Shown here: positions 1-64,000 of the stretch, piece after piece
Layout of the letters: each line of letters opens with the position of its first letter
How positions within the stretch are numbered: position 1 is the first letter of the stretch
NCBI GenBank assembly: GCA_013287965.1
Contig: JABDCU010000004.1
Location: 13,503 to 77,502 of the forward strand
Length of the DNA stretch: 64,000 nt
DNA from: Candidatus Omnitrophota bacterium
GTDB taxonomy: Bacteria > Omnitrophota > Gorgyraeia > Zapsychrales > Fredricksoniimonadaceae
Direction: 5' to 3'
The notes under the pieces: generated by a model
Database searches by the model: none
Seen by the model: only the letters and a program-made list of their open reading frames with translations
Told to the model about the DNA's origin: nothing
Position numbers and translations under genes: made by a program

Positions 1-1278
1 CGCGGCTGCATCCCCTCTAAAGCCCTTTTGCACGCGGCCAAGATCATCAGTGAGGCCAAACATGCCAAGGCCTTTGGTATTGAATACGCGACGCCCAAAA
101 TAGACGTAGACAAACTGCGCGACTGGAAAAAGAGTGTGGTCAGCAAATTGACCGGCGGTTTGGGCCAATTGGCAAAGGCGCGCAAGATCAAATATTTTCA
201 AGGGGAAGCCAGTTTTATCAATTCCAATACCCTGAAAATTAAAAAAGCTGACGGCTCCAGTGAAGAGTTATCTTTCGAAAAAGCCATTTTAGCAACAGGC
301 TCACGACCGTCAGCCATCCCTAATATACTTAAATCCCCTCATATTTGGGATTCTACATCCGCTTTAGACATGGATACCATACCTGAAAAATTATTAGTGG
401 TTGGCGGCGGGTATATCGGCATGGAATTAGGCACGGTCTATCATGAACTAGGCTCGCATGTCTCCGTGGTGGAAATGACGCCCGGGCTTTTGCCTGGCGC
501 GGACCGTGATCTGTCGGATGTCCTTTATAAGCGCGTGAAGGGCATGTTTGCCAATATCATGCTCGAAACCAAGGTCGTTAATATGCAGGAAAGCGGTCTT
601 GGCATCACTGTCACTTTTGCTGACAAGGAAGGCAAAGAAATCAAAGAAGATTACAATAAAGTCCTGGTTTCTATCGGCCGGCGTCCCAATTCAGAAAATT
701 TAGGCTTAGAGAATACCAAGGTCAAGGTGACACCTCGCGGCTTTGTTGAAGTCAATGGCCAGCGCCAAACAGCAGATCCAAGTATTTTTGCCATCGGGGA
801 CATTGCTGGTGATCCCATGCTGGCCCACAAAGCTTCCCACGAAGGTCGTGTGGCCGTGGAAACCATCGCCGGACACAAAGTTGCCTTTGAACCGCAAGCC
901 ATCCCTGCTGTCGTCTTTACTGATCCTGAGATCGCCTGGTGCGGGATGACTGAAATTGATGCAGCCAAAGCTAATCGAGAAGTGACCGTTGTTAAATTCC
1001 CCTGGGCCGCCTCAGGCCGCGCGCTCACTCTTGACCGTACCGAAGGCTTGACCAAACTCATCATTGACCCTAAAACTCAGCGTGTCCTGGGAGTTGGTAT
1101 TGTTGGGGTTGGAGCCGGAGAAATGATCGCTGAAGGGGTCCTTGCCATTGAAATGGGCGCTGTCGCGGAAGACCTGAAACTTTCCATCCATCCTCATCCA
1201 ACACTGTCCGAGACCATCATGGAAGCCGCCGAAAGCTTCTTCGGCCACAGCACTCATATCTACAAGCCTAAAAAATAA
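1..1278 (+). CDS. lpdA: dihydrolipoyl dehydrogenase (E3 component), 5' end cut by the window edge
   Basis: The frame of ORF 28..1278 stays open to nt 1. Upstream residues RGCIPSKALL match the redox-active disulfide motif. Also present are the NAD Rossmann motif VVGGGYIGMELG and the C-terminal HPHPTLSE dimerisation motif. Confidence 0.9.
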   Translation, partial: RGCIPSKALLHAAKIISEAKHAKAFGIEYATPKIDVDKLRDWKKSVVSKLTGGLGQLAKARKIKYFQGEASFINSNTLKIKKADGSSEELSFEKAILATGSRPSAIPNILKSPHIWDSTSALDMDTIPEKLLVVGGGYIGMELGTVYHELGSHVSVVEMTPGLLPGADRDLSDVLYKRVKGMFANIMLETKVVNMQESGLGITVTFADKEGKEIKEDYNKVLVSIGRRPNSENLGLENTKVKVTPRGFVEVNGQRQTADPSIFAIGDIAGDPMLAHKASHEGRVAVETIAGHKVAFEPQAIPAVVFTDPEIAWCGMTEIDAAKANREVTVVKFPWAASGRALTLDRTEGLTKLIIDPKTQRVLGVGIVGVGAGEMIAEGVLAIEMGAVAEDLKLSIHPHPTLSETIMEAAESFFGHSTHIYKPKK

Positions 1279-1287
1279 TAGATAAAT

Positions 1288-1731
1288 TCATTCACCCAAA
1301 GCTTCTACGTCAGCTTGATCCTTTTTACGTCCTACAGAACGTTTATTCTTCAAAAGCAATTCACGGCTAATAAAAAAAACGACCAGTTCTCCATATTTGC
1401 CTTTTTTCTTAGCCGCATAAGCTTTTTCCCAAGAAACACCGGTAAGAGAAGTTAAGATATCAATACGCACAGGCGGCTGGCCGAGTTGAATAACTTTATC
1501 CCTTTGATTAAGATCTTCAATTTTTAATCCTACATTTCCAAAACCGAATTCTTTTAATGCTTCAAGGATTTTAAGGGCATTGTCATCGCTTGGTTCAATA
1601 AAAATATCAATGTCTCCTGTCATTCGTGGGGCTCCATGAAAGGCAAGGGCATAACCACCAACAATGATATATTTAACGTGAAGGGCGTTGAATAACGCGA
1701 GCAACTCTTTGAAGTCTTGCTGAAAGTCCAT
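1288..1731 (-). CDS. nucleotidyltransferase-fold protein (DUF6036/AbiEii-like, possible TA component)
   Basis: 147-aa ORF. The motif IIVGGYALAFHG..MTGDIDIFIE (G-x-n-D-x-D) is typical of minimal nucleotidyltransferases. The C-terminal GRKKDQADVEAL is common in this family. Confidence 0.55.
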   Translation of the reverse strand: MDFQQDFKELLALFNALHVKYIIVGGYALAFHGAPRMTGDIDIFIEPSDDNALKILEALKEFGFGNVGLKIEDLNQRDKVIQLGQPPVRIDILTSLTGVSWEKAYAAKKKGKYGELVVFFISRELLLKNKRSVGRKKDQADVEALGE

Positions 1732-1864
1732 AGATTTGATTTCTTAGGATTTCGACAGCGGCCACACGGTCTTTCGCAGGCTGCTTTAACCAATATTTTA
1801 GATCTTCATCGAGATTTGAGGGATCTGTGAGGCGAGTTCTTTTGAGGATCTTTTTTATCATCAA
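1673..1864 (-). CDS. small hypothetical protein overlapping the start of the nucleotidyltransferase gene
   Basis: 63-aa ORF that overlaps the downstream gene by 59 nt in another frame. The arrangement resembles a two-gene TA-like pair. No recognisable motif. Confidence 0.3.
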   Translation of the reverse strand: MMIKKILKRTRLTDPSNLDEDLKYWLKQPAKDRVAAVEILRNQIYGLSARLQRVARVIQRPSR

Positions 1865-1910
1865 TATATTATAACATTTCCAAGCTGATAAAAAAGCGGA
1901 AAGTAGATTT

Positions 1911-4900
1911 TTACCCCTCTAAAAACGCCCTCAAATCCGTCATAGGCTGAATGCTAATGATCACCGGCACAAAGCCAGGCGCATTTTGCAGTTGTGCCAG
2001 CTGTGTGGGGTCAAGATGAAACTGAATCTCCCCATTGCCGTCCCCTTTGACCTCCAACGGCGTCCTGCCGGCAGTAAAATCAATACCACCTTGTCTATGT
2101 ACTTTAACAGCCATCGTCCGGCCCATTCCCTCATTTTTCCCCACCGCCATGGCCCGGTCGGCAAAACCGCCAACTTCAATTTCTTTTGTTAGCTTTTCAA
2201 CACGACCAATTTCTTTATTTCTCAATACAATAATATTCCCTGTTGGGAATTCCACAACGATCTCATCATTTACTTTTATAGGCACCTTATTTGACGGGCC
2301 AGAAATTCCCTCAACTTGATAGTGTTGCTTTCCTACTTTCTTTAAAGAGATCAAAACTTCCTCGCCATCAAAAGATGCCCGTACATCCCCCACATTCTCC
2401 CTCTTAAAAAACCCATCGGCCACCAAGGGATCGTCAATCGGCGTCCATTTTTTCATGCCCTCTGAACCTTTAATACGTACCCGAGCAGGCCATGGGAATT
2501 TTCTATATAACCTATTGGAAAAATACCAACTCAACGCCCTCCAAGTTGACCAACCTGAATTCTTAAGCTGTTTCCCTGATATCCGAACGGCCTGTATGAT
2601 ATAAAATAACGCGGCTTCAGCCCCGCCGCTATTTGCAAAACGCTTGATCGTACCTTCATGAGCTGAATATGGCCAAAAATCTCCCATCCGCCAATCACCA
2701 TTTTGACTTTTAACCAGTGTAACAGTTTTTCCCTGGCTAAAATTCTCGAACGATGGACTCCTGATATTTTGCGCTCGAGAATAAAAATAGAGGTTCAGTT
2801 CATATTCATATGGTTCATTACGCGCCCGATATTCCATGGCATAAATAAACCCTTTGCGCGTTTCTCCTGGCTTAAGCTCAACATCATTGCGTAACCGGTA
2901 TTGACCAAACTTGAAAACTTGTGACACTCCTTTTTTTCCCGTGACCAAAAAGCTCTGCCTGGGATCAGCGATAAGAACACCTGGTGTTAAAATAGCTGAC
3001 GCCTTCATCGCCCGGTCCATTCCCTCATTTCTACCCGCCGCCATGCTCCAATCCGAAACAGAATCGCTTAATCTTTCTTGGATACGCTCTTTAATTTCTT
3101 CATACCTCATTTTAGATAATAAATCTTTTAATACTTTCATCCTCTGACGCAAGGAAGATTCTAATGTTAGCATGTCCCCTGCCTGGTATTGCTCTCTCAT
3201 TGAACGGTATATATTTCTGTCTCCAATGTAATATTCAACCTTAAAATAAGATTTGGCAAGATCAGCCAAGGGAGCTTCCGTAATAGTTTTATCATCCAAT
3301 TGTAATAGGGCTTTAAGTTGATTAATTTGTACTTCATCACTGCCATTAAAATTAAGCAGAATATCCAGGAGTATTTTTGCCTGTTCACCAGATCCTGAAA
3401 CAAGCACCAGCTTTAACGCTTCTGATTGAATAACACCATCAATAAAAAAAGGCTCGTCTTTCAATATTTCTACCTGGATCCCTTTTACTTTATTAAACCT
3501 CTTTGCTAACGCTTGTATAAAATCAAGCCATAATTGGCTTTGATACATATTGGTCCCTTCTAAAAGCACATCTATATCTTTCCGGCCGGGACCAAAATAT
3601 CTTCTTCCCCCCACAATGACCGGTCTAACATGGCTTGAGATCGGACGCATAACTTCCTGTAAAACCTCTTCTAACTTTTGTATATTGTCTTCTTTCTTAG
3701 TGAAATCATAATAATCTTCCGCTCTTTCTGTTGCAGGATCATCGCTCTTCATCGCCCGGTCCATTCCCTCATTTTTATCCGTCACCATGGCCAGGTTGAC
3801 AAAGTCGCCAACTTCAATTTTCTTTGTTAGTATTTCTACACGGCCGATCTTTTTGTTCTGAAATACAATATCCCCTGTTGAAAAATCCACAACGATATCA
3901 TCGTCTACTTTTATAGGCATGTTGAACGGACCCAAAATATCCTCGACCTGATACCGTTTCTTTCCCTCCTTCTTCAAAGAGATCAAAACTGCCTCACCAC
4001 CAAGGGACGCCTGTACAACCCCTACATTCTCCTTTTTAAAAAAACCATCAGCCACCAAGGGATCATCAATTGAAATCCAATCATTCATGTCCTCTGAACC
4101 TTCAATACGCACTCGCGCGGGCCATGAAAAATTCCTATATAACCTATTATAAAAATACCAACTTAACACTCTCCAAGCCGTGTGTCCTGAATTTTTAAGC
4201 TGTCTCCCTGAAATGTTCACAGCCTGCTCAATGTAGGACAATATAACTTCGGCCCCGCCGCTTTTCGCAAAACGATTGATCGTTCCATCATCTCTCGAAT
4301 ATGGCCAAAAATTAGTCATTTGCCAGTCATCTCCTGAATCCTTATCAACTTGGACATATTTAAAATTATTAAACGAGAAAGGATCAGTATCTTTCTTTTG
4401 AGAAGAAAGAATAAAACGCAATTCATATCTTTTAGAATAAAGATTCTCAAGGGCATAAATGATCCCTTTACGTGTTTCCCCCGGCTTAGGCGTAACATCC
4501 TCCCGCAATTGGTAAGTACCCAATTCAAAAATCTGCGATTGGCCAATTTTCCCAGAGACCAAAATGCTTTTCCTTGGATCTGCAATAAGAACACCTGGCA
4601 TTAAATCAGCCGACGTTTTCATCGCCTGATCTAATTTAGGCTGGAGCTTTCTTCGGCCATCCCTTGGTTTAATATGACTGGCCCACAAAACAATGGATGT
4701 TCTGGAGCGTGCTACTCCATACTTTCGCGCTACTTTATTTATTGTCTTTTTAAGGGTCTTGTATCTTTTTTTCTTTGCCATGGACAATAATGCCTCCATC
4801 TCTGGCGATATGTCCTGGGAGCCTTTAGTTGAAATACCAAGGGCCTTCAAAACTGAGTGGACTATAGAATTTGAAACATTATATTTCTTTGCTATTTGCC

Positions 4901-7900
4901 GCTCAGTTTTATCAATGGACTTCACATTTTTTTCATGTAACTTTTTTGCCCATTTTAAGAATTTTCTTATTTCCTTTGATGGCTCCGGGCTTTTGCGGCT
5001 GCTTGCTTGAATCTCCAAGACTCGCAAAATAACATTGATTGATGTTTGCGCAACTTCAAATTTGTTTGCTATCTGTTGCGGTGTCATTTTAGTGGTCTTG
5101 CTCTTTTTCTTTTGGGCCCATGTGAGCGCTTTTTTCATATTGGGGGATGTCGTCCAGCCTTTTGTCTTAATGCTGTACACCAAACATACAACGTTGACTA
5201 TTTCCCGGCTTACTTTAAACCTCTTTGCCAACTCCATCCCGGTCATGTTCACAGACCTGCCTTCCCTTTTTTCTGCCCAGGACAAGAACCCTTCCTGCCC
5301 GGTCTTTGCCTTGGGGCTGATCTTATAAATCATGGCCAGGTCTTTGGGAGCAGCCAATTGGGCGCTGTTTTCTGTAAGCTTGACCTTGGAAACCAATTCA
5401 AACAACTGTTCCGCTCCAAGGGAAGGTATAAGTCTGGCCTGCCTGTTCCTTATCATATGAATTTGTTTTTCAACCTTATTGTCATCACCGCGCCGCATTG
5501 GAAAACTGTCTATTTTACACACCGTCCCATCAGCCCTGTCCTTTATTAAATCGCCCTTCCCCCACTTTTCCGGATTTTGATCATCAGCGCCAGCTGGAAC
5601 GAAATACTCCTGGTCCTTGCTTAAATTCTCTACATGAGGCACCGTGTCCCTCTTAATGCCATTCTCTAACATATCTAAGATGCTCTGGGTAAACGGGCCA
5701 TCCGGCCAATTATCACCCCCTTGATCATAAATTTTCCGATAATAGACGAGCGACAATTGTTTTAGTGTTTTATTCGAAGGCACTAATAACTCCGCGTCTA
5801 CGATCCAGGCCCCAAGCTCTCCATTCAAATATCCAACTACGATATTAGAAGAAATTTGTGCGTCGAGCAGTTCCAAATGGTTTTTGACGAGTCTTATAAA
5901 AAGATCCTGTACAAGTTCCAAATATCGTCTATTTACCTGCTGTTGGGATAATAACTCATGTAGAGACTTCGTGCCATCTACCGGCTTGATCCGGGTAACG
6001 GCAATGACCCCATGCCCACTGATTGTTCCTATGGCAAACGGCGGGACAACTCCCTTTTCAAGCCCCAATACAAACCCCTGCTTTTCATTTTCTATTTCTT
6101 TATTATCCCTCTCCTCTTCATTGATCATCCTAAAAACAAAACCGCTCCAAGGGCCTTCATTAAAAATTAAAATCAAAGATTGTCCTTCAGACATGACCAC
6201 TGATTTATTCCCATCCGGATCGACCAATTCATGCGCTTTTTCAGAATATTTAAACCGCTCAAAAGGAATCACCATCGCCCGGTCCGCTGGTTTGATCTCA
6301 AGGGCTAAATTCCTACCCTCCTTATGTTGTATGGCAAGCAATGCATCTTGTACGCCCGCTGCTTGCAACCTTGTCCTGTTAAGAGGCACCCAGCTCGACA
6401 TGCCCGCCAATTTAAAAATAACACCAAATGGTTTACCCATCACCGATGCCAAATGCATCATCCCCCCTTCAACCGTCAACACATAATTTGAATAGCTGAC
6501 GAAATATTTAAACATTTCCGGATTGAGTGATGGCCCAGGGGCGATCGCAATACCTCCCCGATTACTTTTGGAGACTTGATCAACTAATTCTTCCGCTATT
6601 TTCCTTGTTCCCCAGGGCGTATCATTGGGCAAAAGAACAACCTTATAATCATTACTTACTAATTTTTCTATAATACTCACTAACTCTTGCTGATCTTTCT
6701 TGCTGCGGGAAAACCCCTTGCTTTCCATTCCTCCTCCATACGGATTTAATGAAACAACCGGGTATTTATACTTATGCCCGATCAATGGGTTTCCAATCTG
6801 CTCCATCAAATGGCCCCATTGTTCCTTGAACCGGGCGTTAGGGGTCCCGTTGACCAAAAATTCTGTACCTTCTTTTTTCAAGGGCAGTCCCAACTCTGCA
6901 TTTAGCCTTGAATATACCTCATGGATATTAAATTCCCAAGGCACAGAATCATCCAAATTCAATCGGTCAGCATAATCCTGTCCATTGACCCGGATTCTTT
7001 CAAATATTAAACTCCCTACATCTGCATGATGAGCATGGATATTTAAGAAAGCATTCTTACCTATATTGCTTACCCTGAAATTTTCTTCCAAATCATTGTT
7101 AAAGGAAATCGTATTGCCGTAAAAATCAATAACAGCATCGTAATGCTCCCTGGCCCCATCAATCTGCCAATGTGTTCTGGCCAAATCCTGCATTGGAATA
7201 ATCTTGACCCTTGGATGGTTGTATAAATAAGGACGTCCCGTGATCACCGTTACCTCCAAATCCGGGTTGAAGCCCAATAATCCCTGAATTAAAGAAGCTG
7301 TTCGGACCAATTCATCCCCTTGCCCATCTTTAATGTTATGGATAATTAATATATTCTTTCTCCCATACTTTAAGTGGTTTTCTATTAACCCATGCAAGCT
7401 GAACAGCCCTCTGTTCCTGATGATACCCTCAGCTTGCTGTTGGACCAAAGAGGATGCCCGGGGATTGGTCGTGATGTAATATAAAAAATATCTAAAGTTC
7501 CGGTCCTCCTGATATACCTTGCTGATGTCTTCCAGCACAGGGACCGTTAAATCCTCCGGGTGTTTTAATGCAAACGGCTCCAAACCTTTTATTAAAATAT
7601 CCTCTCTTTCTTGATACGTTAATCCTAAACCTAACAATGATAGTACAATCCTATAAAAATTATTCCCTTCATCCTCTGACATGGCACTTATCAACTCTGA
7701 AAATCCAGCTTTATTAAAATAGTCACTCAATATGACAAACGGATCATCCCACATAAAATAGGCCCCTGTTGTGCCCAGAATGTCCTTATTAAATAATCCC
7801 TGTGTCCTCATCAAATCGATCGCCTTTGATATTGCCATGGATTCCGGGGTTTTATCACCCAATAATACTCCCTGTATTTTCCTGAATAAAGGCCGTGCTT

Positions 7901-9533
7901 TAGAAAAATTATGTTGGCTCCAAACTCTTAATACCCGTAACCGTATACCTACGCCATAATCATGGTTGGTGACAATTTGTTCCATATATTCATCGCCCAA
8001 GTAATCCGCATGGTCCAACACAAAACTCACTATCACTCTTGCCCAACGGCTATTATGTTCAGCCGACAATGCGTCTTTCAACAACCTGCCTATTAAATCA
8101 GAAGTCAACGGAAACCTTGTCGCGATCCCATAGATACCTCTAAAATACCAGTCTACGTCTTGCCCCTTGATGATTTTTCTTTCTATCAAATTCAAATAAG
8201 ATCCAATAAGAAAATCATTTGCTTGATGGGGAATGGTCAGCATGACCCCTATGATCAAATTTCTCCCTACCGGTTTCATTATTCTTCTCCAGAGAACGGA
8301 ACCAATATAGGTGTTTTTTATCTCCAAAGGGGACATTGCCCAATCAATGCCGCCTGAAAAATACTTTCTGGGAGTGATTTGCTGCGTTAGCGGGTCTTGG
8401 TCTTCTTTGATGTAGTTGTAGACGCCTTTTTTGAAGGCTTTTAGGTATTGCTGGTAGATAAATTCGACGTTGTCCTGGGAATGGATTCCCGCGAGCAACT
8501 GCGAGTGTCGGTCAATACGACCTTTCGCGGGAATGACAGTAGAAGCATATTGAATGCCGGCGACTTTATTTTTATCCGCATAGACTTGCGCCAGGATGCT
8601 GTCTTTGATCTTCTTTTTATACCAAGTGGCTAAGATCAAGCTGTTGTAAACTTGGCGAAGCTGGGCGAAGTTGCGGCCGCTGTTGACTTCCTTTGTTAAC
8701 TCGGGAATTACTATTTCGCGGACGATTTGGGAACCTAAAGCATTCACGTCATTCTGAGGCGAAGCCGAAGAATCTTTAGATGTCTTAAGATTCTTCGCTT
8801 CGCTCAGAATGACGGGGTTCTTTTGGATGACAATATTTTTTTCAAGCGCAAGGTAATCTTGCTCAAGCATGACTTTTAATTTGGCTTCTACCACATAGGC
8901 TGTGCCAGCTTTGGCATTTTCGTAGACCACGGCTTTTTCAGGGATGATCCAGACCTTATTGAATGTGTTAACAGGGATATTGGTCGTGCCAAATTTCTTG
9001 GCGGCTTCTTGGTAGATGCGTTTCCAGAATTTTTTGCCTGTTTCGCCTTCAGGATAAATTAGGCTCGCGGTGATCTGTTTGAGCATGTAATCCTCTGCTA
9101 AGAGGTCGCGGCCCATTTCGGTGAGGCCAAAGCTATTAGGAATAATGCGGTTTTTTTCGTAAGGTGAGAGATTGACCCAGAGGTCTTTTTCCGGGATGGT
9201 TAAAGAGGCCAAAAAATATTTAATAAGTTTGGTGGCTTCGGTTTGGATTCCCGCTTTCGCGGGAATGACAGTGGAACTACCTTGGTCCAAAATGAAATCA
9301 AAGCGGAATGGATTGTCGGGATGGACTTTTAGGCCTTTGAGGATCGGTGGGTTGAATTCCGGACTTAAAGGAACCATTATCCCGGGTGCAGGCAAACGAA
9401 ACTCCTGCGCTTGAGCCAAGGGCATGGGGCCGCAAGAATTTAATATAAATGATATTAAAATGATAAAAGATTGCCAGGGCCTATAAAACTGGCCTCGCAA
9501 AGACATATAGCTGCGCATAGTGAAAGTATGCAC
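1911..9533 (-). CDS. giant secreted multidomain protein (2540 aa): shared N-domain, GT9 heptosyltransferase-like domain, weak kinase-like region, 4x HTH-like repeats, duplicated 290-aa module flanking an NTase-like module, shared C-terminal domain
   Basis: A single uninterrupted ORF with an N-terminal hydrophobic segment (SFIILISFILNSC). Residues 55-400 align by eye with residues 50-350 of the 43365..47072 protein. Residues 725-1045 (nt 6399..7361) carry GT9-like motifs (NILIIHNIKDGQGDELV; LTVEGGMMHLASVMGKPFGVIF). Residues 1929-2176 contain GGRRYFGPGRKDIDVLL (G-x-n-DxD). The C-terminus reads GGIDF...LQNAPGFVPVIISIQP. Confidence 0.85.
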   Translation of the reverse strand: MHTFTMRSYMSLRGQFYRPWQSFIILISFILNSCGPMPLAQAQEFRLPAPGIMVPLSPEFNPPILKGLKVHPDNPFRFDFILDQGSSTVIPAKAGIQTEATKLIKYFLASLTIPEKDLWVNLSPYEKNRIIPNSFGLTEMGRDLLAEDYMLKQITASLIYPEGETGKKFWKRIYQEAAKKFGTTNIPVNTFNKVWIIPEKAVVYENAKAGTAYVVEAKLKVMLEQDYLALEKNIVIQKNPVILSEAKNLKTSKDSSASPQNDVNALGSQIVREIVIPELTKEVNSGRNFAQLRQVYNSLILATWYKKKIKDSILAQVYADKNKVAGIQYASTVIPAKGRIDRHSQLLAGIHSQDNVEFIYQQYLKAFKKGVYNYIKEDQDPLTQQITPRKYFSGGIDWAMSPLEIKNTYIGSVLWRRIMKPVGRNLIIGVMLTIPHQANDFLIGSYLNLIERKIIKGQDVDWYFRGIYGIATRFPLTSDLIGRLLKDALSAEHNSRWARVIVSFVLDHADYLGDEYMEQIVTNHDYGVGIRLRVLRVWSQHNFSKARPLFRKIQGVLLGDKTPESMAISKAIDLMRTQGLFNKDILGTTGAYFMWDDPFVILSDYFNKAGFSELISAMSEDEGNNFYRIVLSLLGLGLTYQEREDILIKGLEPFALKHPEDLTVPVLEDISKVYQEDRNFRYFLYYITTNPRASSLVQQQAEGIIRNRGLFSLHGLIENHLKYGRKNILIIHNIKDGQGDELVRTASLIQGLLGFNPDLEVTVITGRPYLYNHPRVKIIPMQDLARTHWQIDGAREHYDAVIDFYGNTISFNNDLEENFRVSNIGKNAFLNIHAHHADVGSLIFERIRVNGQDYADRLNLDDSVPWEFNIHEVYSRLNAELGLPLKKEGTEFLVNGTPNARFKEQWGHLMEQIGNPLIGHKYKYPVVSLNPYGGGMESKGFSRSKKDQQELVSIIEKLVSNDYKVVLLPNDTPWGTRKIAEELVDQVSKSNRGGIAIAPGPSLNPEMFKYFVSYSNYVLTVEGGMMHLASVMGKPFGVIFKLAGMSSWVPLNRTRLQAAGVQDALLAIQHKEGRNLALEIKPADRAMVIPFERFKYSEKAHELVDPDGNKSVVMSEGQSLILIFNEGPWSGFVFRMINEEERDNKEIENEKQGFVLGLEKGVVPPFAIGTISGHGVIAVTRIKPVDGTKSLHELLSQQQVNRRYLELVQDLFIRLVKNHLELLDAQISSNIVVGYLNGELGAWIVDAELLVPSNKTLKQLSLVYYRKIYDQGGDNWPDGPFTQSILDMLENGIKRDTVPHVENLSKDQEYFVPAGADDQNPEKWGKGDLIKDRADGTVCKIDSFPMRRGDDNKVEKQIHMIRNRQARLIPSLGAEQLFELVSKVKLTENSAQLAAPKDLAMIYKISPKAKTGQEGFLSWAEKREGRSVNMTGMELAKRFKVSREIVNVVCLVYSIKTKGWTTSPNMKKALTWAQKKKSKTTKMTPQQIANKFEVAQTSINVILRVLEIQASSRKSPEPSKEIRKFLKWAKKLHEKNVKSIDKTERQIAKKYNVSNSIVHSVLKALGISTKGSQDISPEMEALLSMAKKKRYKTLKKTINKVARKYGVARSRTSIVLWASHIKPRDGRRKLQPKLDQAMKTSADLMPGVLIADPRKSILVSGKIGQSQIFELGTYQLREDVTPKPGETRKGIIYALENLYSKRYELRFILSSQKKDTDPFSFNNFKYVQVDKDSGDDWQMTNFWPYSRDDGTINRFAKSGGAEVILSYIEQAVNISGRQLKNSGHTAWRVLSWYFYNRLYRNFSWPARVRIEGSEDMNDWISIDDPLVADGFFKKENVGVVQASLGGEAVLISLKKEGKKRYQVEDILGPFNMPIKVDDDIVVDFSTGDIVFQNKKIGRVEILTKKIEVGDFVNLAMVTDKNEGMDRAMKSDDPATERAEDYYDFTKKEDNIQKLEEVLQEVMRPISSHVRPVIVGGRRYFGPGRKDIDVLLEGTNMYQSQLWLDFIQALAKRFNKVKGIQVEILKDEPFFIDGVIQSEALKLVLVSGSGEQAKILLDILLNFNGSDEVQINQLKALLQLDDKTITEAPLADLAKSYFKVEYYIGDRNIYRSMREQYQAGDMLTLESSLRQRMKVLKDLLSKMRYEEIKERIQERLSDSVSDWSMAAGRNEGMDRAMKASAILTPGVLIADPRQSFLVTGKKGVSQVFKFGQYRLRNDVELKPGETRKGFIYAMEYRARNEPYEYELNLYFYSRAQNIRSPSFENFSQGKTVTLVKSQNGDWRMGDFWPYSAHEGTIKRFANSGGAEAALFYIIQAVRISGKQLKNSGWSTWRALSWYFSNRLYRKFPWPARVRIKGSEGMKKWTPIDDPLVADGFFKRENVGDVRASFDGEEVLISLKKVGKQHYQVEGISGPSNKVPIKVNDEIVVEFPTGNIIVLRNKEIGRVEKLTKEIEVGGFADRAMAVGKNEGMGRTMAVKVHRQGGIDFTAGRTPLEVKGDGNGEIQFHLDPTQLAQLQNAPGFVPVIISIQPMTDLRAFLEG
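2106..3005 (-). repeat. internal protein module copy B (aa 2177-2476) of the giant gene
   Basis: Aligns over its full length with aa 1639-1928. Examples: PGVLIADPR, KPGETRKG, NSGGAE, QLKNSG, PWPARVRI.GSE, IDDPLVADGFFK.ENVG, EVLISLKK, IGRVE.LTK.IEVG. Confidence 0.85.
3750..4619 (-). repeat. internal protein module copy A (aa 1639-1928) of the giant gene
   Basis: Paralogous to 2106..3005. Both copies end in a NEGM(D/G)R(A/T)M linker. The linker DNA at 3003..3030 is 28/28 identical to 3747..3774. Confidence 0.85.
4668..5291 (-). repeat. four tandem ~50-aa HTH-like repeats inside the giant protein (aa 1415-1622)
   Basis: Repeat pattern is L.WA.K......MT..qIAkKf.VS.s.V..vL...I. The four cores are MELAKRFKVSREIVNVV, QQIANKFEVAQTSINVIL, RQIAKKYNVSNSIVHSVL and NKVARKYGVARSRTSIVL. 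Confidence 0.7.
8483..8538. repeat. 56-nt long form of the GGATTCCCGC...GCGGGAATGACA palindromic element, in-frame inside the giant gene
   Basis: The first 27 nt and last 13 nt are identical to the copy at 48778..48833. It encodes VIPAKGRIDRHSQLLAGIH. The paralog at 43365..47072 lacks about 21 residues at exactly this point. Confidence 0.85.
8749..8813. repeat. second palindromic element family (GTCATTCTGAG.CGAAGC.GAAGAATCTT / inverted copy), in-frame inside the giant gene
   Basis: The arms are 8749..8777 and 8787..8813. They are reverse complements apart from two extra bases in the left arm. Encodes VILSEAKNLKTSKDSSASPQNDV in a segment that does not align with the paralog. Confidence 0.75.
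9245..9270. repeat. 26-nt REP-like hairpin GGATTCCCGCTTTCGCGGGAATGACA, in-frame inside the giant gene
   Basis: 8-bp stem ATTCCCGC/GCGGGAAT with a 4-nt loop. Encodes VIPAKAGIQ (aa 89-97). Confidence 0.85.
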
Positions 9534-9561
9534 TATTTTCTATGATTTTGCCATTTTTTGT

Positions 9562-9587
9562 GGATTCCCGCCTTCGCGGGAATGACA
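9562..9587. repeat. 26-nt REP-like hairpin (intergenic copy)
   Basis: Sequence GGATTCCCGCCTTCGCGGGAATGACA, between the giant gene start and the stop of the GT-C gene. Confidence 0.85.
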
Positions 9588-9598
9588 GAGGAAATTCT

Positions 9599-11029
9599 TT
9601 AAAACATCCCCTTTTGGGCGAGGTAATCGTGCAGCTGCCACCAGGCATCATTGGCCTGTTTGCAGGTCATTCCTAACCGATGGACCATAAAATAACGTTC
9701 ATGATAGTTGCGCCGGTGGAAATACAATAAAAATTCCTGCCAATCCTGCTGTGTCTTAAGCTGTTCCGCTTTTTCTTTGACCCAATAATCAAACAGGCCC
9801 TTACTCTCTTGAGGATAGATCGTAAAATATTGATACGCTAACACCCCGCCGCATAATATCCCTGCCATGGCCAGCGCTGGCCATATTGCCGCCAGGTATT
9901 GGCCGGCAGACCACCACATAAACCCGGTAAATAACATCATAAACGGCCACGAGCCGCATATGCGCAAGGCATGAGGCAATTCCTGGTTGGTCAATGCCGA
10001 CGGGATGATCCCGATAAAAAAATTAGCGGCTAAGAATAAAAGCCAACGGCGGTTCTTGACCACCGGATTATCATTCCAAGAAGGACGCAAAAAGGCCAAT
10101 ACTAAAAACACGATTAAAATGATCAAGGCCGCGATATCAAGACCGCTGAATAATCCTAAATGCCTGGTTGAATGCACATAGGAAGGGTCTCCGGTCAGAA
10201 AAAGAAAATCAGGGCTTAAATGTAAAAGATAATTGTGGGTAAAAATACCGGCAATGTCCCAAGGGTTGCCGGTTTTCCCCAAGGAATGCAGATAATCCTT
10301 ATTAAAGATGCTGATCAAATTAAAACGCCGGCCCAATGGGCCATTCAAATAATTGGCTGCCAACGGGAGCAAGGACAAAATAAATACCACCGTCAAACTT
10401 AAAACAGATTGCCAACGCACAGAACGCCGGCCCCATTCATAGGTCCCAAGCGTTACCATCATTAATGGTATTTGCATCCGTGCCGGCGGATAGGCATACA
10501 TGGACAATGCCAAAAGAAAACCTGCCAGCGCCCAATCCCACCAAGCGCCGGAACGCCAAAAAAAATAAAGACCCCAAACAGCGAAAACCGGGGCCGCATA
10601 CGATTCCAGGGCGACACGGGTCACAACCCAAGCCCAAGGCGAACACGTGGCTGCCAAAACAACCGCCGCGGCAAAAGACTTGCCGAATAATTGTTTGCTT
10701 AAGAAAAATAATCCCAGGATGCCGATCAACAAAACAAAGACACTATAGCCCCTTAAACTGGGGACAGTTGACCCAAATACTTTTACCCAAAGGATGCCCG
10801 GATAAACATAGGTCGGCGGCTTGTCCTGGCCGTATTGCATAAAAGCAAATAAGGGCCAGGGTTTTAGCTCAGCATCACATCCGGATTCCGCAAAACACTG
10901 CATGGTGACGGCAGAGCCGACTTCATCCACATGATAACCATAAGGAATGGAGTCGAGTTTCCCGAAGCGCAGGACATTCAATACTAAAACCGTTAAAATA
11001 ATAAAAACTAAAGCAATTTTCTTAAACAT
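9599..11029 (-). CDS. polytopic membrane glycosyltransferase, GT-C fold (ArnT/PMT-like)
   Basis: 476 aa with roughly 11-12 hydrophobic segments. An early-loop acidic motif (YGYHVDEVGS) is typical of GT39/GT83 enzymes. A polyprenol-phosphate GT2 gene lies adjacent. Confidence 0.6.
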   Translation of the reverse strand: MFKKIALVFIILTVLVLNVLRFGKLDSIPYGYHVDEVGSAVTMQCFAESGCDAELKPWPLFAFMQYGQDKPPTYVYPGILWVKVFGSTVPSLRGYSVFVLLIGILGLFFLSKQLFGKSFAAAVVLAATCSPWAWVVTRVALESYAAPVFAVWGLYFFWRSGAWWDWALAGFLLALSMYAYPPARMQIPLMMVTLGTYEWGRRSVRWQSVLSLTVVFILSLLPLAANYLNGPLGRRFNLISIFNKDYLHSLGKTGNPWDIAGIFTHNYLLHLSPDFLFLTGDPSYVHSTRHLGLFSGLDIAALIILIVFLVLAFLRPSWNDNPVVKNRRWLLFLAANFFIGIIPSALTNQELPHALRICGSWPFMMLFTGFMWWSAGQYLAAIWPALAMAGILCGGVLAYQYFTIYPQESKGLFDYWVKEKAEQLKTQQDWQEFLLYFHRRNYHERYFMVHRLGMTCKQANDAWWQLHDYLAQKGMF

Positions 11030-11089
11030 GAAACCATTATCCCATTTCTATTGCTATAGTCACCATTTTTTGTTATACATATCAAGGTC

Positions 11090-11812
11090 ATGCCTGAAGG
11101 TATTTTCGATATAACGGTTGTCATTCCCGCGAAAGATGAGGAGCTGCGGCTCCCTCAATTTTTGCAGACCCTCATCACTTATTGCTGGGCGAGCACTTTA
11201 CGTTATGAGATCATCGTCGTGGACGATGGCAGTACGGATAAAACAGCCGAAGCTGTCCTGACCTTCCAAAAATCATTCCCCGGATTGACACTCCTCAAAT
11301 TAGGCCGCAATCACGGCAAAGGTTACGCGGTCAAACAAGGGCTTTTGGCGGCCCACGGGAACATCGCCTTGTTCATGGACGCGGACGGCTCAACCCCGGC
11401 AGATGAGATCGAAAAAAATTTAAAATTCTTCCAGGAAGGCTATGACATTGTCATCGGCTCAAGGGTCTTACAAAGCAAAACATCCAAGGTCACGGCCCTG
11501 CTCTATCGTAAAAGCATGGGCTGGGTCTTTAACTTTCTTGTTTCTACCTTCCTGATCAAGGGCATTAAAGACACTCAATGCGGATTTAAAATGTTCCGCC
11601 GTGAAATTGTACGGCCATTGTGGGAGAATATCCGGCTTGACGGCTTTGGATTTGACCTGGAAGTCTTGTTCTTGGCACAGCGAATGGATTATAAAATCAA
11701 GGAAGTGGCCGTAAACTGGAAACACGTGGAGAACAGCAAGATCAATTTGATCAAAGATTCCGGAAAAATGCTGGTCAATATTTTCCAAATCCGAAGCTGG
11801 TATAGCAATTAA
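11090..11812 (+). CDS. GT2 polyprenol/dolichol-phosphate glycosyltransferase
   Basis: Motifs: VVIPAKDEE, IIVVDDGSTDKT, FMDADGS (DxD) and QCGFKMFRRE. This pattern fits DPM1/ArnC/GtrB-type enzymes. Confidence 0.8.
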   Translation: MPEGIFDITVVIPAKDEELRLPQFLQTLITYCWASTLRYEIIVVDDGSTDKTAEAVLTFQKSFPGLTLLKLGRNHGKGYAVKQGLLAAHGNIALFMDADGSTPADEIEKNLKFFQEGYDIVIGSRVLQSKTSKVTALLYRKSMGWVFNFLVSTFLIKGIKDTQCGFKMFRREIVRPLWENIRLDGFGFDLEVLFLAQRMDYKIKEVAVNWKHVENSKINLIKDSGKMLVNIFQIRSWYSN

Positions 11813-12180
11813 ATCTCCTGCCCGATGGTTTCTTTGACGACACGGCGTATATCGTCGACCTCAAAGGGTTTCTTCAGGCATTCCACCGCTCCCAGAAGAC
11901 CGGCCTGTTTGCGTTTTTCATCCATACTATAGCCGCTCATCATCACCACCGGCAATTCCGGAGTGATCGCCCTGACTTCTTTGAGGACTTCCACCCCATC
12001 ATGGTCAGGCATCATCACATCCATGAACGCGATGTCAAATTCATGCTGTTTAACAGCTTCCAGGGTATGCTCAAGATCATGGACCACGGTGATATGGTGG
12101 CCGTAATAACCCATGGTCAGAATAAAAAAATCCCCGATGACCTTTTTATCGTCGACAACTAAAATATTAAGTTGCTTCAT
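11809..12180 (-). CDS. single-domain response regulator (CheY-like receiver)
   Basis: Motifs ILVVDD, the phospho-acceptor context FMDVMMPDHDG, and KKPF. The start is placed at MKQLNILVVDD (12180). The ORF track extends to 12219. Confidence 0.8.
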   Translation of the reverse strand: MKQLNILVVDDKKVIGDFFILTMGYYGHHITVVHDLEHTLEAVKQHEFDIAFMDVMMPDHDGVEVLKEVRAITPELPVVMMSGYSMDEKRKQAGLLGAVECLKKPFEVDDIRRVVKETIGQEI

Positions 12181-13054
12181 GAAGCTCTCCTTTTGGACTG
12201 ACCGTGTCAAGGCTGACACATGGCAGTTTTATCGTAAAAACGGTGCCCTCCTGATCACTTTGCACAGTGATACTTCCCCCGTGCTCATTGATCAAATCGT
12301 GGCACAACGCCAGCCCTATGCCTGAGCCTTGCACCTTTGTCGAAAAAAACGGGTCAAAGATCTTGGCCTGATGTTCGTGGGCGATTCCGGGCCCGTTGTC
12401 CTTAAAAATAATGAGGGCCTGGTTGTTCTCAATATCATATTTTGACGTCACCAGCAAGGTGCGCAAAACCCCATGAGGCATCTCACTTAAGGCCTCCATG
12501 GCATTGACGACCAAGTTCATAAACACCTGCTGCAGATGCAAAGCGTCCCCGAAAATAAGCGGTATACGATCATCTAATTGGATGTCCCATCCGATGCGGC
12601 GTATACGCAGCTCATCTAAAAGCAAATTAAAGGACTTATGAATGACCGTATTGACGCTTGTTTGGGTTTTTTGGATCTTGCGATGGCGGATCAATTCCAT
12701 CAAGTTGGCAAGCATGTCCTTGATGTAAAAAGACTGCTCATCCATCACACAGACAGGTTTATAAAAAGGAGAGTTGATGTCCATTTCCTTTTTCATAAAA
12801 CGCACAAAACCGTGGATGGCCGTGATCGGCTGGCTGATCTGGTGCAAAAGCCCGGCGCTCAAAGCCGCGACCGCCCCTTTTTTTCCGCTATCCATCAATT
12901 TGACCTGGGCCGCTTTCAGTTCCATGATCGTGGACTCCAGCTGCGCGTTCTTTTCTTTAAGAGCATGGTTAAGCCGGATATATTGGATAAAAAACCAGGC
13001 CAGGAAAGCCACCAGCACCAGATCAACGGCAATAAAAATGGCGTGCATCATCAA
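12167..13054 (-). CDS. sensor histidine kinase (one N-terminal TM, coiled coil, HisKA-like region, HATPase_c)
   Basis: N-terminal TM segment IFIAVDLVLVAFLAWFFI. ATPase boxes VNAMEA (N), KDNGPGI (G1) and GSGIGLALC (G2). 4-nt overlap with the upstream gene. Confidence 0.8.
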   Translation of the reverse strand: MMMHAIFIAVDLVLVAFLAWFFIQYIRLNHALKEKNAQLESTIMELKAAQVKLMDSGKKGAVAALSAGLLHQISQPITAIHGFVRFMKKEMDINSPFYKPVCVMDEQSFYIKDMLANLMELIRHRKIQKTQTSVNTVIHKSFNLLLDELRIRRIGWDIQLDDRIPLIFGDALHLQQVFMNLVVNAMEALSEMPHGVLRTLLVTSKYDIENNQALIIFKDNGPGIAHEHQAKIFDPFFSTKVQGSGIGLALCHDLINEHGGSITVQSDQEGTVFTIKLPCVSLDTVSPKGELHEAT

Positions 13055-14037
13055 ATCCCTTTTAAATCAAGCTTATCTCCCACCTTCCAGTGGTGAGAGG
13101 TAGCGTAACCGCTGTTAATTTCCAAAACATACCGGGCTTTCCGGCCAGGACCATAAACCGGGCAAGGGTCGCTGGTGCAAGCAGGGATGTTCTGCCCTAT
13201 AAAAACAATGCGGCCATCGACGGTAATCCACAATATATCCAAATTAAAATGCATGTTCTTCATCCAAAACTTATAAATGTCATCCCTGGCAAACTCAAAA
13301 AGCATGCCCTTGTCCTGGCCCAAACCGGTACGGTACATCAACCCGCGCTCCAGATCATCCTGTTTAAAGACCACCTCCACCGTCACGCAGTTGTTCAAAT
13401 GGCAAACCTGCGGGGATGCGGCCTGTACCGGGCCAATACCTAAGATTAAAAATATGAAAAAAAGAATGCTCACCCCAAATTTTTTTAGCATCTCGGCCAG
13501 CTTGGCCAAAGGCAGTCCCACCACGTTAAAATAGCATCCCTCGATGCGCGGGATAAAAAGCGCGCCCTTACCCTCGATATCAAAACCGCCTGCCTTATCC
13601 AGCGGAGAAACTTGCTTGTGATAACGTCCGATCGCCCCGTCTGTCAGCTTGGACATAAACACCCTGGTTTTTTCAAACCCTACCTCTTTTCGCCCGGTCT
13701 TGGCATCAATGACAGCCACGCCGGAGTAAACCCAATGCGGCTTGGCCATCAATTCCTTAAGATTTTTTTTAGCTTCCTGCAAATCCCGGGGTTTCAAGAT
13801 CAAACGGCCTTTGGATGAAAGTACCACCGTATCTGATCCGATGACTATCCCCTCCTGCAGGCGATCTGCCACTTCTTGGGCCTTTCTCAAAGCATTGATC
13901 CGGACAAGATGCGCGCAGCCGCGGGTCAAACGGGTGATCTCCTTGGCCCGGCTGGGGGAAACGCTAAAAGGCAGCCCCAATATTTTCATCAGTTTCCGAC
14001 GCTGGGGACTAGCCGAGGCCAGGATGATCTTTTTCAT
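13051..14037 (-). CDS. maf: Maf nucleotide pyrophosphatase fused in-frame to a signal/TM segment and a DUF192 domain
   Basis: Residues 1-182 are Maf-like (ILASASPQRRKLM, IGSDTVV, GFDIEG). Residues 183-208 (MLKKFGVSILFFIFLILGIGPVQAAS) look like a signal peptide. The rest is DUF192-like (ERGLMYR...GMLFEF...FWMKNM.F.LDILW). Confidence 0.75.
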   Translation of the reverse strand: MKKIILASASPQRRKLMKILGLPFSVSPSRAKEITRLTRGCAHLVRINALRKAQEVADRLQEGIVIGSDTVVLSSKGRLILKPRDLQEAKKNLKELMAKPHWVYSGVAVIDAKTGRKEVGFEKTRVFMSKLTDGAIGRYHKQVSPLDKAGGFDIEGKGALFIPRIEGCYFNVVGLPLAKLAEMLKKFGVSILFFIFLILGIGPVQAASPQVCHLNNCVTVEVVFKQDDLERGLMYRTGLGQDKGMLFEFARDDIYKFWMKNMHFNLDILWITVDGRIVFIGQNIPACTSDPCPVYGPGRKARYVLEINSGYATSHHWKVGDKLDLKGI

Positions 14038-14591
14038 TTAAGGAATTCGGCTAAAGTAAAAATAGATTCCAAGGGTACCTTGTACTTGGCCAAGGCCTCA
14101 AAAGCGCCTTCACCCCGGTCAATGACACAGATGGCTTTTTTGATCTTGATATTCATCTTCTGCAGCACTTCGATCGATTCCACAAAAGCCTTGCCGGTGG
14201 TGGCCACATCATCAATGATCACGACACTGCCGCCCTCTTCAAGCCGCGGGCCTTCCACCTGCTGCTGCTTGCCATGGGCTTTAGGTGTTTTACGGATGAT
14301 AAAGGTGTTGATGGGACGGCCTGCCTGATGGCTTAAAGAGGCGATGGCACCCACCATAGGATCAGCGCCCAAGGTGGGCCCACCGATGGCATCCGGCCGG
14401 TCTTGGGCGATCATATCCAGCATGATGCGTGCGGTCAGGAACGCTCCCGCGGCAGACAAGGTCACCAGCCGGGCATCCAGGTAAAAATCACTCTCTTTGC
14501 CCGACGATAAAATAAACTTTCCCTTTGAAAAAGCCTGGGCCTTAAGAAGGCGGAATAATTCACTTTTATCGGCGGTAATGGGTGTATGCAT
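14034..14591 (-). CDS. pyrE: orotate phosphoribosyltransferase
   Basis: Motif FILSSGKESDFYLD and the PRPP-binding loop VVIIDDVATTGK. Confidence 0.9.
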   Translation of the reverse strand: MHTPITADKSELFRLLKAQAFSKGKFILSSGKESDFYLDARLVTLSAAGAFLTARIMLDMIAQDRPDAIGGPTLGADPMVGAIASLSHQAGRPINTFIIRKTPKAHGKQQQVEGPRLEEGGSVVIIDDVATTGKAFVESIEVLQKMNIKIKKAICVIDRGEGAFEALAKYKVPLESIFTLAEFLK

Positions 14592-14888
14592 TTAAAATTG
14601 GGGGATCTCTAAGTTGCGCGCATGGATCTCGATCAACAGCAAAAGGCGGAATTTTAACAGGGCTTTATAATCTTTGTATTCTTTGGGGCTAAAACCGGAT
14701 GTAGCGTGGAAGGAACGGTTGGCCTCGATCTCGACCAAAGCATTCTCATAGGTATCAATGAGCTGGTCATCAGTGAGCTTGACGATGGCTGGTTTTTCTA
14801 AAATGGCCACGTCCGATGGAAATTCAGCCATGGACAGAGGGGTTAAAAACAAGACCACCATCATCGCTAAAGCTAGTTTTTTATACAT
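14592..14888 (-). CDS. small secreted hypothetical protein
   Basis: 98-aa ORF with an N-terminal signal-like segment (LALAMMVVLFLTPLSMA). It abuts pyrE. Confidence 0.5.
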   Translation of the reverse strand: MYKKLALAMMVVLFLTPLSMAEFPSDVAILEKPAIVKLTDDQLIDTYENALVEIEANRSFHATSGFSPKEYKDYKALLKFRLLLLIEIHARNLEIPQF

Positions 14889-14902
14889 AAAATCCTTTAA
14901 AT

Positions 14903-14928
14903 GGATTCCCGCTTGCGCGGGAATGACA
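14903..14928. repeat. 26-nt REP-like hairpin (intergenic copy)
   Basis: Sequence GGATTCCCGCTTGCGCGGGAATGACA. Confidence 0.85.
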
Positions 14929-14977
14929 ATATAGATTAGACACCTAAAATCTCTCCCGGGTAAGTTAATTATATGGT

Positions 14978-15060
14978 TTATGTGGCGCAGCCAGTTATGT
15001 GGCCTTGCGCCTCAAACCATGATATCTCCTAATATGGAATCAAAAGTTAACACCACATAA
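14978..15060. repeat. left terminal motif array: TTATGTGG (14978), TTATGTGG (14995), CCACATAA (15053)
   Basis: Read directly from the sequence. The contexts TTATGTGGCG and ACACCACATAA recur in inverted orientation at 40345..40425. Confidence 0.7.
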
Positions 15061-15074
15061 ACAACAGCAGTCTA

Positions 15075-16082
15075 TCACAGTGTTCTTAGAAATTGTACCA
15101 GATTTACATTGTCATGCCAACGTTTTACTGGCTTAGATTCAATATCACAAAAAGCCAGCGCCCTTGCTTTCATTTCAAGGTCAGTTTCAGCATAAATATT
15201 GGTCGTATTGATAGAAACATGCCCCAGCCAAGCTCGTATAGTATTAATATCAACTCCAGATCGTAAGAGATGTGTGGCAGTTGTATGCCGAATTGTATGA
15301 GGGCTAACTCGTTTAAGCTTCAGAGAGGGGACTCTCTCTGAGGCTTTTAGAGCATAACGTTCAACCAAGGTATAAATGCCAAAACGCGTAATAGGCTGTT
15401 TACAACGATTAAGAAAAACATGTTCTTTAACATCCCGCCCTTCTATAAGCAACCGTATTTCCTTTACAGTTTGAGACCATAACGGACAACTGCGAAGCTT
15501 ATTCCCCTTTCCACGAATAACTACTGATGAATAATTACGGCCTGGCACATGAGCCAAATTAAGGTCAGCAATGGTAACTTGAGCCGCTTCGTCGGCACGA
15601 ACTCCGGTGTTGTAAAGAAAAAGAAGAAGCGCATGGTCACGCTGTTTTTGAGGTGAAGTACATTCGGCAGCTCCAAGTAAAGCATCCATTTCCATTTTCT
15701 CAAGATAAGGAATTAATGCATGAGGAGCTCTCTTGAAAGGGATGGCCATGATCTGTCCAGACCACTGAATATGCTCAGGACTATAAAGTCCAATAAACTG
15801 AGCCAGTGAATGAATAGCTCCCAAACGTTGATTACGGGTTGTGATGCTTGAATGACGTGTCTTTTCAAGATCAAGAAGAAAAAGTAATACGTGCTCCCTC
15901 GAAACATCTTCGATCAAAAGTTGATCAATATTTTTTCGTGTCTGAGAGGCAATGAAAGGCAGAAGTAAACACAAAGTATCGCGGTAACTGCGCTGTGTAT
16001 TATATGAAAGATTTTTGACACTGATCAAATATTCCATTAAAAAACGTCTAATCCAAGGGCCAATCAAGCTATGGTTAATCAT
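15075..16082 (-). CDS. ritC: tyrosine recombinase, third gene of the recombinase trio
   Basis: Catalytic signature GVRADE...HTIRHTTATHLL...LGHVSINTTNIYA (R..HxxR..H..Y). The symbol is assigned by position in the trio. Confidence 0.8.
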   Translation of the reverse strand: MINHSLIGPWIRRFLMEYLISVKNLSYNTQRSYRDTLCLLLPFIASQTRKNIDQLLIEDVSREHVLLFLLDLEKTRHSSITTRNQRLGAIHSLAQFIGLYSPEHIQWSGQIMAIPFKRAPHALIPYLEKMEMDALLGAAECTSPQKQRDHALLLFLYNTGVRADEAAQVTIADLNLAHVPGRNYSSVVIRGKGNKLRSCPLWSQTVKEIRLLIEGRDVKEHVFLNRCKQPITRFGIYTLVERYALKASERVPSLKLKRVSPHTIRHTTATHLLRSGVDINTIRAWLGHVSINTTNIYAETDLEMKARALAFCDIESKPVKRWHDNVNLVQFLRTL

Positions 16083-16083
16083 T

Positions 16084-17022
16084 TCAAGCCTCCTTTAAAG
16101 TATATTGTTCAAAACGATGTCCTGCTTCTTCAAGTAATGCGGGTGTCATAGTAAGATAAACAGAAGTAGCAGCCAATGTGACATGTCCCAAGTAAACAGA
16201 CAACATCAGTACAAGATTTTGTACATCTGCCCCTTCTTTATATAAAGCAGTTAGACGATGAACTGCAAAAGTGTGGCGTAGATCATGAATGCGTGGCTGT
16301 TGATCACTATCAAGACGCCTAATATTCACTTTTTCACGGATACGTCTAAAATTTTCCCCGACAGCAGGTTGCTTAACGGCTTTTCTGTTTCTCCCTATAA
16401 AGAACGAAGATTGAGGATCTTGGGAATATTTTTTCTGCTTACGCCAAGAAACGTACTCTTGTAAAACCTGAGTCAATTGTTCACCAATAGGAACAAAACG
16501 TGACTTATAAAATTTCGTTTTCCGAATTGTGAGCAATGATTGATTCAAATCAACATCAGCCAATTTTAAAGAAATAGCTTCCCCAATTCGTAAACCACTT
16601 CCATATAAAAGTAATAAAATTGTACGCATCGTATAAGGTGAAATCCTACTATTAATTTTGTGATGAGTAAAACAGCCATTAATTAAAGCCTTAACTTCTT
16701 CAGTACTGTAAATATATGGTAAAAATCGTGGGGGCTGTTTCGGTATTACCAGTGGCAAAAGTGAAGTATCCGCATATCCTCGGCTGATTACATACTTATA
16801 AAAACCACGTAATGCGCTATGTCTAACATGCCAACTTCTAGTAACGGCAAAAGTCCCTCCTGTAAGAAAACTAATTACGGAATCAGGTTTCACTTCGGAA
16901 AGTTCAATCCCTGGCTCCAAGGTCCGAACAAAAGCTTTTAGTCTCCAGGAACCACTTTCAAAGGATTCACCAAGTGATTTTCGATAATTTATATATTGAT
17001 CAACTAACGTTAAAAGCTTCAT
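16084..17022 (-). CDS. ritB: tyrosine recombinase, second gene of the trio
   Basis: Catalytic signature GLRIGEA...IHDLRHTFAVH...LGHVTLAATSVYL. It starts 4 nt inside the upstream gene. Confidence 0.8.
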   Translation of the reverse strand: MKLLTLVDQYINYRKSLGESFESGSWRLKAFVRTLEPGIELSEVKPDSVISFLTGGTFAVTRSWHVRHSALRGFYKYVISRGYADTSLLPLVIPKQPPRFLPYIYSTEEVKALINGCFTHHKINSRISPYTMRTILLLLYGSGLRIGEAISLKLADVDLNQSLLTIRKTKFYKSRFVPIGEQLTQVLQEYVSWRKQKKYSQDPQSSFFIGRNRKAVKQPAVGENFRRIREKVNIRRLDSDQQPRIHDLRHTFAVHRLTALYKEGADVQNLVLMLSVYLGHVTLAATSVYLTMTPALLEEAGHRFEQYTLKEA

Positions 17023-18266
17023 AGCACACCCCCTAAATTAAAATTGGCGACTTCCCGAAGTTTCGTAAGATTTACCTTCGTATAAACACGCGTTGTTTCC
17101 AAGTCACGGTGTCCCAGCTGGTCTGCAATAGTCTTAAGTGGAACTCCTTGATTAATTAAACGACTAGCACAAGCATGACGCAAAGAATGCGTGCCATGTT
17201 TCTTAATATCAACACCTAGTCGCCTCCAACGGGCATAAATTAGCGAAGCCAATCCTTTTAAAGGACGAAAAGGTGCGCGGAAAGTCAGAAAAATCTCACC
17301 ATACGAAACGCATTGGGGACGAGTTTTTGTAATATATTCCAACAATGCATCTGCTACGGTTTGACTAAGTGGAAATTGTTGTGCAGGCCCACGCTTCGAG
17401 TGTTTAAGACAAAAAGTTCTTTGTTTCCAATCAATATCCTCCAATCGTAATTGTCGAACTTCACTGGCACGAAAACCGTATACTGCCAAGAATAAAATGA
17501 TGGCTCGGTCACGAATGTCCAAAGGACGTTCCCCTTCTGTTGTTTTGACAAGACGTTGAATTTCTTCTAAAGAGAGTCCAGTGGGAAGCGCATCATGTCT
17601 ATATACACGCGGAGAGTTAATAGAATCTACTATTCCACAAGGACACCAGTTCCGATGCTCAGCATAACGAAGAAAACTTCGTAAAATTGACATTTGATTC
17701 TTTATAGTGCGACGAGCATATAGTCCTCGACTGAGTTCTTTAATCAAAATTGTATCAATATGCGCGGGGATGAGGTTAGCAAGGAAATGCTCAAGATCTT
17801 CTTTGGTTTTGCTAAAGAACTGTACCAATATAAAGCGACGAGTATAAATCGTTGCCTCAGATAGCCCCTTCTCTTTTCGCATGTAATTAACATACTCTTT
17901 CAACTGCCAGGGGATTCTTTGTTTTGGATCTTCAAGCCGATCCAAAAATTTCAACCAAATCTTAATATCACTAATAAAACGGTAGCCACGAGAAGAACAA
18001 GAAAAGTCTTTACGACCAAACTTTAACATTTCATCACGTAGCCAACGCCTGGTTGCGTCTTTAATTTCTTTAATCGTTATAATTCGATCATTATCAATAT
18101 TAAGATATTTAGTCGCGATATATTGATAACGAGCAATTTCACGGAGTGCTAACCACCCACTCCCTCGTTCGGCACGATAAGTAAGATACCGTAAGCGATC
18201 CTCTAACAGAGAAGCGTTACGTAGACGCTTTATGGTTCCAGGTTTCTCAAAAAGTTTCTCAAACAT
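17019..18266 (-). CDS. ritA: tyrosine recombinase, first and longest gene of the trio
   Basis: 415 aa with GFRASEV...THSLRHACASRL...LGHRDLETTRVYT. The extended N-terminal domain fits the first member of a RIT trio. Confidence 0.8.
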   Translation of the reverse strand: MFEKLFEKPGTIKRLRNASLLEDRLRYLTYRAERGSGWLALREIARYQYIATKYLNIDNDRIITIKEIKDATRRWLRDEMLKFGRKDFSCSSRGYRFISDIKIWLKFLDRLEDPKQRIPWQLKEYVNYMRKEKGLSEATIYTRRFILVQFFSKTKEDLEHFLANLIPAHIDTILIKELSRGLYARRTIKNQMSILRSFLRYAEHRNWCPCGIVDSINSPRVYRHDALPTGLSLEEIQRLVKTTEGERPLDIRDRAIILFLAVYGFRASEVRQLRLEDIDWKQRTFCLKHSKRGPAQQFPLSQTVADALLEYITKTRPQCVSYGEIFLTFRAPFRPLKGLASLIYARWRRLGVDIKKHGTHSLRHACASRLINQGVPLKTIADQLGHRDLETTRVYTKVNLTKLREVANFNLGGVL

Positions 18267-18358
18267 AGCAGATCCTCCTTTTAGGGTTAGAATTGCTATT
18301 TTACTTTATGAAAGAAATAATAGGAAGTTAGGCTTATATACAACAGGCAGTAGAAATT

Positions 18359-18973
18359 TTATCGTTCCAATCTAAATCTCACTGGCACTCTTACCTCAGA
18401 CTCAACAGCCATGTTACCAATGCGGCCAGGCTGAAATTTCCAATGCCAGACAGCTTTTAAAGCCGCTTGATCAAGCAAACGAAATCCCGAACCATGTATA
18501 ATTTCTACATTGACCGGATTGCCTTCTTTATTCACATCAACCGACAACATGACAATACCTTCTTGGCGCATCTGCTTGGCAAGTTCAGGATATTGCGGCG
18601 GCGGGTTCTGGATATAATCCGGCTTGGCCTCTACTTTTACCTGGGCACTGGATGTCAGTATAGGCTTTAGCCTAATCAATACTTTAGGCGTTATAAGTTG
18701 TTTTGGTTTTTCTATAACCTTAACTGTTGGCTTTAGTATTTTAGGAACGATCTTCTCAACTTTTTTGACAACAGGCTTCGTTTCTTCTTGAACTTTAACC
18801 ACTTCTTTGGGTTCATCAATCAAACTAATGTCAATTTCACGACTTGGAGCAATGGCAAGTTGAGCTTGTCTGATGAACATTTTCCCCGTAAGAGAAAAAA
18901 ATAAGACATGGATTAAGACTGCTGCTGTCCAAGCTATAACGATATCCTGTTTGTTATTGTCTATAGAAACCAT
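18359..18973 (-). CDS. tonB: energy transducer TonB
   Basis: N-terminal TM segment, a Lys/Pro/Val-rich spacer, and a C-terminal TonB domain (PPPQYPELAKQMRQEGIVMLSVDV...GNP). Confidence 0.85.
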   Translation of the reverse strand: MVSIDNNKQDIVIAWTAAVLIHVLFFSLTGKMFIRQAQLAIAPSREIDISLIDEPKEVVKVQEETKPVVKKVEKIVPKILKPTVKVIEKPKQLITPKVLIRLKPILTSSAQVKVEAKPDYIQNPPPQYPELAKQMRQEGIVMLSVDVNKEGNPVNVEIIHGSGFRLLDQAALKAVWHWKFQPGRIGNMAVESEVRVPVRFRLER

Positions 18974-18978
18974 GACAC

Positions 18979-19401
18979 TTATTGATTTGAAGACTCTGCA
19001 CCTTTAGTTTGAATCGCCACCCTTGTAATCCCCACTGCCCTTACTTTATCAAGAACAGTAATTGCTCCCTGGAAATAAGCATGGCTGTCACCATTAATAA
19101 AGACTTTCAAATCAGGATCTTGATCTTTTAATTCTTTAAGACGTTCGGGTAAAGCATCCAGGCTTATCTTTTCCTGGTTAAGATAAACTTCATTTGTTTG
19201 AGTGACAGTAATTGTCACAGCGGCTTTGCGATCCTGTGAAACAGCAGTTTGTGCCGATGGTAAATTCACATTCAACCCTTGGTTTTTTACCATCGATAGA
19301 GAAATCATGACGAAAGTAGCCAACAGAAAGAAAATAATATCAATCAACGGGATTATTTCGATCCTCGCCCGTTTTCTGCTGACCGGAGATGGGATAATCA
19401 T
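18979..19401 (-). CDS. exbD: biopolymer transport protein ExbD/TolR
   Basis: Motif IEIIPLIDIIFFLLATFV followed by a periplasmic domain. Sits between the exbB and tonB genes. Confidence 0.85.
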   Translation of the reverse strand: MIIPSPVSRKRARIEIIPLIDIIFFLLATFVMISLSMVKNQGLNVNLPSAQTAVSQDRKAAVTITVTQTNEVYLNQEKISLDALPERLKELKDQDPDLKVFINGDSHAYFQGAITVLDKVRAVGITRVAIQTKGAESSNQ

Positions 19402-20006
19402 GATTTTTTCTCCAACTTAAGCAACAAAAGCTCCAGATGTGTGGCTGCCTGTTCAATTTCATGACGGGCTTCTTCAAGTCGCGCATTTAAATAATTAAAC
19501 GGTACAAGAGCGATGATCGCGATAGCCAAACCACAAGCCGTCGCAATCAAAGCTTGGGCTATACCACCGGTGATTACTGTTGGAGTTTGCAATTCTCTAC
19601 TACCTAATAAACCAAAGGCATGAATCATACCTGTCACCGTTCCCAACAACCCAAGCAAAGGCGCCACTGTGATAATTGTATCTAAAACGACCAATCCCCT
19701 ACTAAAGCGCTTTAGTTCGACACTAGCCGCTTGCATCAAGGCATTGCTTAGAGCATCTTCCCGGTGTGTTAAGCCATAAACCAAGGTCGTTGCAACATAA
19801 TCATGACAGCCTTGGGCTTCCTCAATGGCCTTGTCAATATTGCCATGTTGAACATTGGACAAGATAGCTTTAATAATGTCCGGTCTGTAGGATATTTTAA
19901 TACGCCATAAGAATAACAACCGCTCAATGACAACACTAAATGCCATCAATGAAGTAATAAGCAAGGGCCACATGACAGGGCCACCTTTAAGAAAAAGACT
20001 AAACAT
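19398..20006 (-). CDS. exbB: MotA/TolQ/ExbB proton channel protein
   Basis: Three TM segments and the conserved APLLGLLGTVTGMI motif. Confidence 0.85.
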   Translation of the reverse strand: MFSLFLKGGPVMWPLLITSLMAFSVVIERLLFLWRIKISYRPDIIKAILSNVQHGNIDKAIEEAQGCHDYVATTLVYGLTHREDALSNALMQAASVELKRFSRGLVVLDTIITVAPLLGLLGTVTGMIHAFGLLGSRELQTPTVITGGIAQALIATACGLAIAIIALVPFNYLNARLEEARHEIEQAATHLELLLLKLEKKS

Positions 20007-20017
20007 TTATCCTCCTG

Positions 20018-22138
20018 TTAGAAATCATACGTCACACCGCCATAATATCCACGGCGGGAACCAAATTGAGATGCGCCAACGCCAACACCTGTGCCATCCC
20101 TTAACTCATAGACCTCATCAAAAACATTGACCACATCAAAACGGACTTTGATGTCATTCTTATCATTAATTCTAAAGGTATGTTCAATACCCATATTAAT
20201 GGGGTTATAGGAGCCCACGCGTTTACCATTAGGCGTATCCCCACCTTTACGTAACCCACTACCAAAAAGCAAATCAGCGTAAACCTTGGTTTTATTCAAT
20301 GCTGATAAGGATAAATGATCAAATTCATATGCCAATCCAGCCGAAACTGTCAGACTCTGATCATGGTCTAAAGGTATATAGTGATCGGCAACGTAATTAA
20401 ACTCATCCTGGGAAAAATGATACTGACTGGATTCCCATGCCTTACCTAAAGCATGGCTGTAGGCGGCATTCGCATAACCAGAAAATCCACCTTTTTTATA
20501 GTTGATTGTTAATTCAGTCCCGTAAACCTTTCCTTTTTTATAATTAAAAGGAGTGACAATAGGCGCCGCACCAAACTGTCCGTCATCAAGTTGATGTGCA
20601 GCTATTTTATAATAACTATCCAAACCAACCTGCAATTCAGGCATGAAATTGTGTGTCACGCCTACATCAAAATAATGAGCGCGTTCTGCTTTAGCAGGGG
20701 AATTAATATCAATCTGAGCCGCGTTGGTTGTATTATCAAAAATAGCAGGATTAATATTTTGCTGTAGCTCAAGCGGTGGCGGGGTAAAATAACGAGCATA
20801 TCCTGCATGTATCTTGGTGGCTTGGTCGACTTCATAGACGGCATTAACGCGAGGGCTAAATTGATACTCATTAAGGTATTGGTATGATTGATCAAAACGA
20901 CCGCCGAAATTGATGGTCAAGGGATCAAAGACCTTCCATTCATCCTGCAAATAAAGGCCGTACTGTTCTCCCTGTTTTTGATTATTAACATTAATCGAAG
21001 TTTCAGGCCCGCTAACACCACTACCACTGTCTGGAAAAACTAAGGAATTATTCTCGTTAATAGCATCACTAATTGTAAATATCGACCCAGCACGAAGCGT
21101 ATGATTATCGTTTAACTGGTAACTACCATCCACCTCAAGGCCGTTGGTCAATATGCTGTCATTGATTTTGGTTGCGACCCCGTTATATTCCAAGTCTCCG
21201 ATATTATCAGGCAGATAATTAGCCTCACTAAAACGGGTAAAGGCAGAAACCTGATAATTGAGCTTATCCTCAGCCTTTTGGTATGCGACAATGCCATAAA
21301 AATTCTGTTCTATCTGGCGATCATTCACATTGCTTGAATCAATGCTTGGAAGTGGGAGAGGATTCCCAGCAGTATCAGTAAATGGAGATCCGCCGGGACT
21401 GTTGGGAATTTGAAAATCACTATGGGAAGCACTCAGCATCACGTTAAGGCGGCTGGTATCATCGATGACCTTGGAGACATAGGCAAACATCTTGCCCTGC
21501 TGAGTTTGGTCATGGATAGCTGATGTGCCATTGGTGGGATTTTCAATACCAAGATTGTCTTCCAAATAACTACCAGTGACAAAATAGTTAATCCCTCCTT
21601 TTGCAGAGCCTCCATAGGTAAAGCTGGGGTTGACTTCACTATGACTGCTCCCATACATGGAAATGTCACCACCATTAGTAAATGCCCCGCTTTTAGTATG
21701 AATATCCACAATGCCTGCTGTATGAAAACCATATTGGGCTGGCAGCGATCCATCAATCAAAGAAACATTGTCTACAAAGCGTGTGTCAAGTTCTTCACCA
21801 AAGCCTGTCAGTCCTTCCGGCAACAAAACATCATTAATCCTATATTGCAAATTGGCATGTTCGCCACGAACATGTAATTGCCCAAATGAATCCTGGACAA
21901 CCCCAGGAGCTCTTAATAGGACCTGATTGAATGAGGCATTGTCACCTTGGGTTTGATCGTCGATCTGATCACTGGCAATGTTATAATCGGTTGCCCCAAG
22001 GCTTGGTTGAATACTATTACGGGCTTGATCTAATTTCCCAATCACATCCACTTCATTAAGTTGAGTTGATGATGTGTTATCCGCGTTACTATTAATAGAG
22101 AACCAACATAGAAAACCTGCCAAAAACCATACCCACAT
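20018..22138 (-). CDS. TonB-dependent outer-membrane receptor
   Basis: 706 aa with a signal peptide and a plug domain (LLRAPGV...GQLHVRG). The beta-barrel repeats are rich in Y/G/N, and the C-terminus ends in an aromatic residue (...GVTYDF). Confidence 0.85.
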   Translation of the reverse strand: MWVWFLAGFLCWFSINSNADNTSSTQLNEVDVIGKLDQARNSIQPSLGATDYNIASDQIDDQTQGDNASFNQVLLRAPGVVQDSFGQLHVRGEHANLQYRINDVLLPEGLTGFGEELDTRFVDNVSLIDGSLPAQYGFHTAGIVDIHTKSGAFTNGGDISMYGSSHSEVNPSFTYGGSAKGGINYFVTGSYLEDNLGIENPTNGTSAIHDQTQQGKMFAYVSKVIDDTSRLNVMLSASHSDFQIPNSPGGSPFTDTAGNPLPLPSIDSSNVNDRQIEQNFYGIVAYQKAEDKLNYQVSAFTRFSEANYLPDNIGDLEYNGVATKINDSILTNGLEVDGSYQLNDNHTLRAGSIFTISDAINENNSLVFPDSGSGVSGPETSINVNNQKQGEQYGLYLQDEWKVFDPLTINFGGRFDQSYQYLNEYQFSPRVNAVYEVDQATKIHAGYARYFTPPPLELQQNINPAIFDNTTNAAQIDINSPAKAERAHYFDVGVTHNFMPELQVGLDSYYKIAAHQLDDGQFGAAPIVTPFNYKKGKVYGTELTINYKKGGFSGYANAAYSHALGKAWESSQYHFSQDEFNYVADHYIPLDHDQSLTVSAGLAYEFDHLSLSALNKTKVYADLLFGSGLRKGGDTPNGKRVGSYNPINMGIEHTFRINDKNDIKVRFDVVNVFDEVYELRDGTGVGVGASQFGSRRGYYGGVTYDF

Positions 22139-22157
22139 AAACCTTCTCCTTGTTTGT

Positions 22158-22178
22158 AAATAGAAAACATTTCTATTT
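22158..22178. promoter_or_regulatory. 9-3-9 palindrome AAATAGAAA-aca-TTTCTATTT upstream of the TonB-dependent receptor gene
   Basis: Perfect inverted repeat. The identical arms recur at 22654..22674. Confidence 0.5.
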
Positions 22179-22194
22179 ATTGATTAAAAAAATT

Positions 22195-22215
22195 AAACAG
22201 AAACAGTTTCTGTTT
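22195..22215. promoter_or_regulatory. 9-3-9 palindrome AAACAGAAA-cag-TTTCTGTTT (variant of the same box)
   Basis: Perfect inverted repeat that differs from the 22158 box at one position per arm. Confidence 0.45.
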
Positions 22216-22230
22216 AAAGATTAAAAAAAT

Positions 22231-22653
22231 TTATACACACTTAGGACAAAGACCTTCAAGCTGAACAAAATGCTTCAACACTTTAAAACCACTTGCACGA
22301 CCCATGCTTGCCAATGCACATCCATCAACATCTTCTACCTTCCCGCATTTTACACAGACAATATGATGATGGTGATCATTGCTGTGGCTATGACATAAAG
22401 CGTAATATAGTCGCCTCTCTTCCCTTTGAATCTTGACTAAAATACCGCAATCCTCAAATGATTCCAAGTTCCTATAAACACTCGGAAAGCCAATACGCTT
22501 AAAATTTTTCTTCAATTGGTTCCAAACATCTTCAGGGGTTAAACAACGCCCTTCCTTTATAAAATAATTCAATATCGCCTCGCGTCTTGGCGTGAATTTA
22601 AGTCTTTGAGATTTTAATTTTTCGATATATGTTGTCATTTTGCTCAATTCCAT
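22231..22653 (-). CDS. fur: Fur-family metalloregulator
   Basis: Winged-helix N-domain (TPRREAILNYF) and the motif HSHSNDHHHHIVCVKCGKVEDV...C..C. The start could also be MTTYIEK (22638). Confidence 0.85.
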   Translation of the reverse strand: MELSKMTTYIEKLKSQRLKFTPRREAILNYFIKEGRCLTPEDVWNQLKKNFKRIGFPSVYRNLESFEDCGILVKIQREERRLYYALCHSHSNDHHHHIVCVKCGKVEDVDGCALASMGRASGFKVLKHFVQLEGLCPKCV

Positions 22654-22674
22654 AAATAGAAATTGTTTCTATTT
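22654..22674. promoter_or_regulatory. 9-3-9 palindrome AAATAGAAA-ttg-TTTCTATTT abutting the fur start
   Basis: Same arms as 22158..22178. Confidence 0.5.
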
Positions 22675-22733
22675 ATACATCAAAATAAAAAAGAGTCAAG
22701 ATTTTTTATTAACTACCATACAGCAATCGCTCC

Positions 22734-23699
22734 TTATTCTTGATTGGAGATAGGAATGATCCGCACAAAAGTTTTCTCGAATTGACGGATAATCGTCAAA
22801 ATATACGGATGTCCCACACTATAATTGGTCAACAGCCGATGCAAATCATCGATGCTGGAAACTAACTGATCATTGATACCAACGATAATATCACCCACGG
22901 CCAGCCCCGCTTTATCCGCAGGACTGTTGGGCTCAATACCAGACACACTGATACCAGACTCCACTGGCAATTTACCCACGTGTACAATACCATGAGGCAA
23001 AACCACATTCTGCCCCATGATACCGATAAACGCACGGGTGATGCGACCATACTGTAACAATTCAGTCATAATCAACTTGGCCGTGTTTGAAGGAACCGCA
23101 AAACAAATTCCCTGGGCAGGTAAAATCACGGCGGTATTGATACCGACGACTTGCCCCTGACTGTTAAATAACGGCCCCCCTGAGTTGCCCGGATTAAGAG
23201 CCGCGTCAGTTTGGATCACTTGTTCAATCAGACGTCCAGACTGTGACCGCATGGAACGTCCCAAGGCACTGATAACGCCTGCTGTCAGGGTGCATTGAAA
23301 TCCAAAAGGATTGCCGATTGCAATGGCAATCTGCCCTACCTGAATACGGTTGGAATCGCCTAATTGCACATAGTTGAGATTTTGTAAGCCAACACGAATC
23401 ACCGCCAAATCTGTGTGTGGATCATCCCCAACTAACTGGGCCTCTGATTTACGACCGTCAATAAAGGTTATCTTGATCCGTTTGGCCCCATGAACCACAT
23501 GGCTATTAGTTAAGATAAACCCATCGGGCGTAAACACAAAACCGGAACCACCGGCTGGCGTATCACCTTTTTGCACTTCAATATTGACCACTGCAGAAGA
23601 AGAGTGTTGAAAAACCCCGCTAACCGTCTGCGAATAGCTGTCTAATAACTTATCGTCGGAAGTACGCATATAACCTCCTACTTTTCTACATAGCCGCAA
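22734..23699 (-). CDS. HtrA/DegP-type serine protease with one PDZ domain
   Basis: Catalytic triad context: TNSHVV (His), DLAVIRV (Asp) and GNSGGPLFN (Ser). The C-terminal PDZ carries GLAVGDIIVGIND. Confidence 0.85.
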   Translation of the reverse strand: MRLCRKVGGYMRTSDDKLLDSYSQTVSGVFQHSSSAVVNIEVQKGDTPAGGSGFVFTPDGFILTNSHVVHGAKRIKITFIDGRKSEAQLVGDDPHTDLAVIRVGLQNLNYVQLGDSNRIQVGQIAIAIGNPFGFQCTLTAGVISALGRSMRSQSGRLIEQVIQTDAALNPGNSGGPLFNSQGQVVGINTAVILPAQGICFAVPSNTAKLIMTELLQYGRITRAFIGIMGQNVVLPHGIVHVGKLPVESGISVSGIEPNSPADKAGLAVGDIIVGINDQLVSSIDDLHRLLTNYSVGHPYILTIIRQFEKTFVRIIPISNQE

Positions 23700-24435
23700 A
23701 TGAACGTTCCACGGCTTTTGGGTCCTTGACCCAAGACTGCCCTATCTGGACAGAGAAAGGATCAGGAAAAATGTCCTCATTCCCTGCCTCAATACCTTTG
23801 ATGATATTTTCTGCCGCAATAGCAGCACTGGTTTTATCAAAATTAAAATCACGCGCCATATCTGTATCGATAGGTCCCGGAAAAACCGTATGGACACTGA
23901 TTCTCTTTGCTTTTAATTCCGCTCTAAGGGCTTGAGAAGCAGAAAACACAGCGGCCTTAGAAGCCGAATAACCTGCGGCCTGCGCCATGCTAGCCAAACC
24001 CACTACCGAACTTAAATTGATAATGGCGCCCTGGCCATTTTTTTCGATCACCGGCTCGAAAGCGCGAATCATATTTAATGTGCCAAAATAATTGACCTGC
24101 ATATCGCGCATTAAATCCGGTTCTTTGGCTGTTAAGACAGATCCTGCTGACAGGGACCCGGCATTATTGATAAGGACATTGACATCCTGGGCTTTGGCTG
24201 CGGCTTGTTGAATTTGCCCCATTGATGTGATGTCTAATTCCACGGGAACCACTCTTGGATCATTCCAGACAGGCAACTGATCAAGCTTGCGTGCTGAAGC
24301 ATAAATTTTTCTGACTTTTCTTTTAATTAAAGCATCTACTATCGCTTTGCCGATGCCCCGGTTTGTACCGCTGACAAAAACCACCTGATTATCCAGTTTC
24401 ATATTCCTATCCTTTCTTGTTTTTCTCATCTCCAC
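23686..24435 (-). CDS. short-chain dehydrogenase/reductase
   Basis: Motifs VSGTNRGIG (TGxxxGxG), NNAG and YSASKAA (YxxxK). The likely start is MKLDNQ (24402). Confidence 0.85.
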   Translation of the reverse strand: MEMRKTRKDRNMKLDNQVVFVSGTNRGIGKAIVDALIKRKVRKIYASARKLDQLPVWNDPRVVPVELDITSMGQIQQAAAKAQDVNVLINNAGSLSAGSVLTAKEPDLMRDMQVNYFGTLNMIRAFEPVIEKNGQGAIINLSSVVGLASMAQAAGYSASKAAVFSASQALRAELKAKRISVHTVFPGPIDTDMARDFNFDKTSAAIAAENIIKGIEAGNEDIFPDPFSVQIGQSWVKDPKAVERSFAAM

Positions 24436-24441
24436 TTTTTA

Positions 24442-25038
24442 TTATTTGACCAATCCTTCTTCCCTTAGAGTTTTTTGAACAGAAGGTCTGGCTATATGGC
24501 GCTTAAAATAAGTGTTGATGTTTTTGTAAGCACTTAAATCCACTTGCAGCATAGGACACCAATTTAAAACTGTCACCAGATAGGCATCAGCGGCAGAAAA
24601 GGCATCAGCAAAAACATATTCTCTCGAACCTAATTTTTCATCTACCCATAGTAGGCGCTTGGCCACCTTCTCTTTAATAGCACGAACTACTTCCTGTGGT
24701 CCATCCTTATAACCAAACAAGGAGCCAATACCTTTATGTAGTTCGGTAGAAATAAAAGCTAACCATTCTAAAAACTGATGCTTGTCGCCTTTGAGAGTGC
24801 CATTGGCATCACTAAGGTAAGACAAGATCGCAATATTTTCAGTCAGAGTATAACCATTATCCAACGTCAGAGCTGGCACATACCCTTTAGGATTGATTTT
24901 GTAAAAGTCTTCTCCCTTGGATGTCTTGTGAGTTCTCAGATCAACGGCTTCCGTTGTATGAGGAATATTCCATTCATTCAAAAGAATATGTGATGCCATG
25001 GAACAAGCAGCGGGTGAATAGTAAAGTTTCATAATCAT
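24442..25038 (-). CDS. glutathione S-transferase (bacterial beta-class-like)
   Basis: MKLYYSPAACSMASHILLNE closely resembles the N-terminus of beta-class GSTs. The likely start is 25032. Confidence 0.8.
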   Translation of the reverse strand: MIMKLYYSPAACSMASHILLNEWNIPHTTEAVDLRTHKTSKGEDFYKINPKGYVPALTLDNGYTLTENIAILSYLSDANGTLKGDKHQFLEWLAFISTELHKGIGSLFGYKDGPQEVVRAIKEKVAKRLLWVDEKLGSREYVFADAFSAADAYLVTVLNWCPMLQVDLSAYKNINTYFKRHIARPSVQKTLREEGLVK

Positions 25039-25076
25039 CTCCTTTTTGTTATTCTATTACTCTCTTTTATCTTTTA

Positions 25077-25673
25077 CTAAATAATTTTACAGGCCTCATT
25101 AAAGTCAAGACGCGGAGATCTGGGAAGAAGTTTGCTGGAATCTCCATACCCGATATTGCAGATAAAATTTGATTTCCAGGATGTTCCCTGAAAAAAAACT
25201 TCATCCACTTTTGCATTATCGAAACCTGAGATCGCACCGCAGTCCAGACCAAGAGAACGTGCGGCAATCATAAAATAGGCCCCTTGGAAGCTGCTGTTGC
25301 GAAAAGCTGTTGATTCAATCAACGGCTGATTTCCGACAAACCAGGAACGAACGTCCGCGTGCGGAGCAAGTTTGGGCAGCTTTTCGTAAAACTCCATGTC
25401 CTGCGCAATGATCACGTTCACAGGAGCGGTCTTGGTTTTTTCGATATTGCCAGGGGCCATGCAGGTAAGTAGTTTATCTTTGGCCTCTTTAGACTTCACA
25501 AATACGATTCTTGCTGGACAAGAGTTAGCACTGGTGGGACCCCATTTCATAAGATCATAGATCTGTTGAAGCAGTTCGTCACTCACCGCGTCCGACAGCC
25601 AATCCTTATGGGTGCGGGCTTGTGTAAAAATTGTTTCCAGCGCTTCTTGGGGCAAGGCCCTAGCAATTGTCAT
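25077..25673 (-). CDS. nitroreductase-family protein (RutE/YdjA-like)
   Basis: Contains ...ARTHKDWLSD...WGPTSANSCPARIVFV... in a ~196-aa nitroreductase-fold layout. Confidence 0.7.
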   Translation of the reverse strand: MTIARALPQEALETIFTQARTHKDWLSDAVSDELLQQIYDLMKWGPTSANSCPARIVFVKSKEAKDKLLTCMAPGNIEKTKTAPVNVIIAQDMEFYEKLPKLAPHADVRSWFVGNQPLIESTAFRNSSFQGAYFMIAARSLGLDCGAISGFDNAKVDEVFFQGTSWKSNFICNIGYGDSSKLLPRSPRLDFNEACKII

Positions 25674-26068
25674 GATCTTACTCCCTTATCTTTTTCCAAA
25701 CTTAATGGTCCTGTGCCAAAATGTAGGATCATCAAGGCAGTCCCCAACATCGAGACATTCTTTAAGAACATGATCATCTGTATTTGTTTCATCATAGGAT
25801 CTGTAACCGCCCAGAAATTATGCATCGCAATGGTAACAGGGATCAAAAACATAATAATAAGCACAGCTCCCCAGCGGCTTTTATATCCAAGTAGAATACT
25901 TAATCCACCGACCAGCGCCATAATACCTGATAAAGGTACGAGTACATTGGCCATGGGCACACCCTGGGATGCTGCGTAAGCTATAGTGGGTTGGGAAAAA
26001 TGACCTAACGCTGCAAAGAGAAAAATGAGCGAATAAAAGAACCTACCTGCTAATACGATAAACTGCAT
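25670..26068 (-). CDS. DoxX-family membrane protein
   Basis: 132 aa with four hydrophobic segments and a DoxX-like pattern (LLGYKSRWGAVLIIMFLIPVT). Confidence 0.65.
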   Translation of the reverse strand: MQFIVLAGRFFYSLIFLFAALGHFSQPTIAYAASQGVPMANVLVPLSGIMALVGGLSILLGYKSRWGAVLIIMFLIPVTIAMHNFWAVTDPMMKQIQMIMFLKNVSMLGTALMILHFGTGPLSLEKDKGVRS

Positions 26069-26108
26069 ACTACCTCCTTTGTTAAATGGTTAATAATTTG
26101 ACATTCTT

Positions 26109-27143
26109 TTACTTAAGTGCAGGTGCTACTCGAGCACCAAGAAGTTCAATCGCCTGCATATGTTTCTCATGAGACAATCCGGCAACATCCATTTGAAAGC
26201 TAATACGCGAAATTCCTCCGAGGGCTTTACTGTGTTCAATTATCTTTTCGACTACTTCTTCAGGGTTCCCTACCAGCAGTGCGCCATAACGACTTCGTTG
26301 AACGTCGAAATGGGCACGAGTCACCGGCGGCCATCCACGTTCACGACCGATCTCAGTAAATGAACGGGCATAGCCAGGAAAAAAGTCATCAATGGCTTTC
26401 TGCGTCGTATCTGCAACGTAACCTAGGGCATGAACTCCCACTTTAAGTTGATCAGGCAAGTAACCTGCACGCCTGCCACTTTCCCTGTAAAGATCAACAA
26501 GTGGACGGAATCGTCGTGTTTCACCACCGATAATCGCAATCATCAAAGGAAGCCCAAGTGTGCCGGCACGAACAAAGGATTCAGGTGTCCCACCCACACC
26601 CAGCCAAATCGGCAATGAATTCTGCAAAGGTCTTGGGTAGACACCTTGGCCCTTAAGTTCGGCACGGTGTTTGCCGGACCAGTGAACATGTTCGTTTTTA
26701 CGGATATTAAGAAGCAGGTCAAGTTTTTCTGCAAAAAGCGAATCATAGTCCTCAAGCTGTAGTCCGAACAAAGGGAAAGCCTCGATAAACGAACCGCGTC
26801 CAACGATCATCTCCGCACGTCCTTGGGAAAGAAGATCAAGGGTAGCGAAACTTTGGAACACGCGTACAGGATCTGCTGCACTTAAGACCGTAACAGCACT
26901 CGTCAGACGAATACGACGCGTCCGCGCAGCCGCAGCTGCAAGAATAACTACCGGAGCGGAGTCAATAAATTCCTGACGATGATGTTCGCCGACTCCGAAC
27001 ACATCCAACCCGACTTGCTCTGCATGTTCAATACGTTCAACCAATTGATTCAGGGTATTTGACGCACTGACTTTAGGATCCGAAGATATGGCTGCAAAGC
27101 TATCTACACCGATCTGTAATTTTTCAACTGTGGTATTTTTCAT
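26109..27143 (-). CDS. LLM-class (luciferase-like) flavin-dependent oxidoreductase
   Basis: Motifs GVGEHH, LSQGRAEMIVGRGS and IWLGVGGTPES are typical of the LLM family. Confidence 0.8.
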   Translation of the reverse strand: MKNTTVEKLQIGVDSFAAISSDPKVSASNTLNQLVERIEHAEQVGLDVFGVGEHHRQEFIDSAPVVILAAAAARTRRIRLTSAVTVLSAADPVRVFQSFATLDLLSQGRAEMIVGRGSFIEAFPLFGLQLEDYDSLFAEKLDLLLNIRKNEHVHWSGKHRAELKGQGVYPRPLQNSLPIWLGVGGTPESFVRAGTLGLPLMIAIIGGETRRFRPLVDLYRESGRRAGYLPDQLKVGVHALGYVADTTQKAIDDFFPGYARSFTEIGRERGWPPVTRAHFDVQRSRYGALLVGNPEEVVEKIIEHSKALGGISRISFQMDVAGLSHEKHMQAIELLGARVAPALK

Positions 27144-27157
27144 CTTTACTTCCTTCT

Positions 27158-27177
27158 AATACCAACTGGTTGGTATT
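27158..27177. promoter_or_regulatory. 9-2-9 palindrome AATACCAAC-tg-GTTGGTATT upstream of the LLM gene (probable TetR operator)
   Basis: Perfect inverted repeat 15 nt upstream of the LLM start. A related core, CCAGTTGG, occurs upstream of the TetR gene near 27797..27815. Confidence 0.45.
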
Positions 27178-27200
27178 TATTATGGACAAAAAAACTTACC

Positions 27201-27842
27201 TTACTTTTTTATTAAAGTTTGAAGATACTTTTTAAAATGCTCCAAATTATCAACGATCACCTTATTATTACCTTGGACTTTTGCCAAAATATACGATCCT
27301 TGCAAAACAGCTATAAAATGTTTTGCTAGAGTATGCGGATCAAAATTCCCGCCATACTGCTTTCTAGCATCAGCTAAATCTTGAGCGAAGTCATTGGCCA
27401 TCTTATCAAAATAATTAGCACAGATCTTACGAATTTCTGGATAAGTGTCTGAAAGTTCTTGTCCTAACATCCCTTTGATACAAGCTTTAGTACCACCTGG
27501 CTTTTTAATCATTTCAATAAGCATATCAATGTGCCCAAACACTATTTTATAAGGATCTTTACCAAATAGCTCCTCTTTGATTTTCTGACTTGCAACACAT
27601 TGGCGTGTCAAAAGAGCCTTAGCCAGCTCTTCTTTACTCTCAAAATAATGGAAAAAGCTACCTTTAGTTGTCCCTGCTTTTTCACATATCTCATCAACAC
27701 TGGTGGCGACATAGCCCTTGGCCATCATCAGCTCAAAAGCCGCGTCCAAGAGATTTTCTTTTTTGATTGGTTTTTCTTGTGCTGTTTTCATATACATACC
27801 TACCAGTTGGTCTAATAATACTATGCTGTAGACTTTTGTCAA
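27201..27842 (-). CDS. TetR/AcrR-family transcriptional regulator
   Basis: N-terminal HTH LLDAAFELMMAKGYVATSVDEICEKAGTTKGSFFHYFESKEEL. The likely start is MKTAQEK (27794). Confidence 0.85.
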   Translation of the reverse strand: MTKVYSIVLLDQLVGMYMKTAQEKPIKKENLLDAAFELMMAKGYVATSVDEICEKAGTTKGSFFHYFESKEELAKALLTRQCVASQKIKEELFGKDPYKIVFGHIDMLIEMIKKPGGTKACIKGMLGQELSDTYPEIRKICANYFDKMANDFAQDLADARKQYGGNFDPHTLAKHFIAVLQGSYILAKVQGNNKVIVDNLEHFKKYLQTLIKK

Positions 27843-27863
27843 GAATTTCTTTTCAAACAGGAA

Positions 27864-29510
27864 TTAAAGATGATTGATAGCGCTGACAACAGCCTTGATT
27901 GAAGCGGCGCTGATGTTGGCATCACAGCCCGCGCCGTAAACGATACGACCGTTGGTATTGACTTCAACGAAAGCGATGGCCTGGGCATCAGCCCCTTTGG
28001 TGAGCGCGTGTTCGGCGTAATTGGTCACTGCCACGTGGATCCCTGCAGCCTGAGCAATCCCGCTAATGAACGCATCAACGGGTCCATTCCCTTCCGCTTT
28101 AAATGCAATCGGTCGACCACCGATAATGGCTTCTGCCTCAAGGGACGTCTTGCTGCTTCCGGATACGATCTGATATTTCTTGAGCAAATTGCCATTTAAC
28201 AAATAGGTGCGATCAAAGGCATCATGGATTTCTTTAGGCTGAAGTTCACGGCCTGTCGAATCGCTGATCTTTTGCACAATGCGCCCAAAATCCGGCTGCA
28301 TCCATTTAGGAATCTGGATACTTGCTTCCTTTTCCAAAATATAAGAAACTCCGCCCTTCCCCGATTGGCTGTTAATGCGGATCACACCCTCATAGGTGCG
28401 CCCGATGTCGGAAGGCTCGATCGGAATGTAAGGAACATCCCAATATGCGCGCGGATGATCGGCGTGGTGTTTTAAACCTTTATGAATCGCATCCTGATGC
28501 GAACCCGAAAATGCGGTATAGACCAACTCACCCGCCCATGGATGACGCTGATGAATGTCCATGCCTGTGCATTGCTGATATACCTGTGCGATATGCGGCA
28601 TATTACTGAGATTGAGTTTGCAATCGACACCCTGCGAATAAAGATTGAGCGCCATGGTCAAAAGATCCATGTTCCCGCTGCGTTCGCCATTACCAAACAA
28701 TGCGCCTTCGACCCGCTCTGCCCCTCCCATAACGGCGAGTTCGGCGGCGGCAACGGCACAACCACGATCGTTATGCGTATGCACGCTGATAATGACCGCC
28801 TCACGGGGCTTAATGTGACGACCAAACCATTCGATGCGATCGGCGTAAATATTTGGCGTCGACAATTCAACCGTTGATGGCAGATTGATGATGATCGGTC
28901 GTTCTTTCGTCGGTTGCCAGGTATCGATAACGACCTGAGAGATCTCAAGTGCGTATTCGAGTTCGGTCGCCGTAAAACTTTCAGGGGTATATTCGTAACG
29001 GATTTCCGTGTCGCTCATTTGTGCGGCCAACAATTTGATTAGGCGCGTACCTTCGACAGCAATGGCCTTGATTTCGTCCTTGGTCTTGCCAAAGACGACC
29101 TCGCGCTGCGCGGGGGATGTGGAATTATACATATGCATAACGGCACGCTTGGCACCCTTCAAGGACTCCATTGAACGGATGATCAAATGCTCGCGGGCCT
29201 GGGTCAAGACCTGAATCGTGACGTCATCGGGAATAAGATTATTCTCTATGAGTGTGCGTACAAAATCGAACTCGACTTGGGCGGCAGAAGGAAAACCGAC
29301 TTCAATTTCTTTAAAACCAATCTCAACGAGCAGCTTGAACATGGCGATCTTCTGCTCAATGTTCATAGGGCTACTCAATGCCTGGTTGCCGTCCCGCAAA
29401 TCCACGCTACACCAGATCGGCGCCTGCGTGATGCGGCGGTTCGGCCATTGCCGGTCAGGCAGATCGACCGACGGGTAGGCGTTATATTTCTTGAAGTGTT
29501 GTGGAGACAT
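27864..29510 (-). CDS. leuA: 2-isopropylmalate synthase, long (type 2) form
   Basis: Motifs PDRQWP...WCSVDLRDGNQAL and HTHNDRG, plus a C-terminal regulatory domain. No leuBCD genes lie nearby. Confidence 0.85.
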   Translation of the reverse strand: MSPQHFKKYNAYPSVDLPDRQWPNRRITQAPIWCSVDLRDGNQALSSPMNIEQKIAMFKLLVEIGFKEIEVGFPSAAQVEFDFVRTLIENNLIPDDVTIQVLTQAREHLIIRSMESLKGAKRAVMHMYNSTSPAQREVVFGKTKDEIKAIAVEGTRLIKLLAAQMSDTEIRYEYTPESFTATELEYALEISQVVIDTWQPTKERPIIINLPSTVELSTPNIYADRIEWFGRHIKPREAVIISVHTHNDRGCAVAAAELAVMGGAERVEGALFGNGERSGNMDLLTMALNLYSQGVDCKLNLSNMPHIAQVYQQCTGMDIHQRHPWAGELVYTAFSGSHQDAIHKGLKHHADHPRAYWDVPYIPIEPSDIGRTYEGVIRINSQSGKGGVSYILEKEASIQIPKWMQPDFGRIVQKISDSTGRELQPKEIHDAFDRTYLLNGNLLKKYQIVSGSSKTSLEAEAIIGGRPIAFKAEGNGPVDAFISGIAQAAGIHVAVTNYAEHALTKGADAQAIAFVEVNTNGRIVYGAGCDANISAASIKAVVSAINHL

Positions 29511-29759
29511 GATTCGATAAGTGTACTACGTTTGTTTGTGACCTTCAAGCAATTCCCAGCGCCTTTTAATGTTTTTCATATTTTTATATTGCCCTCTGTT
29601 GAATAGGTGTGTTAAACGTATAATTGCCTAAATTTATTGAAAATAATTTTCAAGAACTAACATTACACATTCATATGTGAAGCTTGAATCTGATAGTTAA
29701 ATTTTGATTTCCTCATACTTACTATGTTTATAAGACTTTTCTTTTTTTACCGTTTTCTG

Positions 29760-30098
29760 TTATTCCCCATACATCATTTTTAGCTGTGATACTTCAGGAT
29801 AGAGCTCCACTGGAAGTCCTATAAATCTATTACCTAATTTCTGGACAATTACGGTTGAATACCCCCCTTTATCGTTGGGAATATTAGCCGCAAAAATATT
29901 TTTACTCACTTGGGTCCGGATTTCAACAGGCACTGACGATACCACAAATGCAGCACCATCAGTTGGCGCCACCTTCACGGCCGGCAATTCAAAGTCCCAT
30001 CCCAATGGACTTACATAGGCCTTAGCCGGTTGTGTTAAAAAGACCATACCTAACAGACCAACAATGGCTATTTTACTAGAATTATTTTTAATAATCAT
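29760..30098 (-). CDS. small secreted hypothetical protein
   Basis: 112-aa ORF with a signal-like N-terminus (IAIVGLLGMVFLTQPAKA). Confidence 0.45.
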   Translation of the reverse strand: MIIKNNSSKIAIVGLLGMVFLTQPAKAYVSPLGWDFELPAVKVAPTDGAAFVVSSVPVEIRTQVSKNIFAANIPNDKGGYSTVIVQKLGNRFIGLPVELYPEVSQLKMMYGE

Positions 30099-30107
30099 AT
30101 GCCCCTC

Positions 30108-30545
30108 CTAATTAAGTTTATTCTCTGATAATTTTGCATCCATGGAACAGATGCCGGCCCCTACGATCAAAAGAAAAATCAAACTCAACAACATAGTGAA
30201 ATCCAAGCGGGATTCATGGACAGCCGGCCAAAATCCTTTTTGGACAAACATGATGAACTTGGTTGACATAATGGCTACTATAATATCGATGATCAACGGT
30301 ATAGTAGCTAATCTCGTGAATAAACCCACTATAAGAAGGGCGCCAAAAACAATTTCCGATACTGCAGAAATATGCAGCATCAGGTGGGGTATGGGTAGGC
30401 CTATCTTTATAAAACGCCCTATCCCCAATGTATCCGGATAAAGATATTTTTGAATACCTTCTACAAAAAAGACATACCCTACAATGACACGAATAAGAAC
30501 TGCTGCCGGTGTTGATGATTGCAAATTTAAGATTTTGTCGATCAT
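30108..30545 (-). CDS. DoxX-family membrane protein
   Basis: 145 aa with four hydrophobic segments and RVIVGYVFFVEGIQK, which is typical of DoxX. Confidence 0.6.
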   Translation of the reverse strand: MIDKILNLQSSTPAAVLIRVIVGYVFFVEGIQKYLYPDTLGIGRFIKIGLPIPHLMLHISAVSEIVFGALLIVGLFTRLATIPLIIDIIVAIMSTKFIMFVQKGFWPAVHESRLDFTMLLSLIFLLIVGAGICSMDAKLSENKLN

Positions 30546-30607
30546 GATGTTTTCTCCTTTTAGATTATAGTTTAACTGCTACTACACTTCTAAGCATACT
30601 GGAGGAT

Positions 30608-30648
30608 AATGACTGGAATATGACCGCAAGATTACATTTTTGTAATCT
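30608..30648. repeat. 41-nt box AATGAC.GGAA.ATGACCGCAAGATTACATTTTTGTAATCT, copy 1
   Basis: 39/41 identical to 34345..34385. Contains the inverted repeat AGATTACA-tttt-TGTAATCT. Confidence 0.8.
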
Positions 30649-30661
30649 ACGCCACAGCCCA

Positions 30662-31831
30662 TTAAATCGCCTCCATTAATGTATTCGTATCATCCTGCAC
30701 ATAATAAAATCCCTTGCCGTCCGGTGTCATCGCTATTCCAAACAAATCTCCGCTACCAGGAGGCGTCTGTGCCGGGTTTTGATCAACCCACTGTGCATCA
30801 ATCTGCTTTCCTGAAATAGGATCAACCTCTACAACCTTACCGTTATTGCCATTACTCACAAGCAGATGCCCTCCAGGAGTCATTACCATGGCCAATGGCC
30901 CCGCTAATTGACCGTCACGAGTGACTTCCCAACCTGTTCCAGCACTATCAGTACGAGTTACAGCATCAGGAATAGCAGTAATAACGTTATCCAGTACATC
31001 GGTCACATAGATCGTGCGATTGGGGCCAAGGGCAAGGCCTGTGGGACCAAACAGAAAACTGTCCTTATCAGCACGTTCTGAAAAACCACTACCGATAACA
31101 GTCTGACTAAGAAGCACAGGAGGCTTACCCTCCGGGATAGATATCTCCATCCTTACGACAGTTGACTTATGAATGATGGGTGGATTACCTGTTTTCGGAT
31201 CAATGATCTTAGGGTCAGACACGCCTAATCCTGCCATGGTAATGAACAAGGTAGCCGTAGAACCACTGTCTATAGAGGCTATATTACCCCATGGGTCATT
31301 AATCGTCGGACTAGACCATGCGGATACTACATGTCCTGTAGTATCGAGCACTATTAAACAACCATCACCCTTGGTAGCAGTAGTTCCATCGGTGCTTGGC
31401 GTGCTGCCGACAATCACCCAACCGCTCTTAAGCATCGTCATGGCGGTCGAAAGACCCACACCACCAGGGCATTGATCCAACTTTTTAGGAAGGTTTGCGA
31501 ACAAGGTCGTCTTCTTGGTTGAAGGTCTATAATCAATGATGGTCGTGCCTGTGCCTTGCAAATTGGATTTATCATTAAAATTATCTACAAGTACGTCTCC
31601 CTTGTTGATATTCCCGGATGTTACAGGTGCTACTATAATGGCATATGGATTTTGGTCACCATTGCCCGGGACCGTTGAGCCCAAGGTGATATGCTTGTGG
31701 ATGGACTTCAAAATTACTTGATGGGCAAAAGCGTTGGCCATAGGCACTACTGCCAAGGAAACTGTAACAAGCAACTTCAAGTGATTCAGTGTTAGGTTCA
31801 TGACTCTCTCCTTTTTATCACTACGATTCAT
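30662..31831 (-). CDS. secreted repeat protein, probable beta-propeller
   Basis: 389 aa with a signal peptide ending VPMANAFA. The body has Gly/Thr/Asp-rich repetitive strand-like segments. No catalytic motif was recognised. Confidence 0.6.
   Translation of the reverse strand: MNRSDKKERVMNLTLNHLKLLVTVSLAVVPMANAFAHQVILKSIHKHITLGSTVPGNGDQNPYAIIVAPVTSGNINKGDVLVDNFNDKSNLQGTGTTIIDYRPSTKKTTLFANLPKKLDQCPGGVGLSTAMTMLKSGWVIVGSTPSTDGTTATKGDGCLIVLDTTGHVVSAWSSPTINDPWGNIASIDSGSTATLFITMAGLGVSDPKIIDPKTGNPPIIHKSTVVRMEISIPEGKPPVLLSQTVIGSGFSERADKDSFLFGPTGLALGPNRTIYVTDVLDNVITAIPDAVTRTDSAGTGWEVTRDGQLAGPLAMVMTPGGHLLVSNGNNGKVVEVDPISGKQIDAQWVDQNPAQTPPGSGDLFGIAMTPDGKGFYYVQDDTNTLMEAI
31725..31813. repeat. 89-nt duplicated 5' region (RBS + signal peptide), copy 1
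   Basis: Aligns by eye with 32135..32223. Both copies cover GGAGAGAGTCATG through the ...VPMANAFA coding sequence. Confidence 0.8.
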
Positions 31832-32211
31832 TATTTCTCCTGCAAGGACAGCAGGTAAGCGGATATCTCCTTTAATTCTTGATCCGTTAGATGACTAAAA
31901 GACGGCATGATGCTGTTTGGATTATCTTTGATGCCATATTTAATACTGTGGATGATATCCTCTACTTTATAACCATGATGATATCCCTTTGTGTCATGAA
32001 AATTAGTAGGATAAGGATCATAAGCTTCGGCATTTTCCCCATCTCCTTTTCCTTTTTCACCATGACACACAGCACAATTATAGGATTGGTACAATTGCTT
32101 GCCTTTCTCAATAGCTATATTGTCTTGCTGGTCTGCAAAAGCGTTGGCCATAGGCACTAAGCTCAAGGAAGCTGTAATAAGCAACTTTAAGGGACTATGT
32201 GTTAAGTTCAT
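31831..32211 (-). CDS. monohaem c-type cytochrome
   Basis: Signal peptide, a single CAVCH haem-binding motif, and a distal Met region (NSIMPSF). Confidence 0.8.
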   Translation of the reverse strand: MNLTHSPLKLLITASLSLVPMANAFADQQDNIAIEKGKQLYQSYNCAVCHGEKGKGDGENAEAYDPYPTNFHDTKGYHHGYKVEDIIHSIKYGIKDNPNSIMPSFSHLTDQELKEISAYLLSLQEK

Positions 32212-32223
32212 GACTCTCTCCTT
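32135..32223. repeat. 89-nt duplicated 5' region (RBS + signal peptide), copy 2
   Basis: See 31725..31813. Confidence 0.8.
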
Positions 32224-32233
32224 CGCAGAAATG

Positions 32234-32830
32234 TTATTGCTTATCCGCTTCTATATTGATTGAAAGAAGTATGTCATTACTGACGAATACCCCGCCCTGA
32301 TCCAGATTCCTGTTCCAGTTAATACCATAATCTTGTCGGTTAATTGTAATCGAACCACTAATCCCTATGGCCTGGCGGTCTCCCATGGTCTTGACCGGTC
32401 CTAAAATGCTTACAGGAATGGTAATATCCTTAGTGACGTCCTTCATGGTCAATTTCCCTGTTATATATCCAGGAGTAAACTTTGTACTGACAAAGGTTAT
32501 ATTTGGATATTGGGCAGCGTTAAAAAAGTCTGGGCTTCTTAAATGATGATCACGTTGCTCAGTGCGGGTATTGATGCTGTTGACATCAATACTCACATTT
32601 GCTTTGGAATTTGTTAAATCCTTAGGGTCATAGGTAATTGTTCCGCTAAATTTCTCAAACTGTCCGGGTACTTTGCTGATCATCATATGTGTGGCCGTAA
32701 AAGCAAAGCTGCTGTGCGCCGGATCAATGACATAGGTGTCTGCTGCAAAAGCAGCTGAAGTCATTAATAATGAAATTGCTATAAACATTACTTGAATAGG
32801 TCGACGCATAAATCCTCCTTTAAAATTCAT
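32234..32830 (-). CDS. YceI-family periplasmic protein
   Basis: Signal peptide followed by YVIDPAHSSFAFTATHMMISKVPGQFEKFSG, the YceI signature. Confidence 0.8.
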   Translation of the reverse strand: MNFKGGFMRRPIQVMFIAISLLMTSAAFAADTYVIDPAHSSFAFTATHMMISKVPGQFEKFSGTITYDPKDLTNSKANVSIDVNSINTRTEQRDHHLRSPDFFNAAQYPNITFVSTKFTPGYITGKLTMKDVTKDITIPVSILGPVKTMGDRQAIGISGSITINRQDYGINWNRNLDQGGVFVSNDILLSINIEADKQ

Positions 32831-32892
32831 GTTTCTCCGTTACTAAAAAGAGTGGTCACAGGCTTGGGCTCTCAAGCCTGTGACCACCACTT

Positions 32893-33786
32893 TTAATTTC
32901 CTAAGGAATCTGCAATTGAATGTTCAGTGATTACACATTCTCCTGTATCAGCTTTCACTAATACACTGCGGAAGCCTAGGTTCTTGTAGGGATGAGCGGG
33001 GTCCCAAGGAACTGGTGTGCTTTTTGGTTGAGAGCCTGGTGCAGGCAAAGCAAACATCAATGGTGCTGCAGCGTGGTGACCGATATGACCTGTCATATAA
33101 TCATTGAGCTGATGAATATGGCCATAGAAAACCGTCACTTGCTTAAATGGCATCAACATGTCTATAGCCTTCTGACCATCCTTGGTTGACCAGCCCCATT
33201 TAGGATAAAGATCAAACAATGGTCTGTGGGTAAAAACAACAAGATGAGCATTATCACGATCCAACTTGCTTAGATCATTCTGCAACCATTGCAATTGAGC
33301 TTCACCCAAACTTGCTTCTTCCTCGGTAGTATTTAATACAATGATGTGAGCCCCTTTGTGATCAAAGGAATAGTAAACAGCTTTGCCAAAAAATTCCTTG
33401 AAAGCCTCTCCATTATCTTGATCAGCATCATGTTCACCTGGATTGAATCTAACGTCTTTGACCTTAAGCCCTGATAAGATGGTGCGCACTTCAGTCATCC
33501 TTTTGATGCGCTGCTCGGGCGTTTTGGCCCTGTGTGTCAAGTCACCGGTGATGACTACAAAATCCGGTTGAGGGTCTAACTTATTGACTGCATCAACAGC
33601 TTTTTGTAAAGTCCCTGCATAGTCCGGGTTCATCTTTGGATCATTAAACCCCCAATGAATGTCGGATAATTGGACAAATGTAAAATCACTGGGTGTATCT
33701 GTGGCGGCGTCCTGGGCGAAGGCGCCAGTTGACCATACACTTACAGCTAACATCAACATCATTGATAAAATCTTTAAACTTTTCAT
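32893..33786 (-). CDS. secreted metallophosphoesterase (calcineurin-like)
   Basis: Motifs QLSDIHWG, ITGDLTH, GEHD and FTHRP...GHIH. Confidence 0.8.
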   Translation of the reverse strand: MKSLKILSMMLMLAVSVWSTGAFAQDAATDTPSDFTFVQLSDIHWGFNDPKMNPDYAGTLQKAVDAVNKLDPQPDFVVITGDLTHRAKTPEQRIKRMTEVRTILSGLKVKDVRFNPGEHDADQDNGEAFKEFFGKAVYYSFDHKGAHIIVLNTTEEEASLGEAQLQWLQNDLSKLDRDNAHLVVFTHRPLFDLYPKWGWSTKDGQKAIDMLMPFKQVTVFYGHIHQLNDYMTGHIGHHAAAPLMFALPAPGSQPKSTPVPWDPAHPYKNLGFRSVLVKADTGECVITEHSIADSLGN

Positions 33787-33818
33787 TTTTTCTTCTCCTT
33801 ATGTTTACTGTTTGTTGG

Positions 33819-34283
33819 TTATGCTTTTTGAGCAGCATCTTTAATAAAATTAGTGAGATCTTCTAATTGTTCCTTCGCATTTCCCCCATCACTTTTTAGG
33901 ACCTGAAGTTCAAGCAAGGCCGCTTGAATGTAAGCTTCCCCTAAATATTCATGGGCTTCCGGGAAATTCGGACGCAATTCCAAGGCTTTTTTGTAATTGG
34001 CTAAGGACTCATCGAGAAGACCAATCTTGCGTTGAGTGTGGGCCAACATATTCAGAATGTCCGGATTATTGGGATCATTCCTTAAGGCCTGCTCAAAAAG
34101 CGGCAACGCTTTTTGAAAATCATTGGCTTGGCTCGCCGCGACTCCTTGATCATACAAAGAAACTGTCTGTGGGGTGGCTGTCGGGTTACTGGCAGCCATG
34201 GCGTTTGTTGACGTATCATCAGCCATTGCCATCTGCGGCATCAGTAAGACCGCGGTGATTAATAAAAGATTTACGTTTTTCAT
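33819..34283 (-). CDS. secreted TPR-repeat protein
   Basis: Signal peptide plus three TPR-like units (ALPLFEQALRNDPNNPDILNMLA; ANYKKALELRPNFPEAHEYLG). Confidence 0.75.
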   Translation of the reverse strand: MKNVNLLLITAVLLMPQMAMADDTSTNAMAASNPTATPQTVSLYDQGVAASQANDFQKALPLFEQALRNDPNNPDILNMLAHTQRKIGLLDESLANYKKALELRPNFPEAHEYLGEAYIQAALLELQVLKSDGGNAKEQLEDLTNFIKDAAQKA

Positions 34284-34344
34284 CGTCTTCCCTCCTGTAT
34301 GTTAGCACCTGTTAACTTCATCTACAGGGAGTATACGATCTGAA

Positions 34345-34385
34345 AATGACAGGAAGATGACCGCAAGATTACATTTTTGTAATCT
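34345..34385. repeat. 41-nt box, copy 2
   Basis: See 30608..30648. Confidence 0.8.
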
Positions 34386-34410
34386 TGGCCAAACTGCTAT
34401 GGAAAGAATT

Positions 34411-35826
34411 TTAGAGGGATTTTAGAGGGATATTAATGCTGAAAGTAGTACCTTGACTTAAGGCACTCACGACGGAAATGCTCCCACCCATCGATGCAAC
34501 CATGGACTTGACAAAACTTAATCCCAGCCCATGTCCAGGCGTTGAACGGCTGGATTCAACACGATAAAATTTCTCAAATATGCGCGACTGATCCTTTGAG
34601 GCGATACCGATTCCGGTATCTTTAACCAGGATAATTGCTTCGTTGGGAGTTTCTTTAATTTCAAGACAAATGCTTCCCTTAGAATTAGTAAATTTGATGG
34701 CATTATCCAAAAGATTAGCAATAATTCTTTGCAAACGTGCCGCATTGGCCAAGACAATAACTGGATGCGATGGAGATTTAATTTCAAAATTGATCTCTTT
34801 ATCTTGGGCTAAGGCCAAAAATATTTCATAAGCTTGGTTTGCCAAAGACACAATATCCACAGAAGTCTCTTCAGGTTTCTTTAGGCCCGCATCAACCTCC
34901 GCAATTTCCAGCATGGTATTGATCATGCCATTAAGCCTATCGCATTCTTCTACGATGATCCCAATGGATTCCTGATAACCTTCTACATCCTTCTCCCTCA
35001 AGGTTGATTCCGCAAGGCCCCGGATGCGGGTCAAAGGCGTGCGCAAATCATGGGCAATATTATTGGTAACATCCTTTAATCCCATCATCAATTGCTCGAT
35101 GCGATCCAACATATGATTAAAAGTTTCTGCCAAATCCTCGATCTCTTCTCCCTCATGCCCCAACTCAACTCTATGATCAATGCCATCTTGACCAATATTA
35201 CGGGCCGTCGTCGTGACACGTTTTACACCCTTCATCGCTTTTTGCGCTTCTATCCAACTCAAAATAATACCGCACAATAGCAAAAAAATGACTGCCCCTA
35301 AAAATACCTTGCTGTAAACCTTGGCTAATTCCTCTTCATCCTTCATGGGTTTACCAATTTGTACAACATACTTCCCATCATCAACCACCTGTGAAAGGAT
35401 TCGTATATTATATGGCCTGTCGTTAGGAGAAAGTGTGTGGTAGTTGGTCTGGCCCCCTGCCGCCATCGATGCCCATTGGCTTAATACCGGAAAATTTAAA
35501 CAGGGCCATTTAAGAGGGTCTGAAGTCACAACAATATTTAAGTTGGAGGTCAATAATCTATAAAACACTCTGTTAATCCCTTCTTCCTCAATCCCTACAC
35601 GTATATCCGATTTGACTTGGGTCAATCCTTCCTTATGGAACTCTTGATCAACCTTGTTTGTAGCAGCCAATAAATCACGATCAACAAGGTGCACAAGGTC
35701 AGACGCCAATATTTTATAACTGATAAAGAAAATAATAATTAATGAGATGATAAACAGGATGGCGTACCAGAGAGTGAGGCGAAAAGCAAAAGTGCCGAAG
35801 AGGCTATTCTTTTTCTTCAATGACAT
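34411..35826 (-). CDS. sensor histidine kinase (2 TM, HAMP, HisKA, HATPase_c)
   Basis: H-box NIAHDLRTPLT, N-box LLDNAIKFT, G1 DTGIGI and G2 GHGLGLS. The start is placed at MSLKKK. The ORF track extends to 35877. Confidence 0.85.
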   Translation of the reverse strand: MSLKKKNSLFGTFAFRLTLWYAILFIISLIIIFFISYKILASDLVHLVDRDLLAATNKVDQEFHKEGLTQVKSDIRVGIEEEGINRVFYRLLTSNLNIVVTSDPLKWPCLNFPVLSQWASMAAGGQTNYHTLSPNDRPYNIRILSQVVDDGKYVVQIGKPMKDEEELAKVYSKVFLGAVIFLLLCGIILSWIEAQKAMKGVKRVTTTARNIGQDGIDHRVELGHEGEEIEDLAETFNHMLDRIEQLMMGLKDVTNNIAHDLRTPLTRIRGLAESTLREKDVEGYQESIGIIVEECDRLNGMINTMLEIAEVDAGLKKPEETSVDIVSLANQAYEIFLALAQDKEINFEIKSPSHPVIVLANAARLQRIIANLLDNAIKFTNSKGSICLEIKETPNEAIILVKDTGIGIASKDQSRIFEKFYRVESSRSTPGHGLGLSFVKSMVASMGGSISVVSALSQGTTFSINIPLKSL

Positions 35827-36481
35827 AACCAAAGCCCCTGACCGTATGAAGTAATTTTGGATTAAATGAACGATCAATTTTATCTCTTAAGCGACAGATG
35901 CGCGCTTCAATAATATTGGTTTGCGGATCAAAATTATAGTCCCAGACGTGCTCCATGATCATGGTCTTTGAAACGACCCTGCCGGCGTTACGCATAAGGT
36001 ATTCAAGAAGGACAAATTCACCCGACTGTAGGATTATTTCTTTTGTCCCCCGGAAAACTTTACGGCCTAACATATCTATCTTGAGATCAGCTATTTCTAA
36101 TGTGGTAGTCTCTGGATTATGGCTGGTCCTGCGAATAATTGCCTGGACCCTGGCTAAAAGTTCTGTGAACGCGAAGGGTTTAACCAGGTAATCGTCCCCT
36201 CCTGCCTGTAACCCTTTGACCCTGTCATCAACGGTATTCTTGGCGCTTAATACTATGACAGGGGTTAGAATTTTCTTTTGACGCAATCGGTTGATCAAAC
36301 TTAAACCATCAAGTTTAGGCATCATAATATCTACAATGGCCAGATCGTAGTCTTCTTCTTTAGCAAAATGCAGACCATCTTCACCATTATCAGCACGATT
36401 TACGGTGTATCCAGCTTGCTTTAAGCCTTTAACGATAAACGATGCTATCTGGTCATCATCTTCAACTAATAGTATTTTCAT
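35804..36481 (-). CDS. OmpR-family response regulator
   Basis: Receiver domain (MKILLVEDDD, DLAIVDIMMPKLDG, KPF) plus a winged-helix domain (LLEYLMRNAGRVVSK...VRGFGYV). The start is placed at 36481. The ORF track extends to 36559. Confidence 0.85.
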   Translation of the reverse strand: MKILLVEDDDQIASFIVKGLKQAGYTVNRADNGEDGLHFAKEEDYDLAIVDIMMPKLDGLSLINRLRQKKILTPVIVLSAKNTVDDRVKGLQAGGDDYLVKPFAFTELLARVQAIIRRTSHNPETTTLEIADLKIDMLGRKVFRGTKEIILQSGEFVLLEYLMRNAGRVVSKTMIMEHVWDYNFDPQTNIIEARICRLRDKIDRSFNPKLLHTVRGFGYVIEEKE

Positions 36482-36654
36482 ACTCTCCGTGACCTTGTAC
36501 TCCTTTAGGTCGTAAATAGTCCAGTAAGATTCTTTACTCGCGAAGTTTACCACTCTCAATCTGAAAAAGCAAATTCAATAATATTCAGAGATTCAGAGGT
36601 TCAAATGCAGGAGCTGCTATTGCGGTTTATAGGAAGGTTGTAAATTACTAAATA

Positions 36655-36687
36655 ATAACTGCCCGTATTTTGATTACGGGCAGTTAT
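36655..36687 (-). terminator. 13-bp perfect-stem hairpin ending the Ubl/E1 operon
   Basis: ATAACTGCCCGTA-ttttgat-TACGGGCAGTTAT lies 24 nt after the last stop codon. The tail on the minus strand is only moderately T-rich. Confidence 0.5.
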
Positions 36688-36710
36688 ATTAAAATTGATT
36701 CCTTATGATT

Positions 36711-36917
36711 CTATGAATTCTTTCGCAGATCACTGAGGGAATCTTTTCCGGTCTTCTTTAATACATTCTCAAGCTTTGCATCGCTACGGACGCCAGACAG
36801 AAAATCTGGCCCATAAGTATGCCTAAGAGTTCCAACTAAGGTGTTGCCATTCTTCCGACGGATTTCTCCGTCTTCATCACGGCTACGGCCATCAAGGCCC
36901 CTTGAATGTTTATTCAT
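36711..36917 (-). CDS. small basic hypothetical protein, last gene of the Ubl/E1 operon
   Basis: 68-aa ORF rich in R/K/D/G. No motif recognised. It is co-directional with the operon and lies upstream of the hairpin. Confidence 0.45.
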   Translation of the reverse strand: MNKHSRGLDGRSRDEDGEIRRKNGNTLVGTLRHTYGPDFLSGVRSDAKLENVLKKTGKDSLSDLRKNS

Positions 36918-36978
36918 TTCTTTATACCTCCTTCCTTTTAGACTTATAGCATTGATTTAAAAGCATAGACTCTGTTTT

Positions 36979-37335
36979 TTATTTTTCACTTTTGCTTTTA
37001 TTTTTGTAATATTCCTTTTTAATCAATTCATCACACTTTCTAGCCCGCTCAATTTGACTTTTAGTCCAATTAGGTGCCCTCTGTACCCTGCTGTTTGTAA
37101 TAAAATAATGTGATTGGCACTTAAAACTCCAATTCCCAATCGAAGGATATAAAGACACAGTCTCCCCGTCATAAATCAACTTCCAATCAGTCGGGGAGAG
37201 CGGCGTCACAACTTCTTCCCCACAGCCACAACAGCATTTATGAATTACTGTTGAATATTCGATGGAAATATACAAAACGCCATCTTCCAATTTGTCCGGG
37301 GCATGCTTTATAAATTTGTGCGTCAATTTAATCAT
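36979..37335 (-). CDS. Cys-rich small protein resembling DUF6527 (putative Zn-binding partner of prokaryotic E1/Ubl systems)
   Basis: 118 aa with a HKCCCGCGEE cluster and a distal KCQSHYFI (C/H ligand pattern). 8-nt overlap with the E1 gene. Confidence 0.65.
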   Translation of the reverse strand: MIKLTHKFIKHAPDKLEDGVLYISIEYSTVIHKCCCGCGEEVVTPLSPTDWKLIYDGETVSLYPSIGNWSFKCQSHYFITNSRVQRAPNWTKSQIERARKCDELIKKEYYKNKSKSEK

Positions 37336-38494
37336 TTATCACTTTATTTACATTGGTTTCATAAATCGAATGACTCTCTGCTGTGAGGTCATGATAAAAA
37401 TTAAAATATTTTTTCCACTTAATAACAGCTATAGCCGCATTTAATGCATTCAACTCGACTATTTGAATATTCTTATTGTATTCATTTTCCCCTTCATCAG
37501 TGAATGGTATTCTTAACTCAATGTGATCATTCTTTTCTTTAGTGACCAGTGTCGTGCGCACACTCCCACTTACCTTCCCATTCTCAAGGTTAACACCCAT
37601 ACCTACATCAATGAAAGGAATCAATAGCCCAGTAAGTTTCTGAACAATTAACTTCCTTGCATCCCCTTTATCAATGCAAATAAAGACAAAATCCATCGAT
37701 AGAAGCTCGTCGAATACCGCAGGTGTTACATAACAATCATGGGGTACAACATGCTTATGAATATTGGAGTACATATCGCTATAATAATTGACCTTCTTTA
37801 GCATCTGCCTCAATGTTTCAACCGAAGCGGCGGCAGGAGCCCGAAATGCGTTCTTTGAAACAAAAATGTCACCATCAAAAAGGTGAATTTCTTTAACCGG
37901 CGTTTTAGCAATAAAGTCAAGAATATAGGAACCTGCGCCCCCTAACCCTATAATGACGACCTTTAAGTCCCTTAATTCTTTAGTAACGACCTCAAGTTCA
38001 ATACAACTTGGACTTGGATTTAAATATTTAAAGACAACATCTTGCTCTTTAGACTCGATCACCTTACCTGTCCTCGCGGTAACAACTGGATTCAATGCCT
38101 GCGCCTGGGACTCCAGATGCGAAACGTAAGTTTCAATTTTTTCAAAATAATCCGGGTAATTGCCGCTGGGTGGTTTTGCCGAAAAATAATGGTCAGCTAC
38201 TACCCCATAGCCCAGATCCTTTTTTACGCTGTTGTTAACTATTGCATTAAGGATGGATCCATCTTTATCACATGGAGAGTCGCCCTTAAAGTATATGGTA
38301 TGGTCAGCCGGACCAAGGAGCTGCTCCCCAGAAATATTTAAAAGACATACCAAAGTTCCGGGGCTAATCTCTTTATTAGTATTAACGTACGGCACGTTAT
38401 ATACAAGCAAGATAGTGCCTTTAATTTCTATTTCATAGCCCTCAGCACGCAGCCTTTGAAGGTCCGGGCTAAGACTTATCAGTTTTTCTGACAT
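37328..38494 (-). CDS. ThiF/E1-like adenylyltransferase with an unassigned ~170-aa N-terminal domain
   Basis: The C-terminal half has the Rossmann motif VVIIGLGGAGSYILDF, an NLxRQ-equivalent SKNAFRAP, and FVFICIDKGDARKLI...IDVGMG. The N-terminal half has no motif I can name and one notable Cys (GDSPCDKDG). Confidence 0.8.
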   Translation of the reverse strand: MSEKLISLSPDLQRLRAEGYEIEIKGTILLVYNVPYVNTNKEISPGTLVCLLNISGEQLLGPADHTIYFKGDSPCDKDGSILNAIVNNSVKKDLGYGVVADHYFSAKPPSGNYPDYFEKIETYVSHLESQAQALNPVVTARTGKVIESKEQDVVFKYLNPSPSCIELEVVTKELRDLKVVIIGLGGAGSYILDFIAKTPVKEIHLFDGDIFVSKNAFRAPAAASVETLRQMLKKVNYYSDMYSNIHKHVVPHDCYVTPAVFDELLSMDFVFICIDKGDARKLIVQKLTGLLIPFIDVGMGVNLENGKVSGSVRTTLVTKEKNDHIELRIPFTDEGENEYNKNIQIVELNALNAAIAVIKWKKYFNFYHDLTAESHSIYETNVNKVIND

Positions 38495-38747
38495 TGAAAA
38501 TCATCCCTTCCTTGACTTTGACGCTTTGGCCCTTGGTCAAAGACCCTTCATGTTTCGGATCATGGCCTTTTATATATGTTACAGAGTATAGAACGTTTGG
38601 ATTATCCACATATGTGCTGAAAGCAAGTATGATAACTTCTTCGTATGTGATTTCCTTTTTGTCCCAGGCCTTGATACGTGTGTTAACGATGATCTCAACT
38701 TGCTGATGATGCTCTTCGTGGTGGTGTTCATGTTTTTCATGGTTCAT
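38469..38747 (-). CDS. ubiquitin-like beta-grasp protein of the multiubiquitin type, with a His-rich N-terminal tail
   Basis: The start is set at MNHEKHE, preceded by AGGAGG 6 nt upstream. The ORF track starts at 38774. The tail reads HEKHEHHHEEHH. The body, VEIIVN...KEITYEEVIILAF...YSVTYIKG...EGSLTKGQSVKVKEGMIFNV..TDKS, resembles Multiubiquitin-family sequences as I remember them. Confidence 0.65.
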   Translation of the reverse strand: MNHEKHEHHHEEHHQQVEIIVNTRIKAWDKKEITYEEVIILAFSTYVDNPNVLYSVTYIKGHDPKHEGSLTKGQSVKVKEGMIFNVRKTDKS

Positions 38748-38765
38748 ACTTACCTCCTGGGTTAT

Positions 38766-38784
38766 TTTACGCAACTTGCGTAAA
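38766..38784. promoter_or_regulatory. perfect 9-1-9 palindrome TTTACGCAA-c-TTGCGTAAA just upstream of the Ubl RBS
   Basis: Read directly from the sequence. A 1-nt centre rules out an RNA hairpin loop, which favours a dimeric HTH operator. GCGTAA/GCGTAT half-sites recur at 39902..39916, upstream of the XRE gene. Confidence 0.45.
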
Positions 38785-38801
38785 TTGTGATTAAAAAAAT
38801 A

Positions 38802-39527
38802 TCAATGCCATTCTCTCCGACGGGGATCTTCATAACTATTAATCCCATCATGTTCGAGCACAAAATCATCTCCTGGCAAAATCAAAAGTCCTAACGTTTT
38901 CAACCTTAATTCAGCAGACTGCCTGGAAACATCGAAACAGGACACTAAATCCTGTAGCAATGCATTTTGGTTATGTGATTTTGACCTAAACTGTCTGACC
39001 TTTTCTTTAAAAATTGAAACTGGCATTAAGAGCGCCGCCGATCCTCTATTGGCCTGCCATTCAATAAAATCTCTTGTGTTCTGTGATGGAGCAACCGTAC
39101 TTTCCATAAAATGATTTTCAAAACATCTTAATGTGCGATCATCGCCGGCATTACGAAAAAGTTGGCCGTGAAATAAAGAATGAAAAATCTCATGCGCACA
39201 GGTAAAACGAAACCGACCTTTAAATGCCGGTGTATTTCTTTGATGATAAAGAATGGCATTGATCTGAATTAATTTGGATCCATCAGGATTGAACATTGTC
39301 GCACCTAAAATAAACCTTGAAAGTTGGGCCTGGGAATCGAATCCAATATCTTCCTGAGTCAGCGCCTCATCGACGAATCGATCAAGATCAATGGCGGGAT
39401 GAATCATGTTGCAGGCGCCTTTATAAAACTTTAGGTACCTCTCTTCCATGATATCATCGATATCAGCCCCCGAACAAACTAGCCGACATCCATAAGGACT
39501 TTCCTTGTCATCAACCCACTGCATCAT
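38802..39527 (-). CDS. ImmA/IrrE-family (COG2856) zinc metallopeptidase
   Basis: HEXXH motif in CAHEIFHSLFH. The downstream EWQANRGSAALLMP is the typical ImmA/IrrE third-ligand region. Confidence 0.8.
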   Translation of the reverse strand: MMQWVDDKESPYGCRLVCSGADIDDIMEERYLKFYKGACNMIHPAIDLDRFVDEALTQEDIGFDSQAQLSRFILGATMFNPDGSKLIQINAILYHQRNTPAFKGRFRFTCAHEIFHSLFHGQLFRNAGDDRTLRCFENHFMESTVAPSQNTRDFIEWQANRGSAALLMPVSIFKEKVRQFRSKSHNQNALLQDLVSCFDVSRQSAELRLKTLGLLILPGDDFVLEHDGINSYEDPRRREWH

Positions 39528-39892
39528 TTCTTTCCATTTCCTTTTTCAAGTTCTTTATTTAATTTCTGGATAATATCAGAATCTTCAGGTAACTCAGCGA
39601 GACGACGATAAAGAAGCGCCATCTCTGGCTTTTTACTTACGGTTTCTTCAATCAGCGGATCAACCTTTCCCGCCAAATTAAGCAAATCTTGAGAGTCAAG
39701 CTCTAGCTTTTTAGCAAGCTGAACAATGATTTTCCCTCCAGGAGGGTTACGATAACCTTGTTCAATATCATTGAGATACGATACTGAAATTGACTTAAGG
39801 TCATCATTCTTTACTGCATCGCATACTTTTTTTAAACTTAGATTCAGGTGAAGACGCTTGTTCTTGATTTTCTTTCCAAATTCATTTTGCAT
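39524..39892 (-). CDS. XRE-family helix-turn-helix regulator
   Basis: The pattern FGKKIKNKRLHLNLSLKKVCDAV...ISVSYLNDIEQGYRNP fits HTH_3. 4-nt overlap with the ImmA gene. No Shine-Dalgarno sequence, and a TATAAA lies 3 nt before the ATG, so the transcript may be leaderless. Confidence 0.8.
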   Translation of the reverse strand: MQNEFGKKIKNKRLHLNLSLKKVCDAVKNDDLKSISVSYLNDIEQGYRNPPGGKIIVQLAKKLELDSQDLLNLAGKVDPLIEETVSKKPEMALLYRRLAELPEDSDIIQKLNKELEKGNGKK

Positions 39893-40016
39893 ACTTTATA
39901 AGCGTATAGCGTAATCCTCTACTTGTCAAATTAATTTTACCTATTTAATTTACAATGCCCCCTTCCAAATCATTCGTCGATGAATTCAAGTTAGAAAATA
40001 ATACTCCTGCCGAGAT

Positions 40017-40277
40017 TTATTCCTGATCGGCTTCTTTATTTTCTTCCGTTAACTCGATCCTAACTCGTCTGCGATTATGCTTACTATCAGGGACACCCAA
40101 TAATTCTATTAATTCCAAACACAATTGGACAAATGCCTCTTGTTCCGCGAACTCACCTCCCTTTTCTTCAACAACATAACTTTTTGTGACCTCTATTTCT
40201 TTTCTGTCAGCACCTTCCATATAGTCTGGGTAAAATATAATAAAACCGTTGTCTGCCTGCTCTATCGTTATTTTCAT
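40017..40277 (-). CDS. small acidic hypothetical protein
   Basis: 86-aa ORF with no recognisable motif. Confidence 0.4.
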   Translation of the reverse strand: MKITIEQADNGFIIFYPDYMEGADRKEIEVTKSYVVEEKGGEFAEQEAFVQLCLELIELLGVPDSKHNRRRVRIELTEENKEADQE

Positions 40278-40344
40278 TTAGTTCCTTTCCCAGGGCCCAT
40301 CCTGTGGCCAATTGGCTAAAATTTGTTTAATTATGGTGTTAGAA

Positions 40345-40439
40345 TTATGTGGTGTATAATTAAAAAATTACTATAGAGTAAATTGAAAGAAAAATCTATG
40401 CAACATAATCAACAACGCCACATAATACGTCTTATGTGG
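40345..40439. repeat. right terminal motif array: TTATGTGG (40345), CAACATAA (40401), CCACATAA (40418), TTATGTGG (40432)
   Basis: Mirror image of 14978..15060. In addition, 40418..40439 is a perfect 8-6-8 inverted repeat: CCACATAA-tacgtc-TTATGTGG. Confidence 0.7.
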
Positions 40440-41146
40440 TCAACAACATAAATATGGTAACATACGGCATGCTTCAAGCCTTTTTACGGGGAGCTTGTGA
40501 ACTTATCTTCCCTGACAACTGCCTGCTCTGCCGCCAATTCCTTAACAGCCGCCACCAGCGGCAGCTTTGCGCTCATTGCCTGGGTTCCCTGGAGTTTAAT
40601 CCAACGCCCTTGGGCCGGCAGTCGACCAATGGCAGCTTTGCTTTTGACCATGCCTGGTCAGTTTGCCTTTATAATGAACCAGCCCAAAAACTGCTGCACG
40701 CTTTCAAATACAACTCCAAAACATCCCTGTCTAAAACCTTTGTCCCTTTAATGATCGACTTCGTTGACCGCTTTGCCTTACCCTTACAAAAGTTTGATTT
40801 GATTACTCCCATCCCCCTGCATCCGGTAAGGCGGCGGGAAAGAGGATACAATCAGTCTGCTCTCTTGAGTTCGGGCTTAAGCCGGCACTATGGCATCTTG
40901 CATTCGGAAGATCTTTTGATACGGCAGAAGCAGACCTCCACCCAGACGGAATTAGGGGCAAAACAACGCTGGACAAACATGGAAGGTGCTTTTAGAATAA
41001 AAAGCTCGACGGATGTTGAAGGCAAGATTGTCATGCTTATTGATGATCTTTTCACGACAGGGGCCACTGTCCACAGCGCCGCGCAAGCCCTAAAAACAGC
41101 CGGCGCCGCGCGGGTAGGCGTGTTGACATTTAGTATAACGGTTTAA
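40436..41146 (+). CDS. comF: ComF-family phosphoribosyltransferase-like protein
   Basis: N-terminal Cys pairs (C..C...C..C), RGYNQS, and the PRT loop IVMLIDDLFTTGAT. The start is ambiguous (40436, 40454 or 40469). Confidence 0.8.
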   Translation: MVNNINMVTYGMLQAFLRGACELIFPDNCLLCRQFLNSRHQRQLCAHCLGSLEFNPTPLGRQSTNGSFAFDHAWSVCLYNEPAQKLLHAFKYNSKTSLSKTFVPLMIDFVDRFALPLQKFDLITPIPLHPVRRRERGYNQSALLSSGLSRHYGILHSEDLLIRQKQTSTQTELGAKQRWTNMEGAFRIKSSTDVEGKIVMLIDDLFTTGATVHSAAQALKTAGAARVGVLTFSITV

Positions 41147-41149
41147 AAT

Positions 41150-42238
41150 ATGCGTATACTGCGAAATTATATTCTAAGAGAATGCCTTCAGCCTTTCACA
41201 CTTTCGATCAGTGTGCTGACCAGCGTCTTTTTACTGGGCTATTTACCGCAATTGGCCAACAAGGTCATTAATAATGGTGTCTCGCTGACCGCCATGAGCC
41301 AGGTCTTCGTCTATTATATCCCCATCCTTTTAGGTTATACCCTGCCCATTGCCTGCCTGATCACGGTGATCCTGGCCTTGGGACATATGTCCGCGGAAAA
41401 TGAAATTTTGGCCATGCGCGCCTCGGGCATTCACCTGCTGCGTCTGCTTAGCCCGCTGACAGTCGTGGGCATTGCCTTATGCCTGGTAGTCTATCTTCTC
41501 AACGACCGCATCATTCCCGAAGCTTATGACGCCCAATCACGCATCTTGCAGGAAACAGGCAGCCAGGACCCCTCGGCCATGCTGGAGCCCGGCAGTTTTA
41601 TCAATGCCTTTGATAAATACATCATTTTTATTTACCGGATGGACAATGACCTGTTATATGGCGTGCGCATCTATGAACCGGCACCTAATAAACCCACCAA
41701 AACCATCATTGCCGAGCAAGGTGAATTTGTCCATGTCCCGGGAAAAGACCAGCTGATGCTCAAGCTCCTCAACGGCACCTCCGATGAGCCTGACCTGAGC
41801 AATCCCAATAATTTTTATAAGCTTAATTTCCAGCAGTCATTTATCAGGATGGACCTTTCCAAAAAGAACCCGAAGGCCGAGAAAAAATCAAAAGCCATGA
41901 CATTACGGGAATTGCACAAGAAGATCAAGGGCCTGCGCCATTTGTCCATTGACCCATCCCCCCTGATCGCTGAATACCAGCGCCGCCTGGCATGGTCGCT
42001 GTCGCCGTTAATATTTATCTTCCTGGGTTTTCCCTTCGCGGCCATCACCAACCGCAGGGCCAAATCCGCCAATCTTTTGTATGCCTTATTATTCGCCGCC
42101 CCTTATTACATTTTATCGTTAGCTTGCCAAGGCATGGCCTCCCAAAATGTTTTGAACCCCGTTCTTTTAATGTGGGCGCCCAATGGCCTTGCCCTTATCG
42201 TGGCCATTTTTTTGAACTGGAAACTATGCACCCGTTAG
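41150..42238 (+). CDS. lptF: LPS export ABC permease LptF (YjgP/YjgQ family)
   Basis: MRILRNYILRE start, six TM segments, a central periplasmic domain, and pairing with the following paralog. Confidence 0.8.
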   Translation: MRILRNYILRECLQPFTLSISVLTSVFLLGYLPQLANKVINNGVSLTAMSQVFVYYIPILLGYTLPIACLITVILALGHMSAENEILAMRASGIHLLRLLSPLTVVGIALCLVVYLLNDRIIPEAYDAQSRILQETGSQDPSAMLEPGSFINAFDKYIIFIYRMDNDLLYGVRIYEPAPNKPTKTIIAEQGEFVHVPGKDQLMLKLLNGTSDEPDLSNPNNFYKLNFQQSFIRMDLSKKNPKAEKKSKAMTLRELHKKIKGLRHLSIDPSPLIAEYQRRLAWSLSPLIFIFLGFPFAAITNRRAKSANLLYALLFAAPYYILSLACQGMASQNVLNPVLLMWAPNGLALIVAIFLNWKLCTR

Positions 42239-42251
42239 GCGGCTTTAAACC

Positions 42252-43364
42252 ATGCGTATTTTAGACCGTTATATTTTGAGATCTATCCTGATCACCTTCG
42301 CGGGGACGATGTTTACCTTCGCGTTTTTATTCATCCTTGTTGACCTGTTCAGTAATTTGCAGGATTTTATCGCGAAAAATGTAGGGCTGGACGTGATCGC
42401 GCAATACTACCTTTCATTTTTGCCCTCGATCATCGTGCAAACTTCCACCATGGCCTGCCTGATCTCTGTCCTGTTTACCTATAGCAGCCTCAACGCCCAC
42501 AATGAGATCATCGCCATCAGGGCCTCCGGCATGAATTTCTGGCAGATCACCCGTCCGGCGCTGGTCTTTGCCCTCTTTGTTTCAGCTTTAGTATTTTTAG
42601 TGAATGAAAAATTCGTGCCGCAATCCTCAATGGTCAACCAAGAGATACGCGACACCCAGATCAAGGTCGTCCCTTCCCAAAAAGGCAAGGGGCTGCCCCC
42701 CATCCACAATCTTACCTTCTACGGCATGAAAAACCGCCTGTTTTTTATCGACACCTTTGACCCTAACACCAATGAGTTGACCGGTATCACCATCATCGGG
42801 CATGACCATAATCAAAACCTGGTTGAGAAGATCGTGGCCCTTAAAGGCAAATGGACGGGCATCGCCTGGAAATTCTTTAACTGCCAGACAACAGCGTATA
42901 ACAGCACCCTGCCCAACGACCCTCCCAGCAGTATCCACATGTCGATGGAAAAATTGATGGACATCAAAGAAACACCTAAGGATTTCTTAAGACAAAGGAT
43001 GGACATCACGTCGATGAACCTGCGCCAACTGCATGGCTATATCAAACGTTTTGCCGGCAGCGGGGCGTTAAAGACGCTCAATAATCTGCGGGTCGACCTG
43101 CATGAGAAGATCACCTTCCCCTTACGCAATTTTATCATTGTTTTGATCGGCTTGCCTTTCGCGCTGATGTCGGTGGGGAAACGTAAAGCGATGACCTTTA
43201 CTTCCATTGCCATTGCCCTGGTCATCGGATTTCTTTATTATGTTTCAGACGCGGTGGGATTGGCCCTGGCCAAAGGCGAAGCATTATTACCGTGGGAAGG
43301 GGCGTGGCTGACCCCTATCCTGTTTACCCTCGTGGCCCTCTTCATTATCATCAGGAATTTTTAA
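42252..43364 (+). CDS. lptG: LPS export ABC permease LptG (YjgP/YjgQ family)
   Basis: MRILDRYILRS start and the same architecture as lptF. Confidence 0.8.
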   Translation: MRILDRYILRSILITFAGTMFTFAFLFILVDLFSNLQDFIAKNVGLDVIAQYYLSFLPSIIVQTSTMACLISVLFTYSSLNAHNEIIAIRASGMNFWQITRPALVFALFVSALVFLVNEKFVPQSSMVNQEIRDTQIKVVPSQKGKGLPPIHNLTFYGMKNRLFFIDTFDPNTNELTGITIIGHDHNQNLVEKIVALKGKWTGIAWKFFNCQTTAYNSTLPNDPPSSIHMSMEKLMDIKETPKDFLRQRMDITSMNLRQLHGYIKRFAGSGALKTLNNLRVDLHEKITFPLRNFIIVLIGLPFALMSVGKRKAMTFTSIAIALVIGFLYYVSDAVGLALAKGEALLPWEGAWLTPILFTLVALFIIIRNF

Positions 43365-46300
43365 TTATTGGATAAAATCCAGCAGATCGGGAATGCGGGT
43401 AACCGCGACGATGACCCCATAAAGCCCTTGAGACCTCAAAAGCATGTTCTCAAACGGCTGATCACTGATAATATTTGTCATCAGGCGGCCGTGACGTTCT
43501 AATGGGATATTGTTTAACTTAATACCGCCTGGGACCGTCATAGCCCTGCTCGCGGTAGCAATCCTCTTTGCCGGAACCTCCACTTTTAAAGATTGATCAT
43601 TCTCAACAGATCCGTCGAGACTTTCGACAAATTGCTGCAACTTTCCCATTGCCCGCCGAGTTAAAGCTATTTTGCCAGGCGTATCGTGCACACTTACAAG
43701 CGCAGCAAGTTCTTCACTTCTTAAACTTTCTTTCAAAGGGGCCAATTCAGGACATGCGCTATAAAGATGATCAAGATAAAACAATATGTCCGCATGTCCC
43801 CGGCGATTGTGAAATTCCAATACGCTGTTATTTGCCTGGTGGTATGTATCAAGAAATGACCTAAAACCATCGCCATCCCTATTTATTTCATGGCCATCCA
43901 TATCTCTCCAAACAAATAACCCTCCACTTCCATACAGTAAAAGCCTGGCTTCATCAGGATCAATGGATAGCTGGGGAGGTTCCTCGACTTTAATCTCTAT
44001 TGGTGGGGGTTCAATTTGCCAACTTTCTTCTCTTTCCCACTGTTCCTCAAAAGCCTTACGTCTTGCTTCAATTACTGCAACGAGATCAGGACTGGCTTCG
44101 TTTAAAACGTCGTACGCAATACCATATTCCTTAATCATACGATAAATCGATACCTTTTCATGAGAGGCTTGAAAAGCCCCTTCCATCACTTTATAAAGCC
44201 GTTCTCTTCCAGGTTCTCGATACATATCAACAAATTCTTGCATGTATCCGGCAAACTGCCGGCGACTTTCTTCATAAAATTGATCAATCGCCCATTTTTC
44301 CCTATGTTGGAACGCCCATACAATTCTACGAAATTTAGCACTGTCTTTGCCATTGCGCTGTGAATGTTCAAAATCAAAAGGATTGACTAACCATCCATTA
44401 ACTCTGTGCTTGATCCATTCCAATGGGCCGCCGGTCGCCGTAGCAATGGACGGGTGGCCGTTAAAACCCGACCTATTATCACTTGTACCAGATGCCTCTC
44501 GAGTCATCCATGGCATCACTAACCAGCAATCAGCTCCTGCTGTTGCCTCTTTCATGAATTCTGTTCCTGTTGTCCTTTCAATGATCACAAATTTTCCTTT
44601 AATATCAGGCTCCTGTGCCAGCCCTGTTAATACACTCACCCACTCAGGGGCCACGCCATCAAGAGCTTCACCGGCCAATAAAAGATTTGCTCCGAGCCCA
44701 TTCCTTGGTCCTAAGGGTGAATCATACACTTTATCTGGGTCACCAACGATCCACCTGATCATAGGAATGAACAGGGCCTGGGATTTATATTCTACCATCC
44801 TTCGAACAGCGGCAAACAATGGCCTGTGATTGTCAGTAAACCCCTCAAATCCCATACTCCTTATATAATCATTTAAATCATTTTTCTGGCCTGATCCAAT
44901 ATTAAACAGTTCCTGTCCAGTAATATGGGCTATCCCTTTTTGTGAAATAAGCCTGTTAAGCCCATCAGAGCGCCACAAGGGCGGTAAAGATCCATTCTGG
45001 ATGCCGGTTGTTTTGTGCGCAAAACCGGGTAAAATTGCTTCACGGGTAATATCAGCAGCTTCCAGCGAAACGCCGTTAATCAAATCCGCATGATGTGCCA
45101 TAGCTCCGGCTGCATTCACTTGCCCGTTATATATAATATCGTCTCGCACAAGATCAGAACCCACCAGGTATTTTAAATGTCCAACGTCTTTCCAAACAGG
45201 CAATGCGCCAAATTCAGGAGTATGTGTCGTCATTACAAACTTGGTTGCTACAAAAATGCTCCGTTCACCTTTTTCTCTTTTGGCATCAATATCGTTCAAT
45301 ACGGCTGTCATGACAAAAATCAATTGCGGCTCGCTTAATCGTATTATGCGGGGAGCAATGCCTAAGGCATAACATAGCTCAACATAGGCCTTACCCATAA
45401 AACCATATTGTACTACTTGCTCGTCGCCTCCCGGGTACAACCTTTTAAACAGGTCGCGTTGTTTGATAGCCAATACGGGTGTTCCATTCGCATCGACCCA
45501 GTAGATATAGGCGCGTTCTTTTTTCCCTTTGAAATCCACATCAATGGAAAGGGCATGGCTATTGCCTTTCCCATCTTGAACAATAACAGGATGGACCCCT
45601 TCCTGGTGGTCCCAGTCAACTTCAACGCCATTCTTATCATTGCTATAAAGCGGCATAACGCCTGCGGCATTCCACTTGGGCAAAAGAGCGTTATAGGATT
45701 GAAAAGTTTCACCTGCCAGGAAGCCAAGCCCTCCTTTGCCTAACGCTAGTTGGGCCGTCCCTTTAATGGGAACTAAGAAAGATTCAAGGGTCACATCAGT
45801 GATGGCCCCACTCCCCTTTGGATATTGCAAATCGGAAATAACCTTCTCAGGGCCGTTTACAATCTGCAATTGTTTCCCGTGATAAAACGCCTTGGATGGC
45901 TCAATTTGGGCTGCAGTTTTCTTGAAATCGACCTGAAGGTCAATATCATTTTCTGTCGTAGCCATGGCCTTGTTGAAACTGCCTAAAGAGGCCGGCTCGC
46001 GCATGATCGGCTGCTCTACAAAACCCCCCGAAAAATACTTCCTGGGAACAGGCTGTTTGGAAAACCGGTCAGTTTCTTCCTTAATATAGTTAAAAACGCC
46101 TTTCTTATACGCAGCCAGATATTGATGATAGATACGATCTTTGTTTTTAGGATCACTGACATCAATGCCTGCTATCTTGCTGCGTCCTGAATAATCTTTA
46201 TTGAGTATCGATGATTTGAAGACATCCCTGTACCATTGCGCGAGGATCAGGGCATAGAACACCTGCCTTAACGGCGCGAAATTCCGGTCTTCATTCACTT

Positions 46301-47072
46301 CTTTTTCTATCGCGGGAATAATGACAACACGCATGATCTGTTTGGAAATATCCTTAACAGGCGCGTGGCTTGACTCCGGGTTCCTTTTACCTTGCCGGCT
46401 TTGGGCCAGCAAATCTTCTTCCAGCATGACCTTCAAATGCGCATGGATGATGTAAACCGTATTGTCCTTTTCATAAACGGAAGCTTTTTCAGGAAGGATC
46501 CAAACTTTATTGAATATATTGATCGGGACCTCGGTGACCCCGAATTTTCTATAAGCCCCCTCATAAACTTCATTCCAAAATGACCGGCCAAGCCTGCTTT
46601 CCGGATATATAAGGGAAGAGCTGATCTGTTTGAGGATATAGTCCTCGGCCAAAAGGTCGCGGCCTAACTCGGTCTTGATCAAGGCATCCGGAATGATATG
46701 GTTTTTCTCAAACGGTGATAAATTGACCCACAGGTCCTTTTCAGGGATGGCCAAAGAGGCCAGGAAATAATTGACCATGCGCTGGGATGTTTTCTTAAAA
46801 TCATCAGCGCTTAATTTTTCATCGCCGGGATCTACAATGAAATCAAACTTGAAGGGATCTTCAGGGTGGACTTTCAAGCCCTTTATTAAAACAGGTTCAA
46901 AGGCCGGGCTTAAAGTGACCCTTGTCCCTGGTTTAGGCAAGATGAATGGCAGGCCTGCTGGATCAACGGGAAGTGAGTGGGAATAGGCAAACGATGGGAA
47001 AATAGATGTTACTAAAAAACTAAGTAAAACCCAAGCACATAAAACGCGGCGTAAAATGATCATTAGCCTCAC
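43365..47072 (-). CDS. secreted 1235-aa paralog of the giant protein: shared N-domain + GT35 (alpha-glucan phosphorylase)-like core + shared C-terminal domain
   Basis: Signal peptide. Residues 50-350 align with the giant protein (LSPAFEPVLIKGLKVHPEDPFKFDFI, YFLASLAIPEKDLWVNLSP, GRDLLAEDYILKQI, KGVFNYIKE, PRKYFSGG). Residues 440-900 carry GKGGLGFLAGE, TTHTPEFGA, GIQNGS and REASGTSDNRSGFNG. The C-terminus PGGIKL...GLYGVIVAVTRIP parallels GGIDF...GFVPVIISIQP. Confidence 0.85.
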   Translation of the reverse strand: MRLMIILRRVLCAWVLLSFLVTSIFPSFAYSHSLPVDPAGLPFILPKPGTRVTLSPAFEPVLIKGLKVHPEDPFKFDFIVDPGDEKLSADDFKKTSQRMVNYFLASLAIPEKDLWVNLSPFEKNHIIPDALIKTELGRDLLAEDYILKQISSSLIYPESRLGRSFWNEVYEGAYRKFGVTEVPINIFNKVWILPEKASVYEKDNTVYIIHAHLKVMLEEDLLAQSRQGKRNPESSHAPVKDISKQIMRVVIIPAIEKEVNEDRNFAPLRQVFYALILAQWYRDVFKSSILNKDYSGRSKIAGIDVSDPKNKDRIYHQYLAAYKKGVFNYIKEETDRFSKQPVPRKYFSGGFVEQPIMREPASLGSFNKAMATTENDIDLQVDFKKTAAQIEPSKAFYHGKQLQIVNGPEKVISDLQYPKGSGAITDVTLESFLVPIKGTAQLALGKGGLGFLAGETFQSYNALLPKWNAAGVMPLYSNDKNGVEVDWDHQEGVHPVIVQDGKGNSHALSIDVDFKGKKERAYIYWVDANGTPVLAIKQRDLFKRLYPGGDEQVVQYGFMGKAYVELCYALGIAPRIIRLSEPQLIFVMTAVLNDIDAKREKGERSIFVATKFVMTTHTPEFGALPVWKDVGHLKYLVGSDLVRDDIIYNGQVNAAGAMAHHADLINGVSLEAADITREAILPGFAHKTTGIQNGSLPPLWRSDGLNRLISQKGIAHITGQELFNIGSGQKNDLNDYIRSMGFEGFTDNHRPLFAAVRRMVEYKSQALFIPMIRWIVGDPDKVYDSPLGPRNGLGANLLLAGEALDGVAPEWVSVLTGLAQEPDIKGKFVIIERTTGTEFMKEATAGADCWLVMPWMTREASGTSDNRSGFNGHPSIATATGGPLEWIKHRVNGWLVNPFDFEHSQRNGKDSAKFRRIVWAFQHREKWAIDQFYEESRRQFAGYMQEFVDMYREPGRERLYKVMEGAFQASHEKVSIYRMIKEYGIAYDVLNEASPDLVAVIEARRKAFEEQWEREESWQIEPPPIEIKVEEPPQLSIDPDEARLLLYGSGGLFVWRDMDGHEINRDGDGFRSFLDTYHQANNSVLEFHNRRGHADILFYLDHLYSACPELAPLKESLRSEELAALVSVHDTPGKIALTRRAMGKLQQFVESLDGSVENDQSLKVEVPAKRIATASRAMTVPGGIKLNNIPLERHGRLMTNIISDQPFENMLLRSQGLYGVIVAVTRIPDLLDFIQ

Positions 47073-47218
47073 GGGTATTTTTTATTATTAAAAAATCTTG
47101 TTTACAGATTAACACATTCATTTTTAAAAGCAAATTTTTGTCAAGACACAACATATTGACAATAAGAGAGTTAAAAAAATGTTAAAAATTTGTTAAGTAA
47201 TGTTTTTATTTTACGATT

Positions 47219-48391
47219 TTAGGAATGATAAATGCGCGGGAGGCGGCTGCCTAAAGAGCAGAGGATCTCATAGCTGATGGTGTCTGCCCATTGGGCGATT
47301 TCGTCTGCTGAAATTGTTGAGCCTTTTTGAACGCCCATGATGACAGCTTCATCGCCAATTTTAGGAATATGGCCTGAAAGAGTGACTGCGGTGATGTCCA
47401 CAATGATCTGGTCCATGGTCACACGCCCTACCACCGGACAACGCACACCAGCCACCAGAACAAAAGCTTTATTGGACAAGGAACGCAAATACCCGTTGCT
47501 GTAACCAATGGACAAAACCGCAACGGTAATATCTTCCTTGGCCTTAAAGGTATGTCCGTAGCTGATGCCCCGGCCACGGGCAATGGTCTGCACAAAAATA
47601 ATGCGGGCCTTGACCGACATCACCGGCTTTAAATGGACCTTCTTTTTTAAATCTTCCAGCGGATAAACGCCGTAGAGCATAATACCTGGACGGGCCAGGT
47701 TAAAAAGATCAGACTTATAATCGCCCAGCCCCATGCTGTTGCCCGCGTGCACATACGTAAAAGTGATGAATTGATTTTCCAGGGAATACACGATGTCACG
47801 AAAACGGCGCATCTGGCCTAAAGTAAAATCACGGTCCGTGTCAGCGAGAGGAAGATGGGTATAAATGCCTTCCAGGATTAAATTAGGGCATTGGGCTTTA
47901 AGTGATTCCACAAAGGGCAGGGCCTGCTCTTCATTGACCCCCAAACGGCCCATCCCGGTGTCTATTTTGATATGCACAGGGATTTGGATACCTGCCTGAT
48001 GAGCACAGCGGTCTAATGCCTGGGCCATTTCCAAAGAACAAACCGTCGGTGTCAGTTTATATTCGACGATATCACGGGCTTCGGAGGCCAAAGTGGATTC
48101 GAACAATAGGACCTTCTGCTGGAAACCCGTGGCGCGCAGGGTCACGCCTTCGGTGGTATTGGAAACCCCCCAATATTTACAGCCGCACTCCCTCAAACAC
48201 TCGGCAACCTGGACCATCCCGTGGCCATAAGCATCGGCTTTGATGACCGGCACAATACCCAAAGAATGCGACATGTTTTTAGCGGCAACCTTCTGCAATT
48301 GTTCAAAATTATGCGCCAGCGCTTTAAGGTCTATCTCACACCAGGTCGGCGGATGAACAACTGTTTCGAAATTTAATATTTTAAGTTGCAT
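47219..48391 (-). CDS. alr: alanine racemase
   Basis: PLP-lysine motif VIKADAYGHG and a C-terminal beta domain. Confidence 0.9.
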   Translation of the reverse strand: MQLKILNFETVVHPPTWCEIDLKALAHNFEQLQKVAAKNMSHSLGIVPVIKADAYGHGMVQVAECLRECGCKYWGVSNTTEGVTLRATGFQQKVLLFESTLASEARDIVEYKLTPTVCSLEMAQALDRCAHQAGIQIPVHIKIDTGMGRLGVNEEQALPFVESLKAQCPNLILEGIYTHLPLADTDRDFTLGQMRRFRDIVYSLENQFITFTYVHAGNSMGLGDYKSDLFNLARPGIMLYGVYPLEDLKKKVHLKPVMSVKARIIFVQTIARGRGISYGHTFKAKEDITVAVLSIGYSNGYLRSLSNKAFVLVAGVRCPVVGRVTMDQIIVDITAVTLSGHIPKIGDEAVIMGVQKGSTISADEIAQWADTISYEILCSLGSRLPRIYHS

Positions 48392-49142
48392 TTTTGGGGG
48401 TCACCTGGCAGTCTTGCGGATACAAATACAACGGCAAAAGGCCTGCGGCATCATCGTATTGTTTCTTTCGAAAGCGCTCATAAGCCAACGCTGCCATCAC
48501 ACGCGCTTGAGGATGCCAGTATTTTTCATCAGCAAAGAAGCATTTACAGGTACTGCTCTTCTTAGAAGCATATTTTTGATACGCTTCTTCAATATCTTTA
48601 CGATATAGGCTGAGGCCATCACCCGTAAAAAGCGTCCTGCCATGTACTTTATCTAAAACATCTTCAAGTGAGGTCAATAAATAGTCACTGGTGCGCCCCT
48701 TGGGACCATAGAGGCAGGCATACACCTTGTCCCGGCGGGCATCGGCGATGACGCAGATTTCGTCATAATGAGAAAATGGATTCCCGCGAGCAACTGCGAG
48801 TGTCCGGTATGAGGACCTTGCGCGGGAATGACAAATTCCAGAAGCAATGATGTCCAGGGTTGGGATGCCGACCACGGGCTTACCCGTACTCATCGCAAAA
48901 GCCTTCACCGTACTTAAGCCCACCCGCAAGCTGGTAAAAGAACCCGGGCCTAAACCAATGGCAAAGCCGTCAACCTGGCTGAACTTGACCCCGGCCAGGC
49001 CAAGCATTTTATCCATTGCCGGTAAAATGGAATCCTCCAGCACTAAAGCAGATTTTAAATTCCTAAAACGTAAGACCTGCTCATCTTTGTTAAGGGCTAA
49101 TGAGAAGATCTTGGTTGAGGTTTCGAAGGACAAGAAATACAT
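48381..49142 (-). CDS. tsaB: tRNA t6A37 biosynthesis protein TsaB, carrying an in-frame palindromic element
   Basis: Motifs LSFETST, GLGPGSFTSLRVGLS and KPVVGIPTLD. The insert HSRARSSYRTLAVARGNPFS is encoded by the repeat at 48778..48833. Confidence 0.85.
   Translation of the reverse strand: MYFLSFETSTKIFSLALNKDEQVLRFRNLKSALVLEDSILPAMDKMLGLAGVKFSQVDGFAIGLGPGSFTSLRVGLSTVKAFAMSTGKPVVGIPTLDIIASGICHSRARSSYRTLAVARGNPFSHYDEICVIADARRDKVYACLYGPKGRTSDYLLTSLEDVLDKVHGRTLFTGDGLSLYRKDIEEAYQKYASKKSSTCKCFFADEKYWHPQARVMAALAYERFRKKQYDDAAGLLPLYLYPQDCQVTPKNAT
48778..48833. repeat. 56-nt long form of the GGATTCCCGC...GCGGGAATGACA element, in-frame inside tsaB
   Basis: Same termini and same first 27 nt as 8483..8538. 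The reading frame stays open through it. Confidence 0.85.
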
Positions 49143-49567
49143 ATTTGGCGTTGATGCTCTCCCTTATGCTGAAATTCCACTAAGTAATATTTCTTTGGTT
49201 TGTGTTCGCCTAAGCGCTCGGGCCACTCGATGAGGCTGATGCCCTCTCCGTAAAAATAGTCGTCAAAATCAAGGCTGTCCAATTCTTTGGGATTGCCCAG
49301 ACGGTAAAGGTCAAAATGATAGATGGGCAGCTTTCCCTTATAGTAATTCATCAGCACAAAGGTGGGGCTGACGATCTTTTTAGAGGAAACCTTAAGCGCT
49401 GATCCCAAACCTTTGACAAAGGTGGTTTTGCCGGCACCTAAGTCACCCTGTAAAAGAACAATGTCACCAGCTTTGAGCTGGCCCGCAAAACGCTGTGCGC
49501 ATAGCTTGGTTTCTTCTTCGCTATTAGAAATGAGCGAAACTTTTGGAATTAATTTTTTCTTTAACAT
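49097..49567 (-). CDS. tsaE: tRNA t6A37 biosynthesis ATPase TsaE
   Basis: Walker A motif GDLGAGKTTFVKG and SPTF. The start is placed at MLKKKL (49567). The ORF track extension to 49687 overlaps thiL and looks spurious. Confidence 0.85.
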   Translation of the reverse strand: MLKKKLIPKVSLISNSEEETKLCAQRFAGQLKAGDIVLLQGDLGAGKTTFVKGLGSALKVSSKKIVSPTFVLMNYYKGKLPIYHFDLYRLGNPKELDSLDFDDYFYGEGISLIEWPERLGEHKPKKYYLVEFQHKGEHQRQICISCPSKPQPRSSH

Positions 49568-50399
49568 CAGCGGTGATGGTACCAATGGGATAAAAATAAA
49601 ATGATCTTGCCTTAGCCTGCCAGTCCATGAGCGCACGGGCCTTTGCAGGGGACAGTGTGAACAAAAGTTCGAAATCTTCCCCGTCATTTAACGCCTGGGA
49701 CAAACTCGCACCCTTATGCCGCGGGATGGACGCATGATCCAAGCGCGCCCCGACCCTGCTGGCTTTGAGGATATGATTCAAGTCGCCAGACAAGCCGTCA
49801 GATATGTCCATCATAGCGCTCGGCTTGAAATTCTCAACCAAAAATCTTGCCTGGGGCACGCGCGGAAAAAAAATCAAATGCCTGCCGCTTTTCAAAGAAC
49901 CGCCCAAAGGCCCGGTCACAAATATCCAATCCCTTGGCCCTGCGCCTTCGCGGGTTGTCAGGTATTTCTTTTCCACCAAGCCCAACAATGCAATATTAAT
50001 GATGATCTTGTCTGTCTTAATAGTGTCCCCGCCGACAATGCTGACATTAAAAGCACGAGCTGTGCGCTCCATTCCTTTATAAATGTCTTTGATGAACGGC
50101 ACGGGCAAATTCTTTGGGACACCGATAGAAACAACTGCAAAAGTGGGACAGCCACCCATGGCTGCGATATCGCTGATACTGCAAGCTAAAGCTTTATGTC
50201 CAATCCCTTGAGGAGACATACGGCGGGTAAAATGCGTGCCTTCAGCCAGCATATCAGTCGTGAATAGCAAGTATTCGCTTTTACTGTACGGCAAAACAGC
50301 CGCGTCATCCCCAATTCCTCTAATTACAGATTTGGAAACAGGCGCATATTGCTTGAGTGCGTCAATTAAGGCAAATTCACCGAGTTGGGAGATTTTCAT
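49524..50399 (-). CDS. thiL: thiamine-monophosphate kinase
   Basis: Motifs GEFALID, GIGDDAAVL and DISDGL, with AIR-synthase-like domains. Confidence 0.85.
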   Translation of the reverse strand: MKISQLGEFALIDALKQYAPVSKSVIRGIGDDAAVLPYSKSEYLLFTTDMLAEGTHFTRRMSPQGIGHKALACSISDIAAMGGCPTFAVVSIGVPKNLPVPFIKDIYKGMERTARAFNVSIVGGDTIKTDKIIINIALLGLVEKKYLTTREGAGPRDWIFVTGPLGGSLKSGRHLIFFPRVPQARFLVENFKPSAMMDISDGLSGDLNHILKASRVGARLDHASIPRHKGASLSQALNDGEDFELLFTLSPAKARALMDWQAKARSFYFYPIGTITADVKEKINSKSFAHF

Positions 50400-51420
50400 A
50401 AATATTCTTCACGTACGGCGGATGAATGATCCCATGCTCCGTCACGATACCTGTGATCAATTTTGCCGGCGTCACGTCAAAAGCGGGATTATAGACCTTA
50501 ACACCTTTAGCAGCAATCCGCACACCTGCAAAATGGGTGACCTCATCACTCTTGCGCTCTTCAATCGGGATCTGCTTGCCGGATTTAATTTTCAGATCAA
50601 AAGTTGAACGCGGAGCAACGATATAAAAAGGAATACTGTGATGACGAGCCAGCACAGCCAACATATAGGTACCGATCTTATTGGCGGTGTCGCCATTAGA
50701 GGCGATGCGGTCAGCGCCGGTGAAAATAATATCTACCTGTCCCTTGGCCATCAAGGAAGCGGCCATGTTATCGCAAATAAGGGTGGTATTGATTTTCTGA
50801 CGGAGAAGCTCCCAGCACGTCAGTCTCGCTCCCTGCAATAAAGGACGGGTTTCACAAGAATAAACGCTGAATTTCTTACCCTGCCGCTTGGCACTGTAAA
50901 AAACCCCTAAGGCCGTGCCATAATCCACCGTGGCCAGGGCCCCGGCATTGCATACGGTCAAGGCCTTCATGCCGTTCTTGATGAGTTTAGCGCCATGGTC
51001 CCCCATGGTGCGGCAGACTTTTTGGTCTTCTTTAAATATTTCCATCGCGCGTTTGTGCAATAACTTCTTTAATGCAGGCACATCTGCTTTAGGGTTTTCG
51101 GCAACAACGGCGCGCATTTCATTGAGCATATTAAAAAGATTTACTGCGGTCGGTCGGGACGTAGCTAGATAATCGCAGGTCTTATTGAAAAGTTTCAAGA
51201 ACTTAGGTTTATCCTGGCCTTTAAATTTCTGAATGCCCAAAAGCACACCAAAAGCCGCGGCCACACCAATGGCCGGAGCTCCGCGCACGGACAAACGCTT
51301 GATCGCCTGCCACATCGTTGCTACATCACGGCAGTAGATATATTCAAATTTATTGGGAAGCTTGGTTTGATCTATGATCCGCGCACAACCACTCACCCAT
51401 TTGATGGTTTCAATGGCCAT
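50377..51420 (-). CDS. mtnA: S-methyl-5-thioribose-1-phosphate isomerase (eIF-2B alpha/beta/delta family)
   Basis: Motifs VRGAPAIGVAAA, TSRPTAVNL, CNAGALAT and GADRIA.NGD.ANKIGTY. Confidence 0.85.
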   Translation of the reverse strand: MAIETIKWVSGCARIIDQTKLPNKFEYIYCRDVATMWQAIKRLSVRGAPAIGVAAAFGVLLGIQKFKGQDKPKFLKLFNKTCDYLATSRPTAVNLFNMLNEMRAVVAENPKADVPALKKLLHKRAMEIFKEDQKVCRTMGDHGAKLIKNGMKALTVCNAGALATVDYGTALGVFYSAKRQGKKFSVYSCETRPLLQGARLTCWELLRQKINTTLICDNMAASLMAKGQVDIIFTGADRIASNGDTANKIGTYMLAVLARHHSIPFYIVAPRSTFDLKIKSGKQIPIEERKSDEVTHFAGVRIAAKGVKVYNPAFDVTPAKLITGIVTEHGIIHPPYVKNIYENLPTR

Positions 51421-52922
51421 CAGGCTTTCTCCACTTCAATCCGGGGAAACAGTGCTGGATGTGCTCTCAAAACAGCGCCAGGTATTAATTGGCCCCAGAC
51501 AGGCTTGGTGTTCGCTGCGCCTAAAATATCCAACACTTCAGCAGTTTTCTCGGGCATGACCGGAGCCAAAAGGATCGTCGCTATACGCAAACCTTCTGCC
51601 GCGGTATACAAAACACGGTTCGCGGCTTTCATGTCTGTTTTAGCTAATTTCCAGGGCGCCTGAGCTTCCATATATTTATTAAGCACATCCACAAATGCCA
51701 AAACAGATGTCACTGCTTCCTGCACCTTATAGTCATTGATCAAATCCTTGACCCGGCCAGGCAAGGCATTGGCCTGTTGCTTAATATCTTCTTCAACGGT
51801 GGTCAAGGTGCCAGGCTCCGGGATTTGGCCATTATGATTTTTTTGGATCAGGCCGCTGACACGGTTGAGCAAATTGCCGAAATCATTGGCCAAATCGCTG
51901 TTATAGCATTTGATAAATGATTCGAGCGTAAAATTAGCGTCAAGTCCCAAGACCATTTCACGCATCAAATAAAACCGCACGGCATCCACCCCATAATCCG
52001 CGATCAGATCCAGGGGATTGACTACGTTCCCTAAGGACTTGCTCATCTTGGTCTCACCGATAAGCCACCAACCGTGGGCAAAGATGGTTTTAGGAAGCTC
52101 CAAGCCCAGAGAAAAAAGCATGGTGGTCCAGTAAACGCAATGGGTGGTCAGGATGTCCTTGCCGATCAAATGCACATCCGCCGGCCACCATTTCTTGAAC
52201 TTTTTATCGTCGCTGCCGTAGCCAGGAACGGAAATATAATTGACCAACGCGTCAAACCAGACATAGGTCACATAATCATGGTCAAAGGGAATTTCAATGC
52301 CCCAATCCATGCGAGCTTTGGGGCGGGAAATGCACAGGTCTCCCAACGGCTGGCGCAGGAAGCCCAACATTTCATTCTTACGGTGTTCAGGACGGATAAA
52401 ATCCGGATGTGCCTGGATATAATCAATGAGCTTTTGCTGATACTTGCTCATCTTGAAGAAATAATTCTTTTCTTTGAGTTTTTTAACGTCGCGGAATTGG
52501 CCTGATCCGTATTCAGTATCCGTGATGAAGCGTTCTTCTGCCACTGAATACCAGCCCTCGTATTCGTCCGTATAAATGTCCCCGTTCTCTTTGACCTGCT
52601 GCAAAACAAATTGGACTATTTTCTTGTGACGCGGCTCGGTAGTACGGATAAAATCATCATACTGGATGTCCAGGGTCTTCCATAAATTAAGGAACCTGGG
52701 GGCCAAGTCATCCGCATGCGCCTGGGGCGAAAGACCGCGTTTCTCCGCCGCCTGCTTGACCTTTTGGCCATGCTCATCCAGGCCGGTCAGGAAAAACACC
52801 TCATCACCATTGGCACGGTGGTAACGGCTTAAAACATCGGCGAGAATGGTCGTATACGCATGCCCGATATGCGGGGCATCGTTGACGTAGAAGATGGGAG
52901 TCGAGACGAAGAATTTACTCAT
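51420..52922 (-). CDS. metG: methionine--tRNA ligase (short form)
   Basis: HIGH motif (PHIGHAYT), the KMSKS motif, and an anticodon-binding helical domain. Confidence 0.9.
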   Translation of the reverse strand: MSKFFVSTPIFYVNDAPHIGHAYTTILADVLSRYHRANGDEVFFLTGLDEHGQKVKQAAEKRGLSPQAHADDLAPRFLNLWKTLDIQYDDFIRTTEPRHKKIVQFVLQQVKENGDIYTDEYEGWYSVAEERFITDTEYGSGQFRDVKKLKEKNYFFKMSKYQQKLIDYIQAHPDFIRPEHRKNEMLGFLRQPLGDLCISRPKARMDWGIEIPFDHDYVTYVWFDALVNYISVPGYGSDDKKFKKWWPADVHLIGKDILTTHCVYWTTMLFSLGLELPKTIFAHGWWLIGETKMSKSLGNVVNPLDLIADYGVDAVRFYLMREMVLGLDANFTLESFIKCYNSDLANDFGNLLNRVSGLIQKNHNGQIPEPGTLTTVEEDIKQQANALPGRVKDLINDYKVQEAVTSVLAFVDVLNKYMEAQAPWKLAKTDMKAANRVLYTAAEGLRIATILLAPVMPEKTAEVLDILGAANTKPVWGQLIPGAVLRAHPALFPRIEVEKA

Positions 52923-52930
52923 GATTGAAT

Positions 52931-53731
52931 TTAATTCGGATTTCCCAGCGGATATTCGACCTTGACCATCTTGCCATCCCCCAAATCCACGGTCACATAA
53001 TGCTTGAGAATATCCATCGCAATGACCCTGCCCTGTTCCCCCTCAGGGGTCTTGACCTTGGCCCCTAATTTCGGCAGGCTCCTGGAAAATTCACGGTAAA
53101 CCTGGTACTCATACGCCATGCAGCACTTGACCCGCCCGCAAACACCGGAGATCTTTTGGGGATTAAGCGGCAGGCCCTGGTCCTTGGCCATTTTAATGGA
53201 TAAGGGGTGAAAATCTTTCATATAAGAAGAGCAGCATAATTCCCTGCCGCAAACGCCATAACCGCCGACGATCTTGGCCTTATCACGGACACCGATCTGC
53301 TTGAGCTCAATGCGCACGCGCAGTATCTTGGCCAGGTCTTTGACCAGGCTACGGAAATCCACCCGGCCTTCGGCCGTGAAAAAGATCAGTATCTTGGTGG
53401 CGTCAAAAGAATATTCCGCCTGGACTAACTGCATGTCCATTTTACTTTCCTCAACCTTGGTCTTGCAGGTCTTCAACGATTCAACGGACTTTATTTCATT
53501 ATTGACCACCTGCCGTAAATCCCCGTCGCTGGCTAAACGCACGATCTTGCCGGCGGCAGCCTCGGTCTTGCCTGTGCAAACCTTGTCCGTGTCCGAGATG
53601 ACCTTGCCGAATTCCAAATTCCTCTCCACCTCCAGGATCACCAGGTCATGGCGATGGACTGCCACGGTAGCAGCATCCACCCAGATCACCGGGCGGTATT
53701 CCCCTAATTTAACCTGCACTAATAGTCCCAT
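52931..53731 (-). CDS. PSP1 domain protein (RicT/YaaT-like)
   Basis: PSP1 C-terminal pattern with a Cys cluster (GVCGRELCCSSY...CGRVKCCMAYE). The position upstream of holB/tmk matches yaaT. Confidence 0.8.
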   Translation of the reverse strand: MGLLVQVKLGEYRPVIWVDAATVAVHRHDLVILEVERNLEFGKVISDTDKVCTGKTEAAAGKIVRLASDGDLRQVVNNEIKSVESLKTCKTKVEESKMDMQLVQAEYSFDATKILIFFTAEGRVDFRSLVKDLAKILRVRIELKQIGVRDKAKIVGGYGVCGRELCCSSYMKDFHPLSIKMAKDQGLPLNPQKISGVCGRVKCCMAYEYQVYREFSRSLPKLGAKVKTPEGEQGRVIAMDILKHYVTVDLGDGKMVKVEYPLGNPN

Positions 53732-54561
53732 ATATGTTCCCTCAATAGCCCTAAGGACATTTTGACATTCAGCTTTTCGTCCACGAGCCCTTTTGTCCGC
53801 ACGATCTGCCGCATGATCAGGTCCAAATCTTCAAACCTGCGTGCGGCAAATTTCTCCGCCTCTTTTAAACAGTCCTGATGGACCAATGCCGCCTTAGAAA
53901 CCCCGCTTTTCAACAAAAGCACGTCCCTGAAAAAACTCAATAAGAGCCGCAAGGCTTTGGATGTCTCTTGCGGGTCTGTTGACAACTCTTTAAGAAATGC
54001 ATCATTATTACGGTTTAAAATCATCTCATCAAAAACCTTACGGTCAAATGGAATGATCTCCTTTTTAAGAAAGAATTTGACGACGTGGCAGCGGGACTTG
54101 ATCGTATCCAGGCTGTCCTCGGGCACGCTCGTCGTTAAGATCATCAAGGTATTGGGTGCCGGCTCCTCTAATGTCTTAAGAAGCGCATTGGCCGCCTCCG
54201 GGGTCATCAGCTCAATGTTACGGATAATGAATACCTTGGTCTTGCCCTCATAGGCCATCAGCTGGGCCCGGCTTAAAAGAAAACGGATATCCTCGATCTT
54301 GATACTGTCCATTTCATCGTTGCCAATCGCATGCACGTCAGGATGATTGCCTGAAGCGATCTTACGGCAAGAGGCGCATTCACCGCAGGGCTTGACCGCG
54401 GCACTTTCACAATTAACCAATTGAGCCAGGGCCCAAGCTGTCTGGGTCTTGGCCGTTCCCTGCGGCCCAGCCAGCAAATAAGCGTGCGCCAGACGATGAT
54501 TGGCTGTAAGCCTTCTGAAACGCTCCATGACAGCGACATTAATTTGTGCTGAATTTATCAT
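53719..54561 (-). CDS. holB: DNA polymerase III delta' subunit
   Basis: RLAHAYLLAGPQGTAKT, the Zn module C..C..C..C, and TLEEP. Confidence 0.8.
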   Translation of the reverse strand: MINSAQINVAVMERFRRLTANHRLAHAYLLAGPQGTAKTQTAWALAQLVNCESAAVKPCGECASCRKIASGNHPDVHAIGNDEMDSIKIEDIRFLLSRAQLMAYEGKTKVFIIRNIELMTPEAANALLKTLEEPAPNTLMILTTSVPEDSLDTIKSRCHVVKFFLKKEIIPFDRKVFDEMILNRNNDAFLKELSTDPQETSKALRLLLSFFRDVLLLKSGVSKAALVHQDCLKEAEKFAARRFEDLDLIMRQIVRTKGLVDEKLNVKMSLGLLREHIWDY

Positions 54562-55181
54562 AAGCCTAATAAAGCGTCGATATATAGTTTGACCTTTTTA
54601 AAAATTTCTTCCTTGTCCGCGTCCACTTTAATGACCTTGATGCGCGCAGGGTATTGCTTACTTAAGTCCAAATACCCATGGCGGACCCGCTTATGATACT
54701 CCAAAGACCGGGATTCAATGCGGTCTTTTTTGTCTCCGGCGCGGCTTAAGCCTTTTTCCGGCGGAATATCAAAAAGTACGGTCAGATCAGGAGAAAGTCC
54801 TTTAGTCGCGAACAGACCTAATTGCTCAATGGTTTTAATGTCAATGCCGTTGCCATAGCCCTGATAGGCGATGGTTGAATCCAAAAAGCGGTCGCACAAG
54901 ATGATCTGTCCTTTTTTTAATTGCGGCTCCAGCACTTCCTTGACCATCTGGGCGCGCGCCGCCATATAAAGCAGGGTTTCGCACTCATCCCCCATGCCGG
55001 TATTGTTCACATCAAGCAGGAGTTTGCGGATATTTTCCGATATCTTGACCCCGCCCGGCTCGCGCAAAAGCGTTACCGGCATTTTCTTGGATTTCAAATA
55101 ATCAAGCACCAGCGCTGCCTGCGTGCTTTTGCCGGAGCCTTCGGAACCTTCGAATGTAATGAATTTACCAGTCATAAGCAA
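54558..55181 (-). CDS. tmk: thymidylate kinase
   Basis: P-loop FITFEGSEGSGKSTQ, the DRF motif (CDRFLDS), and a LID region. Confidence 0.9.
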   Translation of the reverse strand: MLMTGKFITFEGSEGSGKSTQAALVLDYLKSKKMPVTLLREPGGVKISENIRKLLLDVNNTGMGDECETLLYMAARAQMVKEVLEPQLKKGQIILCDRFLDSTIAYQGYGNGIDIKTIEQLGLFATKGLSPDLTVLFDIPPEKGLSRAGDKKDRIESRSLEYHKRVRHGYLDLSKQYPARIKVIKVDADKEEIFKKVKLYIDALLGL

Positions 55182-55189
55182 AATAAATA

Positions 55190-55217
55190 TTGATTAATTA
55201 TCAATAAATGTTATAAT
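55190..55217 (+). promoter_or_regulatory. sigma70-like promoter for tRNA-Val (TTGATT-16 nt-TATAAT)
   Basis: The hexamers are at 55190..55195 and 55212..55217, 17 nt upstream of the tRNA 5' end. Confidence 0.5.
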
Positions 55218-55233
55218 TATACAACAATTTGAC

Positions 55234-55309
55234 GCCCCAGTAGCATAATCTGGATCAATGCTTTCCCTTCACGAAGGAAATGATGTGGGTTCGAATCCCG
55301 CCTGGGGCG
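55234..55309 (+). tRNA. tRNA-Val (anticodon CAC)
   Basis: Manual fold. Acceptor GCCCCAG/CTGGGGC, D-arm GCAT/ATGC with GG in the loop, anticodon stem TTCCC/AGGAA (one C-A mismatch). The anticodon loop is TTCACGA. T-arm GTGGG-TTCGAAT-CCCGC, discriminator G. No encoded CCA. Confidence 0.8.
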
Positions 55310-55315
55310 TTAAAG

Positions 55316-55362
55316 GCCTTAAGAATGAACTAAGGGACTTTCTTAAGGCTATGTTTTCTTCT
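55316..55362 (+). terminator. hairpin GCCTTAAGAA/TTCTTAAGGC followed by a T-rich tract, downstream of tRNA-Val
   Basis: 10-bp stem (55316..55325 / 55340..55349), 14-nt loop, then TATGTTTTCTTCTT. Confidence 0.45.
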
Positions 55363-55425
55363 TGAAAAGAACACTACTTCTGATATACTTAAACTACCTT
55401 CGTGAGGAAAGTGCATTATCCAGTG

Positions 55426-55452
55426 GGCCGCGTTCATCGCGGCCTTTTTATT
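55426..55452 (+). terminator. GC-rich hairpin GGCCGCG-ttcat-CGCGGCC + TTTTTATT
   Basis: Canonical intrinsic-terminator shape on the plus strand. It lies 2 nt beyond the cysS stop, which is on the opposite strand. Confidence 0.55.
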
Positions 55453-55453
55453 G

Positions 55454-56860
55454 TCAAATCCACCGCCAGGTTTGGCCGTTCTTGCCGTCCTCGACAGCCA
55501 GGCCTTTTTCTTTCAATAAAACGCGCAGTTCATCCGAGCGTTTGAAATTCTTGAGCTCGCGCGCCTGGACACGCTCATCCAGCAGGGCCTTGAGTTCTGC
55601 TGACAACTCCTTGTCTTTCTCCTGCAGGAATAAACCAAATATATTGCGCGCCAAATTCTCCAATATGTCCACCGCGTGGTAAATGACCCCTAAATAATTC
55701 GGGTCATCACTGTTCTGGTCAATGTACAAATTAGTATCATTGATCAGGTTAAATAACGCGGCCAGGCTCTTGGGCGTATTGAAATCATCATCCATGGCCT
55801 CAATGAATTCATGCTTATATTTACTGATGAAACCCGCTTGCACGGGTTCGATATTTTTATCTTTCAAAAGGCCTGAAGCCCTGTAAAAAAGCACATCAAA
55901 TTTGCCCAGCGCCTTACGGGCTTCAAGGACCTTCTCCTCGGAAAAATCAATATCGCTGGCATAATGCGAAAACAAAAACAACATTTTGATCTCATCAGCG
56001 CTATATTTAGCTAGGGCCTGCTGGATGGTAATAAAATTACCTGATGACTTGGACATTTTCTGCCCATTAATGGTCAGCAAGCCATGATGTATCCAGTATT
56101 TCGCGAAACGCGCACCTGTGAGAGCCTCGGACTGGGCGATCTCATTTTCATGATGCGGAAAGATCAGGTCCCGCCCGCCGGCGTGGATGTCCAGGGTTTG
56201 CGTATGCAAATGTTTCATGCTCATGCATGAGCACTCAATATGCCAACCCGGACGACCGGGACCCCAAGGGCTGTCCCAAGCGGGCTCGCCTGGTTTGGAA
56301 GATTTCCATAAAACAAAATCCAGAGGGTCACGCTTTTGTGAATCTTTCTCGATGCGCACCGCCTCATGCATCTTATCAATGCTCTGGCCGGAAAGCTTGC
56401 CGTAATCCTTGAAGGCGCGCACATCAAAATACACATCTGCGCCTGGGACCGCATACGCAGCGCCTTTGTCAATGAGCCCCTGGATATGCGCGATCATGTC
56501 AAGAATATTATCCGTGGCCTTGGGCTCTGCATCACCGAGAGGAACGCCGAGGGCTTTCAAATCCTCATGATAAAACCGGATCTGCTCTTCGCTGACGTCA
56601 AGGGCGCGGCGCTTGGTCTCATTGGCCCGGTCAATGATCTTGTCATCAATATCCGTGATATTGCGGACAAAAATGACATTAAAGCCGCGGAATTTCAAAT
56701 AACGGCGGACCACGTCAAACACATACAAACTGCGCGCATGCCCGATGTGGGAGCGGTCATAGACAGTCACACCGCAGGTGTACATCTTGACATCAACACC
56801 CGAGAGGGGAACAAAGTCTTCTTTCTTCCCACTTAAAGAATTGTAAATTTGTATGGCCAT
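55454..56860 (-). CDS. cysS: cysteine--tRNA ligase
   Basis: HIGHARS and KMSKS motifs, plus a Zn-binding Cys context (MYTCGVTVYD). Confidence 0.9.
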   Translation of the reverse strand: MAIQIYNSLSGKKEDFVPLSGVDVKMYTCGVTVYDRSHIGHARSLYVFDVVRRYLKFRGFNVIFVRNITDIDDKIIDRANETKRRALDVSEEQIRFYHEDLKALGVPLGDAEPKATDNILDMIAHIQGLIDKGAAYAVPGADVYFDVRAFKDYGKLSGQSIDKMHEAVRIEKDSQKRDPLDFVLWKSSKPGEPAWDSPWGPGRPGWHIECSCMSMKHLHTQTLDIHAGGRDLIFPHHENEIAQSEALTGARFAKYWIHHGLLTINGQKMSKSSGNFITIQQALAKYSADEIKMLFLFSHYASDIDFSEEKVLEARKALGKFDVLFYRASGLLKDKNIEPVQAGFISKYKHEFIEAMDDDFNTPKSLAALFNLINDTNLYIDQNSDDPNYLGVIYHAVDILENLARNIFGLFLQEKDKELSAELKALLDERVQARELKNFKRSDELRVLLKEKGLAVEDGKNGQTWRWI

Positions 56861-56878
56861 AGATGTAGTTCAACTGCT

Positions 56879-57103
56879 GCTAACGGATAAATTTGTTGGT
56901 TCGAAGCGACTTGTCATTTTTAGTCAAAAGTTTATTGTTGTTTCGGGAATCCCGAGGCTTTTGGCCGAGGGATGTCTGAAATGTTCGAGTCCCGAAGTTC
57001 CAGAGAACTTTGGGACGAGTTTTTCAGACACCGGAACAACAGAAAAACTTTTGACGTTAAAAAAATGACCCAGGAGCGAGAAGCAATAAATTTATCCGTT
57101 AGC
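56879..57103. repeat. ~225-nt imperfect palindrome filling the cysE-cysS intergenic region
   Basis: The outer arms GCTAACGGATAAATTT (56879..56894) and AAATTTATCCGTTAGC (57088..57103) are perfect complements. Two further nested arm pairs pair imperfectly: ~56912-56945 with ~57031-57068, and 56974-57000 with 57006-57029. Confidence 0.7.
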
Positions 57104-57123
57104 GGCCTTCGACACGCGAGGCC

Positions 57124-57846
57124 TCAAATGGTAAAATCCACATCACTTTCGCCCTTAGGCGCTTCACAACCTGTTTTCTTTTCCAGTGTCTTGATACGTC
57201 CAAGCAATCTTGACATATTTTCCATGACAGGATCAGAGACATGCATATGGTCTAATTCCATGTCGATCTTGCGGCCTTCCTGTTTCGTAATGCGTCCCGG
57301 TATACCGACGACCGTGGAATTAGGCGGCACATCCTTGATCACCACCGCATTGGCCCCGATATAAGAATTATCCCCGATGGTGATATTGCCCAAGATCTTG
57401 GCCCCGGCACCAACCACCACATTACTGCCAAGGGTCGGATGGCGCTTGCCTGTTTCTTTGCCGGTACCTCCTAAAGTCACTCCCTGATATAAGAGGACAT
57501 TATCGCCGACAATGGCAGTTTCGCCGATCACAACACCCATCCCATGGTCAATAAAAAAACTCTTGCCGATCTGGGCCCCGGGATGGATCTCTATGCCCGT
57601 AAAAAAACGACCTACTTGAGAATACCAACGGGGGATAAACGGGACTTTCCATAGCCATAATTGATGGCTGATACGATAGATCACTAAGGCATGCAGGCCC
57701 GGATAAAGCAAAAGCACTTCGAAGGCGCTTTTTGCTGCCGGGTCACGGCCCTTGATGGTTTCGATCTCATCGGTAAAAATGATATAGATCGCCATGCACT
57801 TAATGGTGGCGATCAAAACAAGCAAAATAATTATAAAGGCAATCAT
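57124..57846 (-). CDS. cysE: serine O-acetyltransferase
   Basis: Motifs [21 protein letters not shown] and hexapeptide repeats ([26 protein letters not shown]). The hydrophobic N-terminal 17 aa may be an ORF-caller extension; an alternative start is MAIYII. Confidence 0.85.
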
Positions 57847-57855
57847 AGATCACTC

Positions 57856-58335
57856 CTATGGTTTCTTTAAAAGCACCACTGCGTAAGCCGCGATACCCTC
57901 CTGGGCACCGATAAAACCTAACCCTTCATTGGTGCCGGCCTTGATATTAACTTGGGTCTGCTCCACGTTTAAAATACGCGCAATATGATACTTCATTTTT
58001 GGCTTATATTCCTGCAATTTCGGTTCCTCGGCTAAAATGATAACGTCCAGGTTCTCAACGACCCATCCTGCCTCATGGACATTTTTCCTGACATGCTCCA
58101 GGAACAGGGAGCTGTACATGCCTTCGTATTGCGGATCAGTATCCGGAAAATGCTGCCCAATATCACCAAAGCCTGCCGCGCCCAAGATAGCATCACAGAT
58201 GGCATGCATGACCACATCCGCGTCGGAGTGGCCGTCAAGCCCATGGGTGTGCGGCACTTCAATGCCTCCCAGCATCAGCTTGCGGCCCACCACCAACCGG
58301 TGCACATCATGACCTATGCCTACTCTGTAACTCAT
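57856..58335 (-). CDS. ispF: 2-C-methyl-D-erythritol 2,4-cyclodiphosphate synthase
   Basis: Motifs IGHDVHRL, GHSDADV and HAICDAILGA. Confidence 0.9.
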   Translation of the reverse strand: MSYRVGIGHDVHRLVVGRKLMLGGIEVPHTHGLDGHSDADVVMHAICDAILGAAGFGDIGQHFPDTDPQYEGMYSSLFLEHVRKNVHEAGWVVENLDVIILAEEPKLQEYKPKMKYHIARILNVEQTQVNIKAGTNEGLGFIGAQEGIAAYAVVLLKKP

Positions 58336-59009
58336 TTTACTCCTGTCAGCATTTGCCGCGCTAAAATGATGTCTTCGGGTGTCGTGACCTTGATATTGCG
58401 ATAATTACCCATGACAACCTTGACCTTGTCCCCCATGCGCTCAACTATCATGGCATCATCAGTTGCTTCGTCTTTAAATTTTCGGGCATGCGCTTTGACT
58501 AAAAGATCTTTATGAAATCCTTGCGGCGTTTGTGCTTCCCATAACAGATCCCGCGCCGGAGTTTCTTGAATATTTAACGTTTTACGATCGACTTTTTTAA
58601 CCGTAAATTTGACCGGCACACCGACGATAGCTGCTTTATTCTTCTTTAATGAAACAAGCAGACGATCAATGGAGGCACGATCAATAAACGGCCTGGCAGC
58701 ATCATGCACCAAGACGGTCTTGGTATCGGGCGACAGCGCTGTCAGGCCACACTTGACTGAATCCGAACGTTTGAGCCCGCCCGGCACCACTGCGCGTACT
58801 TTTTTAAACGGGCGCGTGAAACGGATAAATTGAGACAAAAACCCGGCAGCCCCGACCACCACCACCCCATCAATGCCGGGATGCGCTTCAAAAACTTTCA
58901 AAGAATAAGTAATTAAAAGTTTACCTTTAAGCAAAACCAGGGCTTTAGGGACCTTCGCTTTCAAACGCTTGCCAGCACCAGCAGCGACTATAATAACTTC
59001 TGTCTTCAT
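58332..59009 (-). CDS. ispD: 2-C-methyl-D-erythritol 4-phosphate cytidylyltransferase
   Basis: VIIVAAGAGKRL and VLVHDAARPF. The start is set at MKTEVII. The ORF-track extension MVSFPRKRESRNGI is just the translated REP hairpin. Confidence 0.85.
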   Translation of the reverse strand: MKTEVIIVAAGAGKRLKAKVPKALVLLKGKLLITYSLKVFEAHPGIDGVVVVGAAGFLSQFIRFTRPFKKVRAVVPGGLKRSDSVKCGLTALSPDTKTVLVHDAARPFIDRASIDRLLVSLKKNKAAIVGVPVKFTVKKVDRKTLNIQETPARDLLWEAQTPQGFHKDLLVKAHARKFKDEATDDAMIVERMGDKVKVVMGNYRNIKVTTPEDIILARQMLTGVK

Positions 59010-59021
59010 TATCCCGTTTCT

Positions 59022-59047
59022 GGATTCCCGCTTTCGCGGGAATGACA
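59022..59047. repeat. 26-nt REP-like hairpin directly upstream of ispD
   Basis: Sequence GGATTCCCGCTTTCGCGGGAATGACA. Confidence 0.85.
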
Positions 59048-59056
59048 CCAAAAAAA

Positions 59057-60040
59057 TTATTGCCGTTCCATTTTCGCAAAGATCATGCGGCCGGCCTGGG
59101 TTTGCAGGGCCGAGGTCACATAAACCTTGACGGTCTGGCCCAAACCTCTACGACCGTCGCTGACAACAACCATGGTCCCGTCTTCCAGATAGCCGATGGC
59201 CTGGTTGGCCTCTTTGCCTTCCTTTAAAAGCTTGATCTCCAATTCCTCGCCGGTAAACACCACCGGCTTGACCGCGTTGACCAGGTCATTGATGTTAAGC
59301 ATTTCAATGCCCTGGAGTGACGCAATGCGGCTTAAATTAAAATCCGTCGTGCAAATGCGGGCATCCATGAGCTTGGAGAGCTTGACTAATTTCAAATCCA
59401 CGGCCTCAGGGCCGGTCAGATCATCTTCATGGATGCGCACATCCGCTGCTACGTCTTTTTGCATCGTTTTTAATATGTCCATGCCGCGGCGTCCGCGCTG
59501 GCGCTTGGTATCATCTTCGGAATCCGCCAGGCGCTGTAATTCATGCAAAACAAAACGAGGTACCACCAAACGGCCGCCTAAGAAACCGGTCTTAAAAATA
59601 TCACTGACACGCCCGTCGATAATGGCACTTGTGTCCAAAAGCACGACACCGTCTTTGACATCCTGCCGTTTAAAACGCACATAAGGGATGATCAGATTGA
59701 ACTCATCCTTGCCGCGCAGCGCCATCACCGCACCCAGATAAGAAAAGACCAGGGTCAGCACCACCCTCAAGATGGGTTTAAGCACATCCCCCAAAGGCAT
59801 CAGTGAAAGGATGTCTGAAACTAAATTCGCCATGAAGATCCCCAGCAAGAGGCCGAAGACCATGCTGGTCAGCCCGCGCACCGACACCTGCTTCAGGTTG
59901 GCTTCAATAACAATTAATAGCGCTCCGCCCGCCACACAGGCAAAGACGCCCGGAAGGGGAGCCCGATTGATAGCTCCAATTTGATAACCAATAATAGCGC
60001 TGATGATCAAGAAAAAAATACGGATGAATAATAACGTCAT
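59057..60040 (-). CDS. PIN/TRAM domain membrane protein (YacL-like)
   Basis: Four N-terminal TM segments, a PIN domain (VLLDTSAIIDGR), and a C-terminal TRAM-like beta domain. Position next to radA and ispD. Confidence 0.75.
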   Translation of the reverse strand: MTLLFIRIFFLIISAIIGYQIGAINRAPLPGVFACVAGGALLIVIEANLKQVSVRGLTSMVFGLLLGIFMANLVSDILSLMPLGDVLKPILRVVLTLVFSYLGAVMALRGKDEFNLIIPYVRFKRQDVKDGVVLLDTSAIIDGRVSDIFKTGFLGGRLVVPRFVLHELQRLADSEDDTKRQRGRRGMDILKTMQKDVAADVRIHEDDLTGPEAVDLKLVKLSKLMDARICTTDFNLSRIASLQGIEMLNINDLVNAVKPVVFTGEELEIKLLKEGKEANQAIGYLEDGTMVVVSDGRRGLGQTVKVYVTSALQTQAGRMIFAKMERQ

Positions 60041-60052
60041 GAAGTCTTCCTC

Positions 60053-61426
60053 CTATAATTTATCTAACGCTTCCTTGACCGTTGCTACCGGAATTAACCG
60101 GATATTAGACGGCTTAAAATCATTTTTGTTCTTCAAATTATTTTTAGGGACAATGCAGCGGGTAAACCCCAGCTTCTGTGCTTCATTGACCCTCGAGGCG
60201 ATCTGGGCCACACTGCGCACCTCTCCGGAAAGACCCACTTCTCCCAAAACAGCCATGTCATGGGGCACGACCTTGTCTAATAAGGCGGAGGCAACCGCGA
60301 GACTTACACCCAAGTCCGCGGCAGGGTCCATCACCTTAACACCACCGACGACGTTCAAGAAAATATCCTTGTCCCCCAAATTCATCCCCAGCCTTTTTTC
60401 CAATACCGCGGCAAGCAGGCTCAAGCGATTGGCATCAAACCCTTGCGCCTTTTGGCGTATCATGCCAAAGGCAGAGCGGCTGACCAAACCCTGGATCTCC
60501 ACCAAAAACGGCCTGGTCCCCTCCATGATCGGCACCACCACAGAGCCGGAAGAACCTTCAGGCCGTTCGCAAAGGAAAATCTCCGAAGGGTTCAGCACTT
60601 CCTGCAGGCCCGTGGCTGTCATCTCAAAAACGCCGATCTCATTGGTGGAACCAAAACGGTTCTTGTTGGCCCGAAGGACACGATAAGATGAATAACGTTC
60701 CCCTTCAAAATAAAGCACCCCGTCAACCATGTGTTCCAAGACCCGCGGGCCTGCCAGCATCCCTTCTTTGGTCACATGCCCGACGAAAAAAAGAGAAACC
60801 CCCCGCGATTTGGCCAACTGCGTCAAAACAGCGGCGCTTTCCCTGACTTGGGCCACCGAGCCCGGTGACGAAGAAAGCTCTGCTAAATGCACCACCTGGA
60901 TCGAATCAATGATCACCACTTGAGGATTTAATTGATGGATATAACCGGTGATCGTTTCAACATCGATCTCATTGACGATAAAAAAATTCTCATTAGCGGA
61001 TTGGGCAACCCTGTCCGCGCGCATCTTGGCTTGCTTGACAGACTCCTCGCCGCTGACATACAAAACTTTTAATCCCGTACGTGCCAGGGCACAGCCCGCC
61101 TGCAAAACGATCGTGGATTTACCGATACCAGGATCTCCGCCGATCAAGGTCACAGATCCCGGGACAATGCCGCCGCCCATGACCCGGTCAAATTCTCCGA
61201 TAGATGTCATGTAACGCCTGTCCTGAAGGACATCCACTTCTTTTAAAAGAACAGGTGCTACTGCCACCCCTGCCGCCAGTTGGACTCGAATGCTTGACTG
61301 TTCACTGCGGGGAATAGCTGTCTCCTCGACATACGAATTCCATTCCTCGCAATTGGGGCATTTTCCCATCCAACGCGCGGCCTGTGTTCCGCAGTTCTGG
61401 CATACAAACACTGTTTTGGTTTTCAT
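60053..61426 (-). CDS. radA: DNA repair protein RadA/Sms
   Basis: Zn ribbon CQNCG...CPNC, Walker A GDPGIGKST, KNRFG, and a Lon-like C-terminal domain. Confidence 0.9.
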   Translation of the reverse strand: MKTKTVFVCQNCGTQAARWMGKCPNCEEWNSYVEETAIPRSEQSSIRVQLAAGVAVAPVLLKEVDVLQDRRYMTSIGEFDRVMGGGIVPGSVTLIGGDPGIGKSTIVLQAGCALARTGLKVLYVSGEESVKQAKMRADRVAQSANENFFIVNEIDVETITGYIHQLNPQVVIIDSIQVVHLAELSSSPGSVAQVRESAAVLTQLAKSRGVSLFFVGHVTKEGMLAGPRVLEHMVDGVLYFEGERYSSYRVLRANKNRFGSTNEIGVFEMTATGLQEVLNPSEIFLCERPEGSSGSVVVPIMEGTRPFLVEIQGLVSRSAFGMIRQKAQGFDANRLSLLAAVLEKRLGMNLGDKDIFLNVVGGVKVMDPAADLGVSLAVASALLDKVVPHDMAVLGEVGLSGEVRSVAQIASRVNEAQKLGFTRCIVPKNNLKNKNDFKPSNIRLIPVATVKEALDKL

Positions 61427-61428
61427 TG

Positions 61429-62118
61429 TTACTTTGGTTTGGGACGGTAAAGCAGCTTCCAGGGATTGCCTTTTAAGTCCGACGTGAGATCATCAAGATT
61501 AGTATAGATGGACTCATCGGTCAGCAATTTACCCAAGGTCCCACGCCCCTCTTTTAGGTCCGTACCCACCGCGCCGAAGCCTTCCAGGGCCTCTTGCAGG
61601 GATTGTTTATTTTTATCAGTTAAGATGCCGTTATTGACACTGTCCACCGTGGTTGACAGCTTGGCCATCAAGGTATTGACCTGTTCCGCTATCCTTTCCA
61701 TCGGGACAGGGTCTTGGCCCGCGATCACACTGTCATCCTTGATCCCGTCAGCTGATTTACCGGGGACGATCTCAAGGTATTTCTCCCCCAGGATCCCCAG
61801 CTGATTGATCGTAATTTTAGAGTCTACGGGGATGGCGATATCATCCCTGATCCAAACACTCACCCGCACCTTGGTTTTCCGCTCATCGGCCGCATCCGCA
61901 AAAACCTGCAATTTCTTGACCAGGCCCACTTCCACCCCTGCCAGGCGCACGGGCGCTGCCTCACGCAAGCCGCTGGCAAAACCGAAAACGACCTGGATAT
62001 GGCGGCCCTTCTCAAAAATGGAAAGGTCACTGATCGAAATGATAAAAAAAGTCAACGCCAAAGCTGCCATCAATACAAATGAACCGACCTTCAATTCCAG
62101 CCCGCTATCTCGAGACAT
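61429..62118 (-). CDS. mlaD: MCE-domain protein MlaD
   Basis: N-terminal TM segment, an MCE domain (GLREAAPVRLAGVEVG.V), and adjacency to mlaF and mlaE. Confidence 0.75.
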   Translation of the reverse strand: MSRDSGLELKVGSFVLMAALALTFFIISISDLSIFEKGRHIQVVFGFASGLREAAPVRLAGVEVGLVKKLQVFADAADERKTKVRVSVWIRDDIAIPVDSKITINQLGILGEKYLEIVPGKSADGIKDDSVIAGQDPVPMERIAEQVNTLMAKLSTTVDSVNNGILTDKNKQSLQEALEGFGAVGTDLKEGRGTLGKLLTDESIYTNLDDLTSDLKGNPWKLLYRPKPK

Positions 62119-62148
62119 AATCAGTTCTCCATAGTGTTAGGTAAAAGA

Positions 62149-62922
62149 TCACTTAACATGCCCAAAAATCAAACTCTCGTCCTCGGTGATGGGCCCATGC
62201 GCCTCACCGTGTATGAACTGCTGGATCACCGGGTGTTTGGAATTCTTGATCTCTTCCGGCTTGCCATCGGCAATGACCTGCCCCTTATAGAACATAGCGA
62301 TCGAATCCGCCACCTGATAGGCGGAATTCATGTCATGCGTGACAATAATGGAGGTGACTTTAAGCTTGTCGCGCAATTCAATGATCAGCTTGTTGATCGC
62401 GGCCGCCGTGATAGGGTCAACTTCGCTGGTCGGCTCGTCGTATAAAATAATATGCGGTTCCATGCACAGCACTCGCGCCAGGCTCACACGTTTTTTCATG
62501 CCGCCGGAAAGCTGGGAAGGCATCAAATGTTCCACGTCTTTGAGTCCCACGAGGCCCAACGCGTCATGCACCTTATCAGCAACGGTCTTTTTATCCAGAT
62601 TCATGAACTCATTGAGGACAAATCCGACATTTTCCCCGACGTTCATGGAATCAAACAAAGCCCCGCCCTGGAACACCATCCCGATCTCCATGCGCAGGCG
62701 ATCATATTCTTTCTCATTGAGATTAGTGACTTCGACCCCATTGATCTTGATCGAACCGCTGTCCGGACGGATCAAACCCACGATATTCTTTAAAAGGACA
62801 CTTTTCCCCACACCCGAGCGCCCGATAATGGCCTTGGTCTCCCCCCGGCGCACGGTCAGATTCATGTTATTAAGGATCATCTGCGCGCCGAAGACTTTAT
62901 ATAGGTTGCGTATTTCAATCAT
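62149..62922 (-). CDS. mlaF: ABC transporter ATP-binding protein MlaF
   Basis: Walker A GRSGVGKS, signature LSGGMKKRV, and Walker B ILYDEPT. Confidence 0.85.
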   Translation of the reverse strand: MIEIRNLYKVFGAQMILNNMNLTVRRGETKAIIGRSGVGKSVLLKNIVGLIRPDSGSIKINGVEVTNLNEKEYDRLRMEIGMVFQGGALFDSMNVGENVGFVLNEFMNLDKKTVADKVHDALGLVGLKDVEHLMPSQLSGGMKKRVSLARVLCMEPHIILYDEPTSEVDPITAAAINKLIIELRDKLKVTSIIVTHDMNSAYQVADSIAMFYKGQVIADGKPEEIKNSKHPVIQQFIHGEAHGPITEDESLIFGHVK

Positions 62923-62966
62923 TTAAATTTAGCCTTCTTATAAAAAACTCAATGTGTCCCGGTTTT

Positions 62967-63752
62967 TTAAAAATTTAATAAAAAGTAAAAGACGAACGTG
63001 ATGAAGCAGTCCATCATGATGATCAAAATGAATGAACGCACCACCGCCGTTGTTGTCGCCTTACCGACACCGTCCGCCCCGCCCCTGACGGTCAATCCCT
63101 GCTGGCAGCCGACAATGGCAATGATCATGCCAAAGAAGATCGTTTTGACCAAACCCGTCGTGATGTCCTTCATGGTCAGCGCCCGGAAGGTCATCTTCCA
63201 GAACATCTCGTGGCTGATATGCAATTTGAACACACAGATCACATAACCGCCCCAGATGCCGATCATGTCCGAGAGCATGGTCAAGACCGGGAGCATGATC
63301 AAAAGCCCCAAGAACCGCGGGACCACCAGGTATTTGACCGGATTAACCGCAAAGGCCTTAAGCGCGTCCACCTGCTCGGTGACGACCATAGACCCGATCT
63401 CCGCGGCAATGCCGGCACCGATGCGGCCGGCAACGATCAGGGCTGTCAGGACAGGCGTCAATTCACGGGTCAAGGCCACGGCGACCACGTTGGGGATATA
63501 AAGCTCGGCGGAAAGCTGTACCATCTGATAAGCCATCTGCAAAGCAATGATCATCCCCACGAAAAAAGCCACCAGGGCTGAAATGACAAAACTGCCCGGC
63601 CCGATGCGCTGGGCTTGTATCAAAGAACGCACGCCTTTATACGGAGGCGTGCAAGCGCATACCACCGTCTGAAACCACAAAACCGTTAACTGACCGACAT
63701 ACCGGACCCAATCCTTGGCGGCAATGCTGATCTTTGAAGCTAAAATATCCAT
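62967..63752 (-). CDS. mlaE: ABC permease MlaE
   Basis: 261 aa, polytopic. LTRELTPVLTALIVAGRIG is the conserved MlaE motif. Confidence 0.8.
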   Translation of the reverse strand: MDILASKISIAAKDWVRYVGQLTVLWFQTVVCACTPPYKGVRSLIQAQRIGPGSFVISALVAFFVGMIIALQMAYQMVQLSAELYIPNVVAVALTRELTPVLTALIVAGRIGAGIAAEIGSMVVTEQVDALKAFAVNPVKYLVVPRFLGLLIMLPVLTMLSDMIGIWGGYVICVFKLHISHEMFWKMTFRALTMKDITTGLVKTIFFGMIIAIVGCQQGLTVRGGADGVGKATTTAVVRSFILIIMMDCFITFVFYFLLNF

Positions 63753-63755
63753 AAT

Positions 63756-64000
63756 TTAGACAAGTACCAAATTATCATCCTTACGGACAACCGTGACCTT
63801 GCTTCCTTCTTTAAAACGTCCGGAAATGATCTCTTCAGAAAGCATGTCTTCCACATAGCGCTGGATGGTCCTCTTCAAAGGCCTGGCCCCGTACAAGGGA
63901 TCAAAACCTTTTTCCATCAGGAAATCCATGGCTTCAGAAGACAAGCTGATATCGATCCCCCTGCCTTTAAGGCGCTCAATGACCTCATTGATCTCGAGCT
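63756..64000 (-). CDS. clpC: Clp ATPase (ClpC-type) C-terminal end, 5' part beyond the window
   Basis: The frame is open to the window edge. The motif ...FDPLYGARPLKRTIQRYVED... is the D2-small domain signature. Confidence 0.8.
   Translation of the reverse strand, partial: LEINEVIERLKGRGIDISLSSEAMDFLMEKGFDPLYGARPLKRTIQRYVEDMLSEEIISGRFKEGSKVTVVRKDDNLVLV

Follow-up and report, generated by a model that had tools for sequence, protein, structure and literature searches.

This locus raises the question of what the short palindromes are that lie in frame within a gene of 2540 codons, and how a reading frame of that length stays open around them. The whole stretch of DNA analysed, 64 kb in length and from an Omnitrophota bacterium, is called the window. 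The answer considered probable is that hairpins of the CGTC-1/NTS type stand in frame in protein loops, are tolerated there, and would have spread by way of single-stranded DNA and nicking of the Ssn type.

A pattern search with GGATTCCCGC-N4-GCGGGAATGACA gave matches, each on the + strand, at 9245, 9562, 14903 and 59022 (0 expected; 100 shuffles), and a 56-nt form with the termini of the short form and a common interior was located at 8483–8538 and 48778–48833; these positions and the 8-bp stem (ATTCCCGC/GCGGGAAT) were as given in the preliminary description. Translation bore out the two in-frame copies described for the giant ORF (VIPAKAGIQ and VIPAKGRIDRHSQLLAGIH); the listing of copies had missed the 48778 copy as an insert in tsaB, the insert at 8746–8814 and the conserved T ahead of each copy. 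This T brings the unit lengths to 27 and 57 nt, or 9 and 19 codons. The 27-nt unit begins with an unpaired TGTC tag, its 8-bp stem encloses a GAAA loop, and CCA forms the tail; the loop of the four short copies is 4 nt long (GAAA, GAAG or GCAA), and in the two long forms a 30-nt module adjoins the loop. TGTC opens all six copies (− strand), CCA follows directly after the stem in six of six, and all are single and of the same orientation, the tagged strand being the G-rich sense strand; three of the six lie in frame within genes, the 2540-aa gene having two and tsaB one. The GC skew of the + strand was negative across the whole window. The 69-nt pair at 8746–8814 gave a DNA minimum free energy of −29 kcal/mol. 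Other Omnitrophota loci contain the 30-nt module too, placed within loops (of NTS or of another hairpin family), directly beside the 5' tag, or by itself. Rfam scan of the window returned one tRNA only, and the hairpins were covered by no RNA family. A half-match at 11120 (−) was discarded as an element; it is coding sequence of a glycosyltransferase-2 (VVIPAKDEE).

Table 1. Coordinates of host genes, hairpins and nested modules in the window.
Feature	Position	Strand	Remarks
Giant host gene, 2540 aa	1911..9533	−	N-terminal ~390 aa: domain specific to Omnitrophota that contains three insertion hot spots
57-nt long form (NTS with 30-nt module between loop and 3' arm)	8482..8538	−	Giant gene site 3, in frame; encodes VIPAKGRIDRHSQLLAGIH
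30-nt module GGTCGTATTGACCGACACTCGCAGTTGCTC, nested in NTS	8493..8522	−	
Related CGTC-tagged hairpin as a head-to-head pair of 69 nt (23 codons), CGTCATTCTGAGCGAAGCGAAGAATC..GATTCTTCGGCTTCGCCTCAGAATGACG	8746..8814		Site 2, in frame; encodes VILSEAKNLKTSKDSSASPQND
27-nt CGTC-1/NTS hairpin (by sequence)	9244..9270	−	TGTC-ATTCCCGC-GAAA-GCGGGAAT-CCA; giant gene site 1, in frame; encodes VIPAKAGIQ
Intergenic NTS copy	9561..9587	−	Between giant gene start and upstream gene; fits published SRM pattern
Intergenic NTS copy	14902..14928	−	147 nt from tyrosine recombinase gene trio; source of spurious ORF ending WIPACAGMTI
Paralogue, 1235 aa	43365..47072	−	Same N-terminal domain; without inserts at sites 2 and 3
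tsaB-like gene (PF00814)	48381..49142	−	Carries second long-form insert
57-nt long form in tsaB	48777..48833	−	In frame, other reading frame; read as CHSRARSSYRTLAVARGNP
30-nt module variant GGTCCTCATACCGGACACTCGCAGTTGCTC	48788..48817	−	Small internal stem unlike the 8493 copy, yet pairing possible
Intergenic NTS copy	59021..59047	−	Directly upstream of probable ispD start; SFPRKRES only with ORF lengthened to TTG start

CGTC-1 repetitive extragenic palindromes (REPs) are defined by an unpaired CGTC (often TGTC) tag, an 8-bp stem with A-T pairs at positions 1–2, a 4-nt loop and a CCA-type tail; they are mostly head-to-head dimers, with many dispersed copies, and occasionally lie inside ORFs, to which they add residues (Di Nocera et al. 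2013, PMC3733652). The window copies show all the sequence features (tag, stem with A-T pairs first and second, 4-nt loop in the short copies, CCA tail); the dimer organisation was not found, the copies being single and only the related hairpin at 8746–8814 paired. Against the NTS consensus CGTCATTCCCGCGMAVGCGGGAATCYRG (28 nt), the copies deviate only in their first nucleotide (T for C) and, in some of them, in the last; the dRS3 formula ATTCCC-N8-GGGAAT fits all four short copies, and the SRM regular expression matches three of the four (0.18 expected). On these sequence grounds, the hairpin is identified as a CGTC-1 type REP, the same element as Neisseria dRS3/NTS, and the REP-like nature first proposed for it is upheld. 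Target-site duplication, as looked for in a MITE, flanks none of the copies; this also counts against the reading preferred here. Palindromic repeats in frame in ORFs, as in the RPEs of Rickettsia, were found in the giant gene (three inserts) and in tsaB. Since CGTC-1 in R. conorii is RPE-6 according to the published CGTC literature, the likeness to Rickettsia is probably one of homology, not analogy.

BLASTP of the giant protein against its paralogue gave 47% identity (E 5e-117), and the paralogue lacks 21 residues precisely where the long element stands, in agreement with the ca. 21 extra residues initially reported for the 8483 site; the paralogue is likewise gapped at the 69-nt pair. An example of a peptide spanning an insert junction is ...STVIPAKAGIQTEATK. 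An assembly or sequencing artefact at the hairpins, or a giant gene that is a pseudogene, would give the same in-frame appearance, and the window is metagenomic, with no identical giant protein (two start codons tried) or TsaB on record in other assemblies; very little probability is nevertheless assigned to this explanation, as the 2540-codon frame is open through the three inserts and alignable to homologues past each of them, and dozens of independent assemblies (JGI, ENA, NCBI) show in-frame inserts of the same kind.

An indel is not polarisable from two sequences, and the extra residues might be ancestral and lost in the paralogue, with the palindromy a coincidence of codon choice. Among about 200 homologues, however, the uninserted state is the majority and the commonest lengths are the short ones (site alleles: 79 inserted vs 123 baseline; inserted, about 40%); intergenic copies of the window, and copies from other phyla, have the same DNA sequence as the inserts, and other homologues carry unrelated hairpins at identical positions. 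Ancestry of the residues is already contradicted by these data, and its probability is close to nil. The inserts are insertions relative to the paralogue and most homologues, as the preliminary description had concluded from the paralogue, and stand at three loop positions of a phylum-specific domain. The same residues encoded by non-palindromic DNA, named there as contrary evidence, were not seen: homologues with similar peptides use the same palindrome or a decayed copy of it (in locus L151, a visibly decayed hairpin with a similar peptide kept).

The N-terminal domain stands at the head of over 1500 proteins, large ones in many cases, and is preceded by a predicted N-terminal hydrophobic segment. 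Insertions of at least 5 residues in its conserved core were found only after P0006 positions 90, 236 and 310–319; each of these sites holds 7–9 hairpin families, NTS being present at all three, and many of the families are without the CGTC tag. Folding energies were −0.150 kcal/mol/nt for inserted DNA vs −0.081 for local controls, and −0.064 vs −0.056 kcal/mol/nt for baseline DNA and its controls. The site 1 events would be old or imprecise, because net length differences there are +2 to +8 residues, not exactly +9, a point against the main account. No near-identical filled/empty allele pair was found among the homologues (only three identical pairs; others ≤88% identity).

An AlphaFold model of the domain from 97 sequences (pLDDT 80.2) replaced a 34-sequence run (pLDDT 62.6). 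Sites 2 and 3 were modelled as coil (pLDDT 54–57) between helices with pLDDT above 90, and site 1 as a strand-helix junction in a low-pLDDT connection between such helices; in the model, the three insertion sites are thus loops between confident helices, consistent with the placement in loops first suggested. Disorder is predicted for the inserted segments. Foldseek of the model against PDB gave no match at E ≤ 0.001. The insert in tsaB falls in a loop region of TsaB.

Genomes of many phyla (more than 120) and viral contigs (also more than 120) contain the same sequence, with flanks and loop polarity conserved. Among the matches listed (174 copies, 120 genomes), positions left free by the search were conserved (T in 147, G in 147 and, before the stem, G in 164 of the 174); the same listed copies have the loop YTKC and R after GAC. 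Intragenic copies made up 24 of 37 in Omnitrophota loci vs 3 of 29 in other low-GC genomes, the former share being inflated by the choice of loci via the N-terminal-domain family. The VIPAKAGI frame is used by 21 of 29 intragenic copies. It is worth asking whether the inserts are selected, either as cassettes that diversify the loops of an N-terminal domain secreted or exposed at the surface, or as regulatory mRNA or DNA hairpins, and not tolerated junk. The inserted share of the site alleles, the restriction to exactly three positions with several families at each, the strong bias toward one sense frame, the peptide retained by the decayed copy, the intragenic excess over other genomes and the hydrophobic segment ahead of the domain are in favour; the elements also occur in housekeeping genes (tsaB, and an ABC-F ATPase gene in locus L130) and in intergenic DNA, the predicted disorder of the inserted segments speaks against selection, and the intragenic excess is subject to the bias just given. 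Selection is on balance judged unlikely. The excess of the VIPAKAGI frame is left unexplained by plain tolerance and weighs against the main account.

The element is presumably mobile, and two enzymes come into consideration. GIY-YIG nucleases of the Ssn type bind and cut NTS as a ssDNA hairpin, as shown directly for SsnA, and Ssn and the motif are statistically associated across phyla (PMC11893778); an NTS-ssn-NTS architecture was seen directly in locus L045. Searches by regular expressions, tblastn and a small HMM turned up no ssn/GIY-YIG gene, either in the window or in Omnitrophota loci totalling 1.05 Mb, a weak negative against the main account, those loci amounting to about half a genome scattered over many genomes. 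Movement as REP/REPIN elements by RAYT (IS200/IS605-type Y1 tyrosine transposase) instead of Ssn nuclease would suit the treatment by Bertels and Rainey, for whom the Neisseria form of the sequence, ATTCCCGCGCAGGCGGGAATC, is the REP belonging to a Group 2 RAYT, and who tie REPIN decay to RAYT loss; inverted pairs 35–90 nt apart, or dimers, are common in other genomes among the matches listed, and the 69-nt insert is such a pair. It is nevertheless held to be improbable: the binding and cutting by SsnA and its cross-phyla association point to the nuclease, no CGTC-flanked tyrosine transposase gene was seen in any species by Di Nocera et al. (PMC3733652), a crude Y1 motif search of the window and the 1.05 Mb of Omnitrophota DNA was empty, and the window copies are mostly single, not doublets.

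For tolerated in-frame hairpins spread by an Ssn-type nuclease, the following course may be envisaged. The hairpin would form on one DNA strand, where a small Ssn-family nuclease (GIY-YIG) would bind and nick just 5' of the tag; the ssDNA route is taken from the published biochemistry of the family. The NTS-ssn-NTS unit would be the autonomous element and lone hairpins its non-autonomous derivatives. Insertion would add 9–23 residues, and the protein would not be truncated because units of 27, 57 and 69 nt are divisible by three and five of the six frames of the 27-nt unit are free of stop codons; it would persist only where a loop accepts the added residues, and point mutation would later erode the hairpin while the extra peptide remains. 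Existing hairpins or a preferred target may draw further insertions and so give rise to hot spots, since different CGTC-tagged families share an identical position and hairpins nest in hairpin loops. One enzyme cannot cover the hot-spot families without the CGTC tag, and this, together with the missing filled/empty allele pair, also stands against the account.

It is tentatively considered, with some doubt, that insertion in Omnitrophota is targeted (hairpin into hairpin, or into a sequence common to CGTC-tagged families), which would give three cassette-like hypervariable loops, the 30-nt module nesting specifically in hairpin loops; if so, the frame bias would stem from how insertion works, or from selection acting on the loop encoded. 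Neither the hot spots shared by several families nor the nesting of a 30-nt module in hairpin loops appears to have been described before; literature search on the peptide strings gave nothing, and hairpins go unmentioned in two papers on Omnitrophota giant genes.

The identification made above extends to Omnitrophota a repeat already recorded in Neisseria, Rickettsia and alphaproteobacteria; in this phylum its entry into coding sequence is far commoner than reported for Neisseria. The hot-spot domain offers hundreds of natural replicates of palindrome-driven peptide gain, usable for the study of birth and decay of protein segments. VIPAKAGIQ, SFPRKRES, HSRESGNP, WIPAFAGMT and DSRFRGND can serve as annotation flags for the element; such peptides account for spurious small ORFs and N-terminal extensions, e.g., at 14758–14934 and 59051.

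Comparison with known systems gave the following. REPIN-RAYT systems have in common with the present case short hairpins, sometimes as inverted doublets, and the Neisseria version of the sequence has been analysed as a REPIN; the tag is GTAG there and CGTC here, where singletons prevail and RAYT was not found in window or loci. Neisseria dRS3/NTS/SRM (PMC11893778) has the same core sequence and polarity; in N. meningitidis 2% of NTS lie in genes vs three of six in the window and 24 of 37 in the related (domain-selected) loci, and NTS systems have an ssn gene in the genome, typically motif-flanked, whereas the 64-kb window has none. CGTC-1 REPs (PMC3733652) share the TGTC/CGTC tag, the 8-bp stem beginning with AT, the 4-nt loop, the CCA tail, the dispersal and the presence of some copies in ORFs; they differ in the five phyla listed there, without Omnitrophota, in their head-to-head dimers and in the intragenic share, which is high here. 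Rickettsia RPEs differ in phylum and lifestyle and in length (100–150 bp for classic RPE-1 vs 27–69 nt here), and the literature searched describes for them no hot spots that recur within one domain family and take several hairpin families; they agree in being palindromes in frame in coding genes, housekeeping genes included, to which they add short peptides, and as to coding insertion Omnitrophota is the free-living or episymbiotic counterpart of the Rickettsia case.

The hairpin element known as NTS, dRS3 or CGTC-1 REP (tag TGTC, 8-bp stem, 4-nt loop, CCA tail) is present in the window in six copies. Exact matches of the short form GGATTCCCGC-N4-GCGGGAATGACA were found at all four positions of the preliminary description (shuffles expect 0), and the 56-nt form at both of its positions; all copies share a single orientation, the reverse-complement word GCGGGAATCC having zero occurrences in the window. 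The short copy reads, on the minus strand, TGTC-ATTCCCGC-GAAA/GAAG/GCAA-GCGGGAAT-CCA, a unit of 27 nt or nine codons when the conserved flanking T is counted; in the long form 30 nt (GGTCGTATTGACCGACACTCGCAGTTGCTC, or a variant with re-registered small stem) are added between loop and 3' arm to give 57 nt or 19 codons. On the + strand, GC skew stays below zero throughout the window, so the tagged strand of all copies is the G-rich strand, which is the sense strand for nearly all window genes. Three of the six copies are intragenic, as is a related 69-nt pair. A half-site match at 11120 on the opposite strand was rejected as unrelated; the sequence there belongs to a family-2 glycosyltransferase and corresponds to its VVIPAKDEE motif.

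Coordinates of the hairpin elements and of neighbouring features (window positions unless a locus from the scans, L, is named)
Feature	Position (strand)	Setting
Short NTS copy, site 1	9245 (insert 9244..9270)	giant gene
69-nt head-to-head pair of related CGTC-tagged hairpin, site 2	8746-8814	giant gene; read as VILSEAKNLKTSKDSSASPQND
Long NTS copy, site 3	8483 (insert 8482..8538)	giant gene
Short NTS copy	9562	intergenic
Short NTS copy	14903	intergenic
Short NTS copy	59022	directly upstream of probable ispD start
Long NTS copy	48778	in frame inside tsaB-like gene (PF00814), reading frame differing from giant-gene copy: CHSRARSSYRTLAVARGNP
30-nt module (GGTCNNNNNGACCGACACTCRCAGTTGYTC)	8493-8522; 48788-48817	
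30-nt module, other loci	L122 7084; L123 4370; L127 10596; L130 4740, 6905; L138 383; L157 2712; L164 10245; L182 1158; L199 2797	
Spurious small ORF	14758-14934 (+)	ends ...WIPACAGMTI
Spurious N-terminal extension	59009-59051 (-)	LVSFPRKRES...
Three adjacent tyrosine recombinase genes (3x PF00589)	15075-18266 (-)	like 'recombinase in trio' element; NTS copy 147 nt from its end
AT-rich palindromes (TAAATAGAAA..TTTCTATTTA)	22157-22179; 22193-22217; 22652-22676	adjoin TonB-dependent receptor, ExbBD, TonB, Fur cluster; may be Fur boxes
Hairpin CAAGATTACATTTTTGTAATCTTG	30629-30648; 34364-34387	directly downstream of stops of two - strand genes

The giant gene (1911..9533, - strand; 2540 residues) shares its first ~400 residues with a paralogue (43365..47072, - strand; 47% identity, E 5e-117). 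The extra residues reported earlier at the 8483 element were confirmed, a 21-residue gap in the paralogue coinciding exactly with VIPAKGRIDRHSQLLAGIH; a second gap of ~17 residues, absent from that description, lies at the 69-nt pair (DNA folding energy about -29 kcal/mol). Residues ~1390-2480 of the giant protein contain internal duplications: a ~330-residue module (LIADPR...SGGAE...WPARVRI) is present twice, and an HTH-like repeat of ~60 residues four or five times.

The N-terminal 400 residues gave 1508 homologues at E <= 1e-10; those named are nearly all Candidatus Omnitrophica/Omnitrophota, one being labelled Minisyncoccia, and by this the window organism belongs to Omnitrophota; no Pfam domain was found in the N-terminal region of any of the 1508. 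The C-terminal regions joined to this ~390-residue domain (8334-9533 and 46023-47072, - strand) are very different among homologues. In a 120-homologue alignment the modal lengths at all three sites are the short ones (e.g. GDSQLSNDQLKDES and NIDDPQEKQR), and insertions of at least 5 residues in the conserved core are confined to three positions of the uninserted reference: 90 (31/97 sequences), 236 (41/97) and 310-319 (about 30/97). DNA of 80 further homologues was taken from a metagenome scan (1.05 Mb total); an insert is present in 79 of 202 site alleles. The folding energy of inserted DNA is -0.150 kcal/mol/nt (local controls, -0.081) and that of baseline alleles -0.064 (local controls, -0.056); Z < -2 was obtained for 49% of the former versus 12% of the latter. 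Each site holds 7-9 distinct hairpin families: NTS at all three (7, 6 and 5 alleles), a further three families with a GTCAT tag (peptides VIARSEATKQS, SPNxLIGDP and VILSEAKDL...PQND) and several untagged G+C-rich hairpins. One allele (L151, TIIPLRAGIH) is NTS with a decayed stem and retained insert. Taken together, the homologue data exclude a single ancestral insertion and a deletion in the paralogue as the source of the gap; they likewise exclude the alternative considered earlier, in which relatives encode the same residues by non-palindromic DNA.

An AlphaFold model of the N-terminal domain was built from 97 sequences (mean pLDDT 80.2, pTM 0.70; no PDB fold match was found for it). Site 1 is located where strand 78-83 meets helix 93-112, site 2 in coil 239-258 (pLDDT 54-57) and site 3 in coil 321-352 (pLDDT 54-55), and every site lies between helices whose pLDDT exceeds 90; an earlier, shallower model gave the same picture. 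The inserts are predicted to fall in loops, in coil or at a strand-helix junction between confident helices; these loops may lie on the cell surface, as first proposed.

Four CGTC-tagged families that differ from one another are found at exactly one position in site 1, and the flank downstream of them, (N/Q)QEQLK, is shared. The 30-nt module, encountered in Omnitrophota loci only, occurs inside loops of NTS and of one different hairpin family, abutting the CGTC tag, or alone; in one case it is triply nested in hairpin loops. Its small internal stem varies with pairing ability kept, and no description of it was found in the literature. The shared position of four families and the nested module are suggestive of targeted insertion.

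NTS-like copies in the 80 Omnitrophota loci number 37: at least 14 at the family hot spots, about 10 elsewhere in long ORFs (e.g. ABC-F ATPase) and 13 intergenic; in non-Omnitrophota loci of G+C below 50%, 3/29 copies lie in long ORFs. Despite the bias of the Omnitrophota sample by its collection route, the non-family copies there are still intragenic more often than copies elsewhere. The VIPAKAGI frame is used by 21 of 29 intragenic copies and the antisense DSRFRGND frame by 6; shared ancestry accounts for part of the excess. The hairpins also create annotation artefacts of the kind given in the preliminary description (see table). A copy in VIPAQAGI frame within a 584-codon ORF of a Nanoarchaeota MAG (L096 1512) points either to the element in an archaeon or to a wrongly binned contig. 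The exact pattern is present in at least 120 viral/prophage contigs (L202-L321, IMG/VR), with up to five copies in some; this could reflect transfer between hosts by viruses or, alternatively, host sequence flanking the called prophages.

When one genome per species was searched for the 19 specified bases, the element turned up in at least 120 loci, the matches listed including Pseudomonadota, Bacteroidota, Chloroflexota, Planctomycetota, Nitrospirota, Patescibacteria, Acidobacteriota, Neisseria and others. Among the 174 copies in the matches listed, bases unspecified in the search are conserved: T (147/174), G (147/174) and G (164/174) before the stem, loop YTKC, and a purine after GAC. By these sequence features the copies across phyla are one homologous element with defined polarity, not convergent hairpins.

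CGTC-tagged REPs were defined by Di Nocera et al. 2013 (PMC3733652), who describe CGTC-1 by a CGTC or TGTC tag, 8-bp stem starting AT, 4-nt loop and CCA tail, equate it with Neisseria dRS3 and R. conorii RPE-6, and report intragenic copies, the majority in R. conorii. In 2025 the Neisseria element was redefined as the 28-nt NTS, CGTCATTCCCGCGMAVGCGGGAATCYRG; SsnA, a GIY-YIG nuclease of ~94 aa, binds it and cuts just upstream, on ssDNA only and on one strand only; in different phyla, NTS-like motifs (SRM) stand on both sides of ssn homologues, an NTS-ssn-NTS layout resembling an IS; and 2% of NTS copies in N. meningitidis are within genes (PMC11893778). An NTS-ssn-NTS unit was directly observed in a Methylotenera contig (L045). 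Bertels and Rainey assign this Neisseria sequence, as a REPIN, to a Group 2 RAYT, so that the literature offers more than one candidate for the mobilising enzyme.

Judging from the published SsnA biochemistry, the element probably spreads as a hairpin formed in single-stranded DNA, with an Ssn-type nuclease taking part. That all copies have their tagged strand on the G-rich strand fits such spread, because the sequence of that strand is exposed on the lagging-strand template. Copies would persist in genes because unit lengths are multiples of three with 5/6 frames open, and where loops can take 9-23 extra residues. Neither an ssn gene nor, by motif search, a Y1 transposase was found in the window or in the Omnitrophota loci (1.05 Mb), nor any filled/empty pair among the site alleles, and mobility and its agent are therefore inferred; the original reading of a REP-like hairpin family tolerated in loops is otherwise supported.

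The element itself and in-frame insertion of its superfamily are already known; what appears to be new, as far as the searches show, is the Omnitrophota occurrence, the large fraction of copies inside genes, the existence of three hot spots that each take several hairpin families, and the 30-nt module nested in hairpin loops. The window copies have every sequence feature of CGTC-1, deviate from the NTS consensus solely at two end positions, and match the published SRM pattern in 3/4 short copies.

Follow-up and report, generated by a model that had tools for sequence, protein, structure and literature searches.

A 25,474-bp segment in the genome of a Candidatus Omnitrophota bacterium (GCA_013287965.1) is probably a single mobile element, namely a recombinase-in-trio (RIT) element in which 22 kb of passenger genes separate ritA from the terminal array on its side; we put the probability of this reading at roughly 80%. 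The window analysed comprises 64,000 nt of contig JABDCU010000004.1 (positions 13,503-77,502, forward strand), and all positions given here, including those of the features in Table 1, refer to it. RITs are common on bacterial chromosomes and plasmids, but their ends had been poorly defined and they had been regarded as carrying nothing, and this locus is a new cargo-carrying variant of that known but mechanistically unsolved class. The initial annotation had taken the block for an element that integrated here and that ends in arrays bound by recombinases, either a RIT with cargo or an island that depends on the trio for mobilisation. That interpretation, in which binding remains inferred, is supported by the rarity of the end motifs, a compositional break and empty sites in relatives, and further by the conservation of the arrays in compact RITs, by the two ends being of different types and by a diverged host that harbours an identical copy. 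Evidence for mobility as a unit is only indirect (empty sites, target duplication and the identical copy in a diverged host), without circle or excision data.

Table 1. Positions of the element's features in the window
Feature	Position	Strand	Basis or content
Left target copy, ATATGGT	14971..14977	.	Single ATATGGT in empty sites L086-L089; window has one per side
ritC-side terminal array	14978..15060	-	Motif counts; geometry common to relatives
Sites of ritC-side array	C1 14978-14987 (TTATGTGGCG); C2 14995-15002; C3 15053-15060		C3 inner, inverted
ritC, tyrosine recombinase, 335 aa	15075..16082	-	Pfam Phage_integrase 8.9e-32
ritB, tyrosine recombinase, 312 aa	16084..17022	-	Pfam; pHG1 RitB match
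ritA, tyrosine recombinase, 415 aa	17019..18266	-	Pfam; homologues
Cargo module 1	18359..22653	-	TonB, ExbD, ExbB, TonB-dependent receptor, Fur-family regulator; Pfam
Cargo module 2	22734..29510	-	HtrA-like protease, SDR, GST, nitroreductase, DoxX, luciferase-like monooxygenase, TetR, 2-isopropylmalate synthase; Pfam
Cargo module 3	29760..34283	-	Hypothetical protein, DoxX, NHL-repeat protein, cytochrome c, YceI, metallophosphoesterase, TPR protein; Pfam
Cargo module 4	34411..36559	-	Histidine kinase, OmpR-type response regulator; Pfam
Cargo module 5	36979..39892	-	HTH (CapH-like), M78 peptidase (CapP-like), Multi_ubiq, DUF6791-ThiF E1, DUF6527; Pfam
86-aa ORF, last cargo ORF before ritA-side end	40017..40277	-	ORF list
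ritA-side terminal array	40345..40425	-	Layout as upstream of ritA in compact RITs
Sites of ritA-side array	A3 40345-40352; A2 40401-40408 (CAACATAA); A1 40416-40425 (CGCCACATAA)
6-nt spacer TACGTC	40426..40431	.	Separates A1 from terminal palindrome; forms 8-6-8 dif-like core
Terminal palindrome P, TTATGTGG-TCAA-CAACATAA	40432..40451	.	Within empty-site-defined boundary
Right target copy, ATATGGT	40452..40458	.	Empty-site comparison

Boundaries and composition of the insertion

The empty pyrE...comF junction that the initial annotation had suggested looking for in relatives is present in four related Omnitrophota genomes, where pyrE and a 98-aa gene meet comF without interruption. It sets the boundaries of the insert to the nucleotide, at 14978-40451, with the 7-nt direct repeat ATATGGT on both sides. 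Relative to these genomes the block is an insertion, bounded exactly by two RIT arrays and the 7-nt target repeat. The comF ATG lies downstream of the right target copy, at 40469, and the identities proposed for the flank genes (pyrE, comF and lptF/lptG) were confirmed. Of the limits first assigned to the block, 14978-40439, the left one stands, and the right one has to be extended to 40451, as the empty sites indicate and because a further CAACATAA at 40444-40451 completes the terminal palindrome P. The TTATATGG at 14969 is part of the target and lies outside the element in the empty-site comparison. A Rit half-site dyad sought in the target TTAATTATATGGTAACATACGG was not clearly recognizable; since the target holds only this one-mismatch TTATATGG, wrongly oriented for a core site, we make no claim about target recognition.

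The 25.5-kb block is compositionally foreign. Its GC content of 0.417 is below the 0.468 of the flanks (Mann-Whitney p = 3e-6), and GC3 ranges from 0.25 to 0.47 inside (with one gene at 0.56) versus 0.51-0.65 in the core flank genes, so that the AT-richer interior previously judged by eye is now borne out by calculation.

Terminal arrays

The 8-mer TTATGTGG/CCACATAA occurs in nine exact copies in the 64 kb, compared with 2.37 ± 1.62 in shuffled sequences (none of 100 shuffles reached nine); the initial annotation had expected about two by chance. Six of the nine lie inside two arrays of ~100 nt and the other three (7749, 9914 and 22133) are isolated, making the motif rare outside the arrays. 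The array copies are TTATGTGG at 14978, 14995, 40345 and 40432 and CCACATAA at 15053 and 40418, together with CAACATAA at 40401; the motif positions reported initially were all correct and the mirror-image order of the two arrays is real. A pair signature of two copies 17 nt apart, each with at most one mismatch, is found in the window only at 14978 (+) and 40425 (-). The arrays, on opposite strands, follow the common pattern TTATGTGGCG-N7-TTATGTkG-~50 nt-ACACCACATAA. Their N7 spacers distinguish two types of end: the ritC-side spacer CAGCCAG matches the ritC-side type of locus L004, and the ritA-side spacer TTGTTGA (reverse complement) matches TTGCTGA of the same locus. The window thus has one end of each type (ritA-side TTGYTGA and ritC-side YAGCCAG) in inverted orientation.

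The same arrays directly adjoin ritA and ritC in dozens of compact ~3.4-kb RITs from many phyla, and the ritC-side geometry (+10/+68/+85 after ritC) recurs at many of the 54 loci where all three genes are present. These arrays form the conserved ends, or terminal inverted repeats, of a RIT clade that is widespread. In the window the ritA-side array is 22 kb away from ritA, with the cargo in between, and a search of 18267-18358 for a vestigial array beside ritA found none. The 8-6-8 inverted repeat at 40418-40439 is exact, as had been noted, and its interpretation as a recombinase core holds insofar as the site is core-like; it is not the insertion junction, being 12 nt inside the boundary. It represents a second, internal core-like site, lying between P and the outermost site of the array. 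An equivalent of P is located outside the ritA-side or the ritC-side array in 26 related elements. The core CCACATAA-N6-TTATGTGG resembles the E. coli dif site, GCGCATAA-TGTATA-TTATGTTA, with 6 of 8 positions matched per arm.

The recombinase trio

The Pfam assignments agree with the three tyrosine recombinase genes that had been recognized just inside the left array. All are on the minus strand, ritA and ritB overlapping by 4 nt and ritB and ritC separated by 1 nt, and the three ORFs are intact with catalytic motifs present. In RitA, which has >1,400 homologues, the catalytic R/K/H-x-x-R/H/Y columns are invariant across 44 of them; RitB (HDLRH and GH..Y) and RitC (HTIRH and GH..Y) have catalytic motifs read from the sequence. 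An AF2 model of RitA (pLDDT 80), a prediction only, has helical domains at 1-107 and 120-204 followed by the catalytic domain at 233-407. Rit proteins have been classified as 'simple' Xer-like recombinases, RitA with two sequential core-binding domains and RitC with an extra conserved C-terminal helix (PMC8138268); in the window, ~30 residues of RitC are C-terminal to the catalytic Tyr. XerC and XerD themselves were rejected, the Rit proteins scoring 117-149 bits against equivalog cut-offs of 330-335. The trios of the relatives were recovered by an alignment-based contig scan (scanning with the RitA sequence alone gave nothing), and the one-to-one RitA-RitB-RitC order holds in 54 trios, with RitC 52-75% identical to that of other trios.

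The ritABC genes of Cupriavidus metallidurans CH34 and C. necator pHG1 were reportedly described by Van Houdt in 2009 and 2012 and by Ricker in 2013. The window shares with the pHG1 RIT the ritA-ritB-ritC order, imperfect inverted repeats flanking the unit, a site layout of two direct copies spaced by 17 nt with an inverted copy ~55 nt further in, and cognate best matches (tblastn: 137 bits for A, 148 for B and 166 for C; cross-matches at most 58 bits). It differs in its half-site (TTATGTGG instead of TTATGCCG), and protein identity is only 28-34%. Described RITs are ~3.5 kb long and without passengers, and no laboratory demonstration of their mobility exists (PMC3414803, PMC10214605). The window element departs from such a compact three-gene unit of ~3.5 kb in its 25.5 kb and ~28 passenger ORFs; its host phylum, Omnitrophota, is a further difference.

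Cargo

The 28 cargo ORFs are co-oriented and occupy the space between the ritA-side array and ritA, which would be the cargo slot. They would provide a metal-uptake TonB module derived from lower-GC Omnitrophota, redox/detoxification genes, leuA and a two-component system, as well as a ubiquitin-like defence operon possibly controlled by CapH/CapP. Module 1 contains three palindromic boxes (22157-22230 and 22653-22689, repeat analysis) and has a chromosomal, RIT-free equivalent in the lower-GC Omnitrophota L091 and L092; the donor-like GC of these relatives points to a lower-GC source. The LeuA of module 2 scores 722 bits on TIGR00970, exceeding the cut-off. Module 5 looks like a defence-like ubiquitin-type operon, an assignment that depends on sequence matches: PADLOC recovered capP (3.7e-15) and its E1-E2 matches were weak. 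The 86-aa ORF had no match in Pfam or PADLOC searches. No Pfam family of conjugation, mobilisation, virion or Xis genes was detected among the 31 ORFs tested, and the absence of these genes, including a single integrase accompanied by Xis, rules out an ICE, IME or prophage.

A second host and alternative histories

An identical copy of the right, ritA-side 3.9 kb of the element (window 36600-40451) occupies the same insertion site in a diverged host (L094). The sole internal difference is the 6-nt spacer, GACGTA in the window and GACTGC in L094 (ritABC strand). The L094 contig ends within the element, in a 263-nt inverted stretch; the trio in that host is therefore only inferred, and a chimeric metagenome assembly is not fully excluded. 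Two other loci, L095 and L096, were discarded as independent copies, having identical RitA and 100% identity including the flank, and come from the same population.

Instead of having inserted as a unit, the block could have a nested history, in which a compact ~3.4-kb RIT was the first to insert upstream of comF and later received the 22 kb, by some different route, between ritA and the array on that side, leaving a disrupted element that is no longer mobile as a unit. Most relatives are indeed compact, what the nearest one (L001) has in common with the window is limited to the trio and the 20 nt preceding ritA, which suggests a recombination-prone junction, and the GC of the trio (0.396) is slightly lower than that of the cargo (0.421). 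Nevertheless, we consider this history unlikely. The cargo has no other integrase, transposase or repeat signature (Pfam, repeat analysis), and in a 12.9-kb element of Granulicella sp. S190 (L081), carrying a 9.5-kb graspetide/ABC-exporter (RiPP) cluster, a perfect GCGATG duplication spans cargo and trio. Moreover, the 100% identity of cargo and ritA-side end in the ~15% diverged L094 host implies that at least these two parts travelled together.

Spread of the island by homologous recombination of its flanks, for example after transformation, would not require Rit activity and would explain the shared site by flank homology; that the window and L094 copies sit at the same site, between conserved core genes, is compatible with it. 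We regard it as quite improbable, since the identity between both genomes switches right at the element end, dropping from 100% to ~63-86% in comF (86% in lptFG and 83% in alr). Next to the element the flank is identical for just 35 nt, most of which are conserved in empty-site relatives too, so that on the side that can be seen no flanking DNA of the donor came along. In addition, the 6-nt spacer differs between the copies, as recombinase activity predicts, and the exact target duplication fits integration. Occupied and empty sites interleave when ordered by ComF identity (87% empty, 84% occupied, 82% and 81% empty).

Two unrelated RIT remnants bracketing a separately acquired island, a composite without a single insertion event, have some precedent in the RIT fragments and complex arrangements known in pHG1 and L034, but this is very improbable given that the whole block is missing in relatives, that the single ATATGGT is duplicated at its outer edges and that one ritA-type and one ritC-type end face each other in the correct inverted orientation. 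That the motif clusters arose by chance, or are regulatory sites of the host with no relation to the recombinases, is favoured by nothing except the shortness of the motif and can be dismissed from the shuffles and from the same arrays flanking homologous trios in dozens of genomes.

Comparison with other mobile elements

GInt and SE elements resemble the RIT of the window in that a module of several recombinases sits at one end of a cargo-bearing island tens of kb long, and in their site-specific or site-preferring integration with 6-bp junction features (PMC10214605, PMC5385486). They differ in depending on GinD/Srap, a small protein that is the fourth of the module, and on a non-canonical Tfp/GinC, neither of which is found beside the window trio, and RIT ends are long arrays in inverted orientation. 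This identity was rejected: there are only three canonical recombinases, and their neighbours are the terminal array and, towards the cargo, TonB. The gamma-mobile-trio was likewise discarded, the only match to NCBIfam GmtY reaching 35 bits against a cut-off of 340. Transposition in the Tn554 family also relies on tyrosine recombinases (TnpA and TnpB) plus a helper, and a 6-bp junction sequence is carried between sites, but Tn554 lacks terminal inverted repeats and leaves its target unduplicated (PMC10214605); the long inverted-repeat arrays and the 6-7-nt duplication of the window exclude it. In contrast with XerC/XerD-dif systems and IMEX, the element has its own recombinases and is inserted upstream of comF, not at a dimer-resolution site. 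Tyroviruses, whose three recombinases are dispersed, are not RITs (PMC9703825). The literature screened also included PMC4817265, where RITs are not mentioned, and PMC12306157, where 'RIT' stands for Rho-independent terminators.

Target duplication and a proposed mechanism

A perfect 6-bp direct repeat flanks 20 of 46 related elements and six more have 5 of 6 positions matching. The spacer beside P is the reverse complement of the flanking repeat at 6/6 positions in 10 of 26 elements and at 5/6 in another five. In a multi-copy Vicinamibacterales genome, copies with P on the ritA side are associated with GATGTT and those with P on the ritC side with AACATC; two copies of this genome (L041 and L044) are without matching duplications, which may reflect rearrangement between copies. 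The window duplication measures 7 nt (or 6+1) versus 6 nt in relatives, and the palindromic-junction rule, by which the spacer is the reverse complement of the duplication, fails for the window copy and holds in many relatives.

We propose that RitA, RitB and RitC would bind the repeated 10-mer TTATGTGGCG, present in three copies per end plus two in P, and would excise the whole segment as a circle with the junction ...C2-C1-(6-7 nt)-P-(6 nt)-A1-A2.... Such a junction would contain two dif-like cores, CCACATAA-N6-TTATGTGG, one on either side of P. Strand exchange in one of the 6-7-nt spacers would integrate the circle, that spacer becoming the direct repeat at both sides; the core used would determine which end retains P, and the unused spacer would stay within the element, recording a site that it had occupied before. 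Tn916 and CTnDOT similarly excise and integrate through tyrosine recombinases with a 6-7-bp overlap that may be heterologous and that moves with the element to its next site, and an overlap of this kind would explain a variable spacer recording an earlier site. The window element differs from them in lacking conjugation, mobilisation and Xis genes, and in having three recombinases and arrays of identical sites, not separate arm-type and core-type sites.

Generalized, RITs would be phylum-spanning cargo transposons with a palindrome-flanked two-core circle junction, duplication by 6-bp spacer exchange, a P end set by core choice and an unused spacer kept as a record, and with the Omnitrophota element a large cargo RIT, of 25 kb, would be documented for the first time after a recent transfer between species. 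We advance this generalization tentatively, judging its chances to be somewhat under even. The locus and its relatives supply nucleotide-exact ends, a general 6-bp target duplication and a testable two-core strand-exchange model, together with evidence that the trio can move tens of kb between species, here in an uncultivated phylum.

The adaptive genes carried by the window element and its relatives include those for metal uptake, detoxification and defence and a RiPP cluster. Besides L081, cargo amounts to 6.6 kb in L002, 2.7 kb in L035 and 0.5-1.2 kb in L020, L023 and L031. RitC homologues are encoded on >4,000 PLSDB plasmids, including E. coli IncB/O/K/Z plasmids, and one E. coli plasmid RIT (L090), a tractable test system, carries one extra gene and is flanked by a GACCCG duplication inside a methylase gene.

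A probable RIT-bounded island at the pyrE-comF junction

The block between pyrE and comF most probably is an island bounded by the ends of a recombinase-in-trio (RIT) element and inserted as a unit, a reading to which we assign a probability of roughly 0.8. ComF homologues place its host in the Omnitrophota, and the pyrE...comF junction, at which the initial annotation proposed to look for an empty site, lacks the insert in four relatives (L086-L089, ComF 81-87% identical). Their gene order is Maf/DUF192-pyrE-98-aa gene followed by comF-lptF-lptG-alr, with 5-66 nt separating the 98-aa gene from comF. In the junction alignment, the empty site reads ...TTAATTATATGGTAACATACGG(A/C)ATG, the left side of the window ...TTAATTATATGGT followed across the boundary by TTATGTGGCG, and the right side ...TCAACAACATAA followed by ATATGGTAACATACGGCATG. 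Because the empty and occupied junctions align in this way, the insert is placed at 14978-40451 (25,474 bp). The heptamer ATATGGT, single in the empty sites, occurs on both sides of the insert, and the comF start codon lies 17 nt past the element end. The terminal palindrome (TTATGTGG-TCAA-CAACATAA) falls within the inserted DNA. So does the 8-6-8 inverted repeat that had been taken as the right end of a block closing at 40439: the repeat is present, but the element runs on to 40451. Composition changes as had been proposed by eye, with a computed GC of 0.417 inside the element against 0.468 outside (p = 3e-6) and a GC3 of 0.25-0.47 inside against 0.51-0.65 in the flanking core genes, which were also correctly named beforehand (pyrE, comF, lptF/lptG); leuA is the sole cargo gene with host-like GC3 (0.56).

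Features of the window element, its surroundings and cargo-carrying RITs elsewhere
Feature	Position	Strand	Remarks
Three tyrosine recombinase genes	adjoining left array	minus	335, 312 and 415 aa
TonB/ExbD/ExbB, TonB-dependent receptor, Fur			cargo
HtrA-like protease			cargo
SDR, GST, nitroreductase, DoxX, luciferase-like monooxygenase, TetR			cargo
2-isopropylmalate synthase (leuA)	27864-29510	minus	cargo; TIGR00970, 722 bits, above cut-off
DoxX, NHL, cytochrome c, YceI, metallophosphoesterase, TPR protein			cargo
Histidine kinase, response regulator			cargo
HTH (CapH-like)/M78 peptidase/Multi_ubiq/DUF6791-ThiF E1/DUF6527 operon	36979-39892	minus	cargo; PADLOC capP 3.7e-15
pyrE, 98-aa gene	left flank
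comF, lptF, lptG	right flank
37-nt unit, three copies	22157-22230, 22653-22689
50-nt repeat	30605-30654, 34342-34391		90% identical
89-nt repeat	31725-31813, 32135-32223		87% identical
2540-aa ORF	1911-9533	minus	GC3 0.44
1235-aa ORF	43365-47072	minus	GC3 0.44
L081, Granulicella sp. S190, NZ_LMUD01000047.1	381-13284		12.9 kb; ritA-side array 9.5 kb upstream of ritA
L002; L035	ritA-side slot		cargo 6.6 kb; 2.7 kb
L020, L023, L031	ritA-side slot		cargo 0.5-1.2 kb
L090, E. coli plasmid NZ_CP058225.1	61673-65603		TTATGTGG-type RIT on conjugative IncK2/Z plasmid

Paired arrays as RIT ends

The window holds nine copies of TTATGTGG or its complement (2.37 expected; none of 100 shuffles reaches nine), and two clusters of ~100 nt take six of the nine. 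The mirror-image arrays described in the initial annotation are thus borne out, by this count, by the clusters, whose six copies stand at exactly the positions it gave, and by the pattern shared on opposite strands, TTATGTGGCG-N7-TTATGTkG-~50 nt-ACACCACATAA. Further sites differ by one mismatch (CAACATAA at 40401 and 40444; TTATATGG at 14969), and a stricter signature, two copies at 17-nt spacing, occurs in the whole 64 kb only at 14978(+) and 40425(-). The DNA between the array sites is not conserved. The window has one ritC-type and one ritA-type end: the left N7 (CAGCCAG) matches the ritC side of a relative, L004 (TAGCCAG), and the right one (TTGTTGA) its ritA side (TTGCTGA).

The homologues of RitA (415 aa) number more than 1,400, and many lie on 3.2-3.6-kb contigs, as is usual for a unit of this length present in multiple copies. 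When one genome per species was scanned with an alignment, 80 loci were recovered from Planctomycetota, Clostridia, Elusimicrobiota, Burkholderiales, Acidobacteriota, Chlamydiota and others; 54 of these loci have a complete A-B-C trio. Almost all exact TTATGTGG/CCACATAA copies in these loci fall into a pair of arrays that adjoin the trio. One array, upstream of ritA, consists of two sites in direct orientation and one inverted (A1, A2 and A3, at about -143, -126 and -69); the other, downstream of ritC, is its mirror image (C3, C2 and C1, at about +10, +68 and +85). Within a single element, the outermost site at one end co-varies with that at the other: TTCTGTGG pairs with CCACAGAA, and TTGTGTGG pairs with CCACACAA. 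Judged on sequence alone, the window arrays are RIT ends. A structure prediction gives RitA two helical N-terminal domains, a published trait of the RitA subfamily (PMC8138268). The window proteins pair one-to-one with RitA, RitB and RitC of the archetypal C. necator pHG1 RITs (28-34% identity), which have the same layout but another half-site (TTATGCCG). Some loci are irregular: 4.4 kb separates ritA from ritC in L046, five array pairs lie inside 8 kb in L034, and both arrays are shifted by 0.4-0.9 kb in L017 and L019.

At the sequence level, the window element meets everything tested for a RIT except compactness. The initial interpretation, an integrated element with recombinase-binding arrays at its ends, either a cargo-carrying RIT or an island mobilised by the trio, is supported, binding itself being inferred. 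RITs have been described as ~3.5-kb passenger-free units of unproven mobility, with repeats judged unconvincing or only briefly described, and no cargo-carrying RIT is described in those papers (PMC3414803, PMC10214605, PMC5737581); an earlier description of the repeat sub-structure in Ricker et al. 2013 cannot be excluded. Identification as a GInt/SE, Tn554, ICE/IME or Xer/dif system was rejected, the membership criteria not being met.

Cargo of the window element and of other RITs

All genes between 15075 and 40277 lie on the minus strand, and no mobility genes beyond the recombinase trio were found among the element genes. No array was found between ritA and tonB in the window, where the ritA-side array stands 22 kb from ritA, an unusual distance compared with other RITs; L001, the nearest relative of the trio, likewise has no array beside ritA. 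Cargo is recurrent in RITs, as the loci in the table show. In the Granulicella element it comprises a MacB-type permease, two MvdD-type ATP-grasp enzymes and a C39-peptidase ABC exporter, by its gene content a graspetide-type RiPP cluster, and the whole 12.9 kb is flanked by a perfect GCGATG duplication. In the E. coli plasmid RIT, a single additional gene, of 191 aa, separates ritC from the ritC-side array; this element is well suited to experiments on RIT mobility.

The leuA product is a true 2-isopropylmalate synthase, and, by its domains, the cargo operon close to the right end resembles a bacterial defence system of the ubiquitin-like kind under CapH/CapP regulation; ThiF and Prok-JAB genes also occur near the RIT of L004. 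TonB-dependent receptor homologues in other Omnitrophota are 75-89% identical, and in two of them (L091 and L092, GC 0.41) a Fur-ZnuA-receptor-ExbB-ExbD-TonB module is ordinary chromosomal DNA without a RIT; therefore, at least the TonB module was acquired from a lower-GC Omnitrophota lineage. The 37-nt units, which contain the palindrome TAAATAGAAA-N4-TTTCTATTTA, lie on either side of the fur-family gene and ahead of the TonB-dependent receptor gene; they are probably Fur/Zur boxes. The 50-nt repeat, with the palindrome AAGATTACATTTTTGTAATCT inside, is found downstream of two groups of cargo genes, and the 89-nt repeat covers, for both the NHL protein and cytochrome c, the RBS and the beginning of the signal peptide.

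Target duplications and a possible integration mechanism

Direct repeats of 6 bp, lying directly outside the ends, are perfect in 20 of the 46 distinct TTATGTGG-type elements that have both ends and match at 5/6 in six more; the chance of a perfect 6-bp repeat is 1/4096 per element. The RIT of the E. coli IncB/O/K/Z plasmid (L090), for instance, splits the methylase gene motif VLDP/FAGSGS with the perfect repeat GACCCG. The 20-nt palindrome (site-N4-site) lies beyond the ritA-side array in some elements and beyond the ritC-side array in others, always internal to the duplication, and the 6 nt between it and the outermost site are the reverse complement of the duplication at all six positions in 10 of 26 cases and at five in another 5. 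On a Vicinamibacterales chromosome with at least eight RIT copies, a palindrome at the ritA side goes with GATGTT flanks and one at the ritC side with AACATC, and one pair of copies has equal flanks and an inverted core. In L012, L042, L055 and L032, which lack a palindrome, and in L049, which has one at each end, the two flanking 6-mers are reverse complements of one another; the flanks of L012, L042 and L049 form imperfect inverted repeats over at least 30 nt, as if these units lay inside larger palindromic structures.

A two-core strand exchange would account for the duplication, palindrome and spacer patterns in the relatives; we propose it tentatively, at slightly less than even odds. A circle would join the ends as C2-C1-N6-palindrome-N6-A1-A2 (in the window element, ...CGCCACATAA-(A)CCATAT-TTATGTTGTTGACCACATAA...), a symmetric array with two cores CCACATAA-N6-TTATGTGG. 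These cores would share the geometry of Xer/dif-type sites, and the Rit proteins are Xer-like, yet score far below Xer cut-offs. Exchange in one spacer would integrate the circle, keep that spacer as the direct repeat and leave the palindrome at one end; if the other core were used, the palindrome would come to lie at the opposite end and the repeat would be the complementary one. The internal spacer of the window is unrelated to its duplication and differs between two host copies, which fits carry-over from an earlier site, a step that has not been shown.

A second host copy

A metagenome scan with the ritA-side end of the window as query found one other contig (L094), which is 83% identical to the window in alr, 86% in lptFG and ~63-86% in comF. 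From the element boundary, it is 100% identical to the window from 40451 down to 36600, the sole internal difference being the 6-nt spacer between palindrome and A1 (GACTGC in L094, GACGTA in the window). Beside the element, identity extends over a flank of only 35 nt, most of which the empty-site relatives share as well, so that no donor flank was transferred, at least on the visible side. Ranked by ComF identity, an occupied relative (84%) comes after an empty one (87%) and before two more that are empty. Such a pattern implies recent horizontal transfer, with same-site integration in two species, as far as can be told from the right 3.9 kb, all that is visible on this metagenome contig. At the contig end (11473-11735), 263 nt are identical to window 36199-36461 but inverted, directly after window position 36593, reflecting either a real inversion in the population or an assembly fold-back.

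Outside the element, the 1235-aa ORF lies between lptG and alr and has no Pfam or PADLOC match; alr directly follows lptG in L086-L089, and a different large ORF intervenes in L094. This interval seems to be a second region of variable or inserted DNA. The C-terminal ~60 residues of the giant 2540-aa ORF resemble the C-terminus of a 331-aa partial ORF beside the L001 trio (49% over 59 aa).

Follow-up and report, generated by a model that had tools for sequence, protein, structure and literature searches.

Recombinase-in-trio (RIT) elements, as described by Ricker, Qian and Fulthorpe, reportedly carry their genes in the order ritA-ritB-ritC. They are among the most widespread tyrosine-recombinase elements, and the described examples are about 3.5 kb long, free of cargo and bounded by 28-51-bp repeats directly beside the trio (PMC3414803, PMC10214605, PMC5737581). 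In the RITs of Cupriavidus metallidurans CH34 and C. necator pHG1, the ritA-ritB-ritC arrangement includes an ATGA overlap (Van Houdt 2009/2012; Ricker 2013), all three proteins have a catalytic tyrosine, and the elements carry terminal inverted repeats; the locus reported here shares each of these features. No movement of a RIT has been shown in the laboratory, and movement, target specificity and recombination sites are all listed as untested (PMC10214605, Table 1).

Here, we describe a recombinase trio in Candidatus Omnitrophota, found in a 64-kb stretch of DNA that we refer to as the window. The element differs from described RITs in its length of 25.5 kb and in the position of its ritA-side end, 22 kb from ritA, and from the pHG1 RIT in its host and in its proteins, which are 31-33% identical to their pHG1 counterparts. 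We consider it likely that positions 14978-40451 constitute one RIT-family mobile element inserted in the chromosome, with a recombination mechanism that can be inferred from its ends. Two facing ends, a short repeat at the junctions, matching empty sites and a copy in a second host together lead to this reading. At this locus the ends can be placed exactly, a 7-bp repeat marks the junctions, empty sites match, and a diverged host carries a near-identical copy; these observations amount to natural evidence for RIT mobility and for the positions at which RITs recombine. The locus also indicates that a RIT can serve a 25-kb island as its integration module. The genes on this island relate to iron uptake, redox functions, two-component signalling and ubiquitin-like conjugation, and little is known of mobile elements in the candidate phylum concerned.

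The recombinase trio

The three recombinase genes, identified from open reading frames and Pfam matches, are as follows.

17019-18266, minus strand: ritA, 415-aa tyrosine recombinase with an additional N-terminal helical domain
16084-17022, minus strand: ritB, 312-aa tyrosine recombinase
15075-16082, minus strand: ritC, 335-aa tyrosine recombinase, stop codon at 15075-15077

An initial annotation of this DNA had described three co-directional recombinase genes of these lengths, with a 4-nt overlap, a 1-nt gap, intact R..HxxR..Y signatures and clear mutual divergence, and had recognized them as a RIT trio. Our analysis agrees on every one of these points. The genes are adjacent on the same strand, as in RIT elements; ritA and ritB overlap by the four nucleotides ATGA (17019-17022), and a single nucleotide (16083) separates ritB from ritC. 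All three proteins match Pfam Phage_integrase (E values of 1e-26 to 1e-32) and share only 24-26% pairwise identity. The catalytic R..HxxR..Y residues characteristic of RIT recombinases are intact in RitA (R266/H360xxR363/H386/Y395), RitB (R145/H246xxR249/H280/Y289) and RitC (R162/H262xxR265/H288/Y297).

Family assignment was made by blastp against the pHG1 proteins PHG134, PHG135 and PHG136. In each case, the best match was the protein of the same letter (RitA to PHG134, E = 4e-40; RitB to PHG135, E = 3e-46; RitC to PHG136, E = 3e-54), while cross-family matches were all 2e-13 or weaker. Judged by these comparisons, at identities of only 31-33%, RitA, RitB and RitC are orthologous to the published RitA, RitB and RitC of pHG1, respectively. 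RitC has many relatives: a single-protein search with it gave at least 8,000 candidates, a genome scan confirmed at least 589 relatives, and the retained loci span many phyla. The A-B-C order is conserved in about 70 related loci, including those of Cupriavidus and Paraburkholderia, and together with gene spacing and the same-letter matches it bears out the RIT identity. Relatives often lie inside transposase genes, a location also reported for Tn6049-like elements (PMC3414803).

The structure model of RitA has an Xer-like fold, in which an additional helical domain (residues 1-107) precedes the Pfam SAM-like core-binding domain (120-204) and the catalytic domain (233-407). Two sequential core-binding domains are a trait of the RitA family (Smyshlyaev 2021); hhalign detected no sequence similarity between the N-terminal domain and RitA's own core-binding domain. 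RitC extends 38 residues beyond Tyr297, modelled with helices 299-311 and 326-334, as expected of a RIT element. The extra helix (326-334) is modelled at low confidence (pLDDT of about 40-59), and its L332 and the terminal L335 are invariant across 27 homologues.

Element ends and insertion site

We recognized the ends of the element by counting the motif TTATGTGG in the window and by comparison with relatives. The motif occurs nine times in the window against 2.4 expected, and six of the nine copies fall in two patches, which we identify as the ends. In sixty-odd related loci, the RIT ends are terminal inverted repeats of ~85 bp with three TTATGTGG-type subrepeats each, and, among the relatives inspected, one end and never both has an additional palindrome beyond it (20 loci passed a strict automated test, and further ones were judged by eye). 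A scan of all 64 kb for the three-subrepeat signature returned exactly two ends, facing each other, with matches at 14979-15059 (left) and 40346-40424 (right). Generic repeat finding over 14500-18900 gave no convincing repeat flanking the trio. The features of the ends and junctions are as follows.

14971-14977: junction direct repeat ATATGGT, left copy, directly outside the outermost subrepeat; target/crossover sequence
14978-15062, plus strand: ritC-proximal terminal inverted repeat IR-D (motif cluster, signature scan, layout as in relatives), with subrepeats TTATGTGGCG (14978-14987), TTATGTGGCC (14995-15004) and inverted ACACCACATAA (15050-15060)
18334-18341, plus strand: apparent vestigial inner subrepeat on the ritA side, 67 nt upstream of ritA, reading TTATATAC in place of TTATGTGG
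40345-40425, minus strand: distal terminal inverted repeat IR-U (motif cluster, signature scan, subrepeat spacing as in IR-D), with inner subrepeat TTATGTGGTGT (40345-40355), GCAACATAA (40400-40408) and outermost GCCACATAA (40417-40425)
40426-40431: 6-nt spacer TACGTC between the outermost IR-U subrepeat and the palindrome, forming an internal S'-N6-S core-like site
40432-40451: terminal palindrome TTATGTGG-tcaa-CAACATAA, at the distal end only
40452-40458: junction direct repeat ATATGGT, right copy

Subrepeat spacing matches between the two ends (17 bp within the outer pair, 56-58 bp to the inner subrepeat). The element has terminal inverted repeats, as RITs do, in a three-subrepeat layout common to about 40 relatives. 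Read along the trio strand, the island runs from the palindrome through IR-U, ~22 kb of cargo, a decayed subrepeat and ritA-ritB-ritC to IR-D, a total of 25,474 bp. This is far from the compact RIT of ~3.5 kb with repeats directly beside the trio: in about 30 compact relatives the outermost subrepeats lie 3373-3477 bp apart, the ritA-side repeat stops 43-68 bp short of ritA and the repeat on the ritC side begins 6-22 bp beyond that gene, and the next largest relatives measure 7134 and 4723 bp. Beyond the subrepeats, identity between IR-D and IR-U is weak (53/98), and the linkers of the outer subrepeats differ (cagccag versus ttgttga), unlike in many compact relatives, whose two ends are near-identical. 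The two ends may therefore stem from different RIT copies, giving the element a hybrid origin, or the element may be old and inactive. We also considered IR-U as a solo remnant of another RIT, a possibility countered by the way it faces IR-D, by the 7-bp repeat and by the empty sites.

The sequence ATATGGT is present at both of the junction positions that the model predicts; the chance of its presence at one fixed position is 6e-5. The predicted empty site, which would read ...GTTAATT-ATATGGT-AACATACGG..., was sought as a 24-mer and found in four metagenome contigs. In all four, the left flank is joined straight to position 40452, exactly where the right flank begins, and there is a single copy of ATATGGT; the contigs lack all of 14978-40451 and not only 15057-18351. 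The island sits between a 98-aa gene, whose product had no match in an exact look-up, and a comF-like phosphoribosyltransferase gene, and the open reading frame next after ritC is a host gene that also adjoins the empty site. The target flanks do not clearly resemble the subrepeats. A junction repeat of 6-7 bp is seen again in relatives, and since it is unlike the internal spacer in two of them (L009 and L039), the junction repeat is not merely part of the palindrome. The GC content of the island (0.417) is only modestly lower than that of its flanks (0.447 and 0.482) and uneven across the cargo, and is only modest evidence of foreign origin.

Two independent assemblies (L103 and L099) of a second host carry positions 36607-40451 at 99.6-100% identity in the same site, while the neighbouring chromosomal genes share only 76-86% identity with those of the window's host, and identity falls right at the element boundary. 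The comparison covers the right 3.8 kb as DNA and about 8.7 kb more as gene lists, and includes the right junction only. Near-identity of the island beside diverged flanking genes, with the drop in identity at its boundary, suggests that the form with cargo was recently transferred into this same site in a diverged host, as far as the compared sequences tell.

Cargo and the history of the island

With its ends 25.5 kb apart, the element will have brought ~22 kb of passenger genes into the chromosome. The cargo, identified with Pfam and PADLOC, is as follows.

18342-40344, minus strand (nearly all genes co-directional with the trio): cargo of about 22 kb
Part 1, from ritA: TonB, ExbD, ExbB, TonB-dependent receptor, Fur, DegP-like protease, SDR, GST
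Part 2: nitroreductase, DoxX, luciferase-like monooxygenase, TetR, LeuA-like, DoxX, NHL, cytochrome c
Part 3: YceI, metallophosphoesterase, TPR, histidine kinase and response regulator
Part 4: BubE/E1/multiubiquitin operon with HTH and M78-peptidase regulators; 86-aa ORF

No further integrase or transposase was found among the cargo open reading frames scanned with Pfam and PADLOC. Cargo on the ritA side has parallels among relatives: in L094, 3.8 kb of cargo separates the ritA-side repeat from ritA, and in L091 and L092, a 1.95-kb arsenic-resistance cassette lies within the ritA-side repeat. The initial annotation had proposed that a RIT later captured cargo and that an island's right end lies near 40.3 kb; both proposals hold up, and the second terminus is placed at 40345-40451. 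It had also pointed to echoes of that right end beside ritA. One of these, TTATATAC at 18334-18341, looks like a decayed inner terminal subrepeat: it aligns with the CCACATAA subrepeat of compact relatives (L088, L091 and L006-L008), and its 67-nt distance from ritA compares with subrepeat-to-ritA gaps of 43-68 bp in relatives. The other, the 9-mer GTTAGAATT, is indeed present at both cargo edges (18288 and 40338), but a shared 9-mer is equalled in 101 of 5000 shuffles (2%).

Alternatively, the 25.5 kb may never have moved as a unit: a compact RIT would have inserted at this site first, with the 22 kb added later by unrelated events between the ritA-side repeat and ritA. The retention of a decayed subrepeat near ritA while the distal end has a complete inner one suggests that the ritA-side end was duplicated or replaced, and would fit such stepwise assembly, as would the uneven GC of the cargo, the 9-mer at its two edges (at the 2% level given above) and the presence of a different gene upstream of ritA in the closest RitA relative, L096 (80% identical). 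Against it stand the second host, where the right 3.8 kb is near-identical up to the element boundary and the flanks are not, and the 7-bp repeat, which brackets the entire 25.5 kb. We therefore regard stepwise assembly as unlikely, and favor movement of the whole island as one RIT-bounded element.

The bounds given in the initial annotation, 15057-18351, would instead describe a compact RIT of ~3.3 kb between the two copies of an imperfect direct repeat.

15057-15071: copy 1, ATAAACAACAG-CAGT, not an element end
18336-18351: copy 2, ATATACAACAGGCAGT, overlapping the decayed subrepeat at 18334-18341

The repeat exists, at 15/16 with one indel, and one copy overlaps an apparent remnant of an end; copy 1 ends 3 nt from the ritC stop codon rather than the 4 nt first given. 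The repeat's local alignment score of 20, however, is equalled in 55 of 2000 flank shuffles in direct orientation and 89 of 2000 in either orientation (2.8-4.5%), and no relative examined conserves its main block, ACAACAG(G)CAGT, beside ritC or ritA. Comparison of the flanks across related loci, much as had been proposed for defining the termini, gave inverted repeats built from TTATGTGG-type subrepeats, and in every relative the ends are inverted rather than direct repeats. Given also that the empty-site contigs lack all of 14978-40451, bounds at the direct repeat are most improbable, and we place them at 14978 and 40451. Being statistically marginal, the direct repeat and the 9-mer were likewise rejected as scars of a cargo junction.

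That the trio belongs to another three-recombinase family, namely GInts (ginABCD), SEs (intA-tfp-intB-srap) or the gamma-mobile-trio, is scarcely credible: an island of ~25 kb whose recombinase trio lies at one end and whose junctions have a short repeat does recall GInts and SEs (PMC10214605, PMC5385486), and there are weak NCBIfam GmtY matches, but no fourth small gene (ginD or srap) follows the trio, all three proteins keep the catalytic tyrosine, in contrast to GinC and Tfp, in which the RHRY motif is missing (PMC10214605), the GmtY score is 35 bits against a cut-off of 340, and pHG1 RIT proteins give the best matches. GInts, like the island, are tens of kb in size, have their three recombinase-like genes at one end, insert site-specifically and lack conjugation genes; they differ in needing ginD and in a GinC without the catalytic motif, where the window trio has no fourth gene and three intact sites. 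SEs and Tn554 have a 6-7-bp junction sequence, and the variable spacer here recalls their 6-bp "footprint" (PMC10214605), but they encode IntA, Tfp, IntB and Srap or TnpA, TnpB and TnpC, respectively, in an order and composition not homologous to the window trio; gene sizes, gene order and intact catalytic sites all set the trio apart from SEs. GInt, SE and Gmt identities were thus rejected on gene content. All NCBIfam matches of the trio to Xer, integron-integrase and GmtY models were below threshold, with XerC/XerD scores of 117-149 bits against cut-offs of about 330-335.

A model for RIT recombination

For the RIT-bounded island, the layout of the ends suggests how recombination might proceed. 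The three tyrosine recombinases would bind the TTATGTGG-type subrepeats and would recombine, conservatively and site-specifically, a core site on a circular form of the element with a target that has the same 7-bp overlap. This core would be a pair of inverted subrepeats flanking an overlap of 6-7 bp, CAACATAA-ATATGGT-TTATGTGG; the circle junction is predicted to read ...TTATGTGGTCAACAACATAA-ATATGGT-TTATGTGGCGCAGCC..., and the remaining subrepeats of each ~85-bp end would act as accessory binding sites. Cargo may have been acquired between ritA and the terminal repeat on its side, after which the element would have moved as a unit by way of its distal repeat. Recombination between the inverted ends could also invert the element body in place, as in relatives: L043/L045 and L077/L079 are identical same-genome copies that are inverted relative to the same flanks.

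The predicted core, with two inverted 7-8-bp arms and a 6-7-bp overlap shared by element and target, resembles that of lambda/Xer-type recombination, as do the predicted additional binding sites repeated in the arms and the Xer-like fold. It differs in having three recombinases rather than one or two and symmetric inverted repeats as ends, which permit in-place inversion, and no Xis-like gene was identified. As a general statement, we propose tentatively, as a serious possibility just short of an even case, that RITs are conservative site-specific integrative elements whose crossover site is a pair of inverted TTATGTGG-type subrepeats flanking an overlap of 6-7 bp, and that they can move more than 20 kb of cargo from host to host. 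If true, the locus would provide the first natural before-and-after evidence for RIT movement, target duplication and RIT-borne genomic islands. It offers a concrete, testable site model, bearing on which subrepeats and which overlap are used and on the role of each recombinase, and an annotation rule for RIT-bounded islands that a compact-RIT definition would overlook. The sole clustered (multi-nucleotide) difference from L103 in the shared 3.8 kb, TACG versus GCAG at 40426-40429, would on the same proposal be the footprint of an earlier recombination event.

A RIT-type recombinase trio

The initial annotation had described three consecutive, co-directional tyrosine recombinase genes, divergent from one another and with intact catalytic residues, and this was borne out by the ORFs, Pfam matches, residues and identities. 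The genes are as follows:

17019-18266, minus strand: ritA, 415 aa, Pfam Phage_integrase
16084-17022, minus strand: ritB, 312 aa, Pfam Phage_integrase
15075-16082, minus strand: ritC, 335 aa, Pfam Phage_integrase

ritA and ritB overlap by ATGA, and a gap of 1 nucleotide separates ritB from ritC. RitA, RitB and RitC share a mutual identity of only 24-26%, and all three retain the catalytic Arg, His-x-x-Arg, His and Tyr. According to the CH34 genome paper, PHG134, PHG135 and PHG136 of plasmid pHG1 constitute a rit trio. We retrieved the pHG1 rit region and compared its proteins with those of the window trio. The best pHG1 match of each protein was its same-letter counterpart (A to RitA, PHG134, E 4e-40; B to RitB, PHG135, E 3e-46; C to RitC, PHG136, E 3e-54), and all cross-family matches were 2e-13 or weaker. 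A scan of one genome per species returned at least 589 RitC relatives, from which 80 RitC loci were retained for comparison. In about 70 of these 80, tblastn placed A, B and C in order with equally tight spacing; hosts included Cupriavidus and Paraburkholderia, the source of the original RIT descriptions, along with Planctomycetota, Acidobacteriota, Legionella and others. Together, the same-letter matches and the conserved order and spacing uphold the proposed assignment of the trio to the RIT (recombinase-in-trio) type, and the window element is a genuine RIT. Identities as a GInt, a strand-biased circularizing element (SE), a gamma-mobile-trio or Xer were excluded by gene content or score.

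In structural models, RitA carries an additional helical domain (residues 1-107) before the core-binding and catalytic domains, with an Xer-like fold, and RitC carries an additional C-terminal helix, predicted at low confidence; both would agree with features described by Smyshlyaev et al. Using hhalign, we found no sequence similarity between the RitA N-terminal domain and its core-binding domain.

Anatomy of RIT ends

The initial annotation had also proposed aligning the flanks of multiple copies to define the true termini. For each locus, we aligned the region upstream of ritA to the reverse complement of the region downstream of ritC and then set both ends side by side. In compact relatives, the ends proved to be inverted repeats of ~85 bp, each with two outer direct subrepeats (TTATGTGGCG-like, 17 bp apart) and a single inner subrepeat in the opposite orientation ~50 bp inward. 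The ritA-side repeat ends 43-68 bp before ritA, and the ritC-side repeat begins 6-22 bp after ritC. The outermost subrepeats lie 3373-3477 bp apart (~3.4 kb) in about 30 loci, the exceptions in this sample being 3626, 4209, 4723 and 7134 bp. An extra palindrome (subrepeat, 4 nt, inverted subrepeat) lies just outside one end only, on either side; under a strict automated test of the relatives' ends, 20 loci had it on a single side and none on both, and more cases were seen by eye.

Same-genome copies define the mobile unit: 3436 bp are identical between L043 and L045, and 3454 bp between L077 and L079, each pair of loci being from one genome. Each pair shows the body in opposite orientations against the same flanks and palindrome, consistent with RITs flipping in place between their inverted ends, and the pairs suggest inversion in place together with repeated use of the same target. 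For L077 and L079, flank identity is only 87-91%, against 100% for the RITs themselves.

The window element is a 25.5-kb island

The window holds nine copies of TTATGTGG (2.4 expected), six of them in two patches at 14978-15060 and 40345-40439. Scanning all 64 kb for the three-subrepeat signature gave exactly two ends, which face each other. The features of these ends and their junctions are:

14979-15059: left end
40346-40424: distal end
40432-40451: terminal palindrome, outside the distal end
14971-14977: left copy of ATATGGT
40452-40458: right copy of ATATGGT

The left end is a canonical ritC-side repeat, with its inner subrepeat 14 nt past the ritC stop. No complete ritA-side repeat was found where the relatives' layout would place it (~18313-18413). 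At that place, TTATATAC (18334-18341) aligns exactly on the nearest relatives' inner subrepeat, 67 nt from ritA, and is probably a decayed inner subrepeat. A complete ritA-side repeat, correctly oriented and accompanied by the extra palindrome, lies 22 kb from ritA. Because the two window ends are identical at only 53 of 98 positions outside the subrepeats, the distal end may have its origin in a different RIT; alternatively, the element may be old.

The relatives point to an integrated layout that would read flank - X - [end ... body ... end] - spacer - palindrome - X - flank, where X would be a 6-7-bp sequence common to element and target. The predicted junction of the circular form is inverted subrepeat, X, subrepeat, the arrangement that is classic for core sites of tyrosine recombinases; we infer both this assignment and the roles of the three recombinases. 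In the window, ATATGGT occurs exactly at both predicted positions (chance of a match at one fixed position, 6e-5). It differs from the internal spacer TACGTC, as X differs from the spacer in two relatives (L009 and L039), and X is therefore not merely part of the palindrome.

We searched a metagenome collection for the predicted empty-site 24-mer (...AGTTAATT-ATATGGT-AACATACGG...) and found it in four contigs, in all of which ATATGGT is single-copy. Two (L083 and L086) align to the left flank of the window, and in all four the right-flank alignment begins exactly at 40452, at 80-87% identity, indicating that 14978-40451 is one insertion relative to related genomes. These empty sites confirm the insertion of a 25.5-kb RIT-bounded genomic island with exact ends. 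They also agree with the three-subrepeat ends in contradicting the initial annotation's compact RIT bounded by an imperfect direct repeat. The two repeats that the annotation had noted do exist: the direct repeat at 15057-15071 and 18336-18351 (15/16, one indel) and, at 18288 and 40338, the 9-mer GTTAGAATT. Shuffling made their significance marginal: the repeat's alignment score was equalled in 55 of 2000 flank shuffles in direct orientation and 89 of 2000 in either orientation, and the 9-mer in 101 of 5000 shuffles. Both may be due to chance.

The intergenic target region contains a GC-rich hairpin, ggattCCCGCttgcGCGGGaatgac (14903-14927), with a near-identical copy in L083; Logan contig L001 ends nearby. 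It may be a REP-like or regulatory element.

Cargo

RITs have been described as three genes with short terminal repeats, ~3.5 kb in all (PMC3414803, PMC10214605, PMC5737581), and their movement and target specificity are listed as untested in the accessible literature (PMC10214605). In contrast, the window element spans 25.5 kb, with 25,446 bp between its outermost subrepeats, and carries ~22 kb of cargo. Nearly all of this cargo, which lies between the putative decayed subrepeat and the distal repeat, runs in the same direction as the trio.

Cargo genes, starting from ritA
TonB, ExbD, ExbB, TonB-dependent receptor, Fur
DegP-like protease, SDR, GST, nitroreductase, DoxX, luciferase-like monooxygenase, TetR, LeuA-like enzyme
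Second DoxX, NHL-repeat protein, cytochrome c, YceI, metallophosphoesterase, TPR protein
Histidine kinase, response regulator
36979-39892, minus strand: ubiquitin-like operon of BubE (DUF6527), DUF6791-ThiF (E1-like) and multiubiquitin (PF14452), with HTH and M78-peptidase regulators

The M78 peptidase is CapP-like (PADLOC, E 4e-15), and the operon, at the distal cargo end, encodes a ubiquitin-like conjugation system of bacterial type together with regulators of the CapH/CapP type. The cargo ORFs that were scanned include no further integrase or transposase.

Cargo occurs in close relatives too. In one RIT relative (RitC, 76% identical), a 1.95-kb arsenic-resistance cassette (DUF134, ACR3-type SBF transporter, ArsC-like LMWPc; L091 5764-7745 and L092 1555-3536) separates the inner subrepeat of the ritA-side repeat from the outer pair. 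In L094 the ritA-side repeat and ritA are 3.8 kb apart; on the other side, ~0.8 kb (L027) and ~0.9 kb (L014) separate ritC from a downstream three-subrepeat end, and L044 has a TTATGTGG cluster ~1.35 kb past ritC. The closest RitA relative (L096, 80% identical) likewise lacks an adjacent repeat and has another upstream gene.

Housekeeping genes surround the element (LptF/G, Alr, MetG, CysS, RadA, MtnA); the best named relatives of RadA are from Candidatus Omnitrophica MAGs (86% identity). Two very large ORFs flank the region (1911-9533, 2540 aa; 43365-47072, 1235 aa), the latter with no Pfam match on record. In L103, a related contig, part of the counterpart of the 1235-aa ORF aligns with window 8854-9407 at 78%; a repeated module is thus common to both giant proteins. 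A single 328-aa ORF (13051-14037) fuses a Maf-like domain to DUF192.

Spread to a second host and a probable insertion hotspot

Window 36607-40451 is present at 99.6-100% identity in two independent assemblies (L103 and L099), and this near-identity reaches through the terminal palindrome and junction. Genes adjacent to the element are more diverged in the second host (comF-like, 76-85%; LptF/G, 86%; Alr, 82.5% identical), and identity drops within ~50 bp of the element boundary. Such a drop would be expected if the element had entered the same target of a diverged host by site-specific integration, and it argues against vertical descent or exchange via long flanking homology. The diverged host thus points to recent spread, for which the DNA evidence is the right 3.8 kb of the island; gene lists for the second host (contig ZeBRvdcH) extend the match to ~8.7 kb. 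The empty-site contigs belong to additional related populations, whose identity to the L103 host is 79-92%.

Only one clustered difference interrupts the near-identical stretch: at 40426-40429, the spacer separating the outermost subrepeat from the palindrome has TACG in the window and GCAG in L103. These nucleotides may be a footprint of recombination that retains sequence from an earlier site, similar to the 6-bp footprints left by SEs and Tn554 (PMC10214605). The L103 contig ends in an inverted 263-bp segment of the response-regulator gene (L103 11665-11927; window 36199-36461), whose join coincides with a 7-nt microhomology (GCAGGAG); this is either a real strain inversion or an assembly chimera.

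Among the relatives, RITs from four genera (L053, L064, L066 and L078) have inserted into a transposase-like gene, always at one codon (...PYSPYQ|), and GTATCAG is present at each of the two junctions. This codon looks like a conserved insertion hotspot, in line with published accounts of RITs located within Tn6049-like transposase genes (PMC3414803).
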